This document shows positions 1 to 64,000 of a stretch of DNA of 64,000 nucleotides, piece by piece. Numbering within the stretch: position 1 is the stretch's first letter; every line of letters begins with the position of its first letter. This DNA comes from an uncultured Nitrospiraceae bacterium (GTDB lineage: Bacteria > Nitrospirota > Nitrospiria > Nitrospirales > Nitrospiraceae): contig CAVPLT010000007.1 in NCBI GenBank assembly GCA_963706325.1, positions 576,001-640,000 of the forward strand, read 5' to 3'. The translations under genes were made by a program, and so were the position numbers. The notes beneath the pieces were generated by a model. It ran no database searches. It was not told the DNA's origin and saw only the letters and a list, made by a program, of their open reading frames with translations.

Positions 1-2
1 AC

Positions 3-134
3 GGCATCGTGGTGCAGGTCATGGACAGTGTCAAGAAAGCCGGGATTGAAAAGCTCGGTATGGTGACGGAACCGACGGGTGCCGAGCGCGTGAGTGAGTC
101 GGTCACGACCCCCGCGCAACCACGCAAAAAGTAG
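3..134 (+). CDS. tolR: TolR/ExbD family protein, C-terminal part (truncated by window start)
   Basis: Manual translation GIVVQVMDSVKKAGIEKLGMVTEP...RKK* matches the ExbD/TolR C-terminal motif; lies directly upstream of tolA-tolB-pal. Confidence 0.85.
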   Translation, partial: GIVVQVMDSVKKAGIEKLGMVTEPTGAERVSESVTTPAQPRKK

Positions 135-139
135 CGGCG

Positions 140-1411
140 ATGCGGCTCGCTCGCCGCACGGTCATATCGCAAGTCATGACGTTCCAAGCCCTGCCAAGAC
201 ATAATTCGCTGTTCCTGATCGGGAATCTGGTTGAAGCGGGGAGCGGCCGTCTTCGTAAGACGGTCGTCATATCTCTGCTCCTGCATCTCTGTTTCCTGGC
301 CGTGATTATGGGTGCGAAGTTATTCAAAAAAACCGAACGTCCGATGTCGGCGGTGGAAGTGTCCCTGGTGAGTTTGCCCTCCATAGATACGAAGCCGGAG
401 CCAAAGGTTGAGAAAGTTGAGAAGGTGGTTCCGAGGCCGACACCCAAGCCAGTCCAATCGGCTCCAATTCCCGTACCTCCTAAGCCGGTGCAGGCGCCGC
501 CACCTCCACCGGTTCAGGCTGCTCCCACCGTGCGGCCCGTACCCCCTTCTCCCGCTCCTGTGCCGGCGCTTCGCTTGCCCGCTCCAACCTTGACTGCCCC
601 TCAGCCTATTCCCCAGGCGGCGAAGTCGCCCTCTTCTGCGCCTGTCACGAATCGCGCGGATGTCCTTCGGGATGTGATGAAGGATATCGAGTTGCCGCCG
701 GATGCTCCGCAATACGGTGACCTCGCACCTATGAAGCCTGCCGAGGTGAAACGATCTGCCCAGCCGAGACCGGAACGTACGCCAGAGCGGTCGGACTTCG
801 ATGCCATGCTAAAAAGACTCAAAGTTCCTGACATGGCCGCTGCGCCGGTGCCCGTCGAAGCCCCTCCAGTCGCTCCGAAACCGACCGTAGTTCCGCCGAA
901 ACACCCGTCGTTGTCGGAAGAAATGAACAGCGATCTCGACCGGGAACTGCAAGACTTGAAAAAGTTCCAAACGCTTCCTCCGGTGAAATATTCGGAGCCG
1001 GCGCGGGAAGTGAAACCGATGTTTCACGAGCCCCAGCCCACCGCGAGCCCGCCTTCGATACGGCGAGCATCGCCACGGCCAAAGCCCGACGACCACGTTA
1101 AAAGTTGATCGGAATGTTCCGGATCGAACCCGTATTGGGGCCGTGTGCAGGCGCGGATCGCGAGTTTCTGGAAACGCTCCGCCGGTGGAGATTCCGGAGA
1201 AAGCTGTACGTAGTGATCAAGTTTCGTTTGGAGCGGGATGGCAACAGTGGGTAGTATGCTTATTGAACAACGTCCGGGCAATGAGTATTACGACTGGCCG
1301 CCAAACGAGCCATACAGAGTGCGGTTCCACTGCCTCCCTTTCCTCCGGATCTGACTGATCACTTTTATGACGCTTATTTTACTTTTGTCTGTAGGTGAGG
1401 CAGCAGGATGA
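140..1411 (+). CDS. tolA: TolA/TonB family protein; C-terminal domain broken by multiple indels
   Basis: ORF 140-1108 has a TM anchor (SLLLHL) and a Pro-rich stalk. Pieces of the C-terminal domain (NPYWGRVQARIASFW, VVIKFRLERDG, GNEYYD, LAAKRAIQSAVPLPPFP, VGEAAG*) continue in alternating frames to a TGA at 1409-1411 that overlaps the tolB ATG. Confidence 0.8.
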
Positions 1412-2739
1412 ATCGGTTAATCATCGGTCTTATGTTAGCACTCTGTGTCGTGGTGGGAGCTGGGCTGTTAGGAATTCTTGATTCCCGCGCGACCGATGTG
1501 TTTCTCGAAGCCACCCGGCCGGACTTTCAGAAGATTCCCATCGGCGTGTTCGGCTTTCAGAACGGCGGAGGCCCGGAATGGTTGGGCGGGCGTATCGAAG
1601 AGGTCCTGAAGGCCGATTTGCAACGATCGCTGGTCTTTTCGCTGGTGGACTTGCCGGGGATCGGGGTCAAGGCGCGTGAAGTCACCACCGCCGATAAGGC
1701 CGTCTTCAAGCAGGCGGCCGAGAACGGTGTCTCGGTCTTGGTGTGGGGAAAGTCTGGCCCGAAGGGTGGCAACGCGGATTCCGAACTTTCGATGGATGGT
1801 TTTGTCTACGACAGCGGCAGTGACGAAGTCGTGGGCGGAAAACGGTATGTCGGCTCAACCTCTGTCGTGCGATTGATGGCCCACCGGTTTGCCGACGAGT
1901 TAGTGTTTCGCTATACAGGGGAGCCTGGCATCGCCCGCACGAAGATTGTGTATGTGGCGGAGCACGGGAATGCACGCGAACTCTTCGTGATGGACTATGA
2001 TGGGTATGAGCCGAAACAAATTACGGCGGATGGATTTCTCAATCTGATGCCGAGATGGTCGCCCGATCGCCGGTTCATCGTCTTTACGGCCTATCGGAGT
2101 CGGAACACGCAGGATATCGACATTCTGGAGCTGGCGACAGGCAAGCGCTGGACACTCGTTTCAATGGCGGGTCTAAATATCACCCCCGCCCTTTCGCCTG
2201 ATGGCAACTTTCTGGCGTTTGCCAGTAGTCAAGACGGTAATTCGGAGATCTATAAGCTAGACACGCGGACCAAGGCCTCGCATCGGCTGACAGTGAATCA
2301 GGGGGGCGACCTGTCGCCGACCTGGTCCCCCACGGGCCGGGAAATGGCGTTTACCTCCGACCGTGGCGGCGCCCCCCAGATATTTATTATGAGCGCGGAT
2401 GGCTCCAATGTGCGTCGACTGACCTATGAAGGCGATTACAATGCGGCCCCAACCTGGTCGCCGCGCGGAAACTGGATTGCCTACGTCTGTCGGACCTCGC
2501 AACGGTTGTACAAACTTTGTATCGTGTCGCCTGACGGACAAAAGCGCGTTCAAGTCACCACAGGGCCTGGGATCGACGATTCTCCATCCTGGTCCCCCGA
2601 TGGCCGGCACATCACATTCAGTTCAACGGTCGATGGAAAGAGCCACATTTACATGGTGGATACGGACGGGAAGAATTTAGAGCGCATTACGTTCGGCGGG
2701 ACTCACAATAGCTCGCCGTCGTGGTCTCCGGCGCTCTAG
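1408..2739 (+). CDS. tolB: Tol-Pal beta-propeller protein TolB
   Basis: TolB N-domain (AHRFADE) followed by repeated PD40 'P.WSPDG' motifs. Confidence 0.95.
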   Translation: MNRLIIGLMLALCVVVGAGLLGILDSRATDVFLEATRPDFQKIPIGVFGFQNGGGPEWLGGRIEEVLKADLQRSLVFSLVDLPGIGVKAREVTTADKAVFKQAAENGVSVLVWGKSGPKGGNADSELSMDGFVYDSGSDEVVGGKRYVGSTSVVRLMAHRFADELVFRYTGEPGIARTKIVYVAEHGNARELFVMDYDGYEPKQITADGFLNLMPRWSPDRRFIVFTAYRSRNTQDIDILELATGKRWTLVSMAGLNITPALSPDGNFLAFASSQDGNSEIYKLDTRTKASHRLTVNQGGDLSPTWSPTGREMAFTSDRGGAPQIFIMSADGSNVRRLTYEGDYNAAPTWSPRGNWIAYVCRTSQRLYKLCIVSPDGQKRVQVTTGPGIDDSPSWSPDGRHITFSSTVDGKSHIYMVDTDGKNLERITFGGTHNSSPSWSPAL

Positions 2740-2808
2740 GAATGATCGGCACATATCTGACGGTGTCTCCGATAAATTAACCAATCACCAGCCACGAGGA
2801 GTAACGAC

Positions 2809-3580
2809 ATGACGATACGGGTAGCGACAATGGGCCTAACAGTGGTCGTCGGGATGCTGTTGGTCATTCAAGGAGGTTGTTCAAAGAAGTCGATTCAGTC
2901 CGGCGGCGATGCGCAGTCTTCGGATCGCGGGATGGCGAAGTCGGGAGGTCCTGCTCCCAGCGCGATGGGTTCAATGGGATCAACCGGGTCAGCCGGTGGG
3001 AATGGCTTCGACGCGCCGAGCGCCACGTTCCCGGATCTCTCACTGTCAAGCAAGCCGCAGGATGAACCTGAGAGTGGCGGTTTGCGCGGATTTGATTCGG
3101 TATCGGGCGGGAAAGTCGCCATCAGAGGAACGCTTGGGAGGCGGAGGCACGATGCTCGCGAAGGTGGAGCCGTCGGAGAGCACCGCACGACAGATTGAAG
3201 ACATTCGCCGCGAGCAGGCGAAAGAACAAGCAGCCTCGGCGGAGGCCGGATTGAGCGATGTGTTTTTTGGCTACGACAGTTGGACCATCACCGAGGAAGG
3301 CCGGCACTCGCTGACGCAAGATGCGCAGTGGATTAAGGGGAATGCCGGAGCCCTGGTCAAAATCGAAGGTCATTGTGATGAGCGAGGCACCTTGGCCTAC
3401 AATTTAGTGTTGGGTGAAAAACGTGCCAAGGCCGTAAGAAACTATCTCGTCGAATTGGGTGTGGGCGCTAACCGCCTGGCCGTGGTGTCCTATGGAAAAG
3501 AACGACCGTTTTGTAACGAACGCAGCGAAAGCTGCTACCAACAGAATCGTCGTGGTCACGTGGTGGTCCGATCGAAATAA
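2809..3580 (+). CDS. pal: Peptidoglycan-associated lipoprotein Pal with long Gly/Ser linker; +1 frameshift near 3112-3114
   Basis: Lipobox (QGGC) in ORF 2809-3198 and OmpA-like domain (IEGHCDERGT..YNLVLGEKRA, SYGKERP, NRR) in ORF 2909-3580. Removing one A from GGGAAAG joins the two. Confidence 0.9.
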
Positions 3581-3645
3581 CTATTCGGATCATGGACGAT
3601 GTGACATGATTCTCCGGAACGGGCGCAGCTCAAGGGAGACTTGTC

Positions 3646-5340
3646 ATGGACTGTGCATGGAGACCTCGAACTAAGGTGAAGAGTGATCGGTTGAACATAG
3701 ACTCTGCAGGGTCAGGTGGTCACGGGCTCTGGCGCGCGGCTGTTCTGTCGGCGGTCGTCGGGCCTGGTCTCGCGCTGCTCTCAGGCTGCGTGGCGCAGCA
3801 GGCCGATCTCAAGCAGACCGAGCGTGAGCTCCAACGTCGCATCAAGCAAACGACGGAAGAGCAAGCCCAGAACCGGGCTCGACAAAATCAGGAGATCGTA
3901 TCCCTGCGCGAGCAAGACATTCCTTCCTTGCGAGGAGACGTCGATAAAGCCATCCATCGCACGCAGAGTTTGGAAGCGAAACAAGATGACTTGATGGCGA
4001 AGTTGGCCTCTCAAGATTCGAAGCTCAGCCAGCGAATGGGCGAGGGCGAGAAACGTTCACTCGAAGAGAGTAAGCGACTGGGGTGGGTCGAAAAGCAGTT
4101 GGTAGACCAAGATGCCATGCTCAAGGGAGAGCGAGACCGCAGCCGCTCCGAACTGGCTGCGACGACCTCTCGCATGGATCAAGTCGCCGCGCATATCGAC
4201 GCCGTTCAGAAAAACCTGTTGGACGCGGTGCAAAAGACCACGACCGGGCTTGCGCAAAAGATCGACTCGCGGTTGGACGACCAGCAGAAACGTCTGGACG
4301 AGCAGCAGAAGCTGGCGCATGCGCTTGAAACTCGCTCGCACAATGTGGCGCAGTTGGATGCTCAAAACAAGACGCTCGGGGATCAAGTGTCGAAGCTCAA
4401 TCAGGCATTGGTCGATTTTAAGCAAGCCTTGGGGAGCCTTGGCGAGCGTGTCGCGCAGCAGGACCAAACGGTGAAGCATCTCGCCGCGTCCGTGGACCAG
4501 GATACTACAGCCATAAGCAGACGCACGGATGCCTTGGCTGCGAAGATGGACGCCGATAATAAAGTCACGGCGGACCATCTCAACGAAGTCAACCGTAGTG
4601 TGACCTCGGTGGCGAAGGCGTTGGAGAATGCCGGTGGAAAGTTTGTGTCACGTGGTGATGATCAGGAACGCCGCCTCGATGAGACGACGCGCGAGCTGGC
4701 GCATGTTCAGGCCCAAATCCAAACTCTCGACAAGAACCTTGAAAATCAGCACGCGTTCCTGAAGCAGGTCGAACAACATCTCTCGACGCTTCGCGTCAAC
4801 GCCACGCAGCGGGCCGAACAGGCCTCAGCCGTGTCTGAAGTCGCGCCCCTTGCGCAAACGCATGCGATGCCTTCGCCGGAGCCGGCTCCGACGCAGACTC
4901 CGTCCAACGGCGGGGGGTTTCGTTCGGAGAGCCGTAGCGCTGCCTTACTGGCAGGAGATCGCGAATCCTACGAACGCACGCTGACTCGCTTTAAAGAAGG
5001 AGATCTGGACGGAGCCCGTCAGGGGTTTGCGGAGTTCCTCGTGCAACATCCCCATTCGGATCTGGCTCCCAATGCTCGGTTTTGGTTGGGCGAGTCCTAT
5101 TACGGCAAGAAGGATTACCCGCGTGCAATCGATGCCTACGATCAGGTGCAGCTGAATCATCCCGCCAGCGAAAAAGTGCCGGCTGCCCTCCTGAAAAAAG
5201 GATATGCGTACCTCGCGCTGAAAGATCGAAAGAGGGCGGCCTCGGCGCTGAAGCAAGTCATTGATCTGTATCCCAAGTCGCCTGAAGCCAATAAAGCGAT
5301 TGATAAGCTGAACCAATTAAAGGAGTCGCACGAACGATGA
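3646..5340 (+). CDS. cpoB: CpoB/YbgF-like lipoprotein with very long coiled coil and C-terminal TPRs
   Basis: Lipobox LLSGC, about 350 aa of heptad-rich sequence, YbgF TPR motifs (APNARFWLGESYY, KVPAALLK). The true start may be slightly downstream. Confidence 0.85.
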   Translation: MDCAWRPRTKVKSDRLNIDSAGSGGHGLWRAAVLSAVVGPGLALLSGCVAQQADLKQTERELQRRIKQTTEEQAQNRARQNQEIVSLREQDIPSLRGDVDKAIHRTQSLEAKQDDLMAKLASQDSKLSQRMGEGEKRSLEESKRLGWVEKQLVDQDAMLKGERDRSRSELAATTSRMDQVAAHIDAVQKNLLDAVQKTTTGLAQKIDSRLDDQQKRLDEQQKLAHALETRSHNVAQLDAQNKTLGDQVSKLNQALVDFKQALGSLGERVAQQDQTVKHLAASVDQDTTAISRRTDALAAKMDADNKVTADHLNEVNRSVTSVAKALENAGGKFVSRGDDQERRLDETTRELAHVQAQIQTLDKNLENQHAFLKQVEQHLSTLRVNATQRAEQASAVSEVAPLAQTHAMPSPEPAPTQTPSNGGGFRSESRSAALLAGDRESYERTLTRFKEGDLDGARQGFAEFLVQHPHSDLAPNARFWLGESYYGKKDYPRAIDAYDQVQLNHPASEKVPAALLKKGYAYLALKDRKRAASALKQVIDLYPKSPEANKAIDKLNQLKESHER

Positions 5341-6116
5341 AGTTCCCATGCGTGATGTCATTGCAGCTGGGCGCAGGGCTCGCCTGTGGTCTTCTTCTCG
5401 CAGGCTGTGCGAAACATGCCGATTTTTTAGAGATTCGTGAGCAGATGACGATCATTGCGAAGACACAGGACCAGGAGCAGAAGCGATTCGAGGCCATGCA
5501 GCGCCGGTTGGAATCACTTGAACGAGTTCGTGAGCCTGAAGGAGGCAAGCTGCGGCTTGATGATGCGCAGGCTCGACTTCAGAAGTTAGAAGGGCGTCTC
5601 GCGAAAATGGAGGAAGCACAACTCGCGCAATCGGCATCCATGCGTTCGGACCTCGCGATCGCCGAAGCAACTCGCCAAGCGCGCGCGACGAAGCCGGCCG
5701 GGCCGCTCGATCTGCCGTCGATTGTACCGGGTGTGCCGTCCATTACCCCGACTTCGGCCTTCAACTTGGCGTACAATGACTATCTCAACGGCAAGTTTGA
5801 CCTCGCCGTCAGCGGCTTCCAGCGTTTCATCAAGGACTTTCCCTCGACCTCGCTCACACCGAACGCGCATTATTGGCTGGGTGAGTCGTATTACGGCTTG
5901 AAGGATTATATCCGAGCGATACAGTCATTCGAGCATGTCGTGAATGAGTACGCGGGAAACGAAAAGGTGCCTGCGGCTCTCTTCAAGCTGGGCTTGTCAG
6001 CGGCGGAGACCGGGGATACGGCGAAATCCCGAAAGTATCTCAAGCGGGTCATTGAGGAATATTCCACCTCAGACGAAGCGAAACTCGCGAAGACGAAGAT
6101 GGCCGAAATTCGATGA
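5337..6116 (+). CDS. cpoB: Second CpoB/YbgF-like lipoprotein
   Basis: Lipobox LLAGC, short coiled coil, TPNAHYWLGESYY and KVPAALFKLG motifs. Confidence 0.88.
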   Translation: MKFPCVMSLQLGAGLACGLLLAGCAKHADFLEIREQMTIIAKTQDQEQKRFEAMQRRLESLERVREPEGGKLRLDDAQARLQKLEGRLAKMEEAQLAQSASMRSDLAIAEATRQARATKPAGPLDLPSIVPGVPSITPTSAFNLAYNDYLNGKFDLAVSGFQRFIKDFPSTSLTPNAHYWLGESYYGLKDYIRAIQSFEHVVNEYAGNEKVPAALFKLGLSAAETGDTAKSRKYLKRVIEEYSTSDEAKLAKTKMAEIR

Positions 6117-6188
6117 CCCTGGATCCGTTGCCTCGTCTCCCCTCCACCGGTCCATCCTCCATCCACTCCGCAGGGGGCGTTTTCGCCG

Positions 6189-7988
6189 ATGGACACAGCC
6201 AGTAGTTTGGGAAAGATTCAAGTCCTTCCGCACGATGTCATCGGTCGGATTGCGGCAGGGGAGGTCGTTGAGCGCCCGGCTGCGGTCGTGAAGGAATTGG
6301 TTGAAAATAGCCTGGACGCGGGCAGTACCCTGATTACCGTCGAGATCAAAGACGGTGGCCTCGGATTGATTCGCATCACCGATGACGGCGAAGGCATGGT
6401 GCGCGCAGACGCCCGCCTGGCCTTCGAACGGCATGCTACCAGTAAATTGCAATCCGATCACGAGCTCAACGCCATCCGCACAATGGGGTTTCGCGGAGAG
6501 GCATTGCCGAGTATTGCGGCTGTTTCAAAAATCCGCCTGAAGACCGTGGCTCGCAACGAACAAGTGGGAACGCAGCTCTGCTTGACCGGAGGTACTCTCG
6601 ATCGAGTGGAGGATGCGGCGGCTATTCCCGGCACGTCGATTGAGGTCTCGGAGCTCTTCTACAACACGCCGGCTCGCAAGAAGTTTCTGAAGTCGACGAC
6701 GACCGAGTTCTCCCATATTAGTCATGCGGTGCAGCAGGCCGGGTTAGCTTGGCCGCAGGTGCATGTTCGCCTGGTTCACAATGGGTATGAGGTGTTCAAT
6801 TTTCCCGGCGTGTCCTCACATCGCGATCGCGTGTTACAGGTGTATCGCGCGGTATTCGGCGACCGAGCGTTGGTCGCAGAAGGCGAGCTCAATGGTCTGT
6901 CCGTCAAGGGGTTTATCATCGACCCGGTGCGGGCGCGAGCCGGCCGGGCCCCGCAGGATTTGTTCGTCAATCGCCGGCCGATCAAGAATGGTACTGTGCA
7001 ACATGCCGTCAATGATGGGTACAGTTCCTTCCTGGCCAAGGGTCATGTCCCGCTCTTTGTGCTGTTTCTTGATGTCGAGCCTCACCGGGTCGATGTCAAC
7101 GTGCATCCGGCCAAACGAGAGGTGCGATTTGCCGATGCGGAGCAGGTGCACCAGCTCGTTCGTTCGGCAGTGCGTCATGCGCTCGGTCGCGCTCAGGTGC
7201 AGGCCTCAATCGCTGGTTCCCTCCCTGCACAGGGGAACAGCCACGCTTCATCGGTCGTTCCTGCCTATCGAGAGGGCGGCGTCGTGCGCTTGGGCGGAGA
7301 ACGGGATCAATTGATCATCAGCTCGCAGGAGGCTGTTGGTTCCACAGCCTCTGCCGACAACCAGAGCTCCTTTGTCAGAGAGGCTACGCGTCCGTATGAC
7401 GCTTCCGTGCCGCCGCACATCGTGCCCCTGGGTCAGATGAGTCGCACGTTTTTGATCGTGCAGGTCGGAAATGAGCTCCAGGTGATCGACCAGCATACGG
7501 CACACGAACGGGTGTTGTTCGAACGGTTATGGCGAGGCTGGCAGGGTCGAAGCCTACCGTCACAGCCGTTGTTGTTGCCTGAGCCATTGGAGTTGCCGAT
7601 TCAACAGGCCCTCATTCTCCAGCGACACATGGCAGGATTGGAACGACTTGGTTTGCTGATCGAACCGTTCGGACCGTCGTCATTTCTGATCCGTAGCCTG
7701 CCGGTCATGTTGGGACATACGGATCTGGCCGCGCTTGTGCAGGATTTGATCGAAGATCTGGAGCAATGGGATTCCATCTCCTCGCTCGAATCCAAGGTGA
7801 AGCCTATTCTGGCGTCGCTAGCCTGCCACGGAGCGGTGCGCGCCGGCAGGTCAATGGCGCTCCCCGAGATCGAGCAATTGGTACAGGACTGGGTGGCGGA
7901 AGGCCTCATCATGACCTGTCCGCATGGCCGCCGAGTTGCCTTCCGTTTATCCGGCGATGAACTGGCTCGCATGTTCGACCGCGCGTAG
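6189..7988 (+). CDS. mutL: DNA mismatch repair endonuclease MutL
   Basis: IAAGEVVERP, GFRGEAL, DVNVHPAK, endonuclease motif DQHTAHER, CPHGR. Confidence 0.97.
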   Translation: MDTASSLGKIQVLPHDVIGRIAAGEVVERPAAVVKELVENSLDAGSTLITVEIKDGGLGLIRITDDGEGMVRADARLAFERHATSKLQSDHELNAIRTMGFRGEALPSIAAVSKIRLKTVARNEQVGTQLCLTGGTLDRVEDAAAIPGTSIEVSELFYNTPARKKFLKSTTTEFSHISHAVQQAGLAWPQVHVRLVHNGYEVFNFPGVSSHRDRVLQVYRAVFGDRALVAEGELNGLSVKGFIIDPVRARAGRAPQDLFVNRRPIKNGTVQHAVNDGYSSFLAKGHVPLFVLFLDVEPHRVDVNVHPAKREVRFADAEQVHQLVRSAVRHALGRAQVQASIAGSLPAQGNSHASSVVPAYREGGVVRLGGERDQLIISSQEAVGSTASADNQSSFVREATRPYDASVPPHIVPLGQMSRTFLIVQVGNELQVIDQHTAHERVLFERLWRGWQGRSLPSQPLLLPEPLELPIQQALILQRHMAGLERLGLLIEPFGPSSFLIRSLPVMLGHTDLAALVQDLIEDLEQWDSISSLESKVKPILASLACHGAVRAGRSMALPEIEQLVQDWVAEGLIMTCPHGRRVAFRLSGDELARMFDRA

Positions 7989-8007
7989 GGAGAGGGAGTG
8001 AAGCCCC

Positions 8008-9039
8008 GTGATCCAGATCTCAGAATTGGTCTTGGTTTCGCGGCCGCTTGTGGTACTGGTCGGTCCGACGGCGGTTGGGAAAAGCGCGATTGGACTTCAG
8101 CTCGCCCGTTCGCTGGACACGGAAATCTTGACTGCAGATTCGCGGCAAGTCTATCGCGGGATGGACGTGGCCACCGACAAACCCACATTGGAGCAGCGGG
8201 CAGGGGTGGCTCACCGGCTCATCGATGTGGTCGATCCGGATGAGTCCTTTAATGCGGGCGACTATCGCCGGCTTGCGCTGCAGGACATTGAACGGCTCTA
8301 TGGCGAACGCCGATTGCCTTTGGTCGTCGGTGGGACGGGCCTCTATGTTCGGACGCTGATCCATGGACTCTGCGATGCCCCGCCTGCCGACCAGGCCTAT
8401 CGCGCATCTTTGTTGGAGGCAGCGAAGACGCACGGACGGCATTTTCTCCACGGTGAACTGACGCGTATTGATCCCGAGTCGGCTGAGAGGCTTCATCCCC
8501 ATGACGAAGTCAAGATCATGCGAGCCCTTGAAGTGCATCACCTATCAGGGCGTCGCCTGTCTGAGATGCAGCGGCAGCATCGGTTTTCGGAGCGACCCTT
8601 CTCTTTACTCATGTTCGGTTTGATTCGGGATCGCGCCTGTCTCTACCGAAAAATCGATGAACGAGTAGATCAAATGTTTGATCGCGGCCTCGTAGAGGAA
8701 ACCGCCGGGCTGTTGGCCAAAGGCTATGGGCGGGAGCTAGGCGCCATGAAGGGGCTGGGGTATCGTCAGATTGCCGGTTATCTGGCCGGCGAATACGATC
8801 AGGCCGAAGCATGCCGCCTATTGAAGCGGGACACGAGGCACTTTGCGAAACGTCAGCTCACCTGGTTTCGGAAGGAGCCGGGCCTTCGCTGGTGGCCGCT
8901 TCACGCGCGAGACAGGCCGGACCTGGTGGCCGGGCGCCTTTTCGAAACAGTTCAAGCGTTTATAGGAGAGTTACATAACCGAGGGCCGGTGGCCGAGTCG
9001 CCGATGTCACTCACAATGGAAACGGAATCGACCGCATGA
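8008..9039 (+). CDS. miaA: tRNA dimethylallyltransferase
   Basis: GPTAVGKS, DSRQVYRGMD, VGGTGLY, AKRQLTWFR. Confidence 0.97.
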   Translation: MIQISELVLVSRPLVVLVGPTAVGKSAIGLQLARSLDTEILTADSRQVYRGMDVATDKPTLEQRAGVAHRLIDVVDPDESFNAGDYRRLALQDIERLYGERRLPLVVGGTGLYVRTLIHGLCDAPPADQAYRASLLEAAKTHGRHFLHGELTRIDPESAERLHPHDEVKIMRALEVHHLSGRRLSEMQRQHRFSERPFSLLMFGLIRDRACLYRKIDERVDQMFDRGLVEETAGLLAKGYGRELGAMKGLGYRQIAGYLAGEYDQAEACRLLKRDTRHFAKRQLTWFRKEPGLRWWPLHARDRPDLVAGRLFETVQAFIGELHNRGPVAESPMSLTMETESTA

Positions 9040-9935
9040 AAACATCGAAAAAAGCTGTCGAGCCCGCGATCGGCATCATCGGCGGCAGTGGATTGTACAA
9101 CATTGACGGGTTGAAAAAGGTTCGCGAGATGCGTGTCCGCACCCCATTCGGCGCGCCATCGGATGCGCTGGTCGTCGGCACCTTGGATGGTGTCAGGGTT
9201 GCATTTCTTTCCCGCCATGGACGTGGGCATCGGACCAATCCCAGCAGTATCAATTACCGCGCCAACATCTATGCATTGAAATCTGTCGGCGTGACGCAGG
9301 TGATCTCCGTCAGCGCGGTCGGCAGCATGAAGGAGTCGATCCACCCCGGGAACGTCGTGCTGCCTGATCAGTTCATCGATCTCACTAAACGCCGGATCTC
9401 GACCTTTTTCGATGAAGGCATCGTGGCGCATGTGGGGTTCGCTGAACCGGTCTGCCGATCATTGGCTGATGCGCTGGAACGGGCGGGGCGGTCAGCGGGA
9501 TCGAGTCTCCAGCGAGGCGGAACCTATGTGTGTATGGAAGGCCCGCAATTTTCGACCAAGGCCGAGTCGCGGCTGTATCGTCAGTGGGGGGTGGATGTGA
9601 TCGGCATGACCAACATGCCGGAGGCTAAACTCGCGCGCGAAGCGGAGCTCTGTTACGCGACGGTTGCGCTCGCGACGGACTATGACTGCTGGCATGAGAC
9701 GGAAGAAGCCGTGAACGTCGAAGCCATTCTCGCGACACTGCACAAGAACGTCGAGCTCGCCAAGCAGTTGCTCAAGGCTGTCGTGCCGGCGCTTGTGCCA
9801 GATCGGACCTGTCAGTGTCGCCAGGCGCTCAAGAACGCGCTGGTCACCGCTCCGGATCACATCCCGGCTTCGACGAAACGACGATTGAATCTATTAATCG
9901 CTCCCTACATGGGGAAGCGGAAAGAAAGCAGGTGA
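9036..9935 (+). CDS. mtnP: S-methyl-5'-thioadenosine phosphorylase
   Basis: GIIGGSG, RHGRGH, EGPQFSTKAES, GMTNMPEAKLARE, TDYDCW. Confidence 0.93.
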   Translation: MKTSKKAVEPAIGIIGGSGLYNIDGLKKVREMRVRTPFGAPSDALVVGTLDGVRVAFLSRHGRGHRTNPSSINYRANIYALKSVGVTQVISVSAVGSMKESIHPGNVVLPDQFIDLTKRRISTFFDEGIVAHVGFAEPVCRSLADALERAGRSAGSSLQRGGTYVCMEGPQFSTKAESRLYRQWGVDVIGMTNMPEAKLAREAELCYATVALATDYDCWHETEEAVNVEAILATLHKNVELAKQLLKAVVPALVPDRTCQCRQALKNALVTAPDHIPASTKRRLNLLIAPYMGKRKESR

Positions 9936-9938
9936 GGC

Positions 9939-10856
9939 ATGGGTAAGTTACTCGTGGTGGGGTCGGTCGCGTTGGACACGGTCAAAACACCGTTCGGCGA
10001 GGTGTCCGAAGTCCTCGGAGGTTCAGCGACTTACTTCTCCACAGCAGCCAGCTATTTTACGAGCGTCGATCTGATCGCGGTCGTTGGAGAAGATTTTCCC
10101 GATCAACACGTCGCGTTTCTCAAAAGCCGAAAAATCGATCTGACTGGGCTCGAGCGTCGGCCGGGCGCCACCTTTCGTTGGAAGGGAGCCTATTCGCATC
10201 AATTGAACGAAGCGCAGACGCTCGACACGCGCCTGAACGTGTTCGAAACCTTTCGTCCGAAGATCCCAGCCCAGTACGCTTCGCCGGACGTGCTCTTTTT
10301 GGGAAACATCGACCCTGAATTACAGCTCGATGTATTGCAGCAAGTGAAGCGCCCGCCGTTAGTCGCCTGCGACACAATGAACTTCTGGATCAATGGCAAG
10401 CGAGACGCGCTCTGGAACGTCCTGAAACATATCGACATCCTCATCATCAACGACGGCGAAGCGCGTGCGCTGGGTGAGGATACGAATCTCGTCAAGGTGG
10501 CAAAGAAAATTCTCTCCCGAGGGCCCAAGCATTTGATCGTGAAGCGCGGCGAGTATGGTGTGCTCATGTTTAGTGACCAGCATATCTTCGGCGCGCCGGC
10601 CTTCCCCCTGGATGATGTTCGAGATCCGACCGGCGCGGGTGATACGTTCGCCGGTGGATTTCTAGGATATTTGGCGGCGACGGGAAACCGGTCGGCGGAC
10701 GCGATGCGGCAAGCTATCATCTTCGGAAGCGTTATGGCGTCATTTACCGTAGAAGCCTTTAGCCTTGACCGATTGAGAATCCTAGATTACAAAGAGATTG
10801 AGGTACGATTCAAAGAATTCAAGCGGCTCACCCATTTCGAGGACATCGGAGCATAA
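9939..10856 (+). CDS. PfkB family carbohydrate/nucleoside kinase
   Basis: GGSATY near the N-terminus and the DPTGAGDTFAGG PfkB signature. Confidence 0.9.
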   Translation: MGKLLVVGSVALDTVKTPFGEVSEVLGGSATYFSTAASYFTSVDLIAVVGEDFPDQHVAFLKSRKIDLTGLERRPGATFRWKGAYSHQLNEAQTLDTRLNVFETFRPKIPAQYASPDVLFLGNIDPELQLDVLQQVKRPPLVACDTMNFWINGKRDALWNVLKHIDILIINDGEARALGEDTNLVKVAKKILSRGPKHLIVKRGEYGVLMFSDQHIFGAPAFPLDDVRDPTGAGDTFAGGFLGYLAATGNRSADAMRQAIIFGSVMASFTVEAFSLDRLRILDYKEIEVRFKEFKRLTHFEDIGA

Positions 10857-11551
10857 TGGTCAATCGCCCGGTTCAGGAACGATCGGTACAACGAGTGCAG
10901 ATGAGGAGTGCCTGCCGGCTCATGCTGTTGCTAGGACTCTGCATACTTTCCGGTTGCGCGAACGAAGAGAGTTTGCGCAAGTCGAAAGGGTTTTACCAGG
11001 AGGGGATTGCCCAACTGAACTCGGATCAACAGCAAGCCTATGTGTCCTTTCAGAAAGCCGTCAAGCTGAATCCCGATAATAAGGAGGCGCATTACGGACT
11101 AGGGCATATCTATTCCCTGCAGGGACGGTACAAGTTGGCCGAGGACGCCTTTCGCGAAGCCATTCGCATTGACCCCGACTACGCCGAGGCGCAGACCTAT
11201 CTCGGGCATATGTTGGTGAATCAGGATCGTTGGAAAGAGGCCATCACCGCCTACCGGCAGGCTCTCGGTAACCCATTGTATTCGACGCCCGATCTGGCAC
11301 GATTTCACTTGGGTAAAGCTCTCATGCATGAGGGTGATCTGCAGGGAGCGATGGAAGCGTTGGAAGATGCGACGACCGTCACGCCTCCGAACGTGCCTCC
11401 CGCGATGCTGCAGCTGGAACTGGCGCGTGTGTATCACAAGCTCGGGTTCGATGTCCGGGCCCGCGAGGCCCTCGCGAAAATTGCGACCCTGGATAAGAGC
11501 GGAGAACAGGCATCCGCGGCGCAAGAATTGCTCGGCAAGCTTAAACCATAG
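10856..11551 (+). CDS. TPR lipoprotein, PilF/PilW-like
   Basis: Lipobox ILSGC, tandem TPRs, ALGNPLYSTP motif; sits upstream of rodZ as pilF/pilW often does. Confidence 0.75.
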   Translation: MVNRPVQERSVQRVQMRSACRLMLLLGLCILSGCANEESLRKSKGFYQEGIAQLNSDQQQAYVSFQKAVKLNPDNKEAHYGLGHIYSLQGRYKLAEDAFREAIRIDPDYAEAQTYLGHMLVNQDRWKEAITAYRQALGNPLYSTPDLARFHLGKALMHEGDLQGAMEALEDATTVTPPNVPPAMLQLELARVYHKLGFDVRAREALAKIATLDKSGEQASAAQELLGKLKP

Positions 11552-11560
11552 GCGGATACG

Positions 11561-12505
11561 ATGGAATCAGTCGGTGAATTTTTTCGGCAGGTGCGTGAGA
11601 CGAAGGGACTGACCGTCGATGAGGTGGCGTCGAAGACCCGCATCCGCACGGACTTCGTCAAGGCGCTTGAAGAGGGAAATTTCGCCAAACTCCCGGACCA
11701 AGTCTTCGCTCGTGGGTTTGTCCGGTCCTACGCCCGTTCTTTGGGGCTGGATGAGGAAGATGCCATTCATCGATTCGTCCAGTCCGCCGGAGCGTTTTAT
11801 GAAAAGCAAGGCGAACGGGAACGATTGAGGCAGCGACAAGTCGAGGAAGACAGACGTCGGAAAGCTAATCGCAAAGCGGTGGGTATTGCCATCGCTGTGG
11901 CCATTGCGACGCTCATTTTCCTGCTGAGCCGCGAGCAGTCTTCAACGCTGGTGCGACGATCCGGCTCAGACGCTCCGACGCCCAGTAAAAAAAGCGCGCC
12001 GTTCGGCAAGGATGCGCGCGAGTCCTCGCCGCGTCAGGGATTGGAGCTTCCCCCTCCCATTGCACCGGGGACTAAGCAAGTTGAAGCAACGCCTGCTCCT
12101 CCTAAGCCCACCCAGGAGAAATTGCAAACGCAGGTATCTCCGCCTTCCGCTGTAGTCGCCAACGCGCCGGTGCAATCTGAAGTTGCTCCCTCTCAGCTTC
12201 CGCCCTCGATGGGATCCGATGGTCCTCTGGCAGGTCTATCGGTGAATGGTCCTATGGGGTCTGACGGTCCGCTGGTACTCGACCTTGATGCGACTGAGTT
12301 GAGCTGGGTCGTGGTTCAAGTCGATGCAGGCAGTCCACAAGAAGCATTGTTGCGTCCGGGTGAAAAAGCGCAATGGAAGGCGCAGGACCAATTTACGGTT
12401 ACCCTCGGCAATGCAGGGGGAGTTCGAGCCGAATTGAATGGCAAACCGCAAAAGCCCTTTGGCCCGAGTGGAAAAGTCGTGCGAGACGTCGTGATCAAGC
12501 GCTGA
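11561..12505 (+). CDS. rodZ: Cell-shape protein RodZ (HTH_25, TM, DUF4115)
   Basis: N-terminal HTH (RGFVRSYARSLGLD), single TM helix, C-terminal LGNAGGV..ELNG domain. Confidence 0.88.
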   Translation: MESVGEFFRQVRETKGLTVDEVASKTRIRTDFVKALEEGNFAKLPDQVFARGFVRSYARSLGLDEEDAIHRFVQSAGAFYEKQGERERLRQRQVEEDRRRKANRKAVGIAIAVAIATLIFLLSREQSSTLVRRSGSDAPTPSKKSAPFGKDARESSPRQGLELPPPIAPGTKQVEATPAPPKPTQEKLQTQVSPPSAVVANAPVQSEVAPSQLPPSMGSDGPLAGLSVNGPMGSDGPLVLDLDATELSWVVVQVDAGSPQEALLRPGEKAQWKAQDQFTVTLGNAGGVRAELNGKPQKPFGPSGKVVRDVVIKR

Positions 12506-12772
12506 CGTGTTCGGCCCATGGTGTCTTTCTTCATGCTCCTGCCAGTTTTCTCCAACCTTTCCTCGACGGTACTTTCGCTTAACTGAGGCGGGCGTGGTAC
12601 TCTGGGGCGCAAAGGTGTCACGTCATAGCTCCCTTACGTAATTGCCAATCACGATCCGGTCCTGAAACAAACCGAAATTCCGGCAGTTCTTCATTCTAGT
12701 TTGCCTGGCACGCCCCTTGAGTATTACGGTGTCAGCAGAGTTAGAGAGCGCGTCGAACGCCAGCCCGTTCCC

Positions 12773-12802
12773 TTGACAAGACAGAAAATGCGTTGCTATA
12801 GT
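12773..12802 (+). promoter_or_regulatory. Sigma70-type promoter of the cytochrome c gene
   Basis: TTGACA (12773-78), 18-nt spacer, TATAGT (12797-802) with an extended -10 TG. Confidence 0.65.
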
Positions 12803-12901
12803 TCGTCTGTTTTGTCGGCCTTGTAATCGGTTTATTGCCCTGCGAGTGCGTATATAAGAGCGTCATGTTTCACGCGGTGGGTTCAACACAAAGGAGGAGT
12901 A

Positions 12902-13357
12902 GTGATGGGGTATCTTTCTAAGTTTTTCGGAGTGTGTGCGGCCGTCGCCATGTTGTCTGTGACGGTGGTGGGTGCAGAGGAAAAGGATCCATTAAAGCCC
13001 CGTGTTGCGCCGGATCAGATGGCGGACGCGAAGGCCATGAAGAACCCGGTTGCTTCGTCCCCGGAAAGCATTGCCAAGGGCAAGGCACTGTATGAGGGGA
13101 AGGGCACCTGCTTCAATTGCCACGGTAAGGAAGGTAAGGGCGATGGTCCTGCCGGTGCGATCCTGAATCCGAGCCCACGAAACTTTACCAACTGCAAATT
13201 CCACAAGAAGCGGAAAGACGGCGAGCTTTTCTGGGTGATCAAGAACGGCAGCGCGGGCACGGGTATGGTGTCCTTGGTTCCAGCGGCGATCACAGAAGAG
13301 GAAGCTTGGACCATCATCAATTACGAGCGGAGCTTCTGCAAGGGCGGAGAAGAGTAG
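12902..13357 (+). CDS. Periplasmic monoheme class I cytochrome c
   Basis: Signal peptide, CFNCH heme motif, likely distal Met in GTGM; strong RBS AAGGAGGAG. Confidence 0.92.
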   Translation: MMGYLSKFFGVCAAVAMLSVTVVGAEEKDPLKPRVAPDQMADAKAMKNPVASSPESIAKGKALYEGKGTCFNCHGKEGKGDGPAGAILNPSPRNFTNCKFHKKRKDGELFWVIKNGSAGTGMVSLVPAAITEEEAWTIINYERSFCKGGEE

Positions 13358-13390
13358 TCGTTTCTTTTAGCGATCTGGCTGAACGGGTAG

Positions 13391-13420
13391 GGGCGGCGAG
13401 GGTATCCTCGCCGCCCTTTT
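13391..13420 (+). terminator. Rho-independent terminator
   Basis: GGGCGGCGAGG-gtat-CCTCGCCGCCC followed by TTTT. Confidence 0.8.
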
Positions 13421-13544
13421 CATGTGTACGGTGTGCTGCAACAAGATCGATTCGACCAGGCTAAAGAGCCGAGAGCAGATATCGCCTGTCATAGGCATTG
13501 TTCCTGCGGAACACGCCTCATAGGCGGCGTAAGACCGTCTCAAG

Positions 13545-15419
13545 TCATGGGTGTTGGGCTGCGGAGATAGCAGGTGGTCTGGTGAGAATCAATTCCAGCC
13601 TCTTATCCGTGCTGCGCGGTACCGGTAAGACTTGTGGTTGCTGTTCTTGTTTGAAATCGCTTCTGGCCACCACTGGTACCTTGCGATTGACATAGGCCGT
13701 CATCTCCCCGATTGTCACTTCACCGTTCCGGTCAAGGTCTGCCTCCCCCCGGAGCGCACGGAGAAAATAGTACGTAAACAGTCCATGCCGCAACCTGTCC
13801 GATTCCAAGCTCTTGCCGAATCCCGTCGTGGCAATGAAGTGAAGGACGGACTCATTCGTAGCCGCCCATTTGGGTAACGAAACTTTCCCCCGTCCGGCTA
13901 CTCCGTTTTTGAGCACCGTGCCATCAAAGACGAACAAGACCTGTTTGGCCTTGAGTCTTCCCAGGGCAGTCTCCAAGTCTTTGAGCGGATAGAGGCGCAT
14001 GGTGGCGTCTGTGGCACCGTCATACGGAATTAAATAGGTGTCTCCGGCCGATGACACGACCGCCTGTCCGGCAAAGTAGACCGTGACTACTGACTCCGTT
14101 GTGATTTTTGACGGCAGCCAATCGAGCAGGGCTTCTTCAATGTCGGGACGTAGCGCGCTCCAGTCTTGCAAAAGCCGCACGTTGTTTTTCGGCAACCCAC
14201 CTAACGATTGAAAATAGGTGGCGACCATTTCCGCGTCAAGCGCCGCATATTTTCGCGCGGCGATCTGCGGGTCCCGATAGCTGCTTAGCCCGATGGAGAG
14301 CAGATAGTCGCTTGATCGTTGGAACCCTGCGGTCATTGCGGGGATCTGATCGACGTCATCGCTCTTTACACCAGCGGAGAGTACGGAGGCGAGCAACGTT
14401 TGCGGGGCTGGGACGTCGAGGCCGGTTCCACTGATGAGCGCCACTTGAAATTCTGCTTGCTGCGGATAAAGTGACGACGGCAGCGTGGCGATAAACTCCA
14501 GTGATTTCGAGCCGCCTGCTTCAATGGTGCCGGCAGACAATTTCGTGGCTGGGAATTGGGTGATAAGAGTTGGAGGACCAGCCAGTTGCACGGCAACGTC
14601 GGGCACAGCCTGAGGTCCGGTGTTGACGACGTCCACGCGCACGCGGATGCGTTCGCCCCCCTCGAGAATCAAATTGCTATTTTCATCTAGGAGGGTGGCC
14701 TTAAAGGATAAAGAGGGCATCGCGGCGGTCGAACTTGCAGAGACCGAACCGTTGGGTTTTGGGGCCATTGCCGCGGGCGTGACCTCCGCCGGGGCAGTCG
14801 CTGCCCCGGTCGCAGCTTGGTTGGTAGGATCGAGGAGAAGGCGGGCCTCGTGCATGAATTGAGTGGCCAACATGGTAGAGGTATCCTGGAGAATGGGATC
14901 CACGACGTAGTTACAACGTTGCTGGGTCAGTTCGAGTTGCAACCGTTCTTTTCGCGTCGCCTGCAGCGGTCGTTCAGCCAGCAGCTTGCCGGTCACATCA
15001 TAAAATTCAGCGATGACATCTAAACTCAGTTCGGCGGGCATACGATCGTACAGCCCATCGGCTTGAATCTTCAGCCGAGGGTCCAGCATGCGGACACGCA
15101 CCGTCACGTCTGGTTTTCCTGCGGTGGTATTGCCGCCAGCAATGAGTACGGTACGAAAGGTTTGATGGGCGGCTTGCACCAGCAGATCTTCAACCGTCGG
15201 GCCGATAGAGAACATCTGAATACGACTGCAACCGTCGGTGTATTGGGTCTTGGCCTCAGACAACGACGGGTCCACGTCCATTCGGACGGTGAGCGCAATC
15301 GGTGCTCCGAGGTCCGGTAGTGTCTGTCTGGCAAAGCGTGACTTGATGGTTTCACAGGCGGTGAATGCCAGTGTCTGTGCCACAAGCAGTCCAAGGATCA
15401 ATAGACGGGCATTCGTCAA
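13545..15419 (-). CDS. Lipoprotein with CARDB/Ig-like domain and C-terminal caspase-like (peptidase C14) domain lacking the catalytic dyad
   Basis: TTG start at 15419 with AGGAG RBS; lipobox-like FTAC; caspase-fold segments LSIGLSSY, YFAGQA, YLIPYD, HGLFTYYFLRALRGEADLDRNGEVT, QQPQ. Confidence 0.75.
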   Translation of the reverse strand: MTNARLLILGLLVAQTLAFTACETIKSRFARQTLPDLGAPIALTVRMDVDPSLSEAKTQYTDGCSRIQMFSIGPTVEDLLVQAAHQTFRTVLIAGGNTTAGKPDVTVRVRMLDPRLKIQADGLYDRMPAELSLDVIAEFYDVTGKLLAERPLQATRKERLQLELTQQRCNYVVDPILQDTSTMLATQFMHEARLLLDPTNQAATGAATAPAEVTPAAMAPKPNGSVSASSTAAMPSLSFKATLLDENSNLILEGGERIRVRVDVVNTGPQAVPDVAVQLAGPPTLITQFPATKLSAGTIEAGGSKSLEFIATLPSSLYPQQAEFQVALISGTGLDVPAPQTLLASVLSAGVKSDDVDQIPAMTAGFQRSSDYLLSIGLSSYRDPQIAARKYAALDAEMVATYFQSLGGLPKNNVRLLQDWSALRPDIEEALLDWLPSKITTESVVTVYFAGQAVVSSAGDTYLIPYDGATDATMRLYPLKDLETALGRLKAKQVLFVFDGTVLKNGVAGRGKVSLPKWAATNESVLHFIATTGFGKSLESDRLRHGLFTYYFLRALRGEADLDRNGEVTIGEMTAYVNRKVPVVARSDFKQEQQPQVLPVPRSTDKRLELILTRPPAISAAQHP

Positions 15420-15592
15420 GCAGAGGTCTCCTTTCCTGGCGAGTTCGAAGGGGGAACGGTACAGGAAAAGGAGAGGGCATTGCAACCAAACGCCTCTGCG
15501 CTTGCGACCCTCGGGAGGCTCGTTTATCCTACCCCGCATATGCCGAGGAATGAACCCATCAATAAACCAATAGCGGGGAGAGTCGCCCCATC

Positions 15593-17326
15593 GTGTTAGT
15601 GCTGGGACTCTCCAACATGCGGGATGCGGCGGCCGCGCTCGTTTCCGATGGTCGCATTGTAGCGGCGGCGGAAGAAGAACGATTCGTTCGGCAAAAGCAT
15701 GTGACCGCGCTGCCGGTCCACGCGATTCGGTATTGCCTGCGCGAAGCTGGTGTGAGTCTTCGCGAGGTCGACGCGCTTGCGGTGCCGTGGAAGTACTGGC
15801 TGGTCGGGCGGCGCGCCCGGCTTGCCGTCACGGCGATGCTGCGTTCCCCGCAACTATTTCGGGTGAAGGGGGCGCGATCGTTGGAGCGGGTCAGCCGGGA
15901 GTGGACGGAGTTGTTCCGCCTCAGCCGAGAGTTGACCCAACGGGTGGGGGCGGTCGGTCATCGGCCGGTGTTTCTCGACCACCATCTATGCCACGCGGCC
16001 AGTTCGTTTTTGGTGTCACCCTTCGAACGGTCGGCCATCCTTGTCGTGGACGGTGCCTCAGAAGCGGACACCACCCTGATGGCGATGGGCGAAGGCTCAG
16101 AGATCACCGTACTGAACCGCACCCCGCTCCCGCACTCACTTGGCCAGTTCTATGCGGCCATGACGGCTTTCCTTGGATTTCGCCCCGATCACGATGAATA
16201 TATTGTGATGGGCTTAGCGGCTTCAGGTGAGCCGACCTTTGCACAGGTCTTTCGTCGAGAAATTGTGCGCCTGTTGCCTCTCGGGCGGTTCGAGTTGAAT
16301 ACCCGCCTGCTGGATTTCCATCTCGCGCGCGCCGGGCTCTTTGTGAAGGAATTCATTCACCTGTTCGGCGCTCCGCGGCAGCCATCGGATGAACTGACCC
16401 AGCGACATCGTGACCTAGCGGCCAGCGCTCAACTGGTTCTGGAGGAAGTCTTGCTGCATCTCGGCCGGCACCTTCGAACCCTGACAGGGGCAGAGTCTCT
16501 CTGCCTGGCGGGGGGGGTGGCCTACAATTGTGTGGCGAATGGTCGCCTGCGTGCCGAACTCGGATTCAAACGGGTGTATGTGCCGCCGGCTGCGGGGGAC
16601 TCCGGTGCGGCACTCGGGGCGGCTGTGTGGTGGTCGGCTAGGCGAGGAGGCACAAACAACCGACCGCAAATGCCCTCCGCTTATTGGGGACCTCAATTCG
16701 AGGAGGACGCGTGTCGCGCGGCATTGGAGCGGGAGCGGTTGGCGGCCGAACCGCTATCGGATGAGCAGCTGTATGAGCGGGTCGCGACGGAACTGGCGCG
16801 GGGGCGTTTAGTGTTTTGGTTTCAAGGGCGAATGGAATGGGGGCCGCGCGCATTGGGAAACCGTAGCCTGCTAGCGGATCCGCGCCGGGAAGATATGCGA
16901 GAATTGATCAATAGCAAAGTGAAATGCCGCGAACCCTTTCGACCCTTTGCGCCATCGGTACTGGACGAGCGCGCCCAGGAGTTTTTCGATCTGCCGGCCG
17001 CTTCCCCCTTTATGCAGTTTACGGTGCGGGTCAAGGCGTCCGCGAAAGGGATCATCCCCGCCGTGACACATGTGGATGGGACGGCGCGCGTCCAGACGGT
17101 GGCGCGAGAGGCCAATCCCCGATTCTATGATCTTCTCGCGACATTCGGCCGACTCACCGGCGTGCCGGTGCTTCTCAACACCTCGTTCAATGTACAGGAA
17201 CCGATCGTCTGCAGCCCTGAGGATGCCGTCCGCTGCTTTTTGCGCACCCAAGTCGAGTGGTTGGTCCTTGGCAACCTGCTCGTGAAACAACCGTCCCCTA
17301 AGATTCTCCCCGTCCATGAGCGCTGA
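15593..17326 (+). CDS. Carbamoyltransferase, NodU/CmcH family
   Basis: EEERFVRQKH, HHLCHAAS, AGGVAYNC, PAAGDSG, GPRALGNRS, RPFAPS, LLNTSFN. Confidence 0.93.
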   Translation: MLVLGLSNMRDAAAALVSDGRIVAAAEEERFVRQKHVTALPVHAIRYCLREAGVSLREVDALAVPWKYWLVGRRARLAVTAMLRSPQLFRVKGARSLERVSREWTELFRLSRELTQRVGAVGHRPVFLDHHLCHAASSFLVSPFERSAILVVDGASEADTTLMAMGEGSEITVLNRTPLPHSLGQFYAAMTAFLGFRPDHDEYIVMGLAASGEPTFAQVFRREIVRLLPLGRFELNTRLLDFHLARAGLFVKEFIHLFGAPRQPSDELTQRHRDLAASAQLVLEEVLLHLGRHLRTLTGAESLCLAGGVAYNCVANGRLRAELGFKRVYVPPAAGDSGAALGAAVWWSARRGGTNNRPQMPSAYWGPQFEEDACRAALERERLAAEPLSDEQLYERVATELARGRLVFWFQGRMEWGPRALGNRSLLADPRREDMRELINSKVKCREPFRPFAPSVLDERAQEFFDLPAASPFMQFTVRVKASAKGIIPAVTHVDGTARVQTVAREANPRFYDLLATFGRLTGVPVLLNTSFNVQEPIVCSPEDAVRCFLRTQVEWLVLGNLLVKQPSPKILPVHER

Positions 17327-18860
17327 AGGCGTTTGGTCGTTAGTCCTTCGTGCTCGCAACCTGCTGCGCGTCATACTGAATCTGCTCCTGCTCGGTCTCG
17401 TGCTGAATCTGACGCTCCAACCGCTCGTGGAACCGGATTTGGGATGGCATCTTCGCGCGGGGCTCGACTTAGTAGCCCACGGATGGGTCCTGCCGGACAC
17501 CGATCCCTATTCCCATACGATGCCGGACTGGCGTTGGGTCGAGCATGCTTGGTTGACCGATGCGGTGATAGCACTGCTCTATCGTGGGTTGGAGCCTTTC
17601 GGTGCGTTGGGGCTGATTGTGTTGTTTGGGGTCGTGACGGCTCTGGCTTGGTGGCTAGCGACAGGACAAGCTGAAGTCTCGTGGACCTGTCGATTGGGCG
17701 CTATGGTGGCCAGCCTCTGGGTGGCGTTACCCTTTCTCGGCGCTCGCACCCAACTGATCAGTCTCCTTGGTGTGGCAGTGCTTTTGCGGGTATGGAGTCA
17801 GATTCAGCAAGGCCGTCGGCAGTGGATGTGGGTGCTTCCGCCGTTCTTCTTGCTCTGGGCTAACCTGCATGGAGGCTTTACGGCGGGGCTTTTTCTTTTG
17901 GGGCTCCTGCTCTGCGGCGCTCTCTTGCTGCGGATCAGCCTCGCACTTTCGCCCACACTTGTGGCGAGGATAGATGAGCCTGTCTTAAGTTGGGAAGATC
18001 TCGTTCGGTGCACCCTGGTGGTTGGAATCGCGGCGGCGGCTACCTGTCTCAATCCCTATGGATGGCGGCTGTATGTCGAGATTTATGAGTCCCTGACCGA
18101 CCGCTTCATGCTCGAGACGTTGCGAGAATGGCAACCAGTGTCCTTTCAAGGCTGGGCCGGCCGGGCCTATGGCTTTTATCTCGTAGGGCTCGCCTGTCTC
18201 GTCGTGGGATGGTATCGACGGGTGGAGCCGGTCCGCTGGGCCATGCTTGTGATTGTGTTGGCGCTGTCGTTTCTATATTGGCGCAATGTGACGTTATTTC
18301 TCATCGTGAGTGTATCGCTGCTGGCGGAGTTGCTCGCATTGGTGGTGGCATCATGCCTCCGATGGGCGCCTCTATTAAGAACCTACGCCAGGATAAGCCT
18401 GCTTGCCCTGATTATTCTCGCGGCGAGCGAACTTTTTCTCTGGGGGCCGGAACATGTGATGAATGTCTGGCAATCAGGTACAGCACCCGAGAAGTATTTC
18501 GAGCAGACTGATTATCCGATCGAGGCCGTGCGATGGATCCGCACTCATCGCGACGAAGTGGGTGCCAGGCTCTATCACGACTATGGCCACGGCGGCTTTC
18601 TTCTCTGGCACCTCCCCGACGTGAAAATTTTCATCGACGGCCGTATGCCGGCTTGGCGGATCAACGATCGCCGTATCTTTCAAGATTACATCGATTTGAA
18701 TCGCGCGGGTTCGCCCGACTTGTCCGTGCTGGATCGCTATGGAGTCGATTGGGCGTTGGTCCCACGCGGGAGCGTGCTGGCTCTGATCCTGGGGTCTCAT
18801 CCCGGCTGGAAAAGCATATATGGCGACGCCAAAGTGGTGATTGTGCGTCGATCGGTGTAG
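17316..18860 (+). CDS. Multi-pass membrane protein, probable GT-C fold glycosyltransferase
   Basis: About 10-11 hydrophobic segments; EPDLGWHLRAG in the first external loop; WANLHGGF, NPYG and FIDGR motifs; soluble C-terminal domain. Confidence 0.6.
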   Translation: MSAEGVWSLVLRARNLLRVILNLLLLGLVLNLTLQPLVEPDLGWHLRAGLDLVAHGWVLPDTDPYSHTMPDWRWVEHAWLTDAVIALLYRGLEPFGALGLIVLFGVVTALAWWLATGQAEVSWTCRLGAMVASLWVALPFLGARTQLISLLGVAVLLRVWSQIQQGRRQWMWVLPPFFLLWANLHGGFTAGLFLLGLLLCGALLLRISLALSPTLVARIDEPVLSWEDLVRCTLVVGIAAAATCLNPYGWRLYVEIYESLTDRFMLETLREWQPVSFQGWAGRAYGFYLVGLACLVVGWYRRVEPVRWAMLVIVLALSFLYWRNVTLFLIVSVSLLAELLALVVASCLRWAPLLRTYARISLLALIILAASELFLWGPEHVMNVWQSGTAPEKYFEQTDYPIEAVRWIRTHRDEVGARLYHDYGHGGFLLWHLPDVKIFIDGRMPAWRINDRRIFQDYIDLNRAGSPDLSVLDRYGVDWALVPRGSVLALILGSHPGWKSIYGDAKVVIVRRSV

Positions 18861-18878
18861 TCGAGGCGGTCGGGGCCG

Positions 18879-19691
18879 CTAGAAGTGGGAAGGTTCGGAG
18901 CGGAGCGCAGGCTCGACGCTGCTGAGCATTGGCCGAGCGCGGGGCATATATCGCCCTTGGGCATCGCGTTTACGGATGGCCATCAGCTCGCGAAGCATGA
19001 GGAATCCGTCGCGCCAGGGGCGGACTTTCGATCCTGGCTGATCGGCCCAATTCACAGGAACTTCAGCGATGCGAAAGCCGCGTTGGCGAGCAATATAGAG
19101 GAGCTCGAGATCGAACGCGTAGCCGTCGACGCAGGCGACAGAAAACAGATCCTGCGCGACAGACCGGCGGAATAACTTGAACCCGCACTGGGTGTCCGCG
19201 ATGTGTCGAAGGCCGAAACGCTGAACGACGGCGTTAAAGAGGCTTCCCATCATGCTTCGATGCCACCGCGCCTGGACCGTATAGTTGGGATCGTGAGAGG
19301 CCAGCGCCCGGGATCCGATGGCGAGGTCTGCTCCGGCAGCGAGTGCGGACTCTAAGTGCGAGAGTTCCTCGATCGGCGTCGCTCCATCCGCATCCGCAAA
19401 TAACTGCATGGCGCCTCGTGCTGCCTGCATCCCGCGACGGACCGCGGCTCCTTTGCCTCTGTTGCTCGTCGATTGAATGAGCCGCACCGCGGGAGATTGT
19501 TGCGCCAGGAGTTCGACGGTCTGTGCGGTGTGGTCCTGACTGCCATCGTCTACCACGAGGATTTCATATGATAGACGACGCTGGCCCAGGTACGTCACTG
19601 TGCGCTGCAAGAAAGGGGGGAGGCGACGAGCCTCATTGTAGGCTGGAACGACAATCGAAAGAGTGGGCGCCTGAGTCGAGCACGGTGTCAC
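18879..19691 (-). CDS. GT2 polyprenyl-phosphate glycosyltransferase (dolichyl-phosphate beta-glucosyltransferase-like)
   Basis: SIVVPAYNE, VDDGSQD, NRGKGAAV, FADADG, DTQCGFKLF, FDLELL. Start is approximate (ORF extends to 19757). Confidence 0.9.
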   Translation of the reverse strand: MTPCSTQAPTLSIVVPAYNEARRLPPFLQRTVTYLGQRRLSYEILVVDDGSQDHTAQTVELLAQQSPAVRLIQSTSNRGKGAAVRRGMQAARGAMQLFADADGATPIEELSHLESALAAGADLAIGSRALASHDPNYTVQARWHRSMMGSLFNAVVQRFGLRHIADTQCGFKLFRRSVAQDLFSVACVDGYAFDLELLYIARQRGFRIAEVPVNWADQPGSKVRPWRDGFLMLRELMAIRKRDAQGRYMPRARPMLSSVEPALRSEPSHF

Positions 19692-19883
19692 GTTGAGACA
19701 GCCTCGTGTCGGGTATGCTGCGACCGATCCGTCGTGCCGCTGACGAATGGTGCACAAAGGTATCCAAGCCGCGGTCCAATTGCAAGCGTAAGGTGTCGGG
19801 CCTTGACAGACCCGACATGTGGCGGCGATCGTAATGTGAGCCCTTCAATGTTCAGGCTCTGGCTTTCAATGGTGGGTTGTCAT

Positions 19884-20657
19884 ATGAGGATGATCCGAGC
19901 AGAGTCAGGGCTCTTCGTCGGGGTGCTGCTGCTTCTGGTGGGATGCGCGGCGACCACTCCTCCCAGCCGCTTGAGTCAGTATGTACCCCCTGCGGCATCA
20001 GTGAATACGGTTGACCAGGGTCTTCCAGTCCCACGCCCGGTTCGCGCGGCGCTGGTTGTCCTTAATGACCCGTCGGCTCCCGATGCTGCGCCGGGAATTC
20101 CTGCGCAAGCACAGGATCGACTGGCGGAGACGCTTGGCGAGAGAATCAACCAAGGATTTCCGCTTCACATCGAACGTGTGGCGAATCTGGGCGAAATACC
20201 GGAAGGGACCGCTCCCAACTGGACCGAGGTCGCCAGGCAGCAGGGGGTGGAATATTTGGTCATCGTCGTTCTCTCGAGTACCGAGCAGGAATATCCCGTG
20301 TCGTTGTTTCTGGGGTGGACGACTCACATGCAGCCGGGGTTCCGCCGCGATAACTGGTCTCTGGCCGAGGCGGCGCTGGTCGACGGGCGGACGGGCAACC
20401 TGCTACTCCATGCTGAAGGGCGAGCCATGGCGACGTTGGACAGTCCGACAGCTCCGGGAATCAATCAATGGTACCCGGTGATTTATTTCCGGCCACAGGA
20501 TCCTGAGCGACGCATCTGGCCACCGACATATGAAGGAGCGCCTGTCACGCTGCGCGTCGTGTCGATGGAGCAGGCGACTAAGCGACTGGCCGGGAATCTG
20601 CAACGGGCATGGGTCGACCAGCGGGATCTTGAATTAGCCGCCATCACAACACATTGA
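19884..20657 (+). CDS. Hypothetical lipoprotein
   Basis: ATG at 19884 followed by a hydrophobic stretch and lipobox LVGC; globular alpha/beta-like remainder. Confidence 0.7.
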   Translation: MRMIRAESGLFVGVLLLLVGCAATTPPSRLSQYVPPAASVNTVDQGLPVPRPVRAALVVLNDPSAPDAAPGIPAQAQDRLAETLGERINQGFPLHIERVANLGEIPEGTAPNWTEVARQQGVEYLVIVVLSSTEQEYPVSLFLGWTTHMQPGFRRDNWSLAEAALVDGRTGNLLLHAEGRAMATLDSPTAPGINQWYPVIYFRPQDPERRIWPPTYEGAPVTLRVVSMEQATKRLAGNLQRAWVDQRDLELAAITTH

Positions 20658-20819
20658 TATGATGTTTCACCGTTGACCGACGCAGGGGCGGTGGCCAGGT
20701 GAGGGTACATCGTTCCTGTTTTTCCTCTTTGAAGGCGATTCTCCGAATAGTGTAGAATGACACGTTCATCGTCGACTAGAATTCAATTCCTTCATTTACA
20801 GGCTTCCGGAGGAGTACAC

Positions 20820-22355
20820 ATGGCGTATCGACATCCGCGTAGTAAGGTGCTGTCCGTACTCGCAGTGATCACGATGGTTGCTGCCATCTTCTTAGTCGGC
20901 GGCATCCAGGCCGACTATCAGGCTGAGGCGGCAGGTGTGCCCCCGGCGTTTGCCCAAGGGTTTTCGGAGATCGTGAAGGCGGTTACGCCTGCCGTTGTCA
21001 ACATTGCGGTGACCGGCGGAGGAGAGAGCCGTCGTGAAGGCCGTCGTCAAATTCCTCCCGGCGGCCCATTCGGTGGTCCACCTCCCGCTCCTGGTGACGA
21101 GCCACCAGGCATGGAACCACCGGGCCCTCCCGGAGCGCCTCCTGGCCCCCCGGGTGGAGGCCCGCATCGTCCGGACCAAAGTGCCGGATCGGGCGTGGTT
21201 CTTGATTCTAACGGATATATTGTCACGAACAACCACGTGGTCGAAGGCGCCACACAAATCACGGTGACGCTGTCGGATCGCCGTGAATTTCCGGCCAAGA
21301 TCGTCGGCACAGATCCCAAGACGGATTTGGCCATTATCAAGATTGAAGCGAAAGATCTCACTGCCATGAAGTGGGCGGATTATGACGAGCTTCAGGTGGG
21401 CGATGTGGTGTTAGCCGTGGGGAGCCCGTTCGGGCTTAGTTCCACCGTTACTCTCGGTATCATCAGCGCTTTGGGACGAGGAAATGTGGGCATTGCCGAT
21501 TATGAAGATTTTATTCAGACTGATGCGGCGATCAACCCGGGCAATTCAGGCGGCGCCTTGGTCAATATGCAGGGCAAGCTCATCGGCATCAACACCGCCA
21601 TTTTCTCCAGAACCGGCGGGTCTGAAGGGATCGGCTTCGCAATTCCGAGCAGCATCGCCACGGACATTGTCGAAAGCTTGACCAAGACCGGCAAAGTGGT
21701 GCGGGGATGGATGGGTGTGGCCATTCAGGAAATCACCCCAGCGTTAGCCAAGTCCTTCAAGCTTCCGGAGGAGCGTAAAGGTGTGTTGATCAGTGATGTG
21801 AACGAGAATGGCCCCTCCCACTCGGCAGGAATGCGGCGCGGAGATGTAGTGGTTGCGTTCAACGGAAAAGAAGTCCAGAGCGTCAGCCAGTTGCGGAATC
21901 TCGTGGCTCGCACCACAGTGGGAAAGGATGCAGACATCAAGATATTGCGCGAGGGAAAAGAGCAGGTATTGAAAGTCAAGGTGGCGGAACGGCCGTCGGA
22001 TGAATTGCTCGCCAAGCGGGACCCCGGTCCTGCCAGCGCCCCGACTGAGACCGTGAAGCCGCCGGACAATGTTCTCGCGTCCTTGCGCGTGCAGATGCTG
22101 GATGCGGCGATGCAGAGTCAATTGAACATTCCTTCGAAAACCACTGGGGTGGTAGTCAATTCCGTGGAGACGGGCAGCGCGGCCGAGTCCGCTGGGCTGC
22201 AGCGTGGTGACGTGATCCAAGAGGTCAACCATGAGGTAATCAAAAGCTTGGAGGATTACCAGAAGGCTTCTGCGAAGGTGAAAAAGGATGAAATGGTGGT
22301 GCTCTTGCTGAACCGGCAAGGGAACAATCTGTTCGTCGCCGTCAACCCAAAGTAA
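20820..22355 (+). CDS. DegP/DegQ (Do family) serine protease with two PDZ domains
   Basis: TNNHVV, DLAII and DAAINPGNSGG triad motifs; PDZ domains; GGAGGAG RBS before ATG 20820. Confidence 0.95.
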   Translation: MAYRHPRSKVLSVLAVITMVAAIFLVGGIQADYQAEAAGVPPAFAQGFSEIVKAVTPAVVNIAVTGGGESRREGRRQIPPGGPFGGPPPAPGDEPPGMEPPGPPGAPPGPPGGGPHRPDQSAGSGVVLDSNGYIVTNNHVVEGATQITVTLSDRREFPAKIVGTDPKTDLAIIKIEAKDLTAMKWADYDELQVGDVVLAVGSPFGLSSTVTLGIISALGRGNVGIADYEDFIQTDAAINPGNSGGALVNMQGKLIGINTAIFSRTGGSEGIGFAIPSSIATDIVESLTKTGKVVRGWMGVAIQEITPALAKSFKLPEERKGVLISDVNENGPSHSAGMRRGDVVVAFNGKEVQSVSQLRNLVARTTVGKDADIKILREGKEQVLKVKVAERPSDELLAKRDPGPASAPTETVKPPDNVLASLRVQMLDAAMQSQLNIPSKTTGVVVNSVETGSAAESAGLQRGDVIQEVNHEVIKSLEDYQKASAKVKKDEMVVLLLNRQGNNLFVAVNPK

Positions 22356-22436
22356 GACGTTGGTGAGGGCGGACTGTGTTGAGATGAAACAATGACCGTC
22401 CACCAGGTAGCCGACTCACTGGTTTCGTGAATACTC

Positions 22437-23384
22437 ATGGCTGACGGGTTCAAGTTCCAAGAGTGGCTGCAAGACACGATCTTTAAGCCGCTCGAAGATA
22501 AAAAAATGCCGGTCATGGAGCACTTGGTGGAGCTCCAGGTCCGGCTGACTCGGGCTGTCATCGTGACGGCTGTAATTTTTATCGGCACGTTCTTTTACGC
22601 CGACCTGCTGGTGAAGTGGATCCGGGTACCCTTACAGAACATGTTCGTGCCCGGATCCCTTTCCTGGATGCCGACAGATCTCCCGACCGTACCCTTTGTG
22701 TTCCTCGCGCCCGCCGAAGCTCTGTGGCAAAACGTAAAAGTCGCAGGGCTGTTTGCCCTCGTCTTGGGAACTCCTTATATCCTAGTGGAGTTCTGGCATT
22801 TCGTCGTTCCGGGGTTACATGCGCAGGAGCGGAGATTCGTCGGTCCGTTTGTCATTTTGAGCACCTTGGCCTTTTACCTCGGCCTCTTGTTTTCATTTTT
22901 CTTTGTCCTGCCTTTTGCGCTGAACTTCTTAATTTCCTATGGCGTGAATGCAGGTTTCATCCCCCAATTGTCGATTGCACAGTATGTCGGATTCGCGCTC
23001 TGGTTTCTCCTGGTGTTCGGCCTCATCTTCGAAGTCCCGTTGGTCATCACGCTGCTTGCCAAACTGGGATGGGTAGATGCCCCGCTGCTGAAGCGTTATC
23101 GGAAGTGGGCCTTCCTGGCGGCATTTATTTTCGCCGCTATCCTGACGCCGACGCCGGATCCTTTCAATCAGTGCCTGATGGCGCTCCCTATGTATATTTT
23201 TTATGAAGTGGGGATCGTGAGCGCAGGGATTTTCAATAAGAAAAAAATTGCCGCTCCTGAGGAAGCGCTTGTGCCCGTTGTGGCTGGGGTGGGTCCTACT
23301 GTCGGCAAACCTGGGCCATCCGTCCCGTCTTCTGGTGGTGGTGACAATGAATATGTCGGTGTGCCGACCGGCCGCCGAGGGTAG
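22437..23384 (+). CDS. tatC: Twin-arginine translocase subunit TatC
   Basis: EHLVELQVRL, PGLHAQER, FEVP, AAILTPTPDP, FYEVGI. Confidence 0.95.
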   Translation: MADGFKFQEWLQDTIFKPLEDKKMPVMEHLVELQVRLTRAVIVTAVIFIGTFFYADLLVKWIRVPLQNMFVPGSLSWMPTDLPTVPFVFLAPAEALWQNVKVAGLFALVLGTPYILVEFWHFVVPGLHAQERRFVGPFVILSTLAFYLGLLFSFFFVLPFALNFLISYGVNAGFIPQLSIAQYVGFALWFLLVFGLIFEVPLVITLLAKLGWVDAPLLKRYRKWAFLAAFIFAAILTPTPDPFNQCLMALPMYIFYEVGIVSAGIFNKKKIAAPEEALVPVVAGVGPTVGKPGPSVPSSGGGDNEYVGVPTGRRG

Positions 23385-23465
23385 TGCTGAGAGGAGTCCG
23401 GGAGACGACGAGACAAGCTCATCGTTTCACCCCCTGTCGATTTACGCTTTACGAGGAGTCTTAGG

Positions 23466-24422
23466 ATGCCACGCGAGTTAAATGTTATCTCACAGCCTGG
23501 TTCCAGCAGTGGCGGGGATGCTTGCACGTACATGTGGGCCTGCGCCATTTGCGACGAAAATGAAACCTGCCAGAAAGACAAGGAAGGCCACAGCCGCTGG
23601 CTCGTCGCCAAACGCATGGAGCGGATTGAATACAAAGTCTTGGTGATGAGCAATAAGGGTGGAGTGGGCAAGAGCACCTGCACCACCAACTTAGCCGTCA
23701 GCCTGGCGCTCAAAGGGTGGCATGTCGGAATTTGCGATATGGACATCCATGGTCCCAACATTCCGAAGATGGTGGGCGCGGAAGGTCAGAAGTTGAAGAT
23801 CAGCACATCGGGCGGAATTATTCCTCACCAGGCCTATAACATGAAGATCGCCTCGATGTCGTTCCTGCTCCAGAATTCTGACGATCCGATTATTTGGCGG
23901 GATGCCTATAAGTATGAGTTCATCAATCAGCTGCTGGGAGGAGTGGAATGGCAGGATCTCAATTTCTTGCTGATCGATCTTCCTCCCGGCACCGGCAATG
24001 AGTCGGTGACGACTATCGATCTTTTAGGTGGTGTCAGCGGGGCCGTGATCATTACGACGCCACAAGAAGTGGCGCTGCTCGATTCTCGCAAGTCTGTGAC
24101 CTTTTGCAAGGACAGCGAAGTGCCGATTATCGGCATCGTTGAAAATATGAGCGGATTGGAATGCCCTCACTGCCACAAGGAAGTAAATGTGTTCCGCAAA
24201 GGCGGTGGCGAAGCCTCGGCGGTGGATATGGGCGTTCCATTCCTGGGCCGAATTCCATTGGATCCCGATGTGGTGACGCAGAGCGATGCCGGAGAACCGT
24301 TTGCCCTCTTCAATTCCGATTCGGCCACGGCTCAGGCCTATCATGACATCGCCAACCAAGTCGAAACGTTCTGCAAGAAGAGCGGGTCGCTGATCAAGGT
24401 GGCCCCACGTCAGCAACATTGA
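23466..24422 (+). CDS. mrp: Mrp/ApbC/NBP35 Fe-S cluster carrier ATPase
   Basis: KGGVGKST, DIHGPNIP, DLPPGTG, TTPQEVA, ENMSGLECPHC. Confidence 0.93.
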   Translation: MPRELNVISQPGSSSGGDACTYMWACAICDENETCQKDKEGHSRWLVAKRMERIEYKVLVMSNKGGVGKSTCTTNLAVSLALKGWHVGICDMDIHGPNIPKMVGAEGQKLKISTSGGIIPHQAYNMKIASMSFLLQNSDDPIIWRDAYKYEFINQLLGGVEWQDLNFLLIDLPPGTGNESVTTIDLLGGVSGAVIITTPQEVALLDSRKSVTFCKDSEVPIIGIVENMSGLECPHCHKEVNVFRKGGGEASAVDMGVPFLGRIPLDPDVVTQSDAGEPFALFNSDSATAQAYHDIANQVETFCKKSGSLIKVAPRQQH

Positions 24423-25735
24423 TGGGAGAGTTATTGGTGAAAGCCGCCGATGCGACCACGGGTTTGACTCCGCTTCACAAAGCGCAACAGATCGTGCTGG
24501 ACGCTGCTGCTCCGTTGGGTCTTGAAAAGGTCTCGATTCTGGATACGCTGGGCCGCGTGCTCGGAGAGGATATCGTGGCGGAACGTTCGAATCCGCCATG
24601 GGACAATTCTGCGATGGACGGTTTTGCCGTGCGTGCGGAGGACATCACCCAAGAACACGCAATCTCAAAGCCGGTGACATTGACGGTCGTTGAAGATGTG
24701 CCGGCTGGGAAGATGCCGACCAAGTCCGTCGGGCCGGGGCAAGCTATCCGAATCATGACCGGTGCGCCGATTCCCAATGGGGCGGATACGGTCATCAAGG
24801 TTGAAGACACCGAACATACACCCGATTCGGTGCGTGTCTTTAAAGCGGAGCCTCGCGGGTCGAATATCCGGCCCCAGGGGGAGGACGTTAAAAAAGGCGA
24901 CTGCATCATTCCCAAAGGCACGCAGATCCGATCCGGCGAAGCGGGGATGCTGGCCATTCTGGCGAAATCATTCGTGCTGGTGTATCAACGTCCACGGGTG
25001 GCTATTTTATCGACCGGGGACGAGCTTGCCGATCTGGATGAGCGCTTCAGCGACGAAAAGATCATCAATTCGAACAGCTATGGCATTGCCGCGGCGGTGC
25101 AGGAGGCCGGAGGCATCCCAATTCTGCTGGGAATCGCGCGTGACACACCCGCCGCGCTGAAAGAGAAAATTTCCCACGGGCTGAACGCCGACATCCTCGT
25201 GCTGTCGGGCGGGGTCTCGATGGGTGACTATGATTTTACGAAGGCGGTCTTCCGGGATTTGGGCGCAGAGATGAATTTCTGGAAGTTGGCTATCCGGCCC
25301 GGGCAGCCGCTCGCGTTCGGAAAAATCCAAGGGAAGCCTGCCTTCGGATTGCCTGGGAATCCCGTCTCCTCGATGGTGACGTTCGAACAGTTGGTTCGCC
25401 CTGCCATGTTGAAGATGGCGGGACTGCGGGGATTTGGGCGACCGCTCGTTGAGGCGCTGTTCCAGGATACATTTTCAAAACGGACGGATCGCCGCCACTT
25501 TCTTCGCGGCGTCTTGTGGCGGGAAGGCGGGGTCTTCAAGGTACGGACCACCGGTGACCAAGGATCCGGGATTTTGACCTCCATGGTGAAGGCCAACTGT
25601 CTCATCGATCTTCCTGTTGAGGTGGAACGGGTGAACCCCGGCGATCCAGTCACCGTTCAATTATTGAGTGGTTCGGTGTGGATGGAACAGGCGGCAGCGC
25701 CGCCATCGGCAGACGCTCGTCCCTCGTGCTGTTGA
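24419..25735 (+). CDS. moeA: Molybdopterin molybdenumtransferase
   Basis: SAMDGFAV, IMTGAPIP, STGDEL, SGGVSMGDYD, GLPGNPVS. Confidence 0.95.
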   Translation: MMGELLVKAADATTGLTPLHKAQQIVLDAAAPLGLEKVSILDTLGRVLGEDIVAERSNPPWDNSAMDGFAVRAEDITQEHAISKPVTLTVVEDVPAGKMPTKSVGPGQAIRIMTGAPIPNGADTVIKVEDTEHTPDSVRVFKAEPRGSNIRPQGEDVKKGDCIIPKGTQIRSGEAGMLAILAKSFVLVYQRPRVAILSTGDELADLDERFSDEKIINSNSYGIAAAVQEAGGIPILLGIARDTPAALKEKISHGLNADILVLSGGVSMGDYDFTKAVFRDLGAEMNFWKLAIRPGQPLAFGKIQGKPAFGLPGNPVSSMVTFEQLVRPAMLKMAGLRGFGRPLVEALFQDTFSKRTDRRHFLRGVLWREGGVFKVRTTGDQGSGILTSMVKANCLIDLPVEVERVNPGDPVTVQLLSGSVWMEQAAAPPSADARPSCC

Positions 25736-25756
25736 ACCGCGAAAGGACCTCTCTTC

Positions 25757-26266
25757 ATGGCCGTCCCTATTCTGGCGTTTGTCGGACGATCAAACAGCGG
25801 GAAGACGACGCTCATCGAGCGGGTGATCCCTGAATTAGTTCGGGCGGGATACAAGGTGGCGACGGTCAAACACGCCGGCCATGGATTCGATTTGGACACC
25901 GAGGGAAAGGATAGCTGGCGACACAAGCAGGCGGGGGCCGGCGCGGTCGTCATCATTTCGAAAAGCAGCCTCGCGATGTTCGCCGATGTGTCCGATCATA
26001 TGAATGTCGAGGAGGTGCGTGAGCAGTATCTCGATGCCTCCTATGATCTGATTCTTGCCGAGGGCTGGCGAAGTGAGGGATATCCTAAGATCGTGGTAGT
26101 ACGGGACCAAATCGGCGAGGTCCCTGTCTCGCAAGATGGCCTGCTCGCGGTGGTGTCCAACAAGCCGGTCGAAACATCGGTGCCGCTGCTCGATCCCGAT
26201 GATGTCTCAGGCGTCGCCGCCTTGATCATTCGGCATTTCCCCAAACTCGAACGGGACGATGCGTAG
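25757..26266 (+). CDS. mobB: Molybdopterin-guanine dinucleotide biosynthesis protein B
   Basis: GRSNSGKTTL, VKHAGH, GKDSWRH, ILAEG. Confidence 0.93.
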   Translation: MAVPILAFVGRSNSGKTTLIERVIPELVRAGYKVATVKHAGHGFDLDTEGKDSWRHKQAGAGAVVIISKSSLAMFADVSDHMNVEEVREQYLDASYDLILAEGWRSEGYPKIVVVRDQIGEVPVSQDGLLAVVSNKPVETSVPLLDPDDVSGVAALIIRHFPKLERDDA

Positions 26267-26963
26267 AGTTTCCGCCATTGTGATCGGAGCGATTGTGGCC
26301 GGCGCAGTGGCTGTTGGGGGAGTGGCGGTTCCTCTCACCAATCACCCGAAGTTCTGCGCCAGCTGTCATACCATCAAACCGGCTTACGAGAGCTGGCTCC
26401 AATCGTCCCACAAAGAGGTTGAGTGTGTGGCCTGTCACGTCAGGCCAGGCGTCGTTGGTTGGTTGCACGATAAGGCCTGGCATGGAACGAGAGATGTGGC
26501 CATTACCCTTTTTGGCACGCCGACGGAGCCACATAATCTGCAGGCGCAAGTTGATTCGGCTGTATGCCTCGGTTGTCACCGCAACATTTTGCGCCTGTCC
26601 GAAATTGCTGCTCGGGATCTGCCCCCGCCGGTGAAAGACGTGGGATTGATCATGAACCATCGCAAACACATGGAGGCGTTCGGCGCGCGAGGACAAGGCG
26701 AGGGTTGCACGACTTGTCATGCAGCAGTCGTCCATGAACACCCGATCAAGGGCTACCCGATCGTCATTCCCCGCGGGCACGTCTCGGCCGATAGTCGGCC
26801 GTGGAAACCGGAGCATCCTGAGGGCTCTGCGCTGCATAAGCGCGCCATGGCAGACTGTTTTCGCTGCCACGACAATAGAACGGAATACAATGGCAAGGTG
26901 CTCAGCCGGAAGTGCGACACATGCCATGTGCCTGAGAAGCTCGCAGAGTTCTTGTCGTTTTAA
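26259..26963 (+). CDS. Membrane-anchored hexaheme cytochrome c, NapC/NirT-like N-terminus
   Basis: N-terminal TM helix and six CXXCH motifs (CASCH, CVACH, CLGCH, CTTCH, CFRCH, CDTCH). Confidence 0.9.
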   Translation: MRRVSAIVIGAIVAGAVAVGGVAVPLTNHPKFCASCHTIKPAYESWLQSSHKEVECVACHVRPGVVGWLHDKAWHGTRDVAITLFGTPTEPHNLQAQVDSAVCLGCHRNILRLSEIAARDLPPPVKDVGLIMNHRKHMEAFGARGQGEGCTTCHAAVVHEHPIKGYPIVIPRGHVSADSRPWKPEHPEGSALHKRAMADCFRCHDNRTEYNGKVLSRKCDTCHVPEKLAEFLSF

Positions 26964-26983
26964 TCTACGGGAAAGAGCGTCTC

Positions 26984-27712
26984 ATGTCTTCCGCGGTGGT
27001 CGAAGTCCGCAATCTGACCAAACGTTTCGGCGAGTTCACGGCGGTGGACGGCATCTCCTTCGATATCCGCCGAGGAGAGATCCTCGGTCTGCTGGGCCCC
27101 AATGGCGCCGGGAAGACGACGACCTTTCAAATGATGCTCGGGTTGGTCACGCCGACCTCGGGCTCGATCCACATGTTCGGATTAGACTTGCAGAGCCAGC
27201 GCGGGGCGATACTCCAGCAGGTGAATTTTTCCTCCACATATATTTCAATGCCCTATGCACTGACAGTGGAGGAGAACCTCACCGTCATAGGCCGTTTGTA
27301 CGGCTTATCGAATATTGCCGGCCGGATCAACGACATGGTCAAGAAATTGGAGATGGAAGAGTGGCGCCACAAACTCACACGCAAATTATCTTCCGGACAA
27401 ATGACCAGGCTGACCCTGGCGAAGGCGTTGCTGACGGAGCCTAAAGTGTTGTTTTTGGACGAGCCCACTGCCAGCCTCGACCCCGACATCGCGCACAAAA
27501 TTAGAGCGATCCTGTTGGAGGAACGGCGTGCAACCGGCCTCAGTATTCTCTACACCTCCCACAACATGCGGGAGATGGAGGAAATGTCCGATCGTATTAT
27601 CTTCCTGCAGCGTGGAAAAATTGTGGCCGAGGGCAAGGCCCAGGACATTGTCGCTCGGTTTGGGCAGGCCGATCTGGAAGACGTCTTCCTCAAGCTTGCC
27701 CGGGAGCAGTAA
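26984..27712 (+). CDS. ABC transporter ATP-binding protein
   Basis: GPNGAGKTT, LSSGQ, FLDEPT, H-loop TSH. Confidence 0.93.
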   Translation: MSSAVVEVRNLTKRFGEFTAVDGISFDIRRGEILGLLGPNGAGKTTTFQMMLGLVTPTSGSIHMFGLDLQSQRGAILQQVNFSSTYISMPYALTVEENLTVIGRLYGLSNIAGRINDMVKKLEMEEWRHKLTRKLSSGQMTRLTLAKALLTEPKVLFLDEPTASLDPDIAHKIRAILLEERRATGLSILYTSHNMREMEEMSDRIIFLQRGKIVAEGKAQDIVARFGQADLEDVFLKLAREQ

Positions 27713-27750
27713 CGGTGATGATTTCATGTTGAAAAGGAGAACCGACCCTC

Positions 27751-28161
27751 ATGATTGACGCGGGATTGTCCTTCGGCGCCGGGCTGCTCATCGGTGGCTT
27801 CGGTCTCATGCTTCTGTGGGGCCTGTTGTGGCTGATCGTTGGGACCGTTGGGTTGGCGCGGCAGACGTGCAGCTGGGCGATTTTCCTCAGTAGTGTCAGC
27901 AGCAGTGTTATCGCGGCCTTGTCGATGTTGGTCATGGTGTGGTTCATTGATCAAGCGAGGTTGAGTAGTTTCGCCTTGCAGATAGGACTCCTGGGGGTAC
28001 CGCTCGGTCTGATGGGGGCGAGTTTCGGTCGGCTTGAAGATGGGCGCCGAATCGGTCCGGCTTTTGTCGAAGGGAGCCGCATGATGATGCATCAGCTCCT
28101 TGGTGTACAGCAGGAGGGATGCGGGCATTGCCACGAGAAACCCTGTGAAGAGCGCCTGTAG
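27751..28161 (+). CDS. Hypothetical membrane protein with C-terminal CGHCH..C
   Basis: AAAGGAG RBS; about three TM segments; C-terminus CGHCHEKPC. Confidence 0.65.
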   Translation: MIDAGLSFGAGLLIGGFGLMLLWGLLWLIVGTVGLARQTCSWAIFLSSVSSSVIAALSMLVMVWFIDQARLSSFALQIGLLGVPLGLMGASFGRLEDGRRIGPAFVEGSRMMMHQLLGVQQEGCGHCHEKPCEERL

Positions 28162-28167
28162 CGGAAG

Positions 28168-28959
28168 ATGACCTATCATCGTATCGCAGCCCTGGTCATT
28201 CGGCATCTGTATCTCTACCGGCGCAGCTTGCCGCGGATGATGGAAATCATCTATTGGCCGTTTCTGGATTTGGTGGTGTGGGGATTCATCACGGTGTATT
28301 TGGCGACCTTTCAAGGCCAAATGCCCGCGCTTGTCACCTTTCTCCTGGGGGCGCTGATTCTGTGGGATGTGTTATTCCGATCGCAACAGGGCATCGCCAT
28401 TTCGTTTCTGGAGGAAATTTGGGCGCGCAACCTCATGAACCTGTTTGCCAGTCCGCTCAGGCCGAGCGAATTTCTCGCCGCCACTATGGTGATGAGTCTG
28501 TTCAAAGTGACCGCGGTGTCCATCGTGATGTCGGGGTGCGCCTGGTTCTTTTATGGATACAACGTTTTCATGCTCGGCCTGTGGCTCATACCGTTCATCG
28601 TGAATCTCGTGTTGACCGGATGGATCATCGGTGTGCTGACGACCTCGCTCATCATGCGGTTTGGACAGGAGGCCGAGGTGCTGGCCTGGAGTATGGTCTT
28701 TTTGTTTCAGCCGATTTCCTGCGTGTTCTACCCCATGGATGTCTTGCCGACGTGGTTGAAAGCGGCGGCATGGATGAATCCGGCAGCGCATGTGTTCGAA
28801 GGTATGCGGGGTCTTTTGGCCAATCACATGGCTCCCGTAGCCAGTCTCGGCTTAGCCACAGGGTTGAATTTCCTGTATCTCGTGGCAGTCATCGCCTGGT
28901 TTCATCATACGTTCAATGTGTGCAAGGACCGAGGATCGTTGGTGCGAGTGGGCGAGTAG
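28168..28959 (+). CDS. ABC-2 type permease
   Basis: Six TM segments, EEIWARNL..LFASPL, FYPM..LP..L motif. Confidence 0.88.
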   Translation: MTYHRIAALVIRHLYLYRRSLPRMMEIIYWPFLDLVVWGFITVYLATFQGQMPALVTFLLGALILWDVLFRSQQGIAISFLEEIWARNLMNLFASPLRPSEFLAATMVMSLFKVTAVSIVMSGCAWFFYGYNVFMLGLWLIPFIVNLVLTGWIIGVLTTSLIMRFGQEAEVLAWSMVFLFQPISCVFYPMDVLPTWLKAAAWMNPAAHVFEGMRGLLANHMAPVASLGLATGLNFLYLVAVIAWFHHTFNVCKDRGSLVRVGE

Positions 28960-28995
28960 TCGAATGGGATCGCACCGCCCGATAGGGAAAAAGAT

Positions 28996-29685
28996 ATGAA
29001 GATCACCTCAGGGCACATCCAGCAATCGCGATCGGCAGCCGAGCTCGAGGGGTTCTCATTTCACCGGACGCCGGTCCTGGTCGTCGAAAACTTTTGGTCC
29101 GTCGAAGAACGCAGTCAGGTTCGAGCGGCGATGCAGCGTGCGAATTGGAATCAGCTACAAGATTTGTCCCATGTGCGGCAGGACTTTCCGAACTCCGGCA
29201 ACTGGGCGAAGGCCGAAATCGCTCAACCGCAAGGCCAGATACTGCTGAGCCGGTTGCAGATACCCTGCATTCATGAATACATAGAGTCTTTCCCCGACAT
29301 CACCGGCCGGCATTTGGGGTTCAGTTATTATTCCTATGGTGCCGGCGACTGCCTGCTCACCCACGATGATACGGATCAAGGTCACCCCGCCGGGGGAAAG
29401 CCCGCTCCCTTGCGACGTCTCGCACTGGTCACCTATTTTCATGAGGAATGGGAATGTGATTGGGGAGGGGAATTGATCATCTATGCGCCGTCGGGCACAC
29501 GCCAAGACGGCAAACCAGACCTAGCCATCACTCATTGCATTGCGCCGAAGCCAGGGTCGCTGGTCATGTTTACGGTGCCGCGGTTCCACCGCGTGTGCCG
29601 TGTGGACCATACGGCAGGGGATCATAAACGCCTTTCGATCGCCGGCTGGTTCATGACCCAACATCGCTCACCGACAATTTTCTGA
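28996..29685 (+). CDS. 2OG-Fe(II) oxygenase, prolyl-hydroxylase-like
   Basis: HxD (THDD), WGGEL, distal His (RFHRV), RLSIAGWF. Confidence 0.88.
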   Translation: MKITSGHIQQSRSAAELEGFSFHRTPVLVVENFWSVEERSQVRAAMQRANWNQLQDLSHVRQDFPNSGNWAKAEIAQPQGQILLSRLQIPCIHEYIESFPDITGRHLGFSYYSYGAGDCLLTHDDTDQGHPAGGKPAPLRRLALVTYFHEEWECDWGGELIIYAPSGTRQDGKPDLAITHCIAPKPGSLVMFTVPRFHRVCRVDHTAGDHKRLSIAGWFMTQHRSPTIF

Positions 29686-29943
29686 CAGGGGGCGCCGACC
29701 CAAGCCGCTGGCTCATTTGTCGGCTTGTATGACGAGTGAACGCGTGGTAGGATCCGCCCCGTCTCCCGCTGGGGCCTGGCGAGGGATGCGTTGAAATAGT
29801 TCAGGTCCACTGTCGATGTTGGCTTGCCCGAGGATCTAATCGAAAGCCAGACCCAAGTCGCCCGTTACGTCGCGTCTTTGGCCCGTCCTTTCCCTTTCTT
29901 TCCTTCGTTCAAGACAATATCATTACCCAAGAGGAGGACCCGT

Positions 29944-30252
29944 ATGGGTTCCAAAATTTACGTGGGCGGGTTGCCGTATTCGGCGACGGAGCAGCAGTTA
30001 AGTGATCTGTTCGCGGTGCATGGGGCGGTTGACTCAGCCCGCATCATCACGGACAAGTTTACCGGCCAATCGAGAGGGTTCGGATTCGTCGAAATGACCT
30101 CCTCGGACGAGGCGCAGAAAGCGATCTCGGCGTTGAACGGCACGGATATGGGTGGCCGGACATTGACGGTCAACGAAGCGCGTCCTCAAGAGCCACGAAG
30201 CGGTGGCGGCGGCGGTTATGGCGATCGTGGAGCCAAGCGCGATCGCTGGTAG
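29944..30252 (+). CDS. RRM RNA-binding protein with Gly-rich tail
   Basis: RNP2 IYVGGL, RNP1 RGFGFVEM, LTVNEARP; GAGGAGG RBS before ATG 29944. Confidence 0.95.
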   Translation: MGSKIYVGGLPYSATEQQLSDLFAVHGAVDSARIITDKFTGQSRGFGFVEMTSSDEAQKAISALNGTDMGGRTLTVNEARPQEPRSGGGGGYGDRGAKRDRW

Positions 30253-30272
30253 TCATTACTTTGAACCAACAT

Positions 30273-30309
30273 ACGGGGCGGTCATCTTTGGATGGCTGCC
30301 CCGTTTTTT
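30273..30309 (+). terminator. Rho-independent terminator
   Basis: ACGGGGCGGTCATC-tttg-GATGGCTGCCCCGT followed by a T run. Confidence 0.8.
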
Positions 30310-30516
30310 CTTTACGCAACTGTGGGGCGGTAGCCCGCGACAATCGTTGAATACCCTTGGCCGAAGACAGCGGGGTCCGGCAGCAGTGGCTCTGTCGTAT
30401 GGATTCTGAAAGGACCGGCGAAGAGATCCGTCCTATCGAGGGCTTCGGCATCCGATAGATTATCCTGGAACTGCCGAAGGCACGACGAGCGTCGTAGAGC
30501 CATGCCTGAAGAAGGT

Positions 30517-31230
30517 CTACTTGAGAAGTCGCAGCTCAAGGTCATCAAAATAGGTCACGGCGTCTGCCTTGGTCCACAGCCCGATCCGACCGTTGGCGAG
30601 GGCGCTGTCACACACACGAAAAAGCGTGGCGCTGTCGTACTGAGCTCTGATGTCGCAACCTTGCTGGATGACTCGCAGCTGGTGCCACCCAGTGGCAGGA
30701 AGCGCGTAATCGATTTGTTTGACGACCTGCTGCACGCCTTTTACCACACGATACAGCCGAATCTTTTGTTCGACCAAGCTGGCCCTCAATAAATAGTAGT
30801 TGCGGTCGTCGGTGGCGTGCCATACCAATCCACCGCCGAGATCAGCCTTTCCAGCCACAGCTAAATAAGACACCGTAAGATCGATATTGACGCTCTCGGT
30901 TCCTCCCACCAGGAGGAGCTTATGTGCCTGGTCCGTGCCTTTAGGCATGATTTGCGCAAGCACTTGCGCGGCGCTCTTGGCACGCTCGGTAATCAAAACT
31001 TTCCACTCACCGGCAGGCCGTCCATCGAAGAGGGTACCGACGACGAAGGAGCCGGGAAGCGAGCCTGGAGAGACGCTATCGAAGTTCCACTGTTGGGCCT
31101 GAGACGGCTCCGGCTCCGCCTGAGCGGACACATCGAACCCGAAAGTGGTGATCCCCAGCATGGCCAGGACGATTGCTTTGAAAAAGATGAATGGATTGGC
31201 CGCATATGGCGGTTCAGGGACGATCATCAT
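30517..31230 (-). CDS. Exported beta-sandwich (LamG/DUF1080-like) protein
   Basis: Signal-like N-terminus; GGLVW..D..NYY, WHQLRV, GRIGLWTKAD..TYFDDL. Confidence 0.65.
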   Translation of the reverse strand: MMIVPEPPYAANPFIFFKAIVLAMLGITTFGFDVSAQAEPEPSQAQQWNFDSVSPGSLPGSFVVGTLFDGRPAGEWKVLITERAKSAAQVLAQIMPKGTDQAHKLLLVGGTESVNIDLTVSYLAVAGKADLGGGLVWHATDDRNYYLLRASLVEQKIRLYRVVKGVQQVVKQIDYALPATGWHQLRVIQQGCDIRAQYDSATLFRVCDSALANGRIGLWTKADAVTYFDDLELRLLK

Positions 31231-31376
31231 GGCTTCCCCACCCAGTCTCAAGCGTGACGGACTGTACACGTAACGGCGCGCCGTCGGCGAGCGGGCTCAA
31301 AGAATGTTTCATGACACGATGACGCTGGCCAAGGAGGGCGTTCGTTTGCTAGTCGTCCGCAGCCATTTGGTGGACG

Positions 31377-32294
31377 TCATTGAGGCATCTCCAGTTCGCG
31401 CAGCTTCGCCTCCGCCTGTTCCAGCCAGCGTCGATTTGCCGGGGTGTCGAGTTCCAGCCGAAGGTATTGTCTCAATTCTTGAGCCGCTTCCATGCGCTGG
31501 CCCGTGCCTGCCAAGGCGTTGCCGAGGTTGAGGCGAATCTTTGCGTCGTCTGGACGCAGGTGGAGGGCAGTGCGGAACTCAGCGATGGCGGCTTCTGCAT
31601 TCCGCTTCTCCAGCAGGGCCAGGCCCATGTTGAAGTGTGCATTGACGTCATTTGGTTGAAGGCTGGCGGCTGTTCGGTACTCTGCGAGAGCGCCATCAAG
31701 GTCCCCCATACCCTTGAGGGTCACCCCGAGGTTGTTGTGTGCATTGACATCGCTGGGACGGTGGCGCAACACCGTTTTGAATTCGGCCATGGCGCCTCCG
31801 AGATCTCCCATCTCCTTCAGAGCGACTCCTAGATCATTGTGGGCCTTCAGGTCGTCGGGTTTGAGACGCAAAGCCGCCTTGAGTTCCGCGATGGCCTCGT
31901 CATGTTTGCCTATGTCCAACAGGGTGTTTCCCAAGTTGAGGTGGGCGGCGAAATAGTTCGGCTGAAGGCGAAGCGCGTGCGTGAATTCATCGATGGCTTG
32001 GCCGAGATCTCCCTTGAAGACAAATGCGACGCCAAGGTCATTGTGACGCATGGCTTCCGCGTCGGTGTCAACCGGCTTGGTGATCTTGTCCGTAGTTGAG
32101 ACTATTTGTTCCTCCTCTAAGGAAGTGGTGTCTGACGGCTCCGGCTGGGATGGCTGTTTTCCGGGAGCGGCTGACGACGAAGGGGCAAAGGAGGGCAGCA
32201 GTCCCAGTGTTAGGAGAATGAACATATAAGTAATTGGGCGCGCCACGTTGTGGCCGCGGACACCATCTGGCATGGAGACTCCTTCCAAGAACAT
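31377..32294 (-). CDS. Exported TPR-repeat protein
   Basis: Signal peptide followed by about six 34-aa repeats (AHNxLGxxL...G...A..E...AL.L.P). Confidence 0.85.
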   Translation of the reverse strand: MFLEGVSMPDGVRGHNVARPITYMFILLTLGLLPSFAPSSSAAPGKQPSQPEPSDTTSLEEEQIVSTTDKITKPVDTDAEAMRHNDLGVAFVFKGDLGQAIDEFTHALRLQPNYFAAHLNLGNTLLDIGKHDEAIAELKAALRLKPDDLKAHNDLGVALKEMGDLGGAMAEFKTVLRHRPSDVNAHNNLGVTLKGMGDLDGALAEYRTAASLQPNDVNAHFNMGLALLEKRNAEAAIAEFRTALHLRPDDAKIRLNLGNALAGTGQRMEAAQELRQYLRLELDTPANRRWLEQAEAKLRELEMPQ

Positions 32295-32487
32295 GCAATG
32301 GGAATGTGGAACTCGGCGTCACCGCTGTCCAAGGCGCGGCTCGCATGGAACTGTAGATCGCCTGTTGTCAGATAGCCCTATCCGAAAAAAAATTCAAGCC
32401 CTGTTGCCGCCGCGGCGAGTCCGGCCAGCAGGCCGATTGTTCCACAATTGACGCACAGCTGTGGGTAAAAGGATCGGCGGCCAGCGC

Positions 32488-33265
32488 TTATCGCGCCGCT
32501 GACTTCTGCGAGGCGGGTAGGACACCTTCTGCGGCAGCGGACGATCCGCCTCCAAGAGATTTATAAAGACCTACCATGTCGGTGAGACGGGCTCGCTCGG
32601 TTTGGGCGAGTTGCGTTTCCGCCGCGAGCATCGTGCGCTGGGCATCGAGCACGTCCAGATAGTTCACCAATCCTTTGCGGTATCGCACATCTGCGAGGCC
32701 GACGGCCGCGGTGGCCGCAGCCACCTGCTCGCGTTGGCGCGCGAGTTGCTCACCACGCGCCTGAATCGACACGAGCAGATCCGCGACTTCGCGAAAAGCG
32801 AGGAGAATGGTTTGTTGGTAACTTTCCAACATTTGCTGATACCGTGCTTGGGCCGCATCCAAACGGGCCACGTTCGTGCCGCCCAGGAAGATAGGCAAGG
32901 TCACAGACGGGCCGATACCATAGTTTGCACTGTTTTCCGTGAACCAGTTCGCGAACTCGACGCTCTGTTATCCCCCCCCTGGCCCGTGATGGAGGGGGTA
33001 GGAAAAAAGTAGGGCGCGCTTGCCCGATCCTGGCATTGGCGGCCACGAGGGTGGATTCTGCCTAGAGAAATCAGGCCGACGCCCCAGCAGTTGCGAGGGG
33101 AGGCCCACGGGGATCTCCGGCTGAACGATCACGGTCCGCAACGATTTCGGTTGCAAGAGGACAGAGCCGGGAGAGGCCCCGGTCAGAACCTCCATGCGGT
33201 GCAGTTCCATAGCGCGCAAGCGAGTCAAATCCGGATTTTGTCCGGCACTTTCCGCCACGAGGAGA
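32488..33265 (-). pseudogene. 3' remnant of an OprM/NodT-type efflux outer membrane factor, frameshifted
   Basis: PVGLPSQLLGRRPD, AANARIGQAR, TLPIF.GG and YLDVLDAQR..LYKSLGGG are spread over three frames; the N-terminal half is absent. Confidence 0.8.
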
Positions 33266-34268
33266 GTTGCCCGTCTTTTGCCGTCAAAAGCCCGAAGGCA
33301 GTGGCCAAGCCGACGCCTACCCCATAACCTGTGATCCCCACCGTAAATGCTTGTGAAAGAATCATGCGGGCCAGCCTGGCGGTGGAAGCCCCCATGGCTT
33401 TTAATGCGCCGAAGTGCCGGAGGTTCTCGACCGTAAACAAGTAGAACGTTTGTCCTGCGATGGCCATGCCGACGACGAAGCCCAGCAGGATCGTGGTGCC
33501 GAAGTTGATGCCGATTCCGGTGTTCTTGAGCACCCAGCCGATGGTTTTCCACCCGAACTCCTCGCCGGTGAAGGCGCCGAGCTTTGTCTGGTCGCGGATA
33601 CGCTGGATCACCGCGTCAACCGGTGCGTCATCTTTAGCCTTGGCGAGGACGTAAAAGAGGGTGCGCCGTTCCCGCGCCAGATAGCGCATGGCGCGATCCT
33701 ACGTTGTGTAAACCACCGGAATGTTCGTGAAGGTTTTTTTAGTTTTCGCGATAGCCACGACGCGGACCAGCTTGTCGTTAAGTTCGAGGACCGTGCCGAC
33801 TCTGATGACCTGCGGCCCTCCCATCCGCTCCACGGCCCACTGGTCCACGGCGACGGCATCAGGCTGGCGCAGGTCTTCGAACCGTCTTGCCAAAACTTCA
33901 GCCGGTCGGCCGATCAAGGTGGCGGCATCCAGGCCGGTCAATGTGATCTGGTGATATTCCCCATTCGCGAGCCGGGCGCGCAACAATCCTCTGTGGAGCG
34001 GCACAGCCCATTCTACCCCGGGGATGCTGCGGACTTGATGGGCGGTGGTATCGGCGATCGGGTTCACTTCGTCCACTTGCGAGATGCCCGAATCCGTGAC
34101 CCAGATGGGCACGTTGAGGTTACTGATGCTCGATTGGGACCAGATCATGAGGCCCCAGAAGATAGAGCCCTGCTGGACGATCAGCATGACGGCGAAGGTC
34201 AACCCGCAGAGCAGCATGAGATACTTCGCGCAATCTCCGAAGAGCATTCTGAGTGCGACGTAGTTCAT
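33265..34268 (-). pseudogene. DevC/FtsX-like ABC permease with internal stop and truncated C-terminus
   Basis: MNYVALRML...; in-frame TAG at 33699-33701 (VYTT*DRAMRY); FGALKAMGA motif; fused to the OMF remnant near 33265. Confidence 0.8.
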
Positions 34269-34431
34269 GTAGCGCTCTCTCGATTGGGAGGGATTATGAG
34301 GACGACTGGTTCAGGTCACGCTGACGATGTGGCGTTCTCCGTCGAACGAAAACAGTACCACGTCTCCGTTTGTGTTTACCAAGCCGGAGATCGAAGATTC
34401 TTGGAGGTGGAACGATAGCCCGAGCTTGGCC

Positions 34432-35880
34432 TTATACCTGGGAGCGTTCCTTCATGGCCTCCAGGCGGCGTTTATCGAGCGTGACGTGCAGGGATTTTTC
34501 CTGCGTGACTGTCACGGCTCCCGCCGCGTGACCTTTGGACTTCCGTACCCACTTTCGCCTGGTATAGATGACCTCGCCCTTTCCACTCTTTTTGAGATCG
34601 CTGTAAAGCAGGGCCAAGGCGGCCGCGTCTTTCAGCGTTTCCGGCGGCGCGTCGCTGCCCTTTTCCAATCGCACGACGACATGTGAGCCAGGAACGCCTT
34701 GGGCGTGCAGCCAGAGGTCCTCGCTTTTGGCGAGCCCGAACGTCAATTCATCGTTCTCGCGGGCGTTCCGTCCGACAAAAATATGGTGGCCGTCCGATGA
34801 GACGAAGCGCCGAAAGGGCGCGCGCCGTTCATCAGCGGCAGCCCGGCGGCGACTCGTGGAATGTGTGGAACGGGGCGCGCTCTGTGCGCCCATGGTTGGC
34901 GCTTGCCAGGTTCCCTGTTTGATGGTGTCCAACTCAACCTGGATTTGCTGCATGTCCGCTTCGATTGCCGCCAGCCGAGGCGCTATTTCCCGCTGGGCCG
35001 ACCCGACCTTTCGATACTTTGCAAAATACGCCTCCATGTTGGCCTGCGGGGCCTTTGTCGGATCCAGAGGAATGGTCAGTTCAGGGAGTGTCGCGTCGTA
35101 GTAGTCCACCACAGTGACGGTCGTGAGCCCTTTCTTCAATGAGCCGAGATTGGCTTTCAACAATTCGCCATAGCGCGCATAGGGTTCGTATTTGGTGGCT
35201 TGTTCAAGATCGTGGCTGAGTCCCGCCATGCGACGAAGGTGCTTCTTGAGGGTTTTGCGCAGAACCGATTCTCGCGCTCGAAGTTTTGTCTGGTGCGAGA
35301 GCTCGATTTCGCGCTCACGATACAGTATTTCCAGTTGGGCGGAGAGTGGGAAGGGCTCGGTCTCGAATGCGGCCTCGGGTGTAGATATGACCGGATCATG
35401 AGGCAGTTCTCGTGACGGAGTGTGCGAAGGGGCCTGATAGGGCTGACCGGTCCGTTCCTTGTTGTGCCGGAGCGTAGCAATCACGCGTTGTCCCCCGTCG
35501 AGGAAAAGCAGATCGGCATTTCGCCCGAACAATTCCGCGACCAGGGAAACCGGGCCGTCACGACTGGTGAGATCCACACGAACGATCCGGTCGTCTGCGA
35601 TTTGACGGATCCTCTCGATGCGCGCGCCTTGAACGCGCGCCCGCAGCAGTTGGCAAAAGGACGGCGGCGTCGGCGGGTTAGAAAGGGTCTGGCGAACGAG
35701 ATGCATCCGCGCGGTCTCGTCGTGAACCGAATAGAGCAGTCGACGGGTATGCCCGGGGACACGAATCTCCAGCAGCAGAACGTCGGGGAGCGGTTGCGTG
35801 ACTTTCTGAATCCAACCTTCAGTCAAAGCGGGCGCCAGTTCCTGAACAATGGAACCAATTTCTGTCGCAGTCAGGGCCAT
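34432..35880 (-). CDS. NFACT/Rqc2 (RqcH/FbpA) ribosome quality control family protein
   Basis: DRIV, ELFGRNA, coiled-coil core, NFACT-R motifs VGRNAREND and WLHAQGVPGSHVV. Confidence 0.9.
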   Translation of the reverse strand: MALTATEIGSIVQELAPALTEGWIQKVTQPLPDVLLLEIRVPGHTRRLLYSVHDETARMHLVRQTLSNPPTPPSFCQLLRARVQGARIERIRQIADDRIVRVDLTSRDGPVSLVAELFGRNADLLFLDGGQRVIATLRHNKERTGQPYQAPSHTPSRELPHDPVISTPEAAFETEPFPLSAQLEILYREREIELSHQTKLRARESVLRKTLKKHLRRMAGLSHDLEQATKYEPYARYGELLKANLGSLKKGLTTVTVVDYYDATLPELTIPLDPTKAPQANMEAYFAKYRKVGSAQREIAPRLAAIEADMQQIQVELDTIKQGTWQAPTMGAQSAPRSTHSTSRRRAAADERRAPFRRFVSSDGHHIFVGRNARENDELTFGLAKSEDLWLHAQGVPGSHVVVRLEKGSDAPPETLKDAAALALLYSDLKKSGKGEVIYTRRKWVRKSKGHAAGAVTVTQEKSLHVTLDKRRLEAMKERSQV

Positions 35881-36094
35881 TTCTGGAACCTCGCGTCATA
35901 GAGAAGGGACTGGAAGGGTATGCTGATCGGGCCCTGTTCCAAGCACGGACAACGTGTTAGCAGGATTATCCGATTCTACTCAATTCTGTCGCGTGAGACC
36001 AATGAGGTCACAGCCGGGTCAAATTGTCATGAGAGGAGGGGTTTTGGCTCCATCTCATGATGGCCAAGGCAAACGAACAAGGCAGGCGAATCGG

Positions 36095-36110
36095 TGGCAT
36101 CCACATTGCT
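36095..36110 (+). promoter_or_regulatory. Sigma54 (-24/-12) promoter
   Basis: TGGCATC-CACA-TTGCT (GG-N10-GC) about 95 nt upstream of ORF 36205. Confidence 0.6.
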
Positions 36111-36204
36111 TCTATCCAGCCTGGGATGGTGGTGGCCTGGTTGACTCTGAACCATATGGGCTGACATCGACGCCCACATCCTCAGCGTCTGAAGGGAGGG
36201 ACTC

Positions 36205-36432
36205 ATGACCTGTACACGATGTGAAGGTTTGATGGTTTCGGATGATTTACTCGACCTTCAAGAAAGTTTTCACCCCATGCGGTTGGAAGGCCACCGTTGT
36301 CTCACTTGTGGCAATGTGGTTGATCCGCTGATCCAACGCCATCGGATGGTGCAAAATTCGCATCTCCGCCTTGTCGCCGCATCCTGCCCTGAGAAGCCGT
36401 TCCTCTTCGATCTTATCAAGTTGACGGCCTAA
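36205..36432 (+). CDS. Small zinc-ribbon-like protein
   Basis: GGGAGG RBS; CTRCEG...RCLTCGN.VDP. Confidence 0.75.
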   Translation: MTCTRCEGLMVSDDLLDLQESFHPMRLEGHRCLTCGNVVDPLIQRHRMVQNSHLRLVAASCPEKPFLFDLIKLTA

Positions 36433-36728
36433 GCTGAGGCCGCGAAGCCAGGGCAAACTTCGCGGAGCCCTCGTTGTCGGTCGGGCTCACCTTCGATTCC
36501 TTCCTTTCACCGATTCATTCCGTTTCCATTCTGTGACGCTCCCTACTGCCTACCTTTCTTTTCCTGGCCACCACAGAATGTCGAATAGTCTTCCCGCCTT
36601 GTGGGGGATCGTTCACTCTGTTCACCAACATTGTGCTCTCGTCACATTGATCGCGCACTGCCTTGTCAGTGATCGGACAGTCACGTACAGTGCGCGCGCA
36701 GTGGTTCCAATCGGAAAGGTATGAAACG

Positions 36729-38279
36729 ATGCCGTTGCTTGATGTTCGAGGTCTCGAAGAACTCATGTTGGAGTTTCGTGGCTCCATGCGCGGGTTACTG
36801 AGGGACTTGTGCCGTGATTTTGAGCGGAATTATGCCGAGCCTGCTCGTACCCTTCACTTACCGATCGAGTGGTTTCGAATGATCGAGCGCTCATTGGGGC
36901 AGGCCGAGTTCAGTCATTGGAAGGTCGTAGGCTGGATCGAGTCATTGAACGATCTGCTTTATTTCGTCGATATCTTGCACCAGGTACGGCAGGAGCGATC
37001 TCGGCGAGACATTGCCGAACAGCTCCGCGCGGAGTTCAAGGAGAAGTTTTATGAACATGGATATGCCGATGAGGTATTCCCGCACGGGACGCCCGAACCT
37101 AGCCGACTTCTCTCTCGCCTCACTGGACTTTGCCGACGACTGGCGCGGGAAGTGACTCAGGAATCCCTGTGTCTTGCTCCACGGCTGGCTTGCCGGTGGG
37201 TCGCCATGCAGCCAGGGAAGAAGGTTTGGCTGGTGCCGTGCGACATCAGCGCCGATGTTGAGCGAGTCGAACTGCCTGGAGTCTGCGTGATCGGCACGAC
37301 GGGCTTGGGTTATGAAGCGCCTAGGCTTGCGAGACAGGCGCTCACGCGCGCAGGAGGGCAGGCAAAGTTTGCGGTCAAGGCCTCTGGCATCGACCTGCTG
37401 GTCGGCGGGCAATCCTATGTCATGGTCGAATTCGGTGAGGTCGAACGGTGGCATTGGCGTCGTATCGATTCGTACCGCTTGAAGGATACCGGTGCGCGCG
37501 CGCTCTCCCTCGGGCCGACTCTGGTATACGGGAAAGAGAAGACTCCGGTGGCGGTACGACCGACGAGGTCAGAAGTGGCAAGCCGCATGCGGCGCGCGCT
37601 GGAAGTGATCGAATCGGCATGGCCGGAGGGTAACCAGCTGCTGAGGCTGTTGACCTCACGGATTGTTCCGCTCAGAGCGTCGGGCGTGGTGAGCTTCAGC
37701 TATCGACATCGTCCCGGTCTGTCCGCGATCAATTGTTTCGACCGTGACCGACTTGACCTGATCGACGATCTCATTCACGAGAACAGCCACCATCATCTGA
37801 ATCTGTTGTTGTGTAAAGCCGTGCTGTACAAAAACGATCACAATCAGGAGATCTTTTATTCCCCTTGGCGACGGACCTTGCGGCCGTTGAGGGGCATTCT
37901 GCACGCGACCTTTACGTTCACGATGGGAGCGATATTGTTTGAACGGCTGTCTACCTGGGCGGGCACGAAGGAGGGGAAGAGGAAATGGAAGGAAGCGGGG
38001 CTAACTGCACGCGACCTCACGCGCGCGCGATTCCGTTGTTTGGAAGAAATTGACTCGGTTCGCTACTCGCTTGAGGATCTCGCCCATGCCGGTGGCCAGT
38101 TGAAATGGCTCACTGCCAAGGGCAATCAATTAGTCGATCGATTGGCCGAGGCAATGGGCCATGTCGAGCAGAACATGAAAAAATATGACGCTGCAGTAAG
38201 TCGCTCGTCATTCGGTCCGGCTCTGCGTCGCCATCGCGCCGAACTGGTTCGGGCACGCGAGACTTGTGGTCTGACGTGA
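36729..38279 (+). CDS. HExxH-domain protein (alpha-KG-HExxH peptide hydroxylase-like)
   Basis: LIHENSHHHL, SPWRRTLRPLRGILHA. Confidence 0.8.
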   Translation: MPLLDVRGLEELMLEFRGSMRGLLRDLCRDFERNYAEPARTLHLPIEWFRMIERSLGQAEFSHWKVVGWIESLNDLLYFVDILHQVRQERSRRDIAEQLRAEFKEKFYEHGYADEVFPHGTPEPSRLLSRLTGLCRRLAREVTQESLCLAPRLACRWVAMQPGKKVWLVPCDISADVERVELPGVCVIGTTGLGYEAPRLARQALTRAGGQAKFAVKASGIDLLVGGQSYVMVEFGEVERWHWRRIDSYRLKDTGARALSLGPTLVYGKEKTPVAVRPTRSEVASRMRRALEVIESAWPEGNQLLRLLTSRIVPLRASGVVSFSYRHRPGLSAINCFDRDRLDLIDDLIHENSHHHLNLLLCKAVLYKNDHNQEIFYSPWRRTLRPLRGILHATFTFTMGAILFERLSTWAGTKEGKRKWKEAGLTARDLTRARFRCLEEIDSVRYSLEDLAHAGGQLKWLTAKGNQLVDRLAEAMGHVEQNMKKYDAAVSRSSFGPALRRHRAELVRARETCGLT

Positions 38280-38451
38280 ACGAGACTTTCATCCTCACAA
38301 GAGTGAACGGCGCAACCCGGTGGAGCTCGTGGGGTTGGCGTTGCCTTGGCTGTTGCCGAGGCGCCCCATCCTAATTCCCTTGAGCTATCGATTCCAGCCG
38401 GTCTTCCGCAGCCTTGACGCAGATTTGACCGTTTGAACGTGGCTTCTTTGC

Positions 38452-38572
38452 AGGCTGCTAAAAAGGTCATCCAACGAGGCCGCAGGCGAGGAGAAACCGA
38501 AGGCGTAGCCTCTGGCTACATTGAGGATTGATTCGAGCCGAGAACGAAGTTGTGGACCTTTTTCAGCAACCT
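38452..38572. mobile_element. MITE-like short element with imperfect terminal inverted repeats
   Basis: Left end AGGCTGCTAAAAAGGTC versus reverse complement of right end AGGTTGCTGAAAAAGGTC; internal hairpin GTAGCC-tct-GGCTAC; lies between convergent genes. Confidence 0.65.
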
Positions 38573-38574
38573 CA

Positions 38575-39693
38575 CTAGGGCTCGACGGTGACGTCGACGA
38601 ACGCCGGCGCTCCATCAGCGCCTTTCTTGTCCGTCACGCGCAGCTTGAAACGAAAGGTGCGCGTTTCTGACACGTAGGGCGCGGTGAAGGACGGCTCCGG
38701 CATATTGACGTCGAGCATGGCAACCTTACTCCCGCGCACCTGACTCCAAGCATAGAACAGGGCCTCTCCCTCCGGGTCGCGACTCTGCAACCCGCTCAAT
38801 CGTACCTTCGTCCCGGCTTTTACCGTCCTTGCGGTTCCGGCATTCGCAATCGGAGGTTCATTGGGCTCGGAGTTCACTTCGACTCGCACATCGAGCGTCG
38901 CCTGCTTGCCTCGATTGGTCACGGTCAGGGACGTTTTGCCGTTGCCGACGATTTGGAGTAAGCCGTCCGGTAGGATTTTGATGATGCGCTCGTCGCCGGA
39001 GCGATAGCTCGTGCCGGTGCTCGGCGACGACAGGGGACGATCGATACCGTCGGCAAATTCGCCGACCACCGGGAGTTCGAAAATTTTTCCCAGCGAATCA
39101 ACATGGCCGTAAGCAGAGGATTGCCCTGTCCGCCCCAGTTGCAGTGGTTTCTCGGTTTCAAAGTCGATGGAGATCAGATCGACTGCTGGCTGAACGGTGA
39201 CCAATACTTCGTCGAACACGGCTTTTCGGCCGAGACGACCTTGAGAAATATCAGCGATGGCCAAGAGACGCATCCGTCCGATCGCGTCCGAGGGTATGGG
39301 CAGGGCGCCGCCATAGGGCGGTTGGCGGTCGACCGTAGAGGTCAAGGCCGGCAGGGCGACCACGGGTGCGCCGGTAATGCTGTCTTTCTGCCAGTATTTC
39401 TCCGTGGACATGCTTCCCTGCGACGCCGGCCCCGTCCGCTCCGCGCCCTGCTCCACGAGCGCCTCGGTCTGCTCCGGATACCAGTAGTAGCGCACTTCGA
39501 CCAGACCGGCCTCCCTGCCTGCCTCGACTTCAACTGGGACCGATTGGCCTGAAACCAAAGTCGCCCCGTCGGCTGGTGAAACGATACGAAACGCATGCGC
39601 TGGATCAGAGGGCAGGCTCAGGAAAAAACATGCGGCAAAAAGATAGCGATACCATGAAAACCACGGAGTCAAATTGGTGGCCGTGTTAGGCAT
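38575..39693 (-). CDS. Exported Ig-like/PKD-domain protein
   Basis: Signal peptide ending AHA; Big_2-like segment; C-terminal PPIANAG..SRDPEG..LFYAWSQ..FKLRVTD. Confidence 0.75.
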   Translation of the reverse strand: MPNTATNLTPWFSWYRYLFAACFFLSLPSDPAHAFRIVSPADGATLVSGQSVPVEVEAGREAGLVEVRYYWYPEQTEALVEQGAERTGPASQGSMSTEKYWQKDSITGAPVVALPALTSTVDRQPPYGGALPIPSDAIGRMRLLAIADISQGRLGRKAVFDEVLVTVQPAVDLISIDFETEKPLQLGRTGQSSAYGHVDSLGKIFELPVVGEFADGIDRPLSSPSTGTSYRSGDERIIKILPDGLLQIVGNGKTSLTVTNRGKQATLDVRVEVNSEPNEPPIANAGTARTVKAGTKVRLSGLQSRDPEGEALFYAWSQVRGSKVAMLDVNMPEPSFTAPYVSETRTFRFKLRVTDKKGADGAPAFVDVTVEP

Positions 39694-39697
39694 GCCG

Positions 39698-41512
39698 TTA
39701 CCTCGTCAGATGGTAAGGGACGTCGGTCAGGATGACACGATCTTTGAAGAGCAGGGCGCCCTTCAACATGAGGGCGCGTTGATTGTGAAGGATGTTTTGC
39801 CACCAGCGAGCCGGGAGAATTTCAGGAATGACGACGGTGACCCAACATTCCTCATCCTTCTTCAACACCTGCTCGATATATTCGAGCAGAGATCTCAGGA
39901 CCGAGCGATAGGGGGAGGGCAAGACCGCGAGCGGGACACCGCAGCCCCACTGAGCCCATTGAATCTCCACCCGCGCGGTTTCTTCCGGGTCGACATCGAC
40001 CAGCACGGCGCGAATATCTCCGGAGCGACTCCGTGCATAGTCTACAGCGCGAATGACCGCCCGATTGACCCCCCCGATGGGCAGCACGACAATATTGCGT
40101 CGCGGCATCGGGGGACGATGGTCGCGTGAGAGCGCGACCTGCTCGGACACCGCTTTGTAGTGAGCGCGAATGGCTCGAAAGAGCATGATCAACAGCGGGA
40201 TCAGGACGATGACGATCCAGGCCCCGTGCGTAAATTTCGTGCTCGCGATAATCAGCGTGGCGATCCCGGTAGTGACGGCGCCGATACCGTTGACGAGCAG
40301 TTTCTTCTCCCAATGCGGTCCTTTCTTCACCAGCCAACGTTTCACCATGCCGGCCTGCGCAATGGTGAAGGAGAGGAACACCCCTACCGCATAGAGAGGA
40401 ATGAGTGCGTGGGTATCACCGTGGAAGAGGACGATCAGCAGGCAGGAAAAGACGCCGAGGATGATGACGCCGTTTGAGAAGACCAGTCGATCGCCCATCA
40501 TCGACATCTGGTGCGGCATATACCCGTCGCGCGCCAGAATTGAAGCCAGGCGCGGAAAGCCGTTAAAACTGCTGTTGGCCGCCAGAATCAAGATCACCAT
40601 GGTCGCGCCCTGGACGAGAAAGTAGAGAGGGCCGGTCCCAAACGTGGCGCGCGCAATTTGTGACACCACGGTCTCGTCCGCCTTGGGCACAATGCCGAAG
40701 TAGTAGGCCATGACGCTGATGCCGACGAACAGTGTGCCAAGAATCGTTGCCGTGGCGATCATAGTGAGCGCAGCATTTTTCGGCTCGGGTTTCTGGAACG
40801 CCGAGACGCCATTGGAGATCACTTCTACACCGGTGAGGGCGGTACAACCGGAGGAGAAGGCACGAAGGAGGAGAAACAAAGTCAGCGGTTCTGTCACGGC
40901 GACATCGGCCAACGGTGCGAGAGGTGTCGCATGGGCGACAAGAACCTGCGCGGCGCCCATGCCAAGGAGGGTGATCATGGTTCCGATAAAAATATACGTC
41001 GGCACGGCAAAAAATTGGCCTGATTCGCGGACCCCGCGTAAATTGACGAGCAGCACGAGGACGATGGCCGCGAGGCAGAGCATGACGCGATAGGCAAGTA
41101 AGGAAGGGACGGCGGACGTCAAGGCAGCGATTCCGGCCGCCACGCTGACTGTCACCGTGAGAAGATAATCAATCATGAGTGCAGCGGCGGCGACGAGTCC
41201 CGGCCACTCGCCGAGGTTGGACTTGCCGACAATATAGGCGCCGCCGCCCTCGGGGTACTCAAAGATAATTTGCCGATAGGACATGGTCAGGATCGCCAGC
41301 AGGCCGATGATGGAGAGGCTGATCGGGATTGAATACGCCACCATGGCGGTGCCCGCCAGGGTCAGGACGAGAAGAATTTCCTCCGTGGCATAGGCCACCG
41401 AAGAGAGTGAATCGGACGAAAAGACGGCTAGGGCGAGTCGCTTAGAGAGGCGTTCGTGAGCGGCTTCCTTCGTCTTGAGTGGCAGGCCGACGAGCCAGCG
41501 TTTCAAGATCAT
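39698..41512 (-). CDS. APC family permease, KimA-like K+ transporter
   Basis: SSDSLSSVAYA, GGGAY, ALTGVEVISNG, AANSSFNGFPRL, LIPLYAVGVF, cytoplasmic domain with SPYR and LHNQ. Confidence 0.85.
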   Translation of the reverse strand: MILKRWLVGLPLKTKEAAHERLSKRLALAVFSSDSLSSVAYATEEILLVLTLAGTAMVAYSIPISLSIIGLLAILTMSYRQIIFEYPEGGGAYIVGKSNLGEWPGLVAAAALMIDYLLTVTVSVAAGIAALTSAVPSLLAYRVMLCLAAIVLVLLVNLRGVRESGQFFAVPTYIFIGTMITLLGMGAAQVLVAHATPLAPLADVAVTEPLTLFLLLRAFSSGCTALTGVEVISNGVSAFQKPEPKNAALTMIATATILGTLFVGISVMAYYFGIVPKADETVVSQIARATFGTGPLYFLVQGATMVILILAANSSFNGFPRLASILARDGYMPHQMSMMGDRLVFSNGVIILGVFSCLLIVLFHGDTHALIPLYAVGVFLSFTIAQAGMVKRWLVKKGPHWEKKLLVNGIGAVTTGIATLIIASTKFTHGAWIVIVLIPLLIMLFRAIRAHYKAVSEQVALSRDHRPPMPRRNIVVLPIGGVNRAVIRAVDYARSRSGDIRAVLVDVDPEETARVEIQWAQWGCGVPLAVLPSPYRSVLRSLLEYIEQVLKKDEECWVTVVIPEILPARWWQNILHNQRALMLKGALLFKDRVILTDVPYHLTR

Positions 41513-41643
41513 GCGTCATTATGCCTGAACTATCGGAAGAGAGACAATGGAGCAAGCAATGTCGTCGGCGTGCCCGAACATCGCAGGTGTGTACGTAGCG
41601 CGCAATTCACTCTCGGCAAGCAGTGAGCGAAGGGGTCAGGGGG

Positions 41644-41672
41644 TTGACAGAGAGGAGAGACTGCAGTAATGT
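41644..41672 (+). promoter_or_regulatory. Sigma70-type promoter of the multicopper oxidase gene
   Basis: TTGACA (41644-49), 17-nt spacer, TAATGT (41667-72). Confidence 0.55.
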
Positions 41673-41833
41673 TCAGCCCCTGTTTTCATACGGGTGCTCT
41701 GCGTCCGTCAACGACGCAGCTGTCGTGACGGAACAACTCAACTAGATGCCGAGGTAGTCTTATGGTTTTCTCCTAAACCGCTCATAACGCTTTCATCAAA
41801 ACCTTTCTCAACTCTATCCAAGGAGGCCGGTCC

Positions 41834-44800
41834 ATGGATTCTCATTGGTTCACCCGTGTTACAACACGCGCCCTCAGCGTCATCGCTGGCGGCGCCCTCG
41901 TGTGTCTGCCGCTGGCCGCATCGGCTGAGGATCAGCCGCATGCAAACCATGCGGCGCCGCAACAGACGGCGATGTCACATCAATTGCCGTCGTGGGCGGA
42001 GCAGCTCAAGGGACAGACGATCGTCGAGGACGCCATGGTTGGAAAGCCAGAGCGTTCTGCCATGGTTGAACAGCAACATCAGCGCATCATGGATCATTTG
42101 ACCCAGGATCCGCAGGTGCAGCAGGTGAATACGGGTATGTTCAATACCCAAACCATGATGCATCAGTACGGCGCGGGTGGTCAGGACCTTCTCTTGATGT
42201 CCGACCCCCGGGTGGAGCCGGTGGCATTGACAAGTGGCGGTAAGTGTCCGGCCACCGCTCCTGTGAGGCAGTACAATGTGTCCGCGATCAACGTCGAGAT
42301 CACGCTCAATCAGTGGCTCGATTTCTATCCTGGCTACATGTATACGCTGGATGAGAATCTCGACAAGGTGCGAGCGGAAGAAACGACAAATCGCGAAGCG
42401 CGTGAAAAAGAAGGATTCGATCCAGGTGCGGTGATTCCGGGTGTGCAGGCGCAGTGGATTCAGCCCCTGGCCATTCGCGGTAATCAGGGCGATTGCGTCA
42501 AGATCAAGCTGAGCAATAAGTTAGAAGGCGGGGAGGACGTGAGCCTGCATATCCACGGCTCCAGCATGGTTGTCAGCGCTACCGGTGCATCGGCCGCGAC
42601 GACCAATTCGGATTCGATTGTTGCAAAAGAGAAGAGTGGCGAGTTCGAGTGGTACATCCATCCCAGCACGCAGGAGGGGGTGCGGCAGTTCCACACCTTC
42701 GCCAACGATCGTGAATTGACGGTGATGGGACTCTTCGGTTCCTTCATTGTTGAACCCCGCGGATCTGAATATCTCGAACCATTAGGCACCGGTGATCCTA
42801 CACCAGCGACCAGTGGCTGGCAGGTCATTATCAAGAATGGAACCGGCCCAGATTTTCGGGAATTCGTTCTGATGTATCACGAAGTCGGCGACGAAGCCTT
42901 CCGCCCCGTCAATAAGAAGGGCGACTTTTTGCCACAGCGAGATCCGCTGACAGATGCCTATCGTCCGGGTGGCCGCGCGATCAACTATCGCAGCGAGCCC
43001 TTCGGGATCAATAACATGCATGTGCAACACGAATATTTCGGCTTCGAGGATGAGTCGATGGGGTACAGCTCCTATACCTTCGGCGACGCCTCTCCGACAA
43101 TCCCCCGTTCCTACATGGGGGATCCGGCCAAGTTTAGGCTGGTTCATGGCGGATCGGAAGTATTCCACAGCCACCATCCCCATGGTGGAACTATCCGGTG
43201 GCCGCGGAGTCCTCGGGCCATCGATGACATGAATCTCTGGTCTACCGCTCAGAACGGGCCGGTCAAGTATCCCGTCATCCGTGCCAAGACGGACCGTGTC
43301 GATGTGGAAGTGATTGGGCCGTCAGAAGCCTTGGACCTGGAAACGGAGTGCGGATCGGGCCTCTGCCAGCAATTGGCCGGCGACTTCCTCTTCCACTGTC
43401 ACGTGGCGCACCACTATGTGGCTGGTATGTGGGGCTACTGGCGCGTCTATAATACGATTCAGCAGGGCGACATGCGTAACGACGTCATGCCGGACATGCG
43501 CGAATTGCCGGATCGGAAGGGGCGTATCAGGGCTCCCATCACTTCAGATAAATTAGTCGGTCAGACAGTCGATTGGTTCGGCAAAGCCTTCAAGATCGTG
43601 GAAAAGGGCAAGAGTGATTGGAAGTCCAATCCGGCTACGATCACGATCAAGGACTGGGTTGAAATGCAGCTCCCGACCATGGGCAAGCCAGGGCACAAGA
43701 ATGATGAAAAGGGTCAGATTGTGTCCTATGACGCCACGGTGTTGGACTGGGCTTGGGAAGGCACGCGTGCCTTGAGCGAGACGGAAAGCACTATCGACAA
43801 TCCTAAGTACAAGTCGACCCATCCAGGCAAACGGCATCCGATCACGTTCGAGCCCTTGACCGGCAAAGTTGCCTGGCCCCATCTCACCCCGCACTTCGGT
43901 AAGCGCGTCATGTTCTCTCCGAATCATAGCGGGGCACCTTGGCTAGAAATGATCCGCCGGGAAGCGAATGGCGAGGAGAGCGTCGATCAGGCGTTACCGG
44001 GTGAGAATGGCAATTGGAGCCTCTGCCCTGAGAACGCTGGTCGGAAAAGCTTTAACGTTCACTTCATCAAGCTGCCGATTACTATAGCGAAAAAAACTGG
44101 CAAAGAACCGTCAGTCGTCGACCCGAATGGTTTGATTTATGTGTTACATGAAGAGGAAGCCGACATTCGGAAGAATGACGATCTGAAATATCCGTTGGTT
44201 GTTCGTGGCAACATCTATGATTGTGTAGACTGGACTTTGACCAGTGAATGGGACGACGACGACTATACCAATTTCCAATCGTCGAAGATCAACACCCACT
44301 GGCATTTCCTCCAGTTCGACAACCAGGCATCTGACGGTGTGATCACCGGCTTCTCGTATGAACAGTCTGTGCGTCCGTTCACGATGCTCGAAAAGAAGAA
44401 TCCGAAGGGACTGCCTGTCCCGATGAACACCGTGTTTACCGCGCCGGCCAAGAAGGGCGCAACCACCATCACGGTGAAGAACGCCAAGCAGTACCATGTT
44501 GGCACGTTGATCCTCGTTGGTGCCGACAATGTGAAGGGTAACGAAATTTCCCGCATCAAGGCCATCAACGGTAACACGATCACGCTGGCCAAAGGGCTGA
44601 AGCATGATCACCCTGCCAATGACATCGTGACGGTGGAATTCGTTCGGCAACGATTCTGGGTTGATGCGGATGTGGGGACGGTCTTTTGGCACGACCACGC
44701 ATTCGGAGCGACCACTTGGCCACACGGTGGTTTCGGGACCTTTATCGCGGAGCCGGTTGGATCGACCTATCATGATCCGAAAAGTGGAAAGGCGATTCGC

Positions 44801-46699
44801 AGCGGCCCCATCGCAGACATTCACACCAACGAGCCGGTCGGCCATGGAGTGAACAACAGCTTCCGTGAGTTGATGGTGCAAGTGCACGATACCGTGCCGC
44901 ATACCGTCAACGTTGTGACGGCCGGTAATCCTCCCGGGCAGCCGATCGAAGTGGCGCTGGAAGCAGGCAAGACCGTATCGTTTATGATGCCTGAGAAAAT
45001 CTACATGACACCGATGCCGTTCCTGAACGGTGGCACACACACCACCGGCAGCGGCTTGAATTTCAGGGCGGCACCGATCGCGCAGCGGTTGGCGACGAAC
45101 CCCGATGTGTCGCAGGCCTTCAGCAGTCTCGTGCATGGTGATCCCTACACGCCGACCTTGCGGGCCTATGTCGGAGATACGATGGTGTTCCGTCTATTGC
45201 ACACCCTCATGAACGAGACTATGACCTGGACGCTGTCCGGTCACACGTTCTGGAGTGAGCGGTATGCCTCGGATGCCAATCGAAAGAATTCCATCCATAT
45301 CGGTATCGCGGAGCGGTACGATTTGGTCGTTCCCGAAGCGGGTGGTTCGCGGCATCAAGCCGGCGACTACATTCACTTCAATGGCCGGTCTTCGAAATTC
45401 TCCGAGGGCGGGTGGGGAATCATTCGAGTGCTGGATAAGGAGCAAGCGGACCTGAAGAAGCTGCCAGCGGGCTTCTCGATCAAGGGCGACATCCCAAAGA
45501 CTCTGCCGGTGTGTCCTGCAGGGGCTCCGGTCAAGAGTTTCAATGTCGTCGCGATGGATTTCGCCGGAATGAAGTTCAACGCGAAGGCGCCGGACGAAAT
45601 TGAAGTGGACTTCGAGCGCAAGATCCTTCTCAGCAACTCGGAAGCCAAGATCTATGCGTTGGAAGAGGACACGGCGAAAGTTGCGGCCGGCACGCATCCG
45701 ATGCCGCTGACGCTTCGCGTCAATTCCGGTGACTGTGTGAAGGTCCATTTGAAGAATAAGATGAAAGACAGCAGAGCCTCCTTCTCTGCGATCGGCCTGG
45801 CCTTCGATCCGAAGGATTCCATGGGCGCGAATGTGGGGAACAACCCGGGTGACCAGACGATTGCCCCGGGAGGCGAGCGTGAATATACATATTACGCGGA
45901 TCCGTTCAACGGTGAGACGACGTCGCTGGTGTGGGATTGGGGCAATGTGATGACCAATCCACGGAACGGGCTGTTCGGCGCCGTGGTAGTTGGTCCAAAG
46001 GGATCGAAGTATCGTGACCCGAAGACCGGGGCGGATCTGACCAACAAGAACGCCTGGATGGCCGACGTCATCATCGACCGTTCGGTGCCGGGGAATGAAA
46101 TGCGCCCGAATTACCGGGACGTGGCGTTGTTCTTCCAAGACGAAGACAACATCATCGGCACGAGCTTTATGCCGTACGTTCAGAATGTGGCGGGTTTGAC
46201 CGGCGTGAACTATCGGTCAGAACCGTACAAGTTCCGCGAAGAACAGGGCTGCTCGTTAGGCAAGGTCTTCCAGCCTTGCAAAGCGGACAAGCCGGAGGAT
46301 CCTACGACTCCGATCGTGGAGGCGCATGCGGGTGATCCTGTCCGTATCCACGTATTGGGTGTCAGCAACGAACAGAATGGCATGTTCAGTGTCGAGAAGC
46401 ACGAATGGCCGATCGAGCCGTTTATGCGCGGAGCCGACCACATTAGCGTGGTTGAATTCTCCGGCTCCGAAGTGCTCGATGCCTTCCTCCCTTCGGCTGG
46501 CGGTCCGTATCGTCTGCCGGGCGACTATGTCTACAGCAATCAGCGATTGCCTTACTCGCAGTCTGGTCAGTGGGGGTATGTGCGGGTATTGCCATCGGGT
46601 GATACGCGACTGCTGCCATTGGCTGGGGCAAGCGCCGGCGCGAAGAGTGCCGCGGTTGAGCAACCGGCTGCGCACGCGATACCTGTCGCGGCAAAATAG
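41834..46699 (+). CDS. Very large exported multicopper oxidase (six cupredoxin domains)
   Basis: Signal peptide; Cu motifs HIH, HSHHPH, HCHVAHHYVAGM, HWH, WHDH; threefold internal repeat (FREFVL/FRELMV/YRDVAL and INYRSEP/LNFRAAP/VNYRSEP). Confidence 0.88.
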   Translation: MDSHWFTRVTTRALSVIAGGALVCLPLAASAEDQPHANHAAPQQTAMSHQLPSWAEQLKGQTIVEDAMVGKPERSAMVEQQHQRIMDHLTQDPQVQQVNTGMFNTQTMMHQYGAGGQDLLLMSDPRVEPVALTSGGKCPATAPVRQYNVSAINVEITLNQWLDFYPGYMYTLDENLDKVRAEETTNREAREKEGFDPGAVIPGVQAQWIQPLAIRGNQGDCVKIKLSNKLEGGEDVSLHIHGSSMVVSATGASAATTNSDSIVAKEKSGEFEWYIHPSTQEGVRQFHTFANDRELTVMGLFGSFIVEPRGSEYLEPLGTGDPTPATSGWQVIIKNGTGPDFREFVLMYHEVGDEAFRPVNKKGDFLPQRDPLTDAYRPGGRAINYRSEPFGINNMHVQHEYFGFEDESMGYSSYTFGDASPTIPRSYMGDPAKFRLVHGGSEVFHSHHPHGGTIRWPRSPRAIDDMNLWSTAQNGPVKYPVIRAKTDRVDVEVIGPSEALDLETECGSGLCQQLAGDFLFHCHVAHHYVAGMWGYWRVYNTIQQGDMRNDVMPDMRELPDRKGRIRAPITSDKLVGQTVDWFGKAFKIVEKGKSDWKSNPATITIKDWVEMQLPTMGKPGHKNDEKGQIVSYDATVLDWAWEGTRALSETESTIDNPKYKSTHPGKRHPITFEPLTGKVAWPHLTPHFGKRVMFSPNHSGAPWLEMIRREANGEESVDQALPGENGNWSLCPENAGRKSFNVHFIKLPITIAKKTGKEPSVVDPNGLIYVLHEEEADIRKNDDLKYPLVVRGNIYDCVDWTLTSEWDDDDYTNFQSSKINTHWHFLQFDNQASDGVITGFSYEQSVRPFTMLEKKNPKGLPVPMNTVFTAPAKKGATTITVKNAKQYHVGTLILVGADNVKGNEISRIKAINGNTITLAKGLKHDHPANDIVTVEFVRQRFWVDADVGTVFWHDHAFGATTWPHGGFGTFIAEPVGSTYHDPKSGKAIRSGPIADIHTNEPVGHGVNNSFRELMVQVHDTVPHTVNVVTAGNPPGQPIEVALEAGKTVSFMMPEKIYMTPMPFLNGGTHTTGSGLNFRAAPIAQRLATNPDVSQAFSSLVHGDPYTPTLRAYVGDTMVFRLLHTLMNETMTWTLSGHTFWSERYASDANRKNSIHIGIAERYDLVVPEAGGSRHQAGDYIHFNGRSSKFSEGGWGIIRVLDKEQADLKKLPAGFSIKGDIPKTLPVCPAGAPVKSFNVVAMDFAGMKFNAKAPDEIEVDFERKILLSNSEAKIYALEEDTAKVAAGTHPMPLTLRVNSGDCVKVHLKNKMKDSRASFSAIGLAFDPKDSMGANVGNNPGDQTIAPGGEREYTYYADPFNGETTSLVWDWGNVMTNPRNGLFGAVVVGPKGSKYRDPKTGADLTNKNAWMADVIIDRSVPGNEMRPNYRDVALFFQDEDNIIGTSFMPYVQNVAGLTGVNYRSEPYKFREEQGCSLGKVFQPCKADKPEDPTTPIVEAHAGDPVRIHVLGVSNEQNGMFSVEKHEWPIEPFMRGADHISVVEFSGSEVLDAFLPSAGGPYRLPGDYVYSNQRLPYSQSGQWGYVRVLPSGDTRLLPLAGASAGAKSAAVEQPAAHAIPVAAK

Positions 46700-46729
46700 A
46701 CAAGCCGAATCTCACGAGAGAGGCGCACG

Positions 46730-46761
46730 AAGGGGGGAGCCTGCAAAGGCTCCCCCCTTTT
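46730..46761 (+). terminator. Rho-independent terminator
   Basis: AAGGGGGGAGCCT-gcaa-AGGCTCCCCCCTT followed by TT. Confidence 0.85.
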
Positions 46762-46859
46762 GTTATGGCGTCTCCATTGTGTATGATGAAAACACGTGTT
46801 CAATGTTTTTGTGGATACTCTACGTAATCGACCACATTTTTATTAGTTGGAGGGATGAC

Positions 46860-47768
46860 ATGCGAATGGTCGGCTTTGCCCTGTTGTGTGCCATCGGTGC
46901 CTGCTGGTCGTCGTCGTGGGCCTATGACGAGATCCCGGTCACGGATGGCGGGAGCATTTCCGGTACAGTGACCATGATCGGGGGAAAACCCACCCCTAAA
47001 GGATATAACCTGATCACATTCCCTGACCCTGTCTATTGCGGCCGGATTTCTACCGGGACCGGATGGCGAATCCTTGACGAATTTGCCATGGGTGCCGGTA
47101 ACGGCCTCAAGGATGTAGTGGTCGTGCTCACCGACGCCACGAAGGGCAAACCGTTCAAGTTCGAACCCTTGACCATTGAAGCGCGCGATTGTCGGTTCCT
47201 TCCCTTTGTGACGGTGGTCAAAGACGGAGCAGATGTCGTCGTCATGAACATGGATCCGGTCATGCACGATATCCAGGCCTATGAAACGTCTCAATTGGGC
47301 CCTCGAGTCTTGTTTAATACGCCGCTGCCGATGAATCCCCATCATAAGCGCGTGGTGACCGCAGAGAGCCATGAACATTTGCCCGGCCAGCCGGTCAAGG
47401 AAGAGATTCATATGACCAAGGGCCGGCGTTTGTTTGTTATGCAATGTGGGTTTCATGCCTACATGGAAAGCTGGGGATTCGCGGTGGACAATCCCTACTA
47501 TTCCTTGACCGGCGACGGTGGGACGTTCACGTTGACGGATGTGCCGCCTGGTGAATACACACTGATGGCATGGCACCCCGGCGTTGGAACGACCTTGCAA
47601 AAGACTGTGACGGTTACGGGGAAAGATGTGACAACGGCCGATTTTTCGTTCGACGCGCCCAAGGGACGGCGAAGTGTCCATGAAATCGAAGAGAATCCAC
47701 ACTATGGGCCGGAGTCTTTAGGGAAAGTGGTCGATATTCGTCCCACCTTGCAGCGTCAAGTTCCGTAA
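46860..47768 (+). CDS. Exported cupredoxin/carboxypeptidase-regulatory-like domain protein (paralog 1)
   Basis: GGAGG RBS before ATG 46860; signal peptide; PVMHDI...MQCGFHAYM; FTLTDVPPGEYTLMAWHP. Confidence 0.8.
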   Translation: MRMVGFALLCAIGACWSSSWAYDEIPVTDGGSISGTVTMIGGKPTPKGYNLITFPDPVYCGRISTGTGWRILDEFAMGAGNGLKDVVVVLTDATKGKPFKFEPLTIEARDCRFLPFVTVVKDGADVVVMNMDPVMHDIQAYETSQLGPRVLFNTPLPMNPHHKRVVTAESHEHLPGQPVKEEIHMTKGRRLFVMQCGFHAYMESWGFAVDNPYYSLTGDGGTFTLTDVPPGEYTLMAWHPGVGTTLQKTVTVTGKDVTTADFSFDAPKGRRSVHEIEENPHYGPESLGKVVDIRPTLQRQVP

Positions 47769-47794
47769 TTTCTGCGCAAGAAAATGGGTGACAT

Positions 47795-48727
47795 ATGGCG
47801 CTGAGTCTATCCCGTGTGGTTCGCGTTGCTCTGCTTCTCGCTGCCGTCTGGCTCGGTTCTCTCGTTCCGCCAGCCGATTCCTATGACGTCGTAGTCGTTC
47901 AGCATGGGGGTACGGTCGAGGGTCAAGTCACCCTCGTTGGAGCCGTTCCGGAACCCAAGGGATTCAATCTGATTACCTTTCCCGACCCCACCTATTGCGG
48001 CCGGATCTCAAATGGGAAGGGTTGGCGTTTGCTGTACGACTTCACCGTTGCTTCCGACGGAGGGCTGAAAAATGCGATCGTCACGCTGGAAGGTGTCGAG
48101 TCAGGCAAACCGTTCGATCTTTCGGTGCCGTTGATCGAAGCGCGCGATTGTATCTTTCAGCCGTGGGTTACGATTGTACGGAATGGGCATGCGGTAGAGG
48201 TCGTGAACATGGATCCAGTCATGCACGACATTCAAGGTTATGAAACCTCCCTGGAAGCCGGCGCGCGGGTTCTGTTCAATACCCCCCTGATCCTCAATCA
48301 AAACCATCAACGGGGCAACATTCACGCCATTCATAATCATGCGCCGGGCAAGTCTTTGGTTGGCCCGATCTATTTGAACAAGGGACGCCGCACGTTTTAC
48401 ATGCAGTGCGGGTTTCACGCCTATATGGAAAGCTGGGCCATGGCTGTCAACAATCCCTATTATGCCGTGACGGACGACCAGGGCGCGTTCAAGATTGATG
48501 ATGTCCCACCTGGGATCTATCAGATGGTCGTGTGGCATCCGCAGTCTGGCCCGGGGGTGACGCGGACCATCACTGTCGTTCCGAATGGAAAGACAACGGA
48601 ACAGGTCGCCCTCCCGGCCCCGAAGGGGAACCGGACAGCCTATAGAGTCATGGAGAACCCTCGGTTCGGCCTGGAATCTCTTGGGCATCCCGTGGAGATT
48701 CTGCCGCTGGTGGAGCATCAACACTAA
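47795..48727 (+). CDS. Exported cupredoxin/carboxypeptidase-regulatory-like domain protein (paralog 2)
   Basis: Visibly homologous to 46860-47768 (NLITFPDP.YCGRIS.G.GWR, MQCGFHAYMESW). Confidence 0.8.
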   Translation: MALSLSRVVRVALLLAAVWLGSLVPPADSYDVVVVQHGGTVEGQVTLVGAVPEPKGFNLITFPDPTYCGRISNGKGWRLLYDFTVASDGGLKNAIVTLEGVESGKPFDLSVPLIEARDCIFQPWVTIVRNGHAVEVVNMDPVMHDIQGYETSLEAGARVLFNTPLILNQNHQRGNIHAIHNHAPGKSLVGPIYLNKGRRTFYMQCGFHAYMESWAMAVNNPYYAVTDDQGAFKIDDVPPGIYQMVVWHPQSGPGVTRTITVVPNGKTTEQVALPAPKGNRTAYRVMENPRFGLESLGHPVEILPLVEHQH

Positions 48728-48758
48728 TTTAGAACGAAGCGACCTCGCGCTGTGGATA

Positions 48759-49373
48759 TTGGCAAGTTGCTTCTCGCTGAGCCTATGTCTGGCTACCGGT
48801 CTTCGCGCAGCTGATCAACTGGACTCGCCCGAGCCGCCGATTGCTAAGCAGGCAGAGTTTTCAGGGACATTGGTGAAGCGGGTGGAAGGGCGTCGCTTCG
48901 AGGCTCAAGTGTATGCCAAGGGCGACCGACTGCGTCTGGAATATAAGTACGCCCTGAAGACGGACCTGGGATATTCCAGCATCGAAATTATTTGCTTGGA
49001 TAGAGGCGAATCTTGGTTCTTGTTGGCTCAGCGCCGCCAAATACTTCCTGTTCCTATTAAATCCGACGACATCCTGCCGATTCAACCGGGTCTCCCCGGA
49101 GAAGAAAGTAGAGCGCTGGTGGGTGATGCCACGACGATCGGTCGCCCGTCGAAACTCTACGAGGTGCGAGTGGATTATAACGGGCGGAACGAACGATTTT
49201 ATGAATGGGTGGATGTGGAAACAGGGGTTGTATTGAAATTGGTGAGCCAAGATCGAGAGTGGTCCGTAGAGTATCTGCGTATTCGATTCTCCCCCCAGCC
49301 AGCCTACTATTTTGACGAGCCGACGGGGTATAGGCGCTGGGTACCGACATCTACTTCACAAGAACGAGGGTGA
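48759..49373 (+). CDS. Hypothetical exported protein (LolA/DUF4412-like beta fold)
   Basis: Signal-like stretch followed by a beta-rich domain (KGDRLRLE, EWVDVETG, FDEPTGY); start uncertain. Confidence 0.55.
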   Translation: MASCFSLSLCLATGLRAADQLDSPEPPIAKQAEFSGTLVKRVEGRRFEAQVYAKGDRLRLEYKYALKTDLGYSSIEIICLDRGESWFLLAQRRQILPVPIKSDDILPIQPGLPGEESRALVGDATTIGRPSKLYEVRVDYNGRNERFYEWVDVETGVVLKLVSQDREWSVEYLRIRFSPQPAYYFDEPTGYRRWVPTSTSQERG

Positions 49374-49406
49374 TGCGCCGGGCCGCGACTCTCATTGAGG
49401 CATGCC

Positions 49407-50858
49407 ATGCATTTGAAGGCGAGTGCGAGTGGGGCTCGGAAGTCGGGCGGATGGATGGCGCTGATGATCATCTCGGGGGCGCTGGTGTGTCTCTGGCCAT
49501 CTGCCGCATCGGCGCGTTCGGTAAAGGAGGCTCAAGGGGCGTTTGACAAGAAGCAGTATGAGGAGGCGCTGGACCTGATCGAGCAGATTGTCAAAGAGAA
49601 GGGGCCTCAGCCAGAGATGAGGCGGCTCAAGATTCGATCCCTCATTCATGTGGGCAAACCGAAAGACGCGCTGGCTGAATATGATCAGCTGACACAAGGA
49701 CTTACGCAGGACGATCCGGTTCTTCTCAGAGAATTGGGAATAGGGTTTGCCACGGTCCTGGTGAAAGACATGCGGGAGCAGATGCGAGGCGCGGCCTATA
49801 CGGCTCTTAAAGATGTGGATTCTCCCGAAACCATCCCCTTCCTGGAAGACGGGTTGAGTGATGGGTCAGGCTTGGTGCGAGCTCTGGCGGCAGAGGCGTT
49901 GGGGAAACTCGAAGCCGGTCGGCGTTCGCCGCGATTGCGCAATGCTCTGGAGGACCAAGCGGGATTGGTGAAGGCGACCGTGCTGAAAGTGCTGGGAAAG
50001 AGCGGCGATCGATCCGTGATCCCGCTGCTTGAGAAGGCTCTGAAGGACGAGCAGCCGGTCGTGCGCTTGGCGGCCGCCGGGGCGCTCTACCACATGGGGC
50101 AGACGGCGATGTGGGAAACGGTTCGTCAGGCGGCATCGGCGCAAAACCCAGAAGAGCGAGCCACGGCACTCCGCTTGGTTGGAGAGTTGAAGGACGCGCG
50201 AGGGTTGGAGATTCTTTTGGAGGCCGTCACCCATGCGCAACCTTCCGTCAGAGGCGCCGCTGCCTCCGCCTTGGGAGATCTTGGGAAAGTGCAGGGAATT
50301 CCAGCCTTGGAGCGCGCTCTTGAAGACAAGATTCCAGCCGTCAAGACGTCAGCGGCGATCAGCCTAGGAGAATTGGGCGTGAAAGATTCTCTGGTTCCAC
50401 TGAGGAAAGCGCTGGTGGATCCAAACCCTGTGGTGAGGGCTGCAGTGGTATCGGCGCTGCTGCGAGTGGGAGAACCGTTTGAAGCGGTTGGGCCCGAGCT
50501 GTATGAATTGGCTCAAAACAATGATCCGGGAACTCGCTCCGCGGTCGGCAAAGCCGTGGGTCGCGCCCATGGCGTCAACCGGAAGGCGGGCATCGAATTC
50601 CTCGCCGGCATGTTGAAGGATCCCATTCCCCGCCCTCGCATTGCGGCGGCTCGCGCGCTTGGACAGATCGGAGGGGCTGACGTCCTACCGATCTTGAAAG
50701 CGTCGCTGCGCGATGAAGATGATGCCGTTCGTGCGACTGCGGGGGGAGCGATAGCCCGAGTTCTCGGACACACAAAATTATCAGGTAATTCAGCGAAAAT
50801 TGTGAGCGTCCAGGTGGCTGGATTTCAAGTTGACAGTGCGAGTAAGATTCCAGTATAG
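49407..50858 (+). CDS. Exported HEAT-repeat protein with N-terminal TPR-like segment
   Basis: Signal peptide; about ten PBS-lyase-type HEAT repeats (L..AL.D....VR.AAA.ALG). Confidence 0.88.
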   Translation: MHLKASASGARKSGGWMALMIISGALVCLWPSAASARSVKEAQGAFDKKQYEEALDLIEQIVKEKGPQPEMRRLKIRSLIHVGKPKDALAEYDQLTQGLTQDDPVLLRELGIGFATVLVKDMREQMRGAAYTALKDVDSPETIPFLEDGLSDGSGLVRALAAEALGKLEAGRRSPRLRNALEDQAGLVKATVLKVLGKSGDRSVIPLLEKALKDEQPVVRLAAAGALYHMGQTAMWETVRQAASAQNPEERATALRLVGELKDARGLEILLEAVTHAQPSVRGAAASALGDLGKVQGIPALERALEDKIPAVKTSAAISLGELGVKDSLVPLRKALVDPNPVVRAAVVSALLRVGEPFEAVGPELYELAQNNDPGTRSAVGKAVGRAHGVNRKAGIEFLAGMLKDPIPRPRIAAARALGQIGGADVLPILKASLRDEDDAVRATAGGAIARVLGHTKLSGNSAKIVSVQVAGFQVDSASKIPV

Positions 50859-50859
50859 A
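50830..50859 (+). promoter_or_regulatory. Possible sigma70 promoter for ORF 51006
   Basis: TTGACA (50830-35), 18-nt spacer, TATAGA (50854-59). Confidence 0.4.
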
Positions 50860-51005
50860 CAAATGTTCAGAGGTCTGAGCTCAGCGCGTTATCTCTGTCT
50901 ATCGAACGAGACTGACATCGGGGGCAGTAGTCACCGGCCCCTCCGTAATTGATTGGGTGACGGAAGTAGAGATTCGGTTAATGTTCATTACAAGGAGGCA
51001 GTGAC

Positions 51006-51800
51006 ATGAAGGGTGCGATGAAAATAGTATTCGGCGTTGCGGCCGCAGCGTTTCTGGCTGCGCCCCTCGCCTCGTTTGCCGGCGGCACGATAGCCGGTAA
51101 GGTGACGTATGCAGGGAAGGCGGAGCAGAAGGAATTTCTCTTCTCGAAGTTTCCGAATCCAAAGTTCTGCCCCAAGAACCCGAACAAGGCCCTCATGGAT
51201 GGCGATAAGCGCTTCCTGAAGACCATAGAGGTGGGTAAAGACGGCGGATTGAAAAACGCCATTGTCTCTGTGGTTGACGTCGAGGATCAGGCTTTTATGG
51301 ATGGCTATAAGGGCGTGGATGTCGTTGCAGAGTTTTGCGAATTCCTGCCGTTTTCCGGAGTGGTGGTCAACAACAAGAATTTTCGCGTAGAAAATCATGA
51401 TGCTGATCCCGATGACCCCAAGTCCACCTTGGGCGTGCTCCACAACCCGCACAGCTTTGTGGTGAAGGGTTCCAGCTCCGCCACCGGTTTCAACATCGGT
51501 TTGGCGAAGAAGGGTGATAAGTTAGAGAAGCCCGTACAGTTCCGCGGCGGTGCCGAAAAGACCGGCTTCTATCGCTTGCAGTGCGACCAGCATGAGTTCA
51601 TGCAGTCCTTCTTCCTCCCGGTATGGAATCCGTACCATGCCGTGGTGAAGGACGATGGATCGTTCGAGCTCTCTGGTGTTCCAGCCGGGAAGCACAAAGT
51701 GGTGGTTTGGCACCCTGCTGTCGGCAAGGGTAAGCTGAATGAATTCGAAGTTGAAGTTCCGGAAGGTGGAGCGGCCACTTTGAAGGCTGACCTCAAGTAA
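51006..51800 (+). CDS. Exported cupredoxin/carboxypeptidase-regulatory-like domain protein (divergent paralog 3)
   Basis: AAGGAGG RBS; signal peptide ending SFA; VLHNPH...LQCDQHEFM; FELSGVPAGKHKVVVWHP. Confidence 0.8.
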   Translation: MKGAMKIVFGVAAAAFLAAPLASFAGGTIAGKVTYAGKAEQKEFLFSKFPNPKFCPKNPNKALMDGDKRFLKTIEVGKDGGLKNAIVSVVDVEDQAFMDGYKGVDVVAEFCEFLPFSGVVVNNKNFRVENHDADPDDPKSTLGVLHNPHSFVVKGSSSATGFNIGLAKKGDKLEKPVQFRGGAEKTGFYRLQCDQHEFMQSFFLPVWNPYHAVVKDDGSFELSGVPAGKHKVVVWHPAVGKGKLNEFEVEVPEGGAATLKADLK

Positions 51801-51834
51801 GATCAGTTTTTAAGCTGCGGAATGGCTCGCTGAC

Positions 51835-51872
51835 AGAAGGGCAGTGGTTCGAACCGGACCACTGCCCTTTTT
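51835..51872 (+). terminator. Rho-independent terminator
   Basis: AAGGGCAGTGGT...ACCACTGCCCTT followed by a T run. Confidence 0.8.
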
Positions 51873-52083
51873 GTTGCGTCGCTTCATCTACTGCTTGGTC
51901 GTGTCGTACGCGCGCAGTTTTAGGAGGCCAATCGACGGCGCCTGTACCAGCCAATCTGCCGAGTGAGCGCATCAGCAAGAGGCTTGTCGGCACGGGTTTC
52001 TGAAGGGTTACTCGCCTTGCGTTTCTCTTTCTGAACTTAGTAAGATGCCCACTTCAATGCCACATTTTTTGAGTGGGTGACGA

Positions 52084-53073
52084 GTGCCTCGAGAATTGTC
52101 CCTCGCCGAAGTCTTCCAGTTAGGATACTACTGGGAGACCAAAATTCTTTTGACTGCCGTAAAGTTAGACGTATTTTCAGCGCTGGATGCGCGGGGACGT
52201 ACTGCCATTGAAGCCGCCGAAAAAGTCCGCGCCAATGTGCGAGCGCTGGAACTTCTGCTGAACGCGCTGGTAGCTATCAGGCTCCTCACGAAAACCGGTG
52301 ATCTCTATACAAACACGTCGGTAGCCACGACCCATCTGGTTAAGCATTCGCCACAATACGTGGGGCATTTGCTTCTCCTGCACGATGCTGAGTGGGGCAA
52401 TTGGGGACAGCTGGAAGCGGCGGTCACCACCGGCAGGTCCCCTGTCACGCAACATGTCTTTGAAACGGACCCGGCTCTCGGTGCGAACGTATTGTCCGTG
52501 TTGCACCGAATCGGGCAACAGAGTGGTCCTGATTTGGCAAAGCGTTTAGCCCTTGGCCATGCGCGGACGATGCTTGATCTCGGCGGAGGTGCGGGGACGA
52601 ATGCTATCGCATTTTGTCAGGTCTATCCACAACTCTCGGCGACGGTCTTTGACTTGCCGGCCACTCTGCCGTTGACAGAGAGGACCGTGAAGGACACTGG
52701 TTTAGAATCGAGGATTGTACTCAAGTCCGGTGACTTTAATCGTGACTCACTGGGCGGTCCCTACGATGTGGTGTTGATGTCGGACATTCTGCATTACCAG
52801 GACCTGGCGACGAATGCCGCATTGGTGAAGAAGATCTATGGCCATCTCAACCCCGGGGGCCGGTTGGTAATCAAAGATCGATTTTTGGATGCGTCCGGCA
52901 CCAGCCCCGCCTGGACGGCGGCATTTGCCGTCCATATTCTCGTCAATACGGAACGAGGCGCCTGCTATCGAACGGCAGAAGCTATGCAGTGGATGCATGA
53001 TGGTGGGTATGAGTCTGTCGAGGAAATTGAGCGGACGGCCGTGGTTCTAGGTATCAGGGCGAGTGCTGGTTAG
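52084..53073 (+). CDS. SAM-dependent methyltransferase (Methyltransf_2 family with dimerisation domain)
   Basis: LDLGGGAG, VFDLP, GDF, SDILH motifs; N-terminal winged-helix dimerisation region. Confidence 0.9.
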   Translation: MPRELSLAEVFQLGYYWETKILLTAVKLDVFSALDARGRTAIEAAEKVRANVRALELLLNALVAIRLLTKTGDLYTNTSVATTHLVKHSPQYVGHLLLLHDAEWGNWGQLEAAVTTGRSPVTQHVFETDPALGANVLSVLHRIGQQSGPDLAKRLALGHARTMLDLGGGAGTNAIAFCQVYPQLSATVFDLPATLPLTERTVKDTGLESRIVLKSGDFNRDSLGGPYDVVLMSDILHYQDLATNAALVKKIYGHLNPGGRLVIKDRFLDASGTSPAWTAAFAVHILVNTERGACYRTAEAMQWMHDGGYESVEEIERTAVVLGIRASAG

Positions 53074-53081
53074 GATGTACC

Positions 53082-53798
53082 ATGTTTGATTTGCTTCGAC
53101 AGCCAGGTTTCTTCGGGACCCATGCCACACTGGGGGCCGACCTGAGCCAGTTGATGGCGGCCTTGTTTACGGGACTGTTTATCATCGGATGGTTCCAGGC
53201 GAAACGCCATCGTGGACATGGCCACCACTGGCTGATGCTGGGAGGCATGGTGGCCATGGTGGGATTTTTTACGGCCTATTACCTATTTCGGCAGTTGGGC
53301 GTGCTGGCCTTCGAAGGAAAGGAAGGATTCGGCGGCTCCCAAGCTTTGTACGATTATGTCTTTATTCCCGTGCTCACTGTCCACATCATTCTCGTGATTA
53401 TCGGGCTGGTGATGGCCGTTTACATGATTGTGCTTGGATTTCGCTCGCAACAATTCATCAGCGGCGCGCGGTTGCTGAGTAAAAACCTGCTGCAGACGTC
53501 GTGGAAAAAGGTCAGTCTGATTTTTGTGGGCCTCACCGCCGTGGTGGCGCTGCTCTTTGGGACGCGCGTGATGTCCGCCGGATTTTCTATGCGAAAGATG
53601 GAGGTCTATCTCTCGCTCCTCATTCTTGTGGCGATTGTCTTTGCAGTCGAAATGGGGATTCAGCGCATTTGGCCTGATGGTGGTCAGCGCCATCGCGCCC
53701 TTGGCCGATTCACAATGATTGTGTACTGTATTTTGTTTCTAACCGGAAGCTTCACCTACGCCATGCTGTATATCCTCTATCCGGGGAAGATTGGCTAA
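53082..53798 (+). CDS. DUF420 (CtaM/YozB-like) membrane protein
   Basis: H...M in the first loop, EGFGG, LTVHIIL and HRALGR motifs; about six TM segments. Confidence 0.7.
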   Translation: MFDLLRQPGFFGTHATLGADLSQLMAALFTGLFIIGWFQAKRHRGHGHHWLMLGGMVAMVGFFTAYYLFRQLGVLAFEGKEGFGGSQALYDYVFIPVLTVHIILVIIGLVMAVYMIVLGFRSQQFISGARLLSKNLLQTSWKKVSLIFVGLTAVVALLFGTRVMSAGFSMRKMEVYLSLLILVAIVFAVEMGIQRIWPDGGQRHRALGRFTMIVYCILFLTGSFTYAMLYILYPGKIG

Positions 53799-53821
53799 AG
53801 GCGGATAGCCGGAAAGTAGAC

Positions 53822-54310
53822 ATGCTTGTATGTGGGTGCGGCAGATGGATGCATACCGAGGGAGTCGAGGAGCGGATCGGGAGTGAAGGCGCGCACTCGT
53901 GGTTCGTCCGATCGGAATGTCGACCATGCCGGTGGTTGGTCGGCATCGACGTGCCGGTGGGGAAGGTTGATGGCATCGTCGACCGGTTGATGTGGAGCGA
54001 TGATGCCAGGCATCGGTTGGATCGTGTCCCGCCCTATGCCGTTCCAGTGTTGCGGGATCTGGTGGAAAGTTTTGCCCGGACAAGGCAACAGCGCGTGATT
54101 ACCTACGATTTGATCGATCAGGCGCAAATCGGTGATGTGGTGTCGTGGGATTCTGACGCCGAGCAACGCCTCGCTAATGTCCCGGCCGCGGTCCGTGCCA
54201 TGGCACGGACCGAACTGGAACGGACGGCCGTGGATCGTGGCGCAGGGCGCGTGACCGTGGCCTTGATGGAAGAGGTCAAGGCGCGATATTTCGGCATGGC
54301 CGCGCAGTGA
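53822..54310 (+). CDS. Protein with N-terminal Cys motif and two PCP_red-like domains
   Basis: CGCG...CRPC followed by two repeats of W..DA..RL..VP...R...E..A..R....T. Confidence 0.75.
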   Translation: MLVCGCGRWMHTEGVEERIGSEGAHSWFVRSECRPCRWLVGIDVPVGKVDGIVDRLMWSDDARHRLDRVPPYAVPVLRDLVESFARTRQQRVITYDLIDQAQIGDVVSWDSDAEQRLANVPAAVRAMARTELERTAVDRGAGRVTVALMEEVKARYFGMAAQ

Positions 54311-54402
54311 GATGAGGCGTAAGTCTTGAGAGCGGTGTGAGGAACGCGGCAGTCATCGTCTCCTTCCTCGTCCAAAAGCTTCCTATTCCCAACGGATGAA
54401 AC

Positions 54403-55488
54403 ATGTTGCACCGGCTGGCACTACGAGTTCTTCCGAGTTTGACCTTAGCCGTGACGGAAGACTCAGTCCGCAAGCGCAAGCGTCTGGTCATGTTTGTTCC
54501 TGGGTTGGTGGCCTTCGCGGTATACCGAGCGGCCAAACAGGGATTTTCATTAGCGGAGCCTATGACCTTGTTGCTCCTGAGCGGCCTGATATCGATGGTG
54601 ACGGCTCTCTGCGCCTATCGTGTTGGACGCGGATTGCCGTTCGCCAGATTGGTCGGCGCGGATGGTGCTCGACGCATCGGGTGGGTCCTGGCCTGGATAG
54701 GTTTTGTCTACGGCATTCAACTCTCGCTGTTGGTGTTAGCCCTGTTGTGGCTGGTCGGATATGATTATGCCCAGCATCCTGATGGACCGGCCATGATGGC
54801 GATCATCATTCCCAGTACCGCAGTCGCGCGCGATGCTTTTGAGATCGGGTACATTCGCTGGCTTGAATCGAGTGGGCGTCCACTGCTCACCTTTCCCGAT
54901 GGCGCCGGACTGCGCACTTTACTTCAGCGGGTCAGTCCCGACTTGTTGGGTTGGATTGTCGGAGGGGCACTCGCTTGCGCAAGCCTGTCCGTTCTGACGA
55001 GCATTTTCATACGCGGCGAGCTGGCGGTGTTGACCCAAGGAACCATCGTCACAGTGGCGGCGGGAACCGTGGCTCTCCTGGCGTTTTTCGCCGGGCAATC
55101 CAGCGGAGGCGCGTGGTTCTCCAGGGTGACCGCGACTCGTTGGGGAGAGCTGATGAAGTTTTGGTGGTGGCCTGGGCTCGCCTTCGCCGCTACGTACTAT
55201 CTGGTGCTGCTCGGAGGCTGCCTGTATATGTTGAAGCGACCGATGGATTCGATTGGACTCTTCGCCGGGGTCGCCGGAATGGTGGGTGGGCTGATGGCGT
55301 TGTACTGTTATTATTTGGGCCATCGACGAGAGATTGAGAATCGCCAGCAGGGAGCCGTATCCAGCGCCTTGTTACGTTGTCCGTTCGTAATGGGGATACT
55401 CGGCAAGTCTCGCGAGGCGATTTCTGGTCCGGCGTTAAATGGATCTGCGGCTGTCTATGACAAGGACAGTGAGAGAGTGTCGTCATGA
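54403..55488 (+). CDS. Hypothetical multi-pass membrane protein
   Basis: About eight hydrophobic segments; HPDGPAMM; C-terminal LLRCPF; overlaps the start of the next gene (ATGA). Confidence 0.7.
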   Translation: MLHRLALRVLPSLTLAVTEDSVRKRKRLVMFVPGLVAFAVYRAAKQGFSLAEPMTLLLLSGLISMVTALCAYRVGRGLPFARLVGADGARRIGWVLAWIGFVYGIQLSLLVLALLWLVGYDYAQHPDGPAMMAIIIPSTAVARDAFEIGYIRWLESSGRPLLTFPDGAGLRTLLQRVSPDLLGWIVGGALACASLSVLTSIFIRGELAVLTQGTIVTVAAGTVALLAFFAGQSSGGAWFSRVTATRWGELMKFWWWPGLAFAATYYLVLLGGCLYMLKRPMDSIGLFAGVAGMVGGLMALYCYYLGHRREIENRQQGAVSSALLRCPFVMGILGKSREAISGPALNGSAAVYDKDSERVSS

Positions 55489-57353
55489 CCACAGGCCTTT
55501 CGTTCCGCTCATGCATCCTTCTGTTGGTCTGCGCAGGACTATTGGTCGCAGGGGCGAGCCTGCTGAATCCCAAACCGCTCGGCGCAGCGGGTCCGTCCAG
55601 TGATGTGTATTTTCAGACGCCCGGCGTGCCTAGTGGTCCCTCGGCCCCTGCGGGGAATGAGAGCCACTATCCTCAGTATGGCTCAGTCGACAGTCGGTTG
55701 CTCATGTGGATCATCATTCAACAGCATACTTATTTCGGTGGCTTTGTGTTGGCGTTGCCGATTTTTTGTGTCCTGCTGGAATTTCTCGGGCTGGTGGCGA
55801 AAAATCCTGGGCTCGCATTGCGCTATGATGGCTTGGCTCAAGATCTCCTGAAGGTCGCTCTCCTTGCCATTTCCGTCACTGCGGCGGTGGGAAGTGTGAT
55901 GTTGACGATGTTCATCACTCTGTATCCCAGTTTTATGCAGTATATGGGAGGGACCTTTAAGGTCATGATGCCTCTCTATGCACTCGTGTTTGTCGGGACC
56001 ACTTTTCTCACGATCGCCTATTATTATAGTTGGGATCGTATGGCGGCACGTGGGACGAAGTGGTTGCATCTCTCGATCGGCCTGCTTGCCGTGGTGTTCG
56101 GCACGTCGCTGCTACTGCTCGCCAATGCCTGGTCGGCCTTCATGATGGCGCCGGCGGGTGTTGATGGCCAAGGCCGGTATTTGGGCAACCCCTGGCATTT
56201 GCTCCATTCCGCGCTGTGGAACCCGTTGAACCTGCATCGGTTTTTGGCGGATATCATGTCGGGCGGAGCAGTAGTCCTCGCCTATGCCTGCTACCGGTTC
56301 TTCACCGGCAAGAGCGAGGAGGAGCGCGCCTACTACGATTGGGTCGGCTACATCTTTTTATTTGTCACCGTGTGCGCTCTGCTGCCGATGCCCTTCGCTG
56401 GCTATTGGTTGATGCGTTCCGTGTATGCGTACAGCCAGAGCATGGGTGTCACGATGATGGGCGGGCTCTTGACCTGGCTGTTTGTGGTGCAAGCGCTCTT
56501 AATCGGCGCGCTCTTTCTCGGCGTCAACTATTATCTGTGGCAAAGTATGGGGCGGATTCGGGGGGGGGAGCGGTATCAATCCTACTACCAATATCTCCTG
56601 CTCGCTCTCACGGGTTGTCTGTTTATTTGGCTGACCCCCCACACGATTCTCATGACCGGCACTGAAGTGAAAGCCATGGGCGGGGCTCAGCACCCCGTGA
56701 TTGGAAACTATGGCGTGATGTCGTCAAAGAATGGGGCAGTCAATGTGATGATCTGCATCACGGCTTTGAGCTATATCTACTACCGTCGGGCGAATCGCAG
56801 CATGACGATTTCCTGGGTGAAGACTGGGAACATCATCCTGGGGGCATTGTTCGGCCTCGGAGCCGCGCACAATATCGGATTATCAGTGTACGGATTTTAT
56901 CTGCCGGCCAGTCTCCGCGTGGGGCTGTCTGGACCGCAGGCGGTGACGACATTGCTGGTGGTTACATTGGGATTGCTGTTGAATCGGCGCATGCTGCAGG
57001 GCGCAACGATTCACGGCCCAGTGCAGTGGGGGCGGATTTCGGTCCGGGGCATGATCGGATTGTTTGGATTGGCAGCGGCGTTTACCTGGGTGATGGGGTT
57101 AATGGGATACATTCGCTCTTCAGGGCGGCTGGCGTGGCATGTCAACGAACTGATGCCAGATACCTCTCCCTGGGCTTTCACACCATCGCTTGGATTTGCC
57201 GCGAAAATGGTCACCATCAACATGGTTGTTTTTTGGGGGGCTGTGTTTATTTTGTTTTGGGTTTGTCAGCGTGGTCGGCAACCGGTCATGCATGAAGAGG
57301 TGATCGCGGAAAAGGAGCCGGGTTTCTTACCCGCTGCCTCGCATGAGGGATAG
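55485..57353 (+). CDS. Cytochrome bd-like oxidase subunit I, paralog A
   Basis: CydA-like QQHTYFGGFVLALP, ANAWSAFMMAPAG, NLHRFLA; many TM segments; no Q-loop. Confidence 0.85.
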   Translation: MTTGLSFRSCILLLVCAGLLVAGASLLNPKPLGAAGPSSDVYFQTPGVPSGPSAPAGNESHYPQYGSVDSRLLMWIIIQQHTYFGGFVLALPIFCVLLEFLGLVAKNPGLALRYDGLAQDLLKVALLAISVTAAVGSVMLTMFITLYPSFMQYMGGTFKVMMPLYALVFVGTTFLTIAYYYSWDRMAARGTKWLHLSIGLLAVVFGTSLLLLANAWSAFMMAPAGVDGQGRYLGNPWHLLHSALWNPLNLHRFLADIMSGGAVVLAYACYRFFTGKSEEERAYYDWVGYIFLFVTVCALLPMPFAGYWLMRSVYAYSQSMGVTMMGGLLTWLFVVQALLIGALFLGVNYYLWQSMGRIRGGERYQSYYQYLLLALTGCLFIWLTPHTILMTGTEVKAMGGAQHPVIGNYGVMSSKNGAVNVMICITALSYIYYRRANRSMTISWVKTGNIILGALFGLGAAHNIGLSVYGFYLPASLRVGLSGPQAVTTLLVVTLGLLLNRRMLQGATIHGPVQWGRISVRGMIGLFGLAAAFTWVMGLMGYIRSSGRLAWHVNELMPDTSPWAFTPSLGFAAKMVTINMVVFWGAVFILFWVCQRGRQPVMHEEVIAEKEPGFLPAASHEG

Positions 57354-57371
57354 GCAGGACTATTACGGAAT

Positions 57372-58040
57372 GTGGAGATGAGTATGAGATTGACGGTCGG
57401 AGTCGCATGGGTTGTGGCGGTGATGGGGTGGTGTGGCCTCACGGGAGTTGGAACGCCGGTGCATGCTGCCGAAGCCAAGGTGTTGGTGCTGGAAGACTTT
57501 CAATCGGCGGATCAGGATGGCTTCCCGATCGATTGGCAACATGAAAATCAGCGCAGCCAAGCCAAGGGCAGGGACGCCTACAAGATTCAATCATCTGACG
57601 GACAGAAGTTCCTTGCCGCCAAAGATGCGGGCCAGCGCGTAAAAAAGCGCAAAATCGATTGGGATCCGAAGGCCTATCCGGTCTTGACGTGGCGGTGGCG
57701 GCTGCATAAAGCGCCGAGCGGTTCGGAGCCCATTGCGGCGCTCTATGCCTCTTTAGATACGGATCTCCTATTCATACCGGTGTTCACCAAATACATCTGG
57801 AGTGCCGGGAGGCCGGAAGGCACCTTCATCGAGGGTGGGATGTTCAGCGGGTCAGAATTGGTGGTGCAAAGCGGCCTGTTGCCTGTCGGCGAGTGGATCG
57901 AAGAACGCATTGATGTCTATGAAGACTTCAAGCGCATTCACAAGCATGAGCCGGCAGAAAAGGCGTGGGGGATTTCTCTGTTTGCCGCTCCCGGCGTCGA
58001 GATCGACTTCGGCACAATTGCAGTGAGTTCTGCCAAGTGA
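57372..58040 (+). CDS. DUF3047-like exported protein
   Basis: Signal peptide; YPVLTWRWR, KYIWS, GEWIEERIDVYEDF. Confidence 0.7.
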   Translation: MEMSMRLTVGVAWVVAVMGWCGLTGVGTPVHAAEAKVLVLEDFQSADQDGFPIDWQHENQRSQAKGRDAYKIQSSDGQKFLAAKDAGQRVKKRKIDWDPKAYPVLTWRWRLHKAPSGSEPIAALYASLDTDLLFIPVFTKYIWSAGRPEGTFIEGGMFSGSELVVQSGLLPVGEWIEERIDVYEDFKRIHKHEPAEKAWGISLFAAPGVEIDFGTIAVSSAK

Positions 58041-58083
58041 GCACGCGCGTCGTCGTGACGGGTCTAAGGAATCGATCATCACT

Positions 58084-58476
58084 ATGAGCCGACCGTGGAC
58101 CAAGACCTGGCTGGATGTCGTGTTTGGTATGGTGGTTATGGGCACGGTTGGAGCATTGATTGGCACGATCTTGGGTGGCTCCTCAGTTCCCATCACGGCT
58201 GGATTGGGAGTCGTACTCGGCGCCATGGTCGGCTTTCTCGGAGGGCGTCGGTTCCTGTTGAGTATCTTGGTGGGGACGGTCCTGGGCGGCCTGCTGGCGT
58301 GGCTCGTTGCGGAGTTTGACAAGATTTTGTACGGTGCTGGAGCCGGTGCGGCTATGGGTGGATTTTTGGGCGTGCAGATTTCGATGTTACTGGATATGCG
58401 AGCGGCGCGGAGAGCAGCGGCTGTAGATGCGAGCGCTGAAGATCTCCCAGCTCAATCGACGGTCACCAAATCATGA
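58084..58476 (+). CDS. Small Gly-rich membrane protein
   Basis: Four glycine-zipper TM segments. Confidence 0.7.
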   Translation: MSRPWTKTWLDVVFGMVVMGTVGALIGTILGGSSVPITAGLGVVLGAMVGFLGGRRFLLSILVGTVLGGLLAWLVAEFDKILYGAGAGAAMGGFLGVQISMLLDMRAARRAAAVDASAEDLPAQSTVTKS

Positions 58477-58491
58477 GGTGCGAGTAGTCTA

Positions 58492-59406
58492 ATGGAAAAC
58501 AGGGGCGTGCTTATTGGGTCGATCATTTTTGTGTTCGCATCGTTCATTTTGATGATCGGGGCGCTGGTTTACGAATCGTATAAGGCCAAGCAGATGCGCC
58601 AATTAGCACTATCTATCACGACAGAGACGAAGGCGGTGGAGGTGTCTACCGCTCAGGACTTCTCTATGTATAAGACGCTCATTGGAGACGACGGGCGAGG
58701 GATGGTTCAAATATCCGAGGGCCCGTTCGTGATGGGCAGTCGTGATAATGATAGTGATCCGGACGAAAAGCCGGAGCATCAAGTCTATTTGAAGCCGTAT
58801 TTCTTAGATAAGCATGAAGCGACGCAGGAAGCGTATGCGCGATTTTCGAAGATGACGAAGCGGCAGACGCGAAAGATCGAGGTGTTTGAAGGCGATCCTG
58901 CCAAGTTGCTCAAGCCGGAAAGCCCGATGATCGCCGTGACGTGGGATGACGCGGAGGCCTATTGTAAGTGGGCAGGAAAGCGGTTGCCGACCGAAGCGGA
59001 ATGGGAGAAGGCCGCGCGCGGGGAAGGCAAACGCCGATATCCTTGGGGCGAGGAGTTTGTGGTGGGCTATGCGAACATCGACGGGGATGAGGATGGGTTT
59101 CGATACCTGGCGCCACCTGGGTCGTTCGAGTCTGGCCGCAGCCCTTACGGGATCTACGATATGACGGGGAATGTCGGTGAATGGGTCGCGGACTTTTATG
59201 ATGAGAACGCCTATCGAAAATCGGCATACCGGGATCCGAAGGGACCAGAGCAAGGCGAGCAGCGCGTCATTCGTGGAGGGTCCTGGCGGGAAACCAAGCG
59301 GAACGTGCGCTCCTCCAAACGATTTCAGGCAAAGCCGTGGCGGCACGATATTACGGTCGGGTTCCGTTGCGCCAAAGATATTGAGGCTGATGGGCCGGCC
59401 AAGTAG
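58492..59406 (+). CDS. Membrane-anchored FGE-sulfatase (SUMF1/EgtB/PvdO) fold protein
   Basis: N-terminal TM helix; RLPTEAEWEKAARG, DMTGNVGEWV, RGGSW, GFRC. Confidence 0.9.
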   Translation: MENRGVLIGSIIFVFASFILMIGALVYESYKAKQMRQLALSITTETKAVEVSTAQDFSMYKTLIGDDGRGMVQISEGPFVMGSRDNDSDPDEKPEHQVYLKPYFLDKHEATQEAYARFSKMTKRQTRKIEVFEGDPAKLLKPESPMIAVTWDDAEAYCKWAGKRLPTEAEWEKAARGEGKRRYPWGEEFVVGYANIDGDEDGFRYLAPPGSFESGRSPYGIYDMTGNVGEWVADFYDENAYRKSAYRDPKGPEQGEQRVIRGGSWRETKRNVRSSKRFQAKPWRHDITVGFRCAKDIEADGPAK

Positions 59407-59417
59407 TCGGTCAGGTC

Positions 59418-60380
59418 ATGCTTGAAACACGATTCAAAATTATCTTCCTCGTCGTCGTGTTGTTTGCCGCAAGCTTGCCCCTCATAGCCATCCTTCGCGG
59501 AACGATTTCCACTCCGTTTGAAGCTGAGCCTCCGCATGGGGAAGAAAATTCTGGGTGGCCTTCCGCTGAGCCGGAAGTCGTGGAAGAGCCTATCGCTGAG
59601 GAGCTTATCCCAATTCCTGCGGGCCCGTTCGTGCGTGGAACGAATGGAGGGGGATTTGATGAGCGTCCTGAACGGACGATTTACCTCGATGGTTTTTTTA
59701 TTGATCGTTACGAAGTGACGAACGCCCAATACGCCGCCTTTGTGAAGGCAACGGGCCATCGAAAATCAGGGCCACCATCACGCTATGCGAAAAATACAGC
59801 CCGTATGCGAGGAGTGAACCAGCCGGTTGTCTATGTATCCTGGGAGGATGCGAAAGCCTACTGTGAGTGGCGTGGTAGACGATTACCTACTGAGGCGGAA
59901 TGGGAAAAGGCCATGCGTGGTACGGATGGCCGTCTCTGGCCATGGGGTAATGTCGAAATCCAGGATGGGGCGAATTGGGCCCGTGTGGATGATGGTTTTG
60001 AAGTTGCCGCACCGGTAGGTCAAGTGCGGAGTGATGTGAGCCCCTATGGAGTCATGGATGGCGCTGGCAATGTCATGGAGTGGGTGGATGATTGGTATCA
60101 GGAAAACGCGTACGCTGGGTCTTTGGAGAGAAATCCGGCAAGTCCAGAGTACGGCACGTACAAGGTGCTGCGCGGAGGGGGGTATACGAGTTCTGGGTCG
60201 GACTTGCGCATTACGACACGCAGCAAGATGATGCTGGATTTTCGAGATGAAACCATCGGGTTTCGCTGTGCGCAATCAGGTGCGGGGAATGGTGGCTCGC
60301 AAGGGGGAAGGGTTTCGGGAAAATCGCAGGAAATCACAGGAAATCAAAGTAGTAGAGGATCAGGAACACGGCCAAAATGA
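59418..60380 (+). CDS. Second membrane-anchored FGE-sulfatase fold protein
   Basis: N-terminal TM helix; RLPTEAEWEKAMRG, GNVMEWV, RGGG, GFRC. Confidence 0.9.
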   Translation: MLETRFKIIFLVVVLFAASLPLIAILRGTISTPFEAEPPHGEENSGWPSAEPEVVEEPIAEELIPIPAGPFVRGTNGGGFDERPERTIYLDGFFIDRYEVTNAQYAAFVKATGHRKSGPPSRYAKNTARMRGVNQPVVYVSWEDAKAYCEWRGRRLPTEAEWEKAMRGTDGRLWPWGNVEIQDGANWARVDDGFEVAAPVGQVRSDVSPYGVMDGAGNVMEWVDDWYQENAYAGSLERNPASPEYGTYKVLRGGGYTSSGSDLRITTRSKMMLDFRDETIGFRCAQSGAGNGGSQGGRVSGKSQEITGNQSSRGSGTRPK

Positions 60381-60382
60381 TA

Positions 60383-60411
60383 TTGACAACCATTCCAGCC
60401 AAAACTATAAT
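60383..60411 (+). promoter_or_regulatory. Perfect-consensus sigma70 promoter
   Basis: TTGACA (60383-88), 17-nt spacer, TATAAT (60406-11). Confidence 0.85.
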
Positions 60412-60536
60412 GTCGAACACTTTTGAATTTTTAGCCATAAAAATCCCTTTTAAAAACATGCAAATGAGGGATTTTGATTAACACAGCCTAGTTGGTGTGT
60501 CAATTCAAAATACGTACTTAAACCGTTGGGAGAATC

Positions 60537-60656
60537 ATGATGGAAGCTGCTCAGGGGGACGTCTCAATTAAAATCGGCAAAATGATTTTCTATATCACCT
60601 GTGCAATGGGTATTTGGTTTTTCTATTGGATGGCAGGGATTCAATGCCCTTGCTGA
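60537..60656 (+). CDS. 39-aa single-TM peptide (not in ORF track)
   Basis: GGGAG RBS; MMEAAQGDVSIKIGKMIFYITCAMGIWFFYWMAGIQCPC*. Confidence 0.65.
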   Translation: MMEAAQGDVSIKIGKMIFYITCAMGIWFFYWMAGIQCPC

Positions 60657-60707
60657 GGCTGGCTTCCGGACGAGGAAACTGCTTGTACATGTTGAGGGGG
60701 GTTTGAG

Positions 60708-60830
60708 ATGGGCCAAACAATTGTGTATTTCATCGTATCCGTGTTGATATGCGTCACGTTTTTTACGGCCGTTGATCACTTTTTGATGGATGCGCAAGGA
60801 TTGGATTTTTGGTATCTCTTGCGGAAGTAG
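60708..60830 (+). CDS. 40-aa single-TM peptide (not in ORF track)
   Basis: GAGGGG RBS; MGQTIVYFIVSVLICVTFFTAVDHFLMDAQGLDFWYLLRK*. Confidence 0.65.
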   Translation: MGQTIVYFIVSVLICVTFFTAVDHFLMDAQGLDFWYLLRK

Positions 60831-60888
60831 ACATTGAAGTAAGGTTTGAGTTGTTGCTCACGTACGCGATGTATCAAGGAGGTAACCC

Positions 60889-62808
60889 ATGGGCTCTGTA
60901 ACCCGCACGAAGTTGATGTCGGTCATGGCGCTGTGCGCGATGATTGGCCTTCTCCTTCTGCCCGTTCTGGTTGCGATCCCTGCCCTTGCCAGCGACAGCG
61001 GCGCGCCAGCGGCTGGCGTGAAAAAAGAGGGTGGTGATGCAAAAGTTGAGAAGGGCAAGGATGTTTATTATAAGACGGAAGGGATTGTTTCTGGCCCTCC
61101 GGCTCCTAAGACGACCGATAGCGAAAAGGACTATCCTCGTTACAACTTCGAGAGCCGCGTTCTTCTTTGGATTGCCAATCAGCAGCATCTTTACTATGGC
61201 AGCTTCGTGTTGGCCGTCCCCATTTTCTGTATGATCATCGAGTTCATGGGTGTTGTGAGCAAGGATAAAGCGTTAGCCAAGCGATACGACCAGCTGGCCT
61301 ATGATTTTATTAAGATCAGTTTGACGGCGTATTCCTTGACGGCAATTCTGGGCGGAATTCTGATCTTTACCTTTCTGACTCTCTATCCCGCCTTCTTCCA
61401 ATATCTGTCCGGTATCTTTAGGCCGGTCATGCACATCTATGCATTGATGTTCGTGGCAGAGAGCGGAACTCTCTACATTTATTATTATGGTTGGGACAAG
61501 ATGAAGGAGGGATTCCTGAAGTGGATTCACCTCAGCATGTCCGTAGTCCTGAACGTTATCGGAACGGTCTTAATGTTCCTGGCGAACTCGTGGATCGGCT
61601 TCATGATGTCGCCGGCAGGAGTCGATGAGCAGGGACGGTTTCTCGGCAATATCTGGCACGTGATCCATACTGCCCTGTGGAACCCTCTGAACTTGCACCG
61701 TATTCTCGGCAACATGGCGTTTGGTGGTGGCGTCGTCGCGGCTTATTCCGCCTACCGGTTCCTGTCGGCTAAAACCGATGAGGAGCGCGCTCATTATGAC
61801 TGGATGGGCTACATCGCCATGGCCCTCGGGGTGTCGTTCTTGATCCCATTGCCATTCGCTGGCTATTGGTTGATGCGCGAGGTCTACGCCTATCGGCAGC
61901 AGATGGGTATCACCTTGATGGGCGGGTTGCTAGCCTGGTTGTTTATTATTCAGGCAACCATGATCGGCATTCTATTTCTCAGCACCAACTACTATCTTTG
62001 GCAGGCGCTCGGCCGGATGCGCGGTGCGGAAAAGTATCAACGGTACATTAAGTATCTTGTTTTCCTGCAGACTTGCGGTTTCTTAGTCTTTATTACCCCG
62101 CATACGATGGTGATGTCTCCGGCTGAATTGAAGGCCATGGGTGGTCAGCAGCACCCGGTGCTTGGTAACTATGGTGTTATGTCGGCCAAGAACGGCGGCA
62201 TCAACGTGGTAATCACGACAACCATATTGAGCTTCGTGTGGTATATGCGAGGCAATAAGATCTCCACGGTGTCGTGGTCAAAGTTCGGCAATATTTTCAT
62301 GGGCTGCTTTTTCTTCTTTGCCTATCTCAATATTATCTTGCTGGCCATTTACGGGTACTACATTCCTGCCAACGTACGCGTAGGGCTTTCTGTGCCACAG
62401 GTGGCGACCACGTTATCTTGCCTGTTCTTCATGTTTGCGCTCAACAGCGTCATGATGAAGGGTGCGAAGCAAATGGGTCCTATTGAATGGGGTAAAATTT
62501 CCGTTCGATCGCAGTATGCACTCATCATGTTGGCAACAGCCTTTACATGGATGATGGGGCTGATGGGATATATCCGGTCGTCTGTCCGCCTGTTTTGGCA
62601 CGTTAATGAGATTATGCGCGACAACTCTCCGTGGGCTTACACGCACACGGTCGGTTTTGCTGCGAACATGATCTCTTTCAACGTGTTGTTCTTCTGGACC
62701 ACCATCATGTTTGTATTTTGGTTAGGTGCCCTCGCGGCCAAGAAGGCTCCAGTCGAGGCAAAGGCAGCTGTGCCTGGAAGAGCGACCGCCCCTGCGGTCG
62801 GCCACTAG
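60889..62808 (+). CDS. Cytochrome bd-like oxidase subunit I, paralog B
   Basis: AAGGAGGT RBS; QQHLYYGSFVLAVP, ANSWIGFMMSPAG, NLHRILG; colinear homology with 55485-57353. Confidence 0.88.
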   Translation: MGSVTRTKLMSVMALCAMIGLLLLPVLVAIPALASDSGAPAAGVKKEGGDAKVEKGKDVYYKTEGIVSGPPAPKTTDSEKDYPRYNFESRVLLWIANQQHLYYGSFVLAVPIFCMIIEFMGVVSKDKALAKRYDQLAYDFIKISLTAYSLTAILGGILIFTFLTLYPAFFQYLSGIFRPVMHIYALMFVAESGTLYIYYYGWDKMKEGFLKWIHLSMSVVLNVIGTVLMFLANSWIGFMMSPAGVDEQGRFLGNIWHVIHTALWNPLNLHRILGNMAFGGGVVAAYSAYRFLSAKTDEERAHYDWMGYIAMALGVSFLIPLPFAGYWLMREVYAYRQQMGITLMGGLLAWLFIIQATMIGILFLSTNYYLWQALGRMRGAEKYQRYIKYLVFLQTCGFLVFITPHTMVMSPAELKAMGGQQHPVLGNYGVMSAKNGGINVVITTTILSFVWYMRGNKISTVSWSKFGNIFMGCFFFFAYLNIILLAIYGYYIPANVRVGLSVPQVATTLSCLFFMFALNSVMMKGAKQMGPIEWGKISVRSQYALIMLATAFTWMMGLMGYIRSSVRLFWHVNEIMRDNSPWAYTHTVGFAANMISFNVLFFWTTIMFVFWLGALAAKKAPVEAKAAVPGRATAPAVGH

Positions 62809-62896
62809 GCAAACGCACAAGAAACGAATCAATGAGGGAAGGCGCCTGGGCTGCTCCTGCAGTCAGGGCCTTCCCCTCCTGCAGGAGGTTTGAGCT

Positions 62897-64000
62897 GTGA
62901 TTGAACTCATTAAAGCGGGCATGGCAATGGGATGGCCTGCATTGGGGCTTCTGGTTGCCCTCTTGTTCTATTTTAAATTTTCCATTTCCGATCCTGCTGC
63001 GAACAAACGAGCAGTCTTCAAGACGTTCATCGGGATTTTGGCCACCTTTCTCCTCTTTATGGCGATTGCCAATTACAAGATGAATTTCTTTGAAGAGTCG
63101 CGGCTTTTGCCCGTTTCTCTCGTTTTGATCACTTGTACGGCATTCATGATGGCGCTCTATTTTACGAATCTCAGCTCCTTGCTGAGGATCGGTGGTTTCA
63201 TGTTTTTCATCGGCGCGGCCCTTTCTGGTTATGGCAATTGGCTGCCGCAGGTCGAGGGAGGGTTTCCGCCCGTTGAAGAGAAGAAAGACTTCAGCAACAT
63301 GCCGCAAACTGAGCTTGCTGACGAAGGTGAGAAAATCATTTTCGGCGGAGTTGGACAAAATAAAGTTCAGGGTGCCATTGGTAAGGGGCAGTGTCCTCTG
63401 TGTCATGCCTTCCACAAAGGGATGTTGGGAGAGCGCGCACCAAACCTGGATGGGCTGCCGGAGCGGGCTGGAACCCAAATCGGAGATGCCAGGTACCATA
63501 AAGGTAATCCTGCCGCTCGGGATTCCAACCAAAAGGAAGCGTTTCCTGGTTCCGGCACCGCTGAAAATGCTCAGGAGTACATTGCGGAATCTCATTCATG
63601 CCCAAGCTGCTTCGTTGTTGCAGGATATGGTGTCAAAGGCACAAACGACAAGGAAAGCCCCATGCCGGCGATCCATAAGCCGCCAATTTCATTGTCCCTG
63701 CCAGAGCTGGCTGCCGTCGACACCTGGCTGTATGTGCGTGAAGGGCGTGAGGCTCCAAGTTTCGATGAAATTGTCAAATCGTATGAAAAATTCATCCCTG
63801 AATCGGATCGCCCAAAGCCTCCTACGGAGGGCGATGCAAAGCCTGGAGCCAGTGCTTTGATGGCCGATGGGACGGAGCCAGTTGATCAGATTTTTGCGAA
63901 AGGCCAGTGTGTAGCTTGCCACACCATTCCTGGTATCGCCGGTGCCACAGGGACTATTGGTCCGAAGTTGGTTGAGGGGACTAACGCACCGCTTAGGATT
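62897..64000 (+). CDS. Membrane-bound c-type cytochrome with at least two hemes (runs off window end; not in ORF track)
   Basis: GGAGG RBS and GTG at 62897; manual translation gives about four TM helices, then CPLCH (~63392), HSCPSC (~63593) and CVACH (~63908); open to the window end. Confidence 0.88.
   Translation, partial: MIELIKAGMAMGWPALGLLVALLFYFKFSISDPAANKRAVFKTFIGILATFLLFMAIANYKMNFFEESRLLPVSLVLITCTAFMMALYFTNLSSLLRIGGFMFFIGAALSGYGNWLPQVEGGFPPVEEKKDFSNMPQTELADEGEKIIFGGVGQNKVQGAIGKGQCPLCHAFHKGMLGERAPNLDGLPERAGTQIGDARYHKGNPAARDSNQKEAFPGSGTAENAQEYIAESHSCPSCFVVAGYGVKGTNDKESPMPAIHKPPISLSLPELAAVDTWLYVREGREAPSFDEIVKSYEKFIPESDRPKPPTEGDAKPGASALMADGTEPVDQIFAKGQCVACHTIPGIAGATGTIGPKLVEGTNAPLRI

Follow-up and report, generated by a model that had tools for sequence, protein, structure and literature searches.

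The DNA analysed here, a window of 64,000 nucleotides from an uncultured Nitrospiraceae bacterium, carries the known Nitrospira bd-like_3/alt_NxrC_2 gene cluster with a separable multicopper oxidase (MCO) block alongside. An operon at 60383-67123 is the likely working unit; it encodes a bd-like protein, three cytochromes c of the membrane and two mini-ORFs. The gene cluster is real, yet it is published for nitrite-oxidising Nitrospira and its discovery is not new here: bd-like oxidase, cytochromes c, cupredoxins and MCO were described together by Lücker 2013 (PMC3578206, Fig. 6), and Mundinger 2019 (PMC6606698) named the bd-like pair bd-like_3/_4. A preliminary description had presented the module as undescribed; its linkage and a mechanism are already in these two papers. 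Nitrospira moscoviensis NITMOv2_3640-3660 (PMC6606698; locus L101 of our set) has the genes and order found here at near-identical lengths, with alt_NxrC_2, two cytochromes c, bd-like_3, bd-like_4 and the MCO, and shows no material difference. The cluster linked to NXR in Nitrospina, Ca. Nitrospira defluvii and Kuenenia (PMC3578206, Fig. 6) likewise has a bd-like oxidase that lacks the Q-loop, cytochromes c with one and with two haems, an alternative NxrC, cupredoxin-like proteins and, in the aerobes, an MCO; Kuenenia, compared by published gene content alone, has the same run (kustd1713-1709) but without the MCO.

Every ORF from 41834 to the window end lies on the + strand at the place first described (Table 1). 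Pfam recognised MCO, HEAT, O-methyltransferase, DUF420, PCP_red, two Cyt_bd_oxida_I, DUF3047, two FGE-sulfatase folds and cytochrome c. The label LolA-like given to one gene (48585..49373) is unconfirmed: the gene is blank in Pfam, and its Atlas look-alikes are unnamed or DUF4412-type. The region does not stand out as the island it had been called, its GC being 0.50-0.58 against 0.54-0.60 in the remaining window, and the MCO is present in 35 of the 36 other genomes of the class searched. The core gene order is invariant in 20/20 loci. Past the window the cluster runs to C7:643123 through the cytochromes with two haems and with one haem and then a protein of alt-NxrC type, followed by mobA; genes for a TorD-like chaperone and for a soluble protein of NxrC type are found ~15 kb further on.

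The proposal of several transcription units held up: two of ten folded intergenic stretches form strong hairpins with U-tails, one after the MCO and one after the third cupredoxin, and a weaker third follows bd2 (z -2.09). A generic terminator scan found 23 sites against 21.0 in shuffles, which is no excess, and generic promoter counts were at chance level. A structured RNA is unsupported, since Rfam gave no matches in the window and shuffled sequences fold as well as the bd2 operon's 5' leader does (z -0.55).

Table 1. Features of the cluster, in window coordinates.
Feature	Position	Strand	Evidence or remark
Sigma70-type promoter-like site upstream of MCO	41644..41672	+	relaxed TTGAC...TA-type pattern
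MCO, MnxG-like periplasmic multicopper oxidase, 1621 aa	41834..46699	+	PDB 9bxa MnxG E 1.5e-73; Pfam
Terminator-like hairpin 3' of MCO	46729..46764	+	z -5.37; 0/200 shuffles fold as well
cup1, cupredoxin-like protein 1, accompanies MCO	46860..47768	+	C-x2-H-x2-M plus His upstream
cup2, cupredoxin-like protein 2, accompanies MCO	47795..48727	+	
Exported protein, DUF4412-like look-alikes	48585..49373	+	true start probably near 48720; Atlas 0.95-0.98
TPR/HEAT-repeat protein, final gene of movable MCO block	49395..50858	+	Pfam
cup3, cupredoxin-like protein 3, remains with bd block	51006..51800	+	amicyanin-like model fold; 20/20 loci
Terminator-like hairpin 3' of cup3	51833..51875	+	z -3.83
O-methyltransferase, DUF420, PCP_red-domain protein, 361-aa membrane protein	52084..55488	+	Pfam; 20/20 loci
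bd1 = bd-like_4, bd2 duplicate	55485..57353	+	PF01654; 52-54% identity to bd2
DUF3047, 130-aa membrane protein, two FGE-fold proteins	57372..60380	+	Pfam; low-expression accessory genes
Perfect TTGACA-17-TATAAT promoter-like site, head of bd2 operon	60383..60411	+	12/12 matches
Mini-ORF 1, 38-39 aa, single membrane helix, Q-C-P-C end	60537..60656	+	22/22 loci, 78/79 loci
Mini-ORF 2, 40 aa, single membrane helix, D-x3-M-x2-QGLD	60708..60830	+	20/20 loci
bd2 = bd-like_3, OR-N-type CydA homologue without quinol site	60889..62808	+	PF01654, model, residues
Membrane di-haem cytochrome c	62897..64000, continues to 64210	+	
Mono-haem cytochrome c, beyond window	64263-65300		
alt-NxrC-type protein, beyond window	about 65345-67123		

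The promoter-like pattern at the head of the bd2 operon recurs in 78/78 loci having enough upstream DNA. Downstream of it lie two ORFs of ~40 residues, both overlooked in the preliminary description, whose conservation pattern marks them as clearly coding: variation in mini-ORF 1 is 0.304 at third against 0.022 at second codon positions, and for mini-ORF 2, 334 of the 355 places in GTDB genomes that match the pattern encode a relative; bd2 follows in 76/77. The operon with both mini-ORFs is also present in two genomes without any NXR match (G093 and G144). Neither mini-ORF has a family match in Pfam-type or NCBIfam searches, Atlas matches of mini-ORF 2 are unnamed clusters scoring below 0.9, and the motif of neither mini-ORF is fused to a bd-like protein in any of 32 long representatives. 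We found no published description of the mini-proteins, which subscription papers and supplements could contain; the tags _3644 and _3645, which by position would be the mini-ORFs, are missing from the RefSeq-based expression table of PMC6606698 (8/10 tags there).

Canonical cytochrome bd has small subunits, CydX, CydH and CydS, which are single-helix proteins of ~30-40 residues encoded in the oxidase operon. The mini-ORFs are like them in single helix, size and operon location, but are placed upstream of subunit I, and the tail of mini-ORF 1 carries Cys or His, being His-rich in NXR-less relatives; both are predicted small subunits of the bd2 enzyme. A complex model of mini-ORF 1 against bd2 plus mini-ORF 2 scored 0.53 (best control 0.00), with contacts agreeing to 87% or more and a partner pLDDT of 70 or above. 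The mark for such models was reached by 116/157 solved and 2/215 mismatched pairs, and the pairs that reached it at 0.60 or below were 18 of the 157 solved ones and both mismatches, so that the model lends weak support to mini-ORF 1 binding the bd-like protein. The score may reflect likeness to solved bd complexes. Contigs from RNA runs (4 of 24 runs, each holding a small share of the stretch, and from which a single transcript, strand or level is not readable) cover 60453-60821 and 60769-61035, and none covers 59400-60246.

The bd-like proteins belong to the OR-N family, probably as OR-N2 (10.1101/2021.01.16.426971; PMC12342949; 'TO_1' of PMC9040806). With that family bd2 shares the CydA fold (model against 7ose_A: Z 35.4, rmsd 3.7, 355 aligned), the missing quinol site, a subunit I without the haem c motif, about 14 helices and the retained His19. 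The bd2 model has 13 long helices in residues 77-624 plus an N-terminal hydrophobic helix, perhaps a cleaved signal; a crude hydropathy count gives 11-12. The His19 haem ligand, H100, is found in 44/44 bd1/bd2 copies, and H100, H270 and E191 are kept in 23/23 bd2 copies. The canonical qOR set of Q-loop K252/E257, E99, E445 and a cydB partner is not found here: the K252/E257 columns are Met/Met in 23/23 bd2 and 21/21 bd1 copies, aligned to this genome's canonical CydA and loosely so at this place, and sequence alignment puts Tyr at E99 and Ser at E445, two glutamates that the other OR-N copies also lack. CXXCH is absent from bd1 and bd2, unlike OR-C. The claim that quinol-binding residues are lost is thus borne out, and together with natural cytochrome c fusions this loss makes c-type cytochromes the likely electron donors; 5/32 long bd-like representatives bear CXXCH, P0170 and P0185 carrying a di-haem-type part, which in P0170 aligns with the di-haem protein here with an E of 4e-14. 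In a FastTree phylogeny with an unsure root and unsure long branches, bd1 and bd2 group together in a clade of their own; identity of bd2 is 42% with the bd-like_2-type copy and 30% with the bd-like_1-type copy. The OR-N1/OR-N2 'CydAA'' pair of Kop 2025 would correspond to the other cluster of this genome (C1:1232225-1242139), not to bd1/bd2. We found no OR-N enzyme among solved structures and no report of a purified OR-N enzyme or its activity in the literature searched.

Published N. moscoviensis transcripts (PMC6606698), assigned by gene order and length with the locus confirmed by L101, run as follows: bd2 reaches 2645 RPKM, the di-haem protein 3243, the mono-haem protein 2602 and alt_NxrC_2 4743, with cup3 at 4348 (rank 20) and the MCO at 1922, and all 12 other tabulated genes lie at 154-443. 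Counterparts of the genes at 52084..55488 share that range as low-expression accessory genes. Among the four bd-like genes bd-like_3 is the highest (2645 against 1167, 816 and 262), as expected of main-flux respiration. The value of 262 belongs to bd1 (bd-like_4), and the tenfold difference disfavours the 1:1 bd1/bd2 dimer that had been envisaged; moreover, two relatives without NXR retain the bd2 operon and have no bd1.

These data lead us to propose, with about an even chance of being correct, that the bd2 core is a membrane complex of bd2, three c-type cytochromes and two predicted mini-subunits that passes high-potential periplasmic electrons most likely to O2. Soluble NXR, or another periplasmic donor in the NXR-less relatives, would reduce the haem-b domain of the alt-NxrC protein, perhaps via cup3; electrons would pass over five c-haems to the bd2 haems at His100 and His270 (the His19 and His186 equivalents), and the haem at His100 would reduce O2, using protons from the cytoplasm that arrive past Glu191. 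The membrane helices of the cytochromes and the two mini-proteins would replace CydB, CydX and CydH, and bd1 and the middle genes would be low-level accessory or maturation factors. A more specific version, in which the bd-like_3 complex is the main terminal oxidase of Nitrospira, six-subunit and fed by cytochrome c, with the mini-proteins standing in for CydX/CydH and the periplasmic Cys-Pro-Cys tail of mini-ORF 1 holding or delivering copper where cup3 docks or where O2 binds, appears improbable as a whole.

Several observations speak against O2 as the acceptor. Anammox bacteria, which are anaerobes, have this module conserved too and down-regulate it with NXR; E99 and E445 are replaced, and histidines 421 and 569, present in the bd-like_2-type copy at C1:1237768, are missing from bd1/bd2; and the genome has other oxidases, namely a canonical CydA, a frameshifted cbb3 gene and a bd-like_2-type cluster with complex III.

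A less probable alternative is that the bd2 operon passes periplasmic electrons back to quinone. In one form, to which we give the same lower probability, the bd2 complex would be an NXR membrane anchor and would drive nitrite electrons uphill into the quinone pool like alternative complex III, O2 being reduced by the other bd-like cluster. Reverse flow was proposed in PMC3578206 and PMC6606698 and is favoured there for this copy, bd-like_2 being named the terminal oxidase; it agrees with the anammox distribution and with the absence from bd2 of the additional His pair seen in the bd-like_2-type copy. After CydA the bd2 model next matches ActF (Z 23.0, rmsd 3.6, 321 aligned) and PsrC (Z 14.9), but the ActF likeness may belong to every CydA. 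Reverse flow would also need a new quinone site because the quinol residues are lost, and it has to account for a bd2 transcript threefold above that of the proposed terminal oxidase and for bd2 operons where no NXR was found.

It is rather unlikely that the bd2 complex reduces NO, or scavenges O2 or NO for protection without conserving energy. [quoted passage not shown] The analysis narrows the purification target to the operon at 60383-67123 with both mini-proteins, cup3 as likely carrier, and neither MCO nor bd1.

The MCO has the identical permuted copper-motif order of Bacillus MnxG and differs from it in being 400 residues longer and flanked by cupredoxins; against the MnxG equivalog NF041487 (NCBIfam) it scores 130.3 bits, below the curated cut-off of 3100. 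Its 12 copper ligands are invariant in 22/22 sequences and form a full type-1 (His, Cys, His, Met) and trinuclear (8 His) set, H445, H448, H450, H521, C522, H523, H527, M532, H822, H824, H953 and H955, with individual roles that we take from MCO motifs. Given this set, the MCO itself likely reduces O2, and it would be an independent oxidase consuming substrate electrons at its own trinuclear site with no energy conserved. The literature searched contained no demonstration of Mn oxidation by nitrifier MCO copies. A relaxed TTGAC...TA-type pattern precedes the gene in 10/10 MCO upstream regions, in a place that a stricter promoter scan does not report; a sigma54 pattern or conserved leader was found in 0/10.

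The three cupredoxins are real: none has a Pfam cupredoxin match, and their His/Cys/His/Met site is kept in 55/55 aligned copies. The model of cup3, folded alone, has pLDDT 93 and its best matches are amicyanin and plastocyanin (amicyanin 1sfd, E 6.3e-05, TM 0.61 by target); cup3 is a candidate for a mobile carrier of electrons. Two copies of cup1 exist in this genus and in family f2, and one in several other relatives.

The preliminary description had held that unlinked blocks in relatives would count against its module, and this came about in part: the MCO block lies apart from the bd block at 10/20 loci, including all 9 amoA-bearing relatives, and adjoins it in the other 10. The wider set shows the blocks adjacent in 18/36 relatives across two families and unlinked in 11/36. 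An intact MCO block is relocated in G034, G087 and G102, lying 1.2 Mb from the bd block in the closed genome G102; closed genome G090 has just 55-59% paralogues of the MCO, and 17 phylum members have bd-like matches and no MCO match (53 against 36 of 151). The two blocks are separable and likely independent in function; their adjacency in two families may reflect some functional tie. The single chain first proposed, from substrate through MCO/cupredoxins and di-haem cytochrome to a bd1/bd2 dimer and O2 or NO with the middle genes as assembly factors, is very unlikely: this adjacency and the high transcription of MCO, cup3 and bd2 operon in N. moscoviensis favour it, but the MCO's own trinuclear O2 site is complete, the blocks come apart as described, bd1:bd2 transcripts stand at ~1:10 and cup1/cup2 lie ~10-fold below the MCO.

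Detachment was seen in 9/9 amoA-bearing against 1/11 other loci, which is probably one ancestral event and not a statistic. In these comammox-type genomes with amoA the MCO block next to the bd block has been relocated or lost, and they so offer a natural comparison for the role of the MCO.

The run of co-oriented genes in the preliminary description, from 41834 to the window end, was recovered, together with two small ORFs that it had overlooked (19 ORFs with these included), and its gene labels mostly agree with Pfam. Named homologues of these genes are Nitrospira proteins. The claim that the module is undescribed does not hold, as the cluster is already in print (Lücker 2013, PMC3578206; Mundinger 2019, PMC6606698). 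For Nitrospina, Kuenenia and Nitrospira, Lücker 2013 reports a bd-like oxidase together with mono- and di-haem cytochromes c, an alternative NxrC and a pair of cupredoxin-like proteins. It places the MnxG-like multicopper oxidase (MCO) in the cluster too, and its discussion covers carriers based on haem or copper, electron flow in reverse and a possible part for the MCO in ROS defence. Mundinger 2019 names the bd1/bd2 pair bd-like_4/bd-like_3 and proposes bd-like_2, in a separate cluster with complex III, as terminal oxidase. Murali 2021 (preprint), Kop 2024, Kop 2025, Yu 2022 and Bayer 2020 treat the proteins as putative OR-N or 'TO' oxidases. The nitrifier MCO is described as a putative, unconfirmed MnxG by Saunders 2022 and by a biofilm study of 2025, and the Kuenenia gene run kustd1709-1713 is covered by Hu 2019 and Chicano 2021. 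The region is a known, biochemically unsolved cluster, correctly observed, to which we make modest additions: separability of the MCO block, an argument against bd1 as a stoichiometric partner, and two conserved mini-proteins as candidate subunits.

Coordinates of features in the window, which is C7:576001-640000, and elsewhere (C1, C3, C4 and C7, contigs of the analysed genome; L, fetched loci)
Feature	Position	Strand	Remarks
tatC, Mrp/NUBPL ATPase, moeA, mobB, multihaem cytochrome c	window 22437-26963		15-19 kb upstream
APC-family transporter (Pfam)	window 39698-41512	-	divergent from MCO
MCO	window 41834..46699
sigma70 consensus	window 60383-60411		perfect match
mini-ORF 1	window 60537..60656	+	38-39 residues
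mini-ORF 2	window 60708..60830	+	40 residues
bd2	window 60889..62808	+
His-x-Cys-Pro-x-Cys	window 63587-63610		di-haem cytochrome, residues about 231-238
last gene of window	true end 64210		cut by window edge
mono-haem cytochrome c, di-haem EB_dh-domain (alt-NxrC-type) protein, mobA	beyond 64210		mobA directly 3' of alt-NxrC gene
zinc-finger-like protein, ferredoxin, TorD-like chaperone, soluble NxrC-type gene	C7:656850-660732 (L127)		~14 kb past operon
giant MCO paralogue	C7:373296-378179		75% identical
giant MCO paralogue	C1:63410-68518		66-68% identical; then cupredoxin-like gene and FGE-fold genes
bd-like_2/complex III cluster	C1:1232225-1242139
fifth cupredoxin-like paralogue	C3:51163-52113 (L128:1163-2113)		2.4 kb from NXR-type beta and alpha genes
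fused cbb3-type oxidase gene	C4:978320-981176 (L130:820-3676)		ccoN, then cytochrome c domains
distant MCO paralogue pair	G090:C1:685307-697166 (L023)		53-56%
mini-ORF 1 with His-bearing tail	L027:2355-2492; L028:8181-8321		two NXR-less relatives

We searched 151 genomes of the phylum. The MCO was found in 36, with at most three candidates scored per genome, all within three families (23/23, 10/10 and 2/2 members, plus the analysed genome), and bd-like matches occurred in 53. Of the 35 genomes that gave a match, 20 were compared over the 20 kb around bd2, where the order cup3-MTase-DUF420-PCP_red-TM361-bd1-DUF3047-TM130-FGE-FGE-bd2-cytochrome was identical throughout (20/20). The MCO-cup-'LolA'-HEAT block lies upstream of this run in 10 loci. 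In the remaining 10, at least the nearest 5.8 kb upstream do not contain it; amoA is present in 9/10 detached versus 0/10 linked loci, a pattern that probably reflects one ancestral event. The block is intact at other sites in three genomes (G034, G087 and the closed genome G102, where it is 1.2 Mb distant), and the closed genome G090 yielded only 55-59% paralogues with all 15 candidates scored. Read from coordinates, 36 relatives comprised 18 linked, 11 unlinked, 6 undecidable at contig ends and 1 without an MCO match. There are two blocks, and the MCO block is separable from the bd block. Neighbouring pairs of distant MCO paralogues like the pair of G090 also occur in amoA-bearing G027, G041, G068 and G135; in six amoA-bearing genomes with such pairs, the search did not find a close orthologue of the MCO in the window.

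The best solved relative of the MCO is MnxG (E 1.5e-73), and the protein falls far under the NCBIfam MnxG cut-off. All 12 type-1 and trinuclear copper ligands are invariant in 22/22 full-length copies. Multicopper oxidases hand substrate electrons internally to O2, so the MCO is a poor opening step for an energy-conserving chain. Yu 2022 makes the same argument. The substrate may be Mn(II), a different metal or a cupredoxin in its reduced form.

Transcript levels were taken from Mundinger 2019 (PMC6606698) by mapping our genes onto N. moscoviensis by order and length, the locus being confirmed by the fetched sequence L101. The data, transcript rather than protein levels from a single species grown under a single condition, gave RPKM of 1922 for the MCO, 185-208 for cup1, cup2, 'LolA' and HEAT, 4348 for cup3, 154-443 for the middle genes including bd1 at 262, 2645 for bd2, 3243 and 2602 for the cytochromes and 4743 for alt_NxrC_2; bd-like_3 is the highest of four bd-like transcripts. 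The falls coincide with two strong terminator-like hairpins, after the MCO and after cup3, and the rise coincides with the 60383 promoter, which argues for three high-level transcription units. The values of 262 and 2645 argue against a 1:1 bd1/bd2 dimer, and bd1 is an unlikely stoichiometric partner of bd2.

The bd2 model (pLDDT 90) has the CydA fold. H19, H186, E107, E99 and E445 follow the E. coli CydA numbering. Equivalents of H19, H186 and E107 are retained in 23/23 bd2 copies relative to the genome's canonical CydA, and E107 is Thr in 2/21 bd1 copies, ours included; in the same alignment, which is loose in the middle, neither E99 nor E445 is kept, and the quinol residues are gone as well. 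Both proteins cluster together, separate from the two C1 paralogues, and lack two His present in the bd-like_2-type copy; H182 and H586 occur only in bd2. In P0170 and P0185 a bd-like protein is naturally fused to a di-haem cytochrome homologue; although these fusions have the bd-like_2-type His pattern, they support a physical partnership of the two. After CydA, the next best structural matches of the bd2 model (m8d63ac11442e) were ActF/ActC of alternative complex III and PsrC (Z 23.0-14.9), which suggests that CydA and NrfD-type folds may be related; the comparison covered the bd2 model. The His-x-Cys-Pro-x-Cys motif, additional to the two CXXCH sites of the di-haem cytochrome and invariant in 22/22 copies, is a putative disulfide or metal site.

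Each of the two mini-ORFs, which sit between the 60383 promoter and bd2, has a single hydrophobic helix. All 20 loci compared contain both, as do G093 and G144, two genomes (98-99% complete) without an NXR match. A mini-ORF 2 relative is encoded by 334 of 355 GTDB pattern hits. Among the best 80 of these 334, mini-ORF 1 is upstream in 78/79 loci with enough DNA and ends in Q-C-P-C in all 78, bd2 follows mini-ORF 2 in 76/77, and variation is mostly at third codon positions. Database entries call them hypothetical proteins, and we found no description of either in the literature. A three-chain model with no interface given (contact agreement at least 87%, partner pLDDT at least 70) scored mini-ORF 1 at 0.53 against 0.00 for the best control. 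The mark was reached by 116/157 solved and 2/215 mismatched pairs, and scores of at most 0.60 among those reaching it came from only 18/157 solved pairs and both mismatches; the score of mini-ORF 1 may owe something to its resemblance to bd complexes of solved structure. The model thus lends weak support to binding of mini-ORF 1, and we regard the two conserved mini-proteins as candidate subunits.

We rank four readings of the bd2 complex, all predicted. The one we put first, with about even confidence, is an O2 reductase fed by cytochrome c or cupredoxin, in which both mini-proteins and three cytochromes would join bd2, because the His19-type site and E107 are kept and the quinol site is lost, and because bd2 expression is high and the operon also occurs in genomes in which no NXR was found. 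A tentative second is that electrons flow in reverse to quinone, as published work proposes for the bd-like_3 copy; this fits conservation in anammox. NO handling is improbable. Least probable of all is a single chain from MCO through cupredoxin and cytochrome to a bd dimer, as first proposed, given that the MCO block is unlinked in 11 of 36 relatives and the MCO has a complete O2-reducing ligand set.

The genome carries NXR-type alpha and beta genes on contig C3, so named on the strength of DMSO-reductase type II matches; it gave no amoA match, and base composition of the region showed no island signature. The genes at C7:656850-660732 match the remainder of the published cluster, and the tatC-to-mobB run and mobA are likely molybdoenzyme maturation genes. 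Late in its ccoN part, the cbb3-type gene breaks into two overlapping frames, through either a frameshift or an assembly error. Across the genome, about 15 loci belong to a large family of FGE-fold paralogues, and several of them adjoin MCO or DUF4412-like genes.
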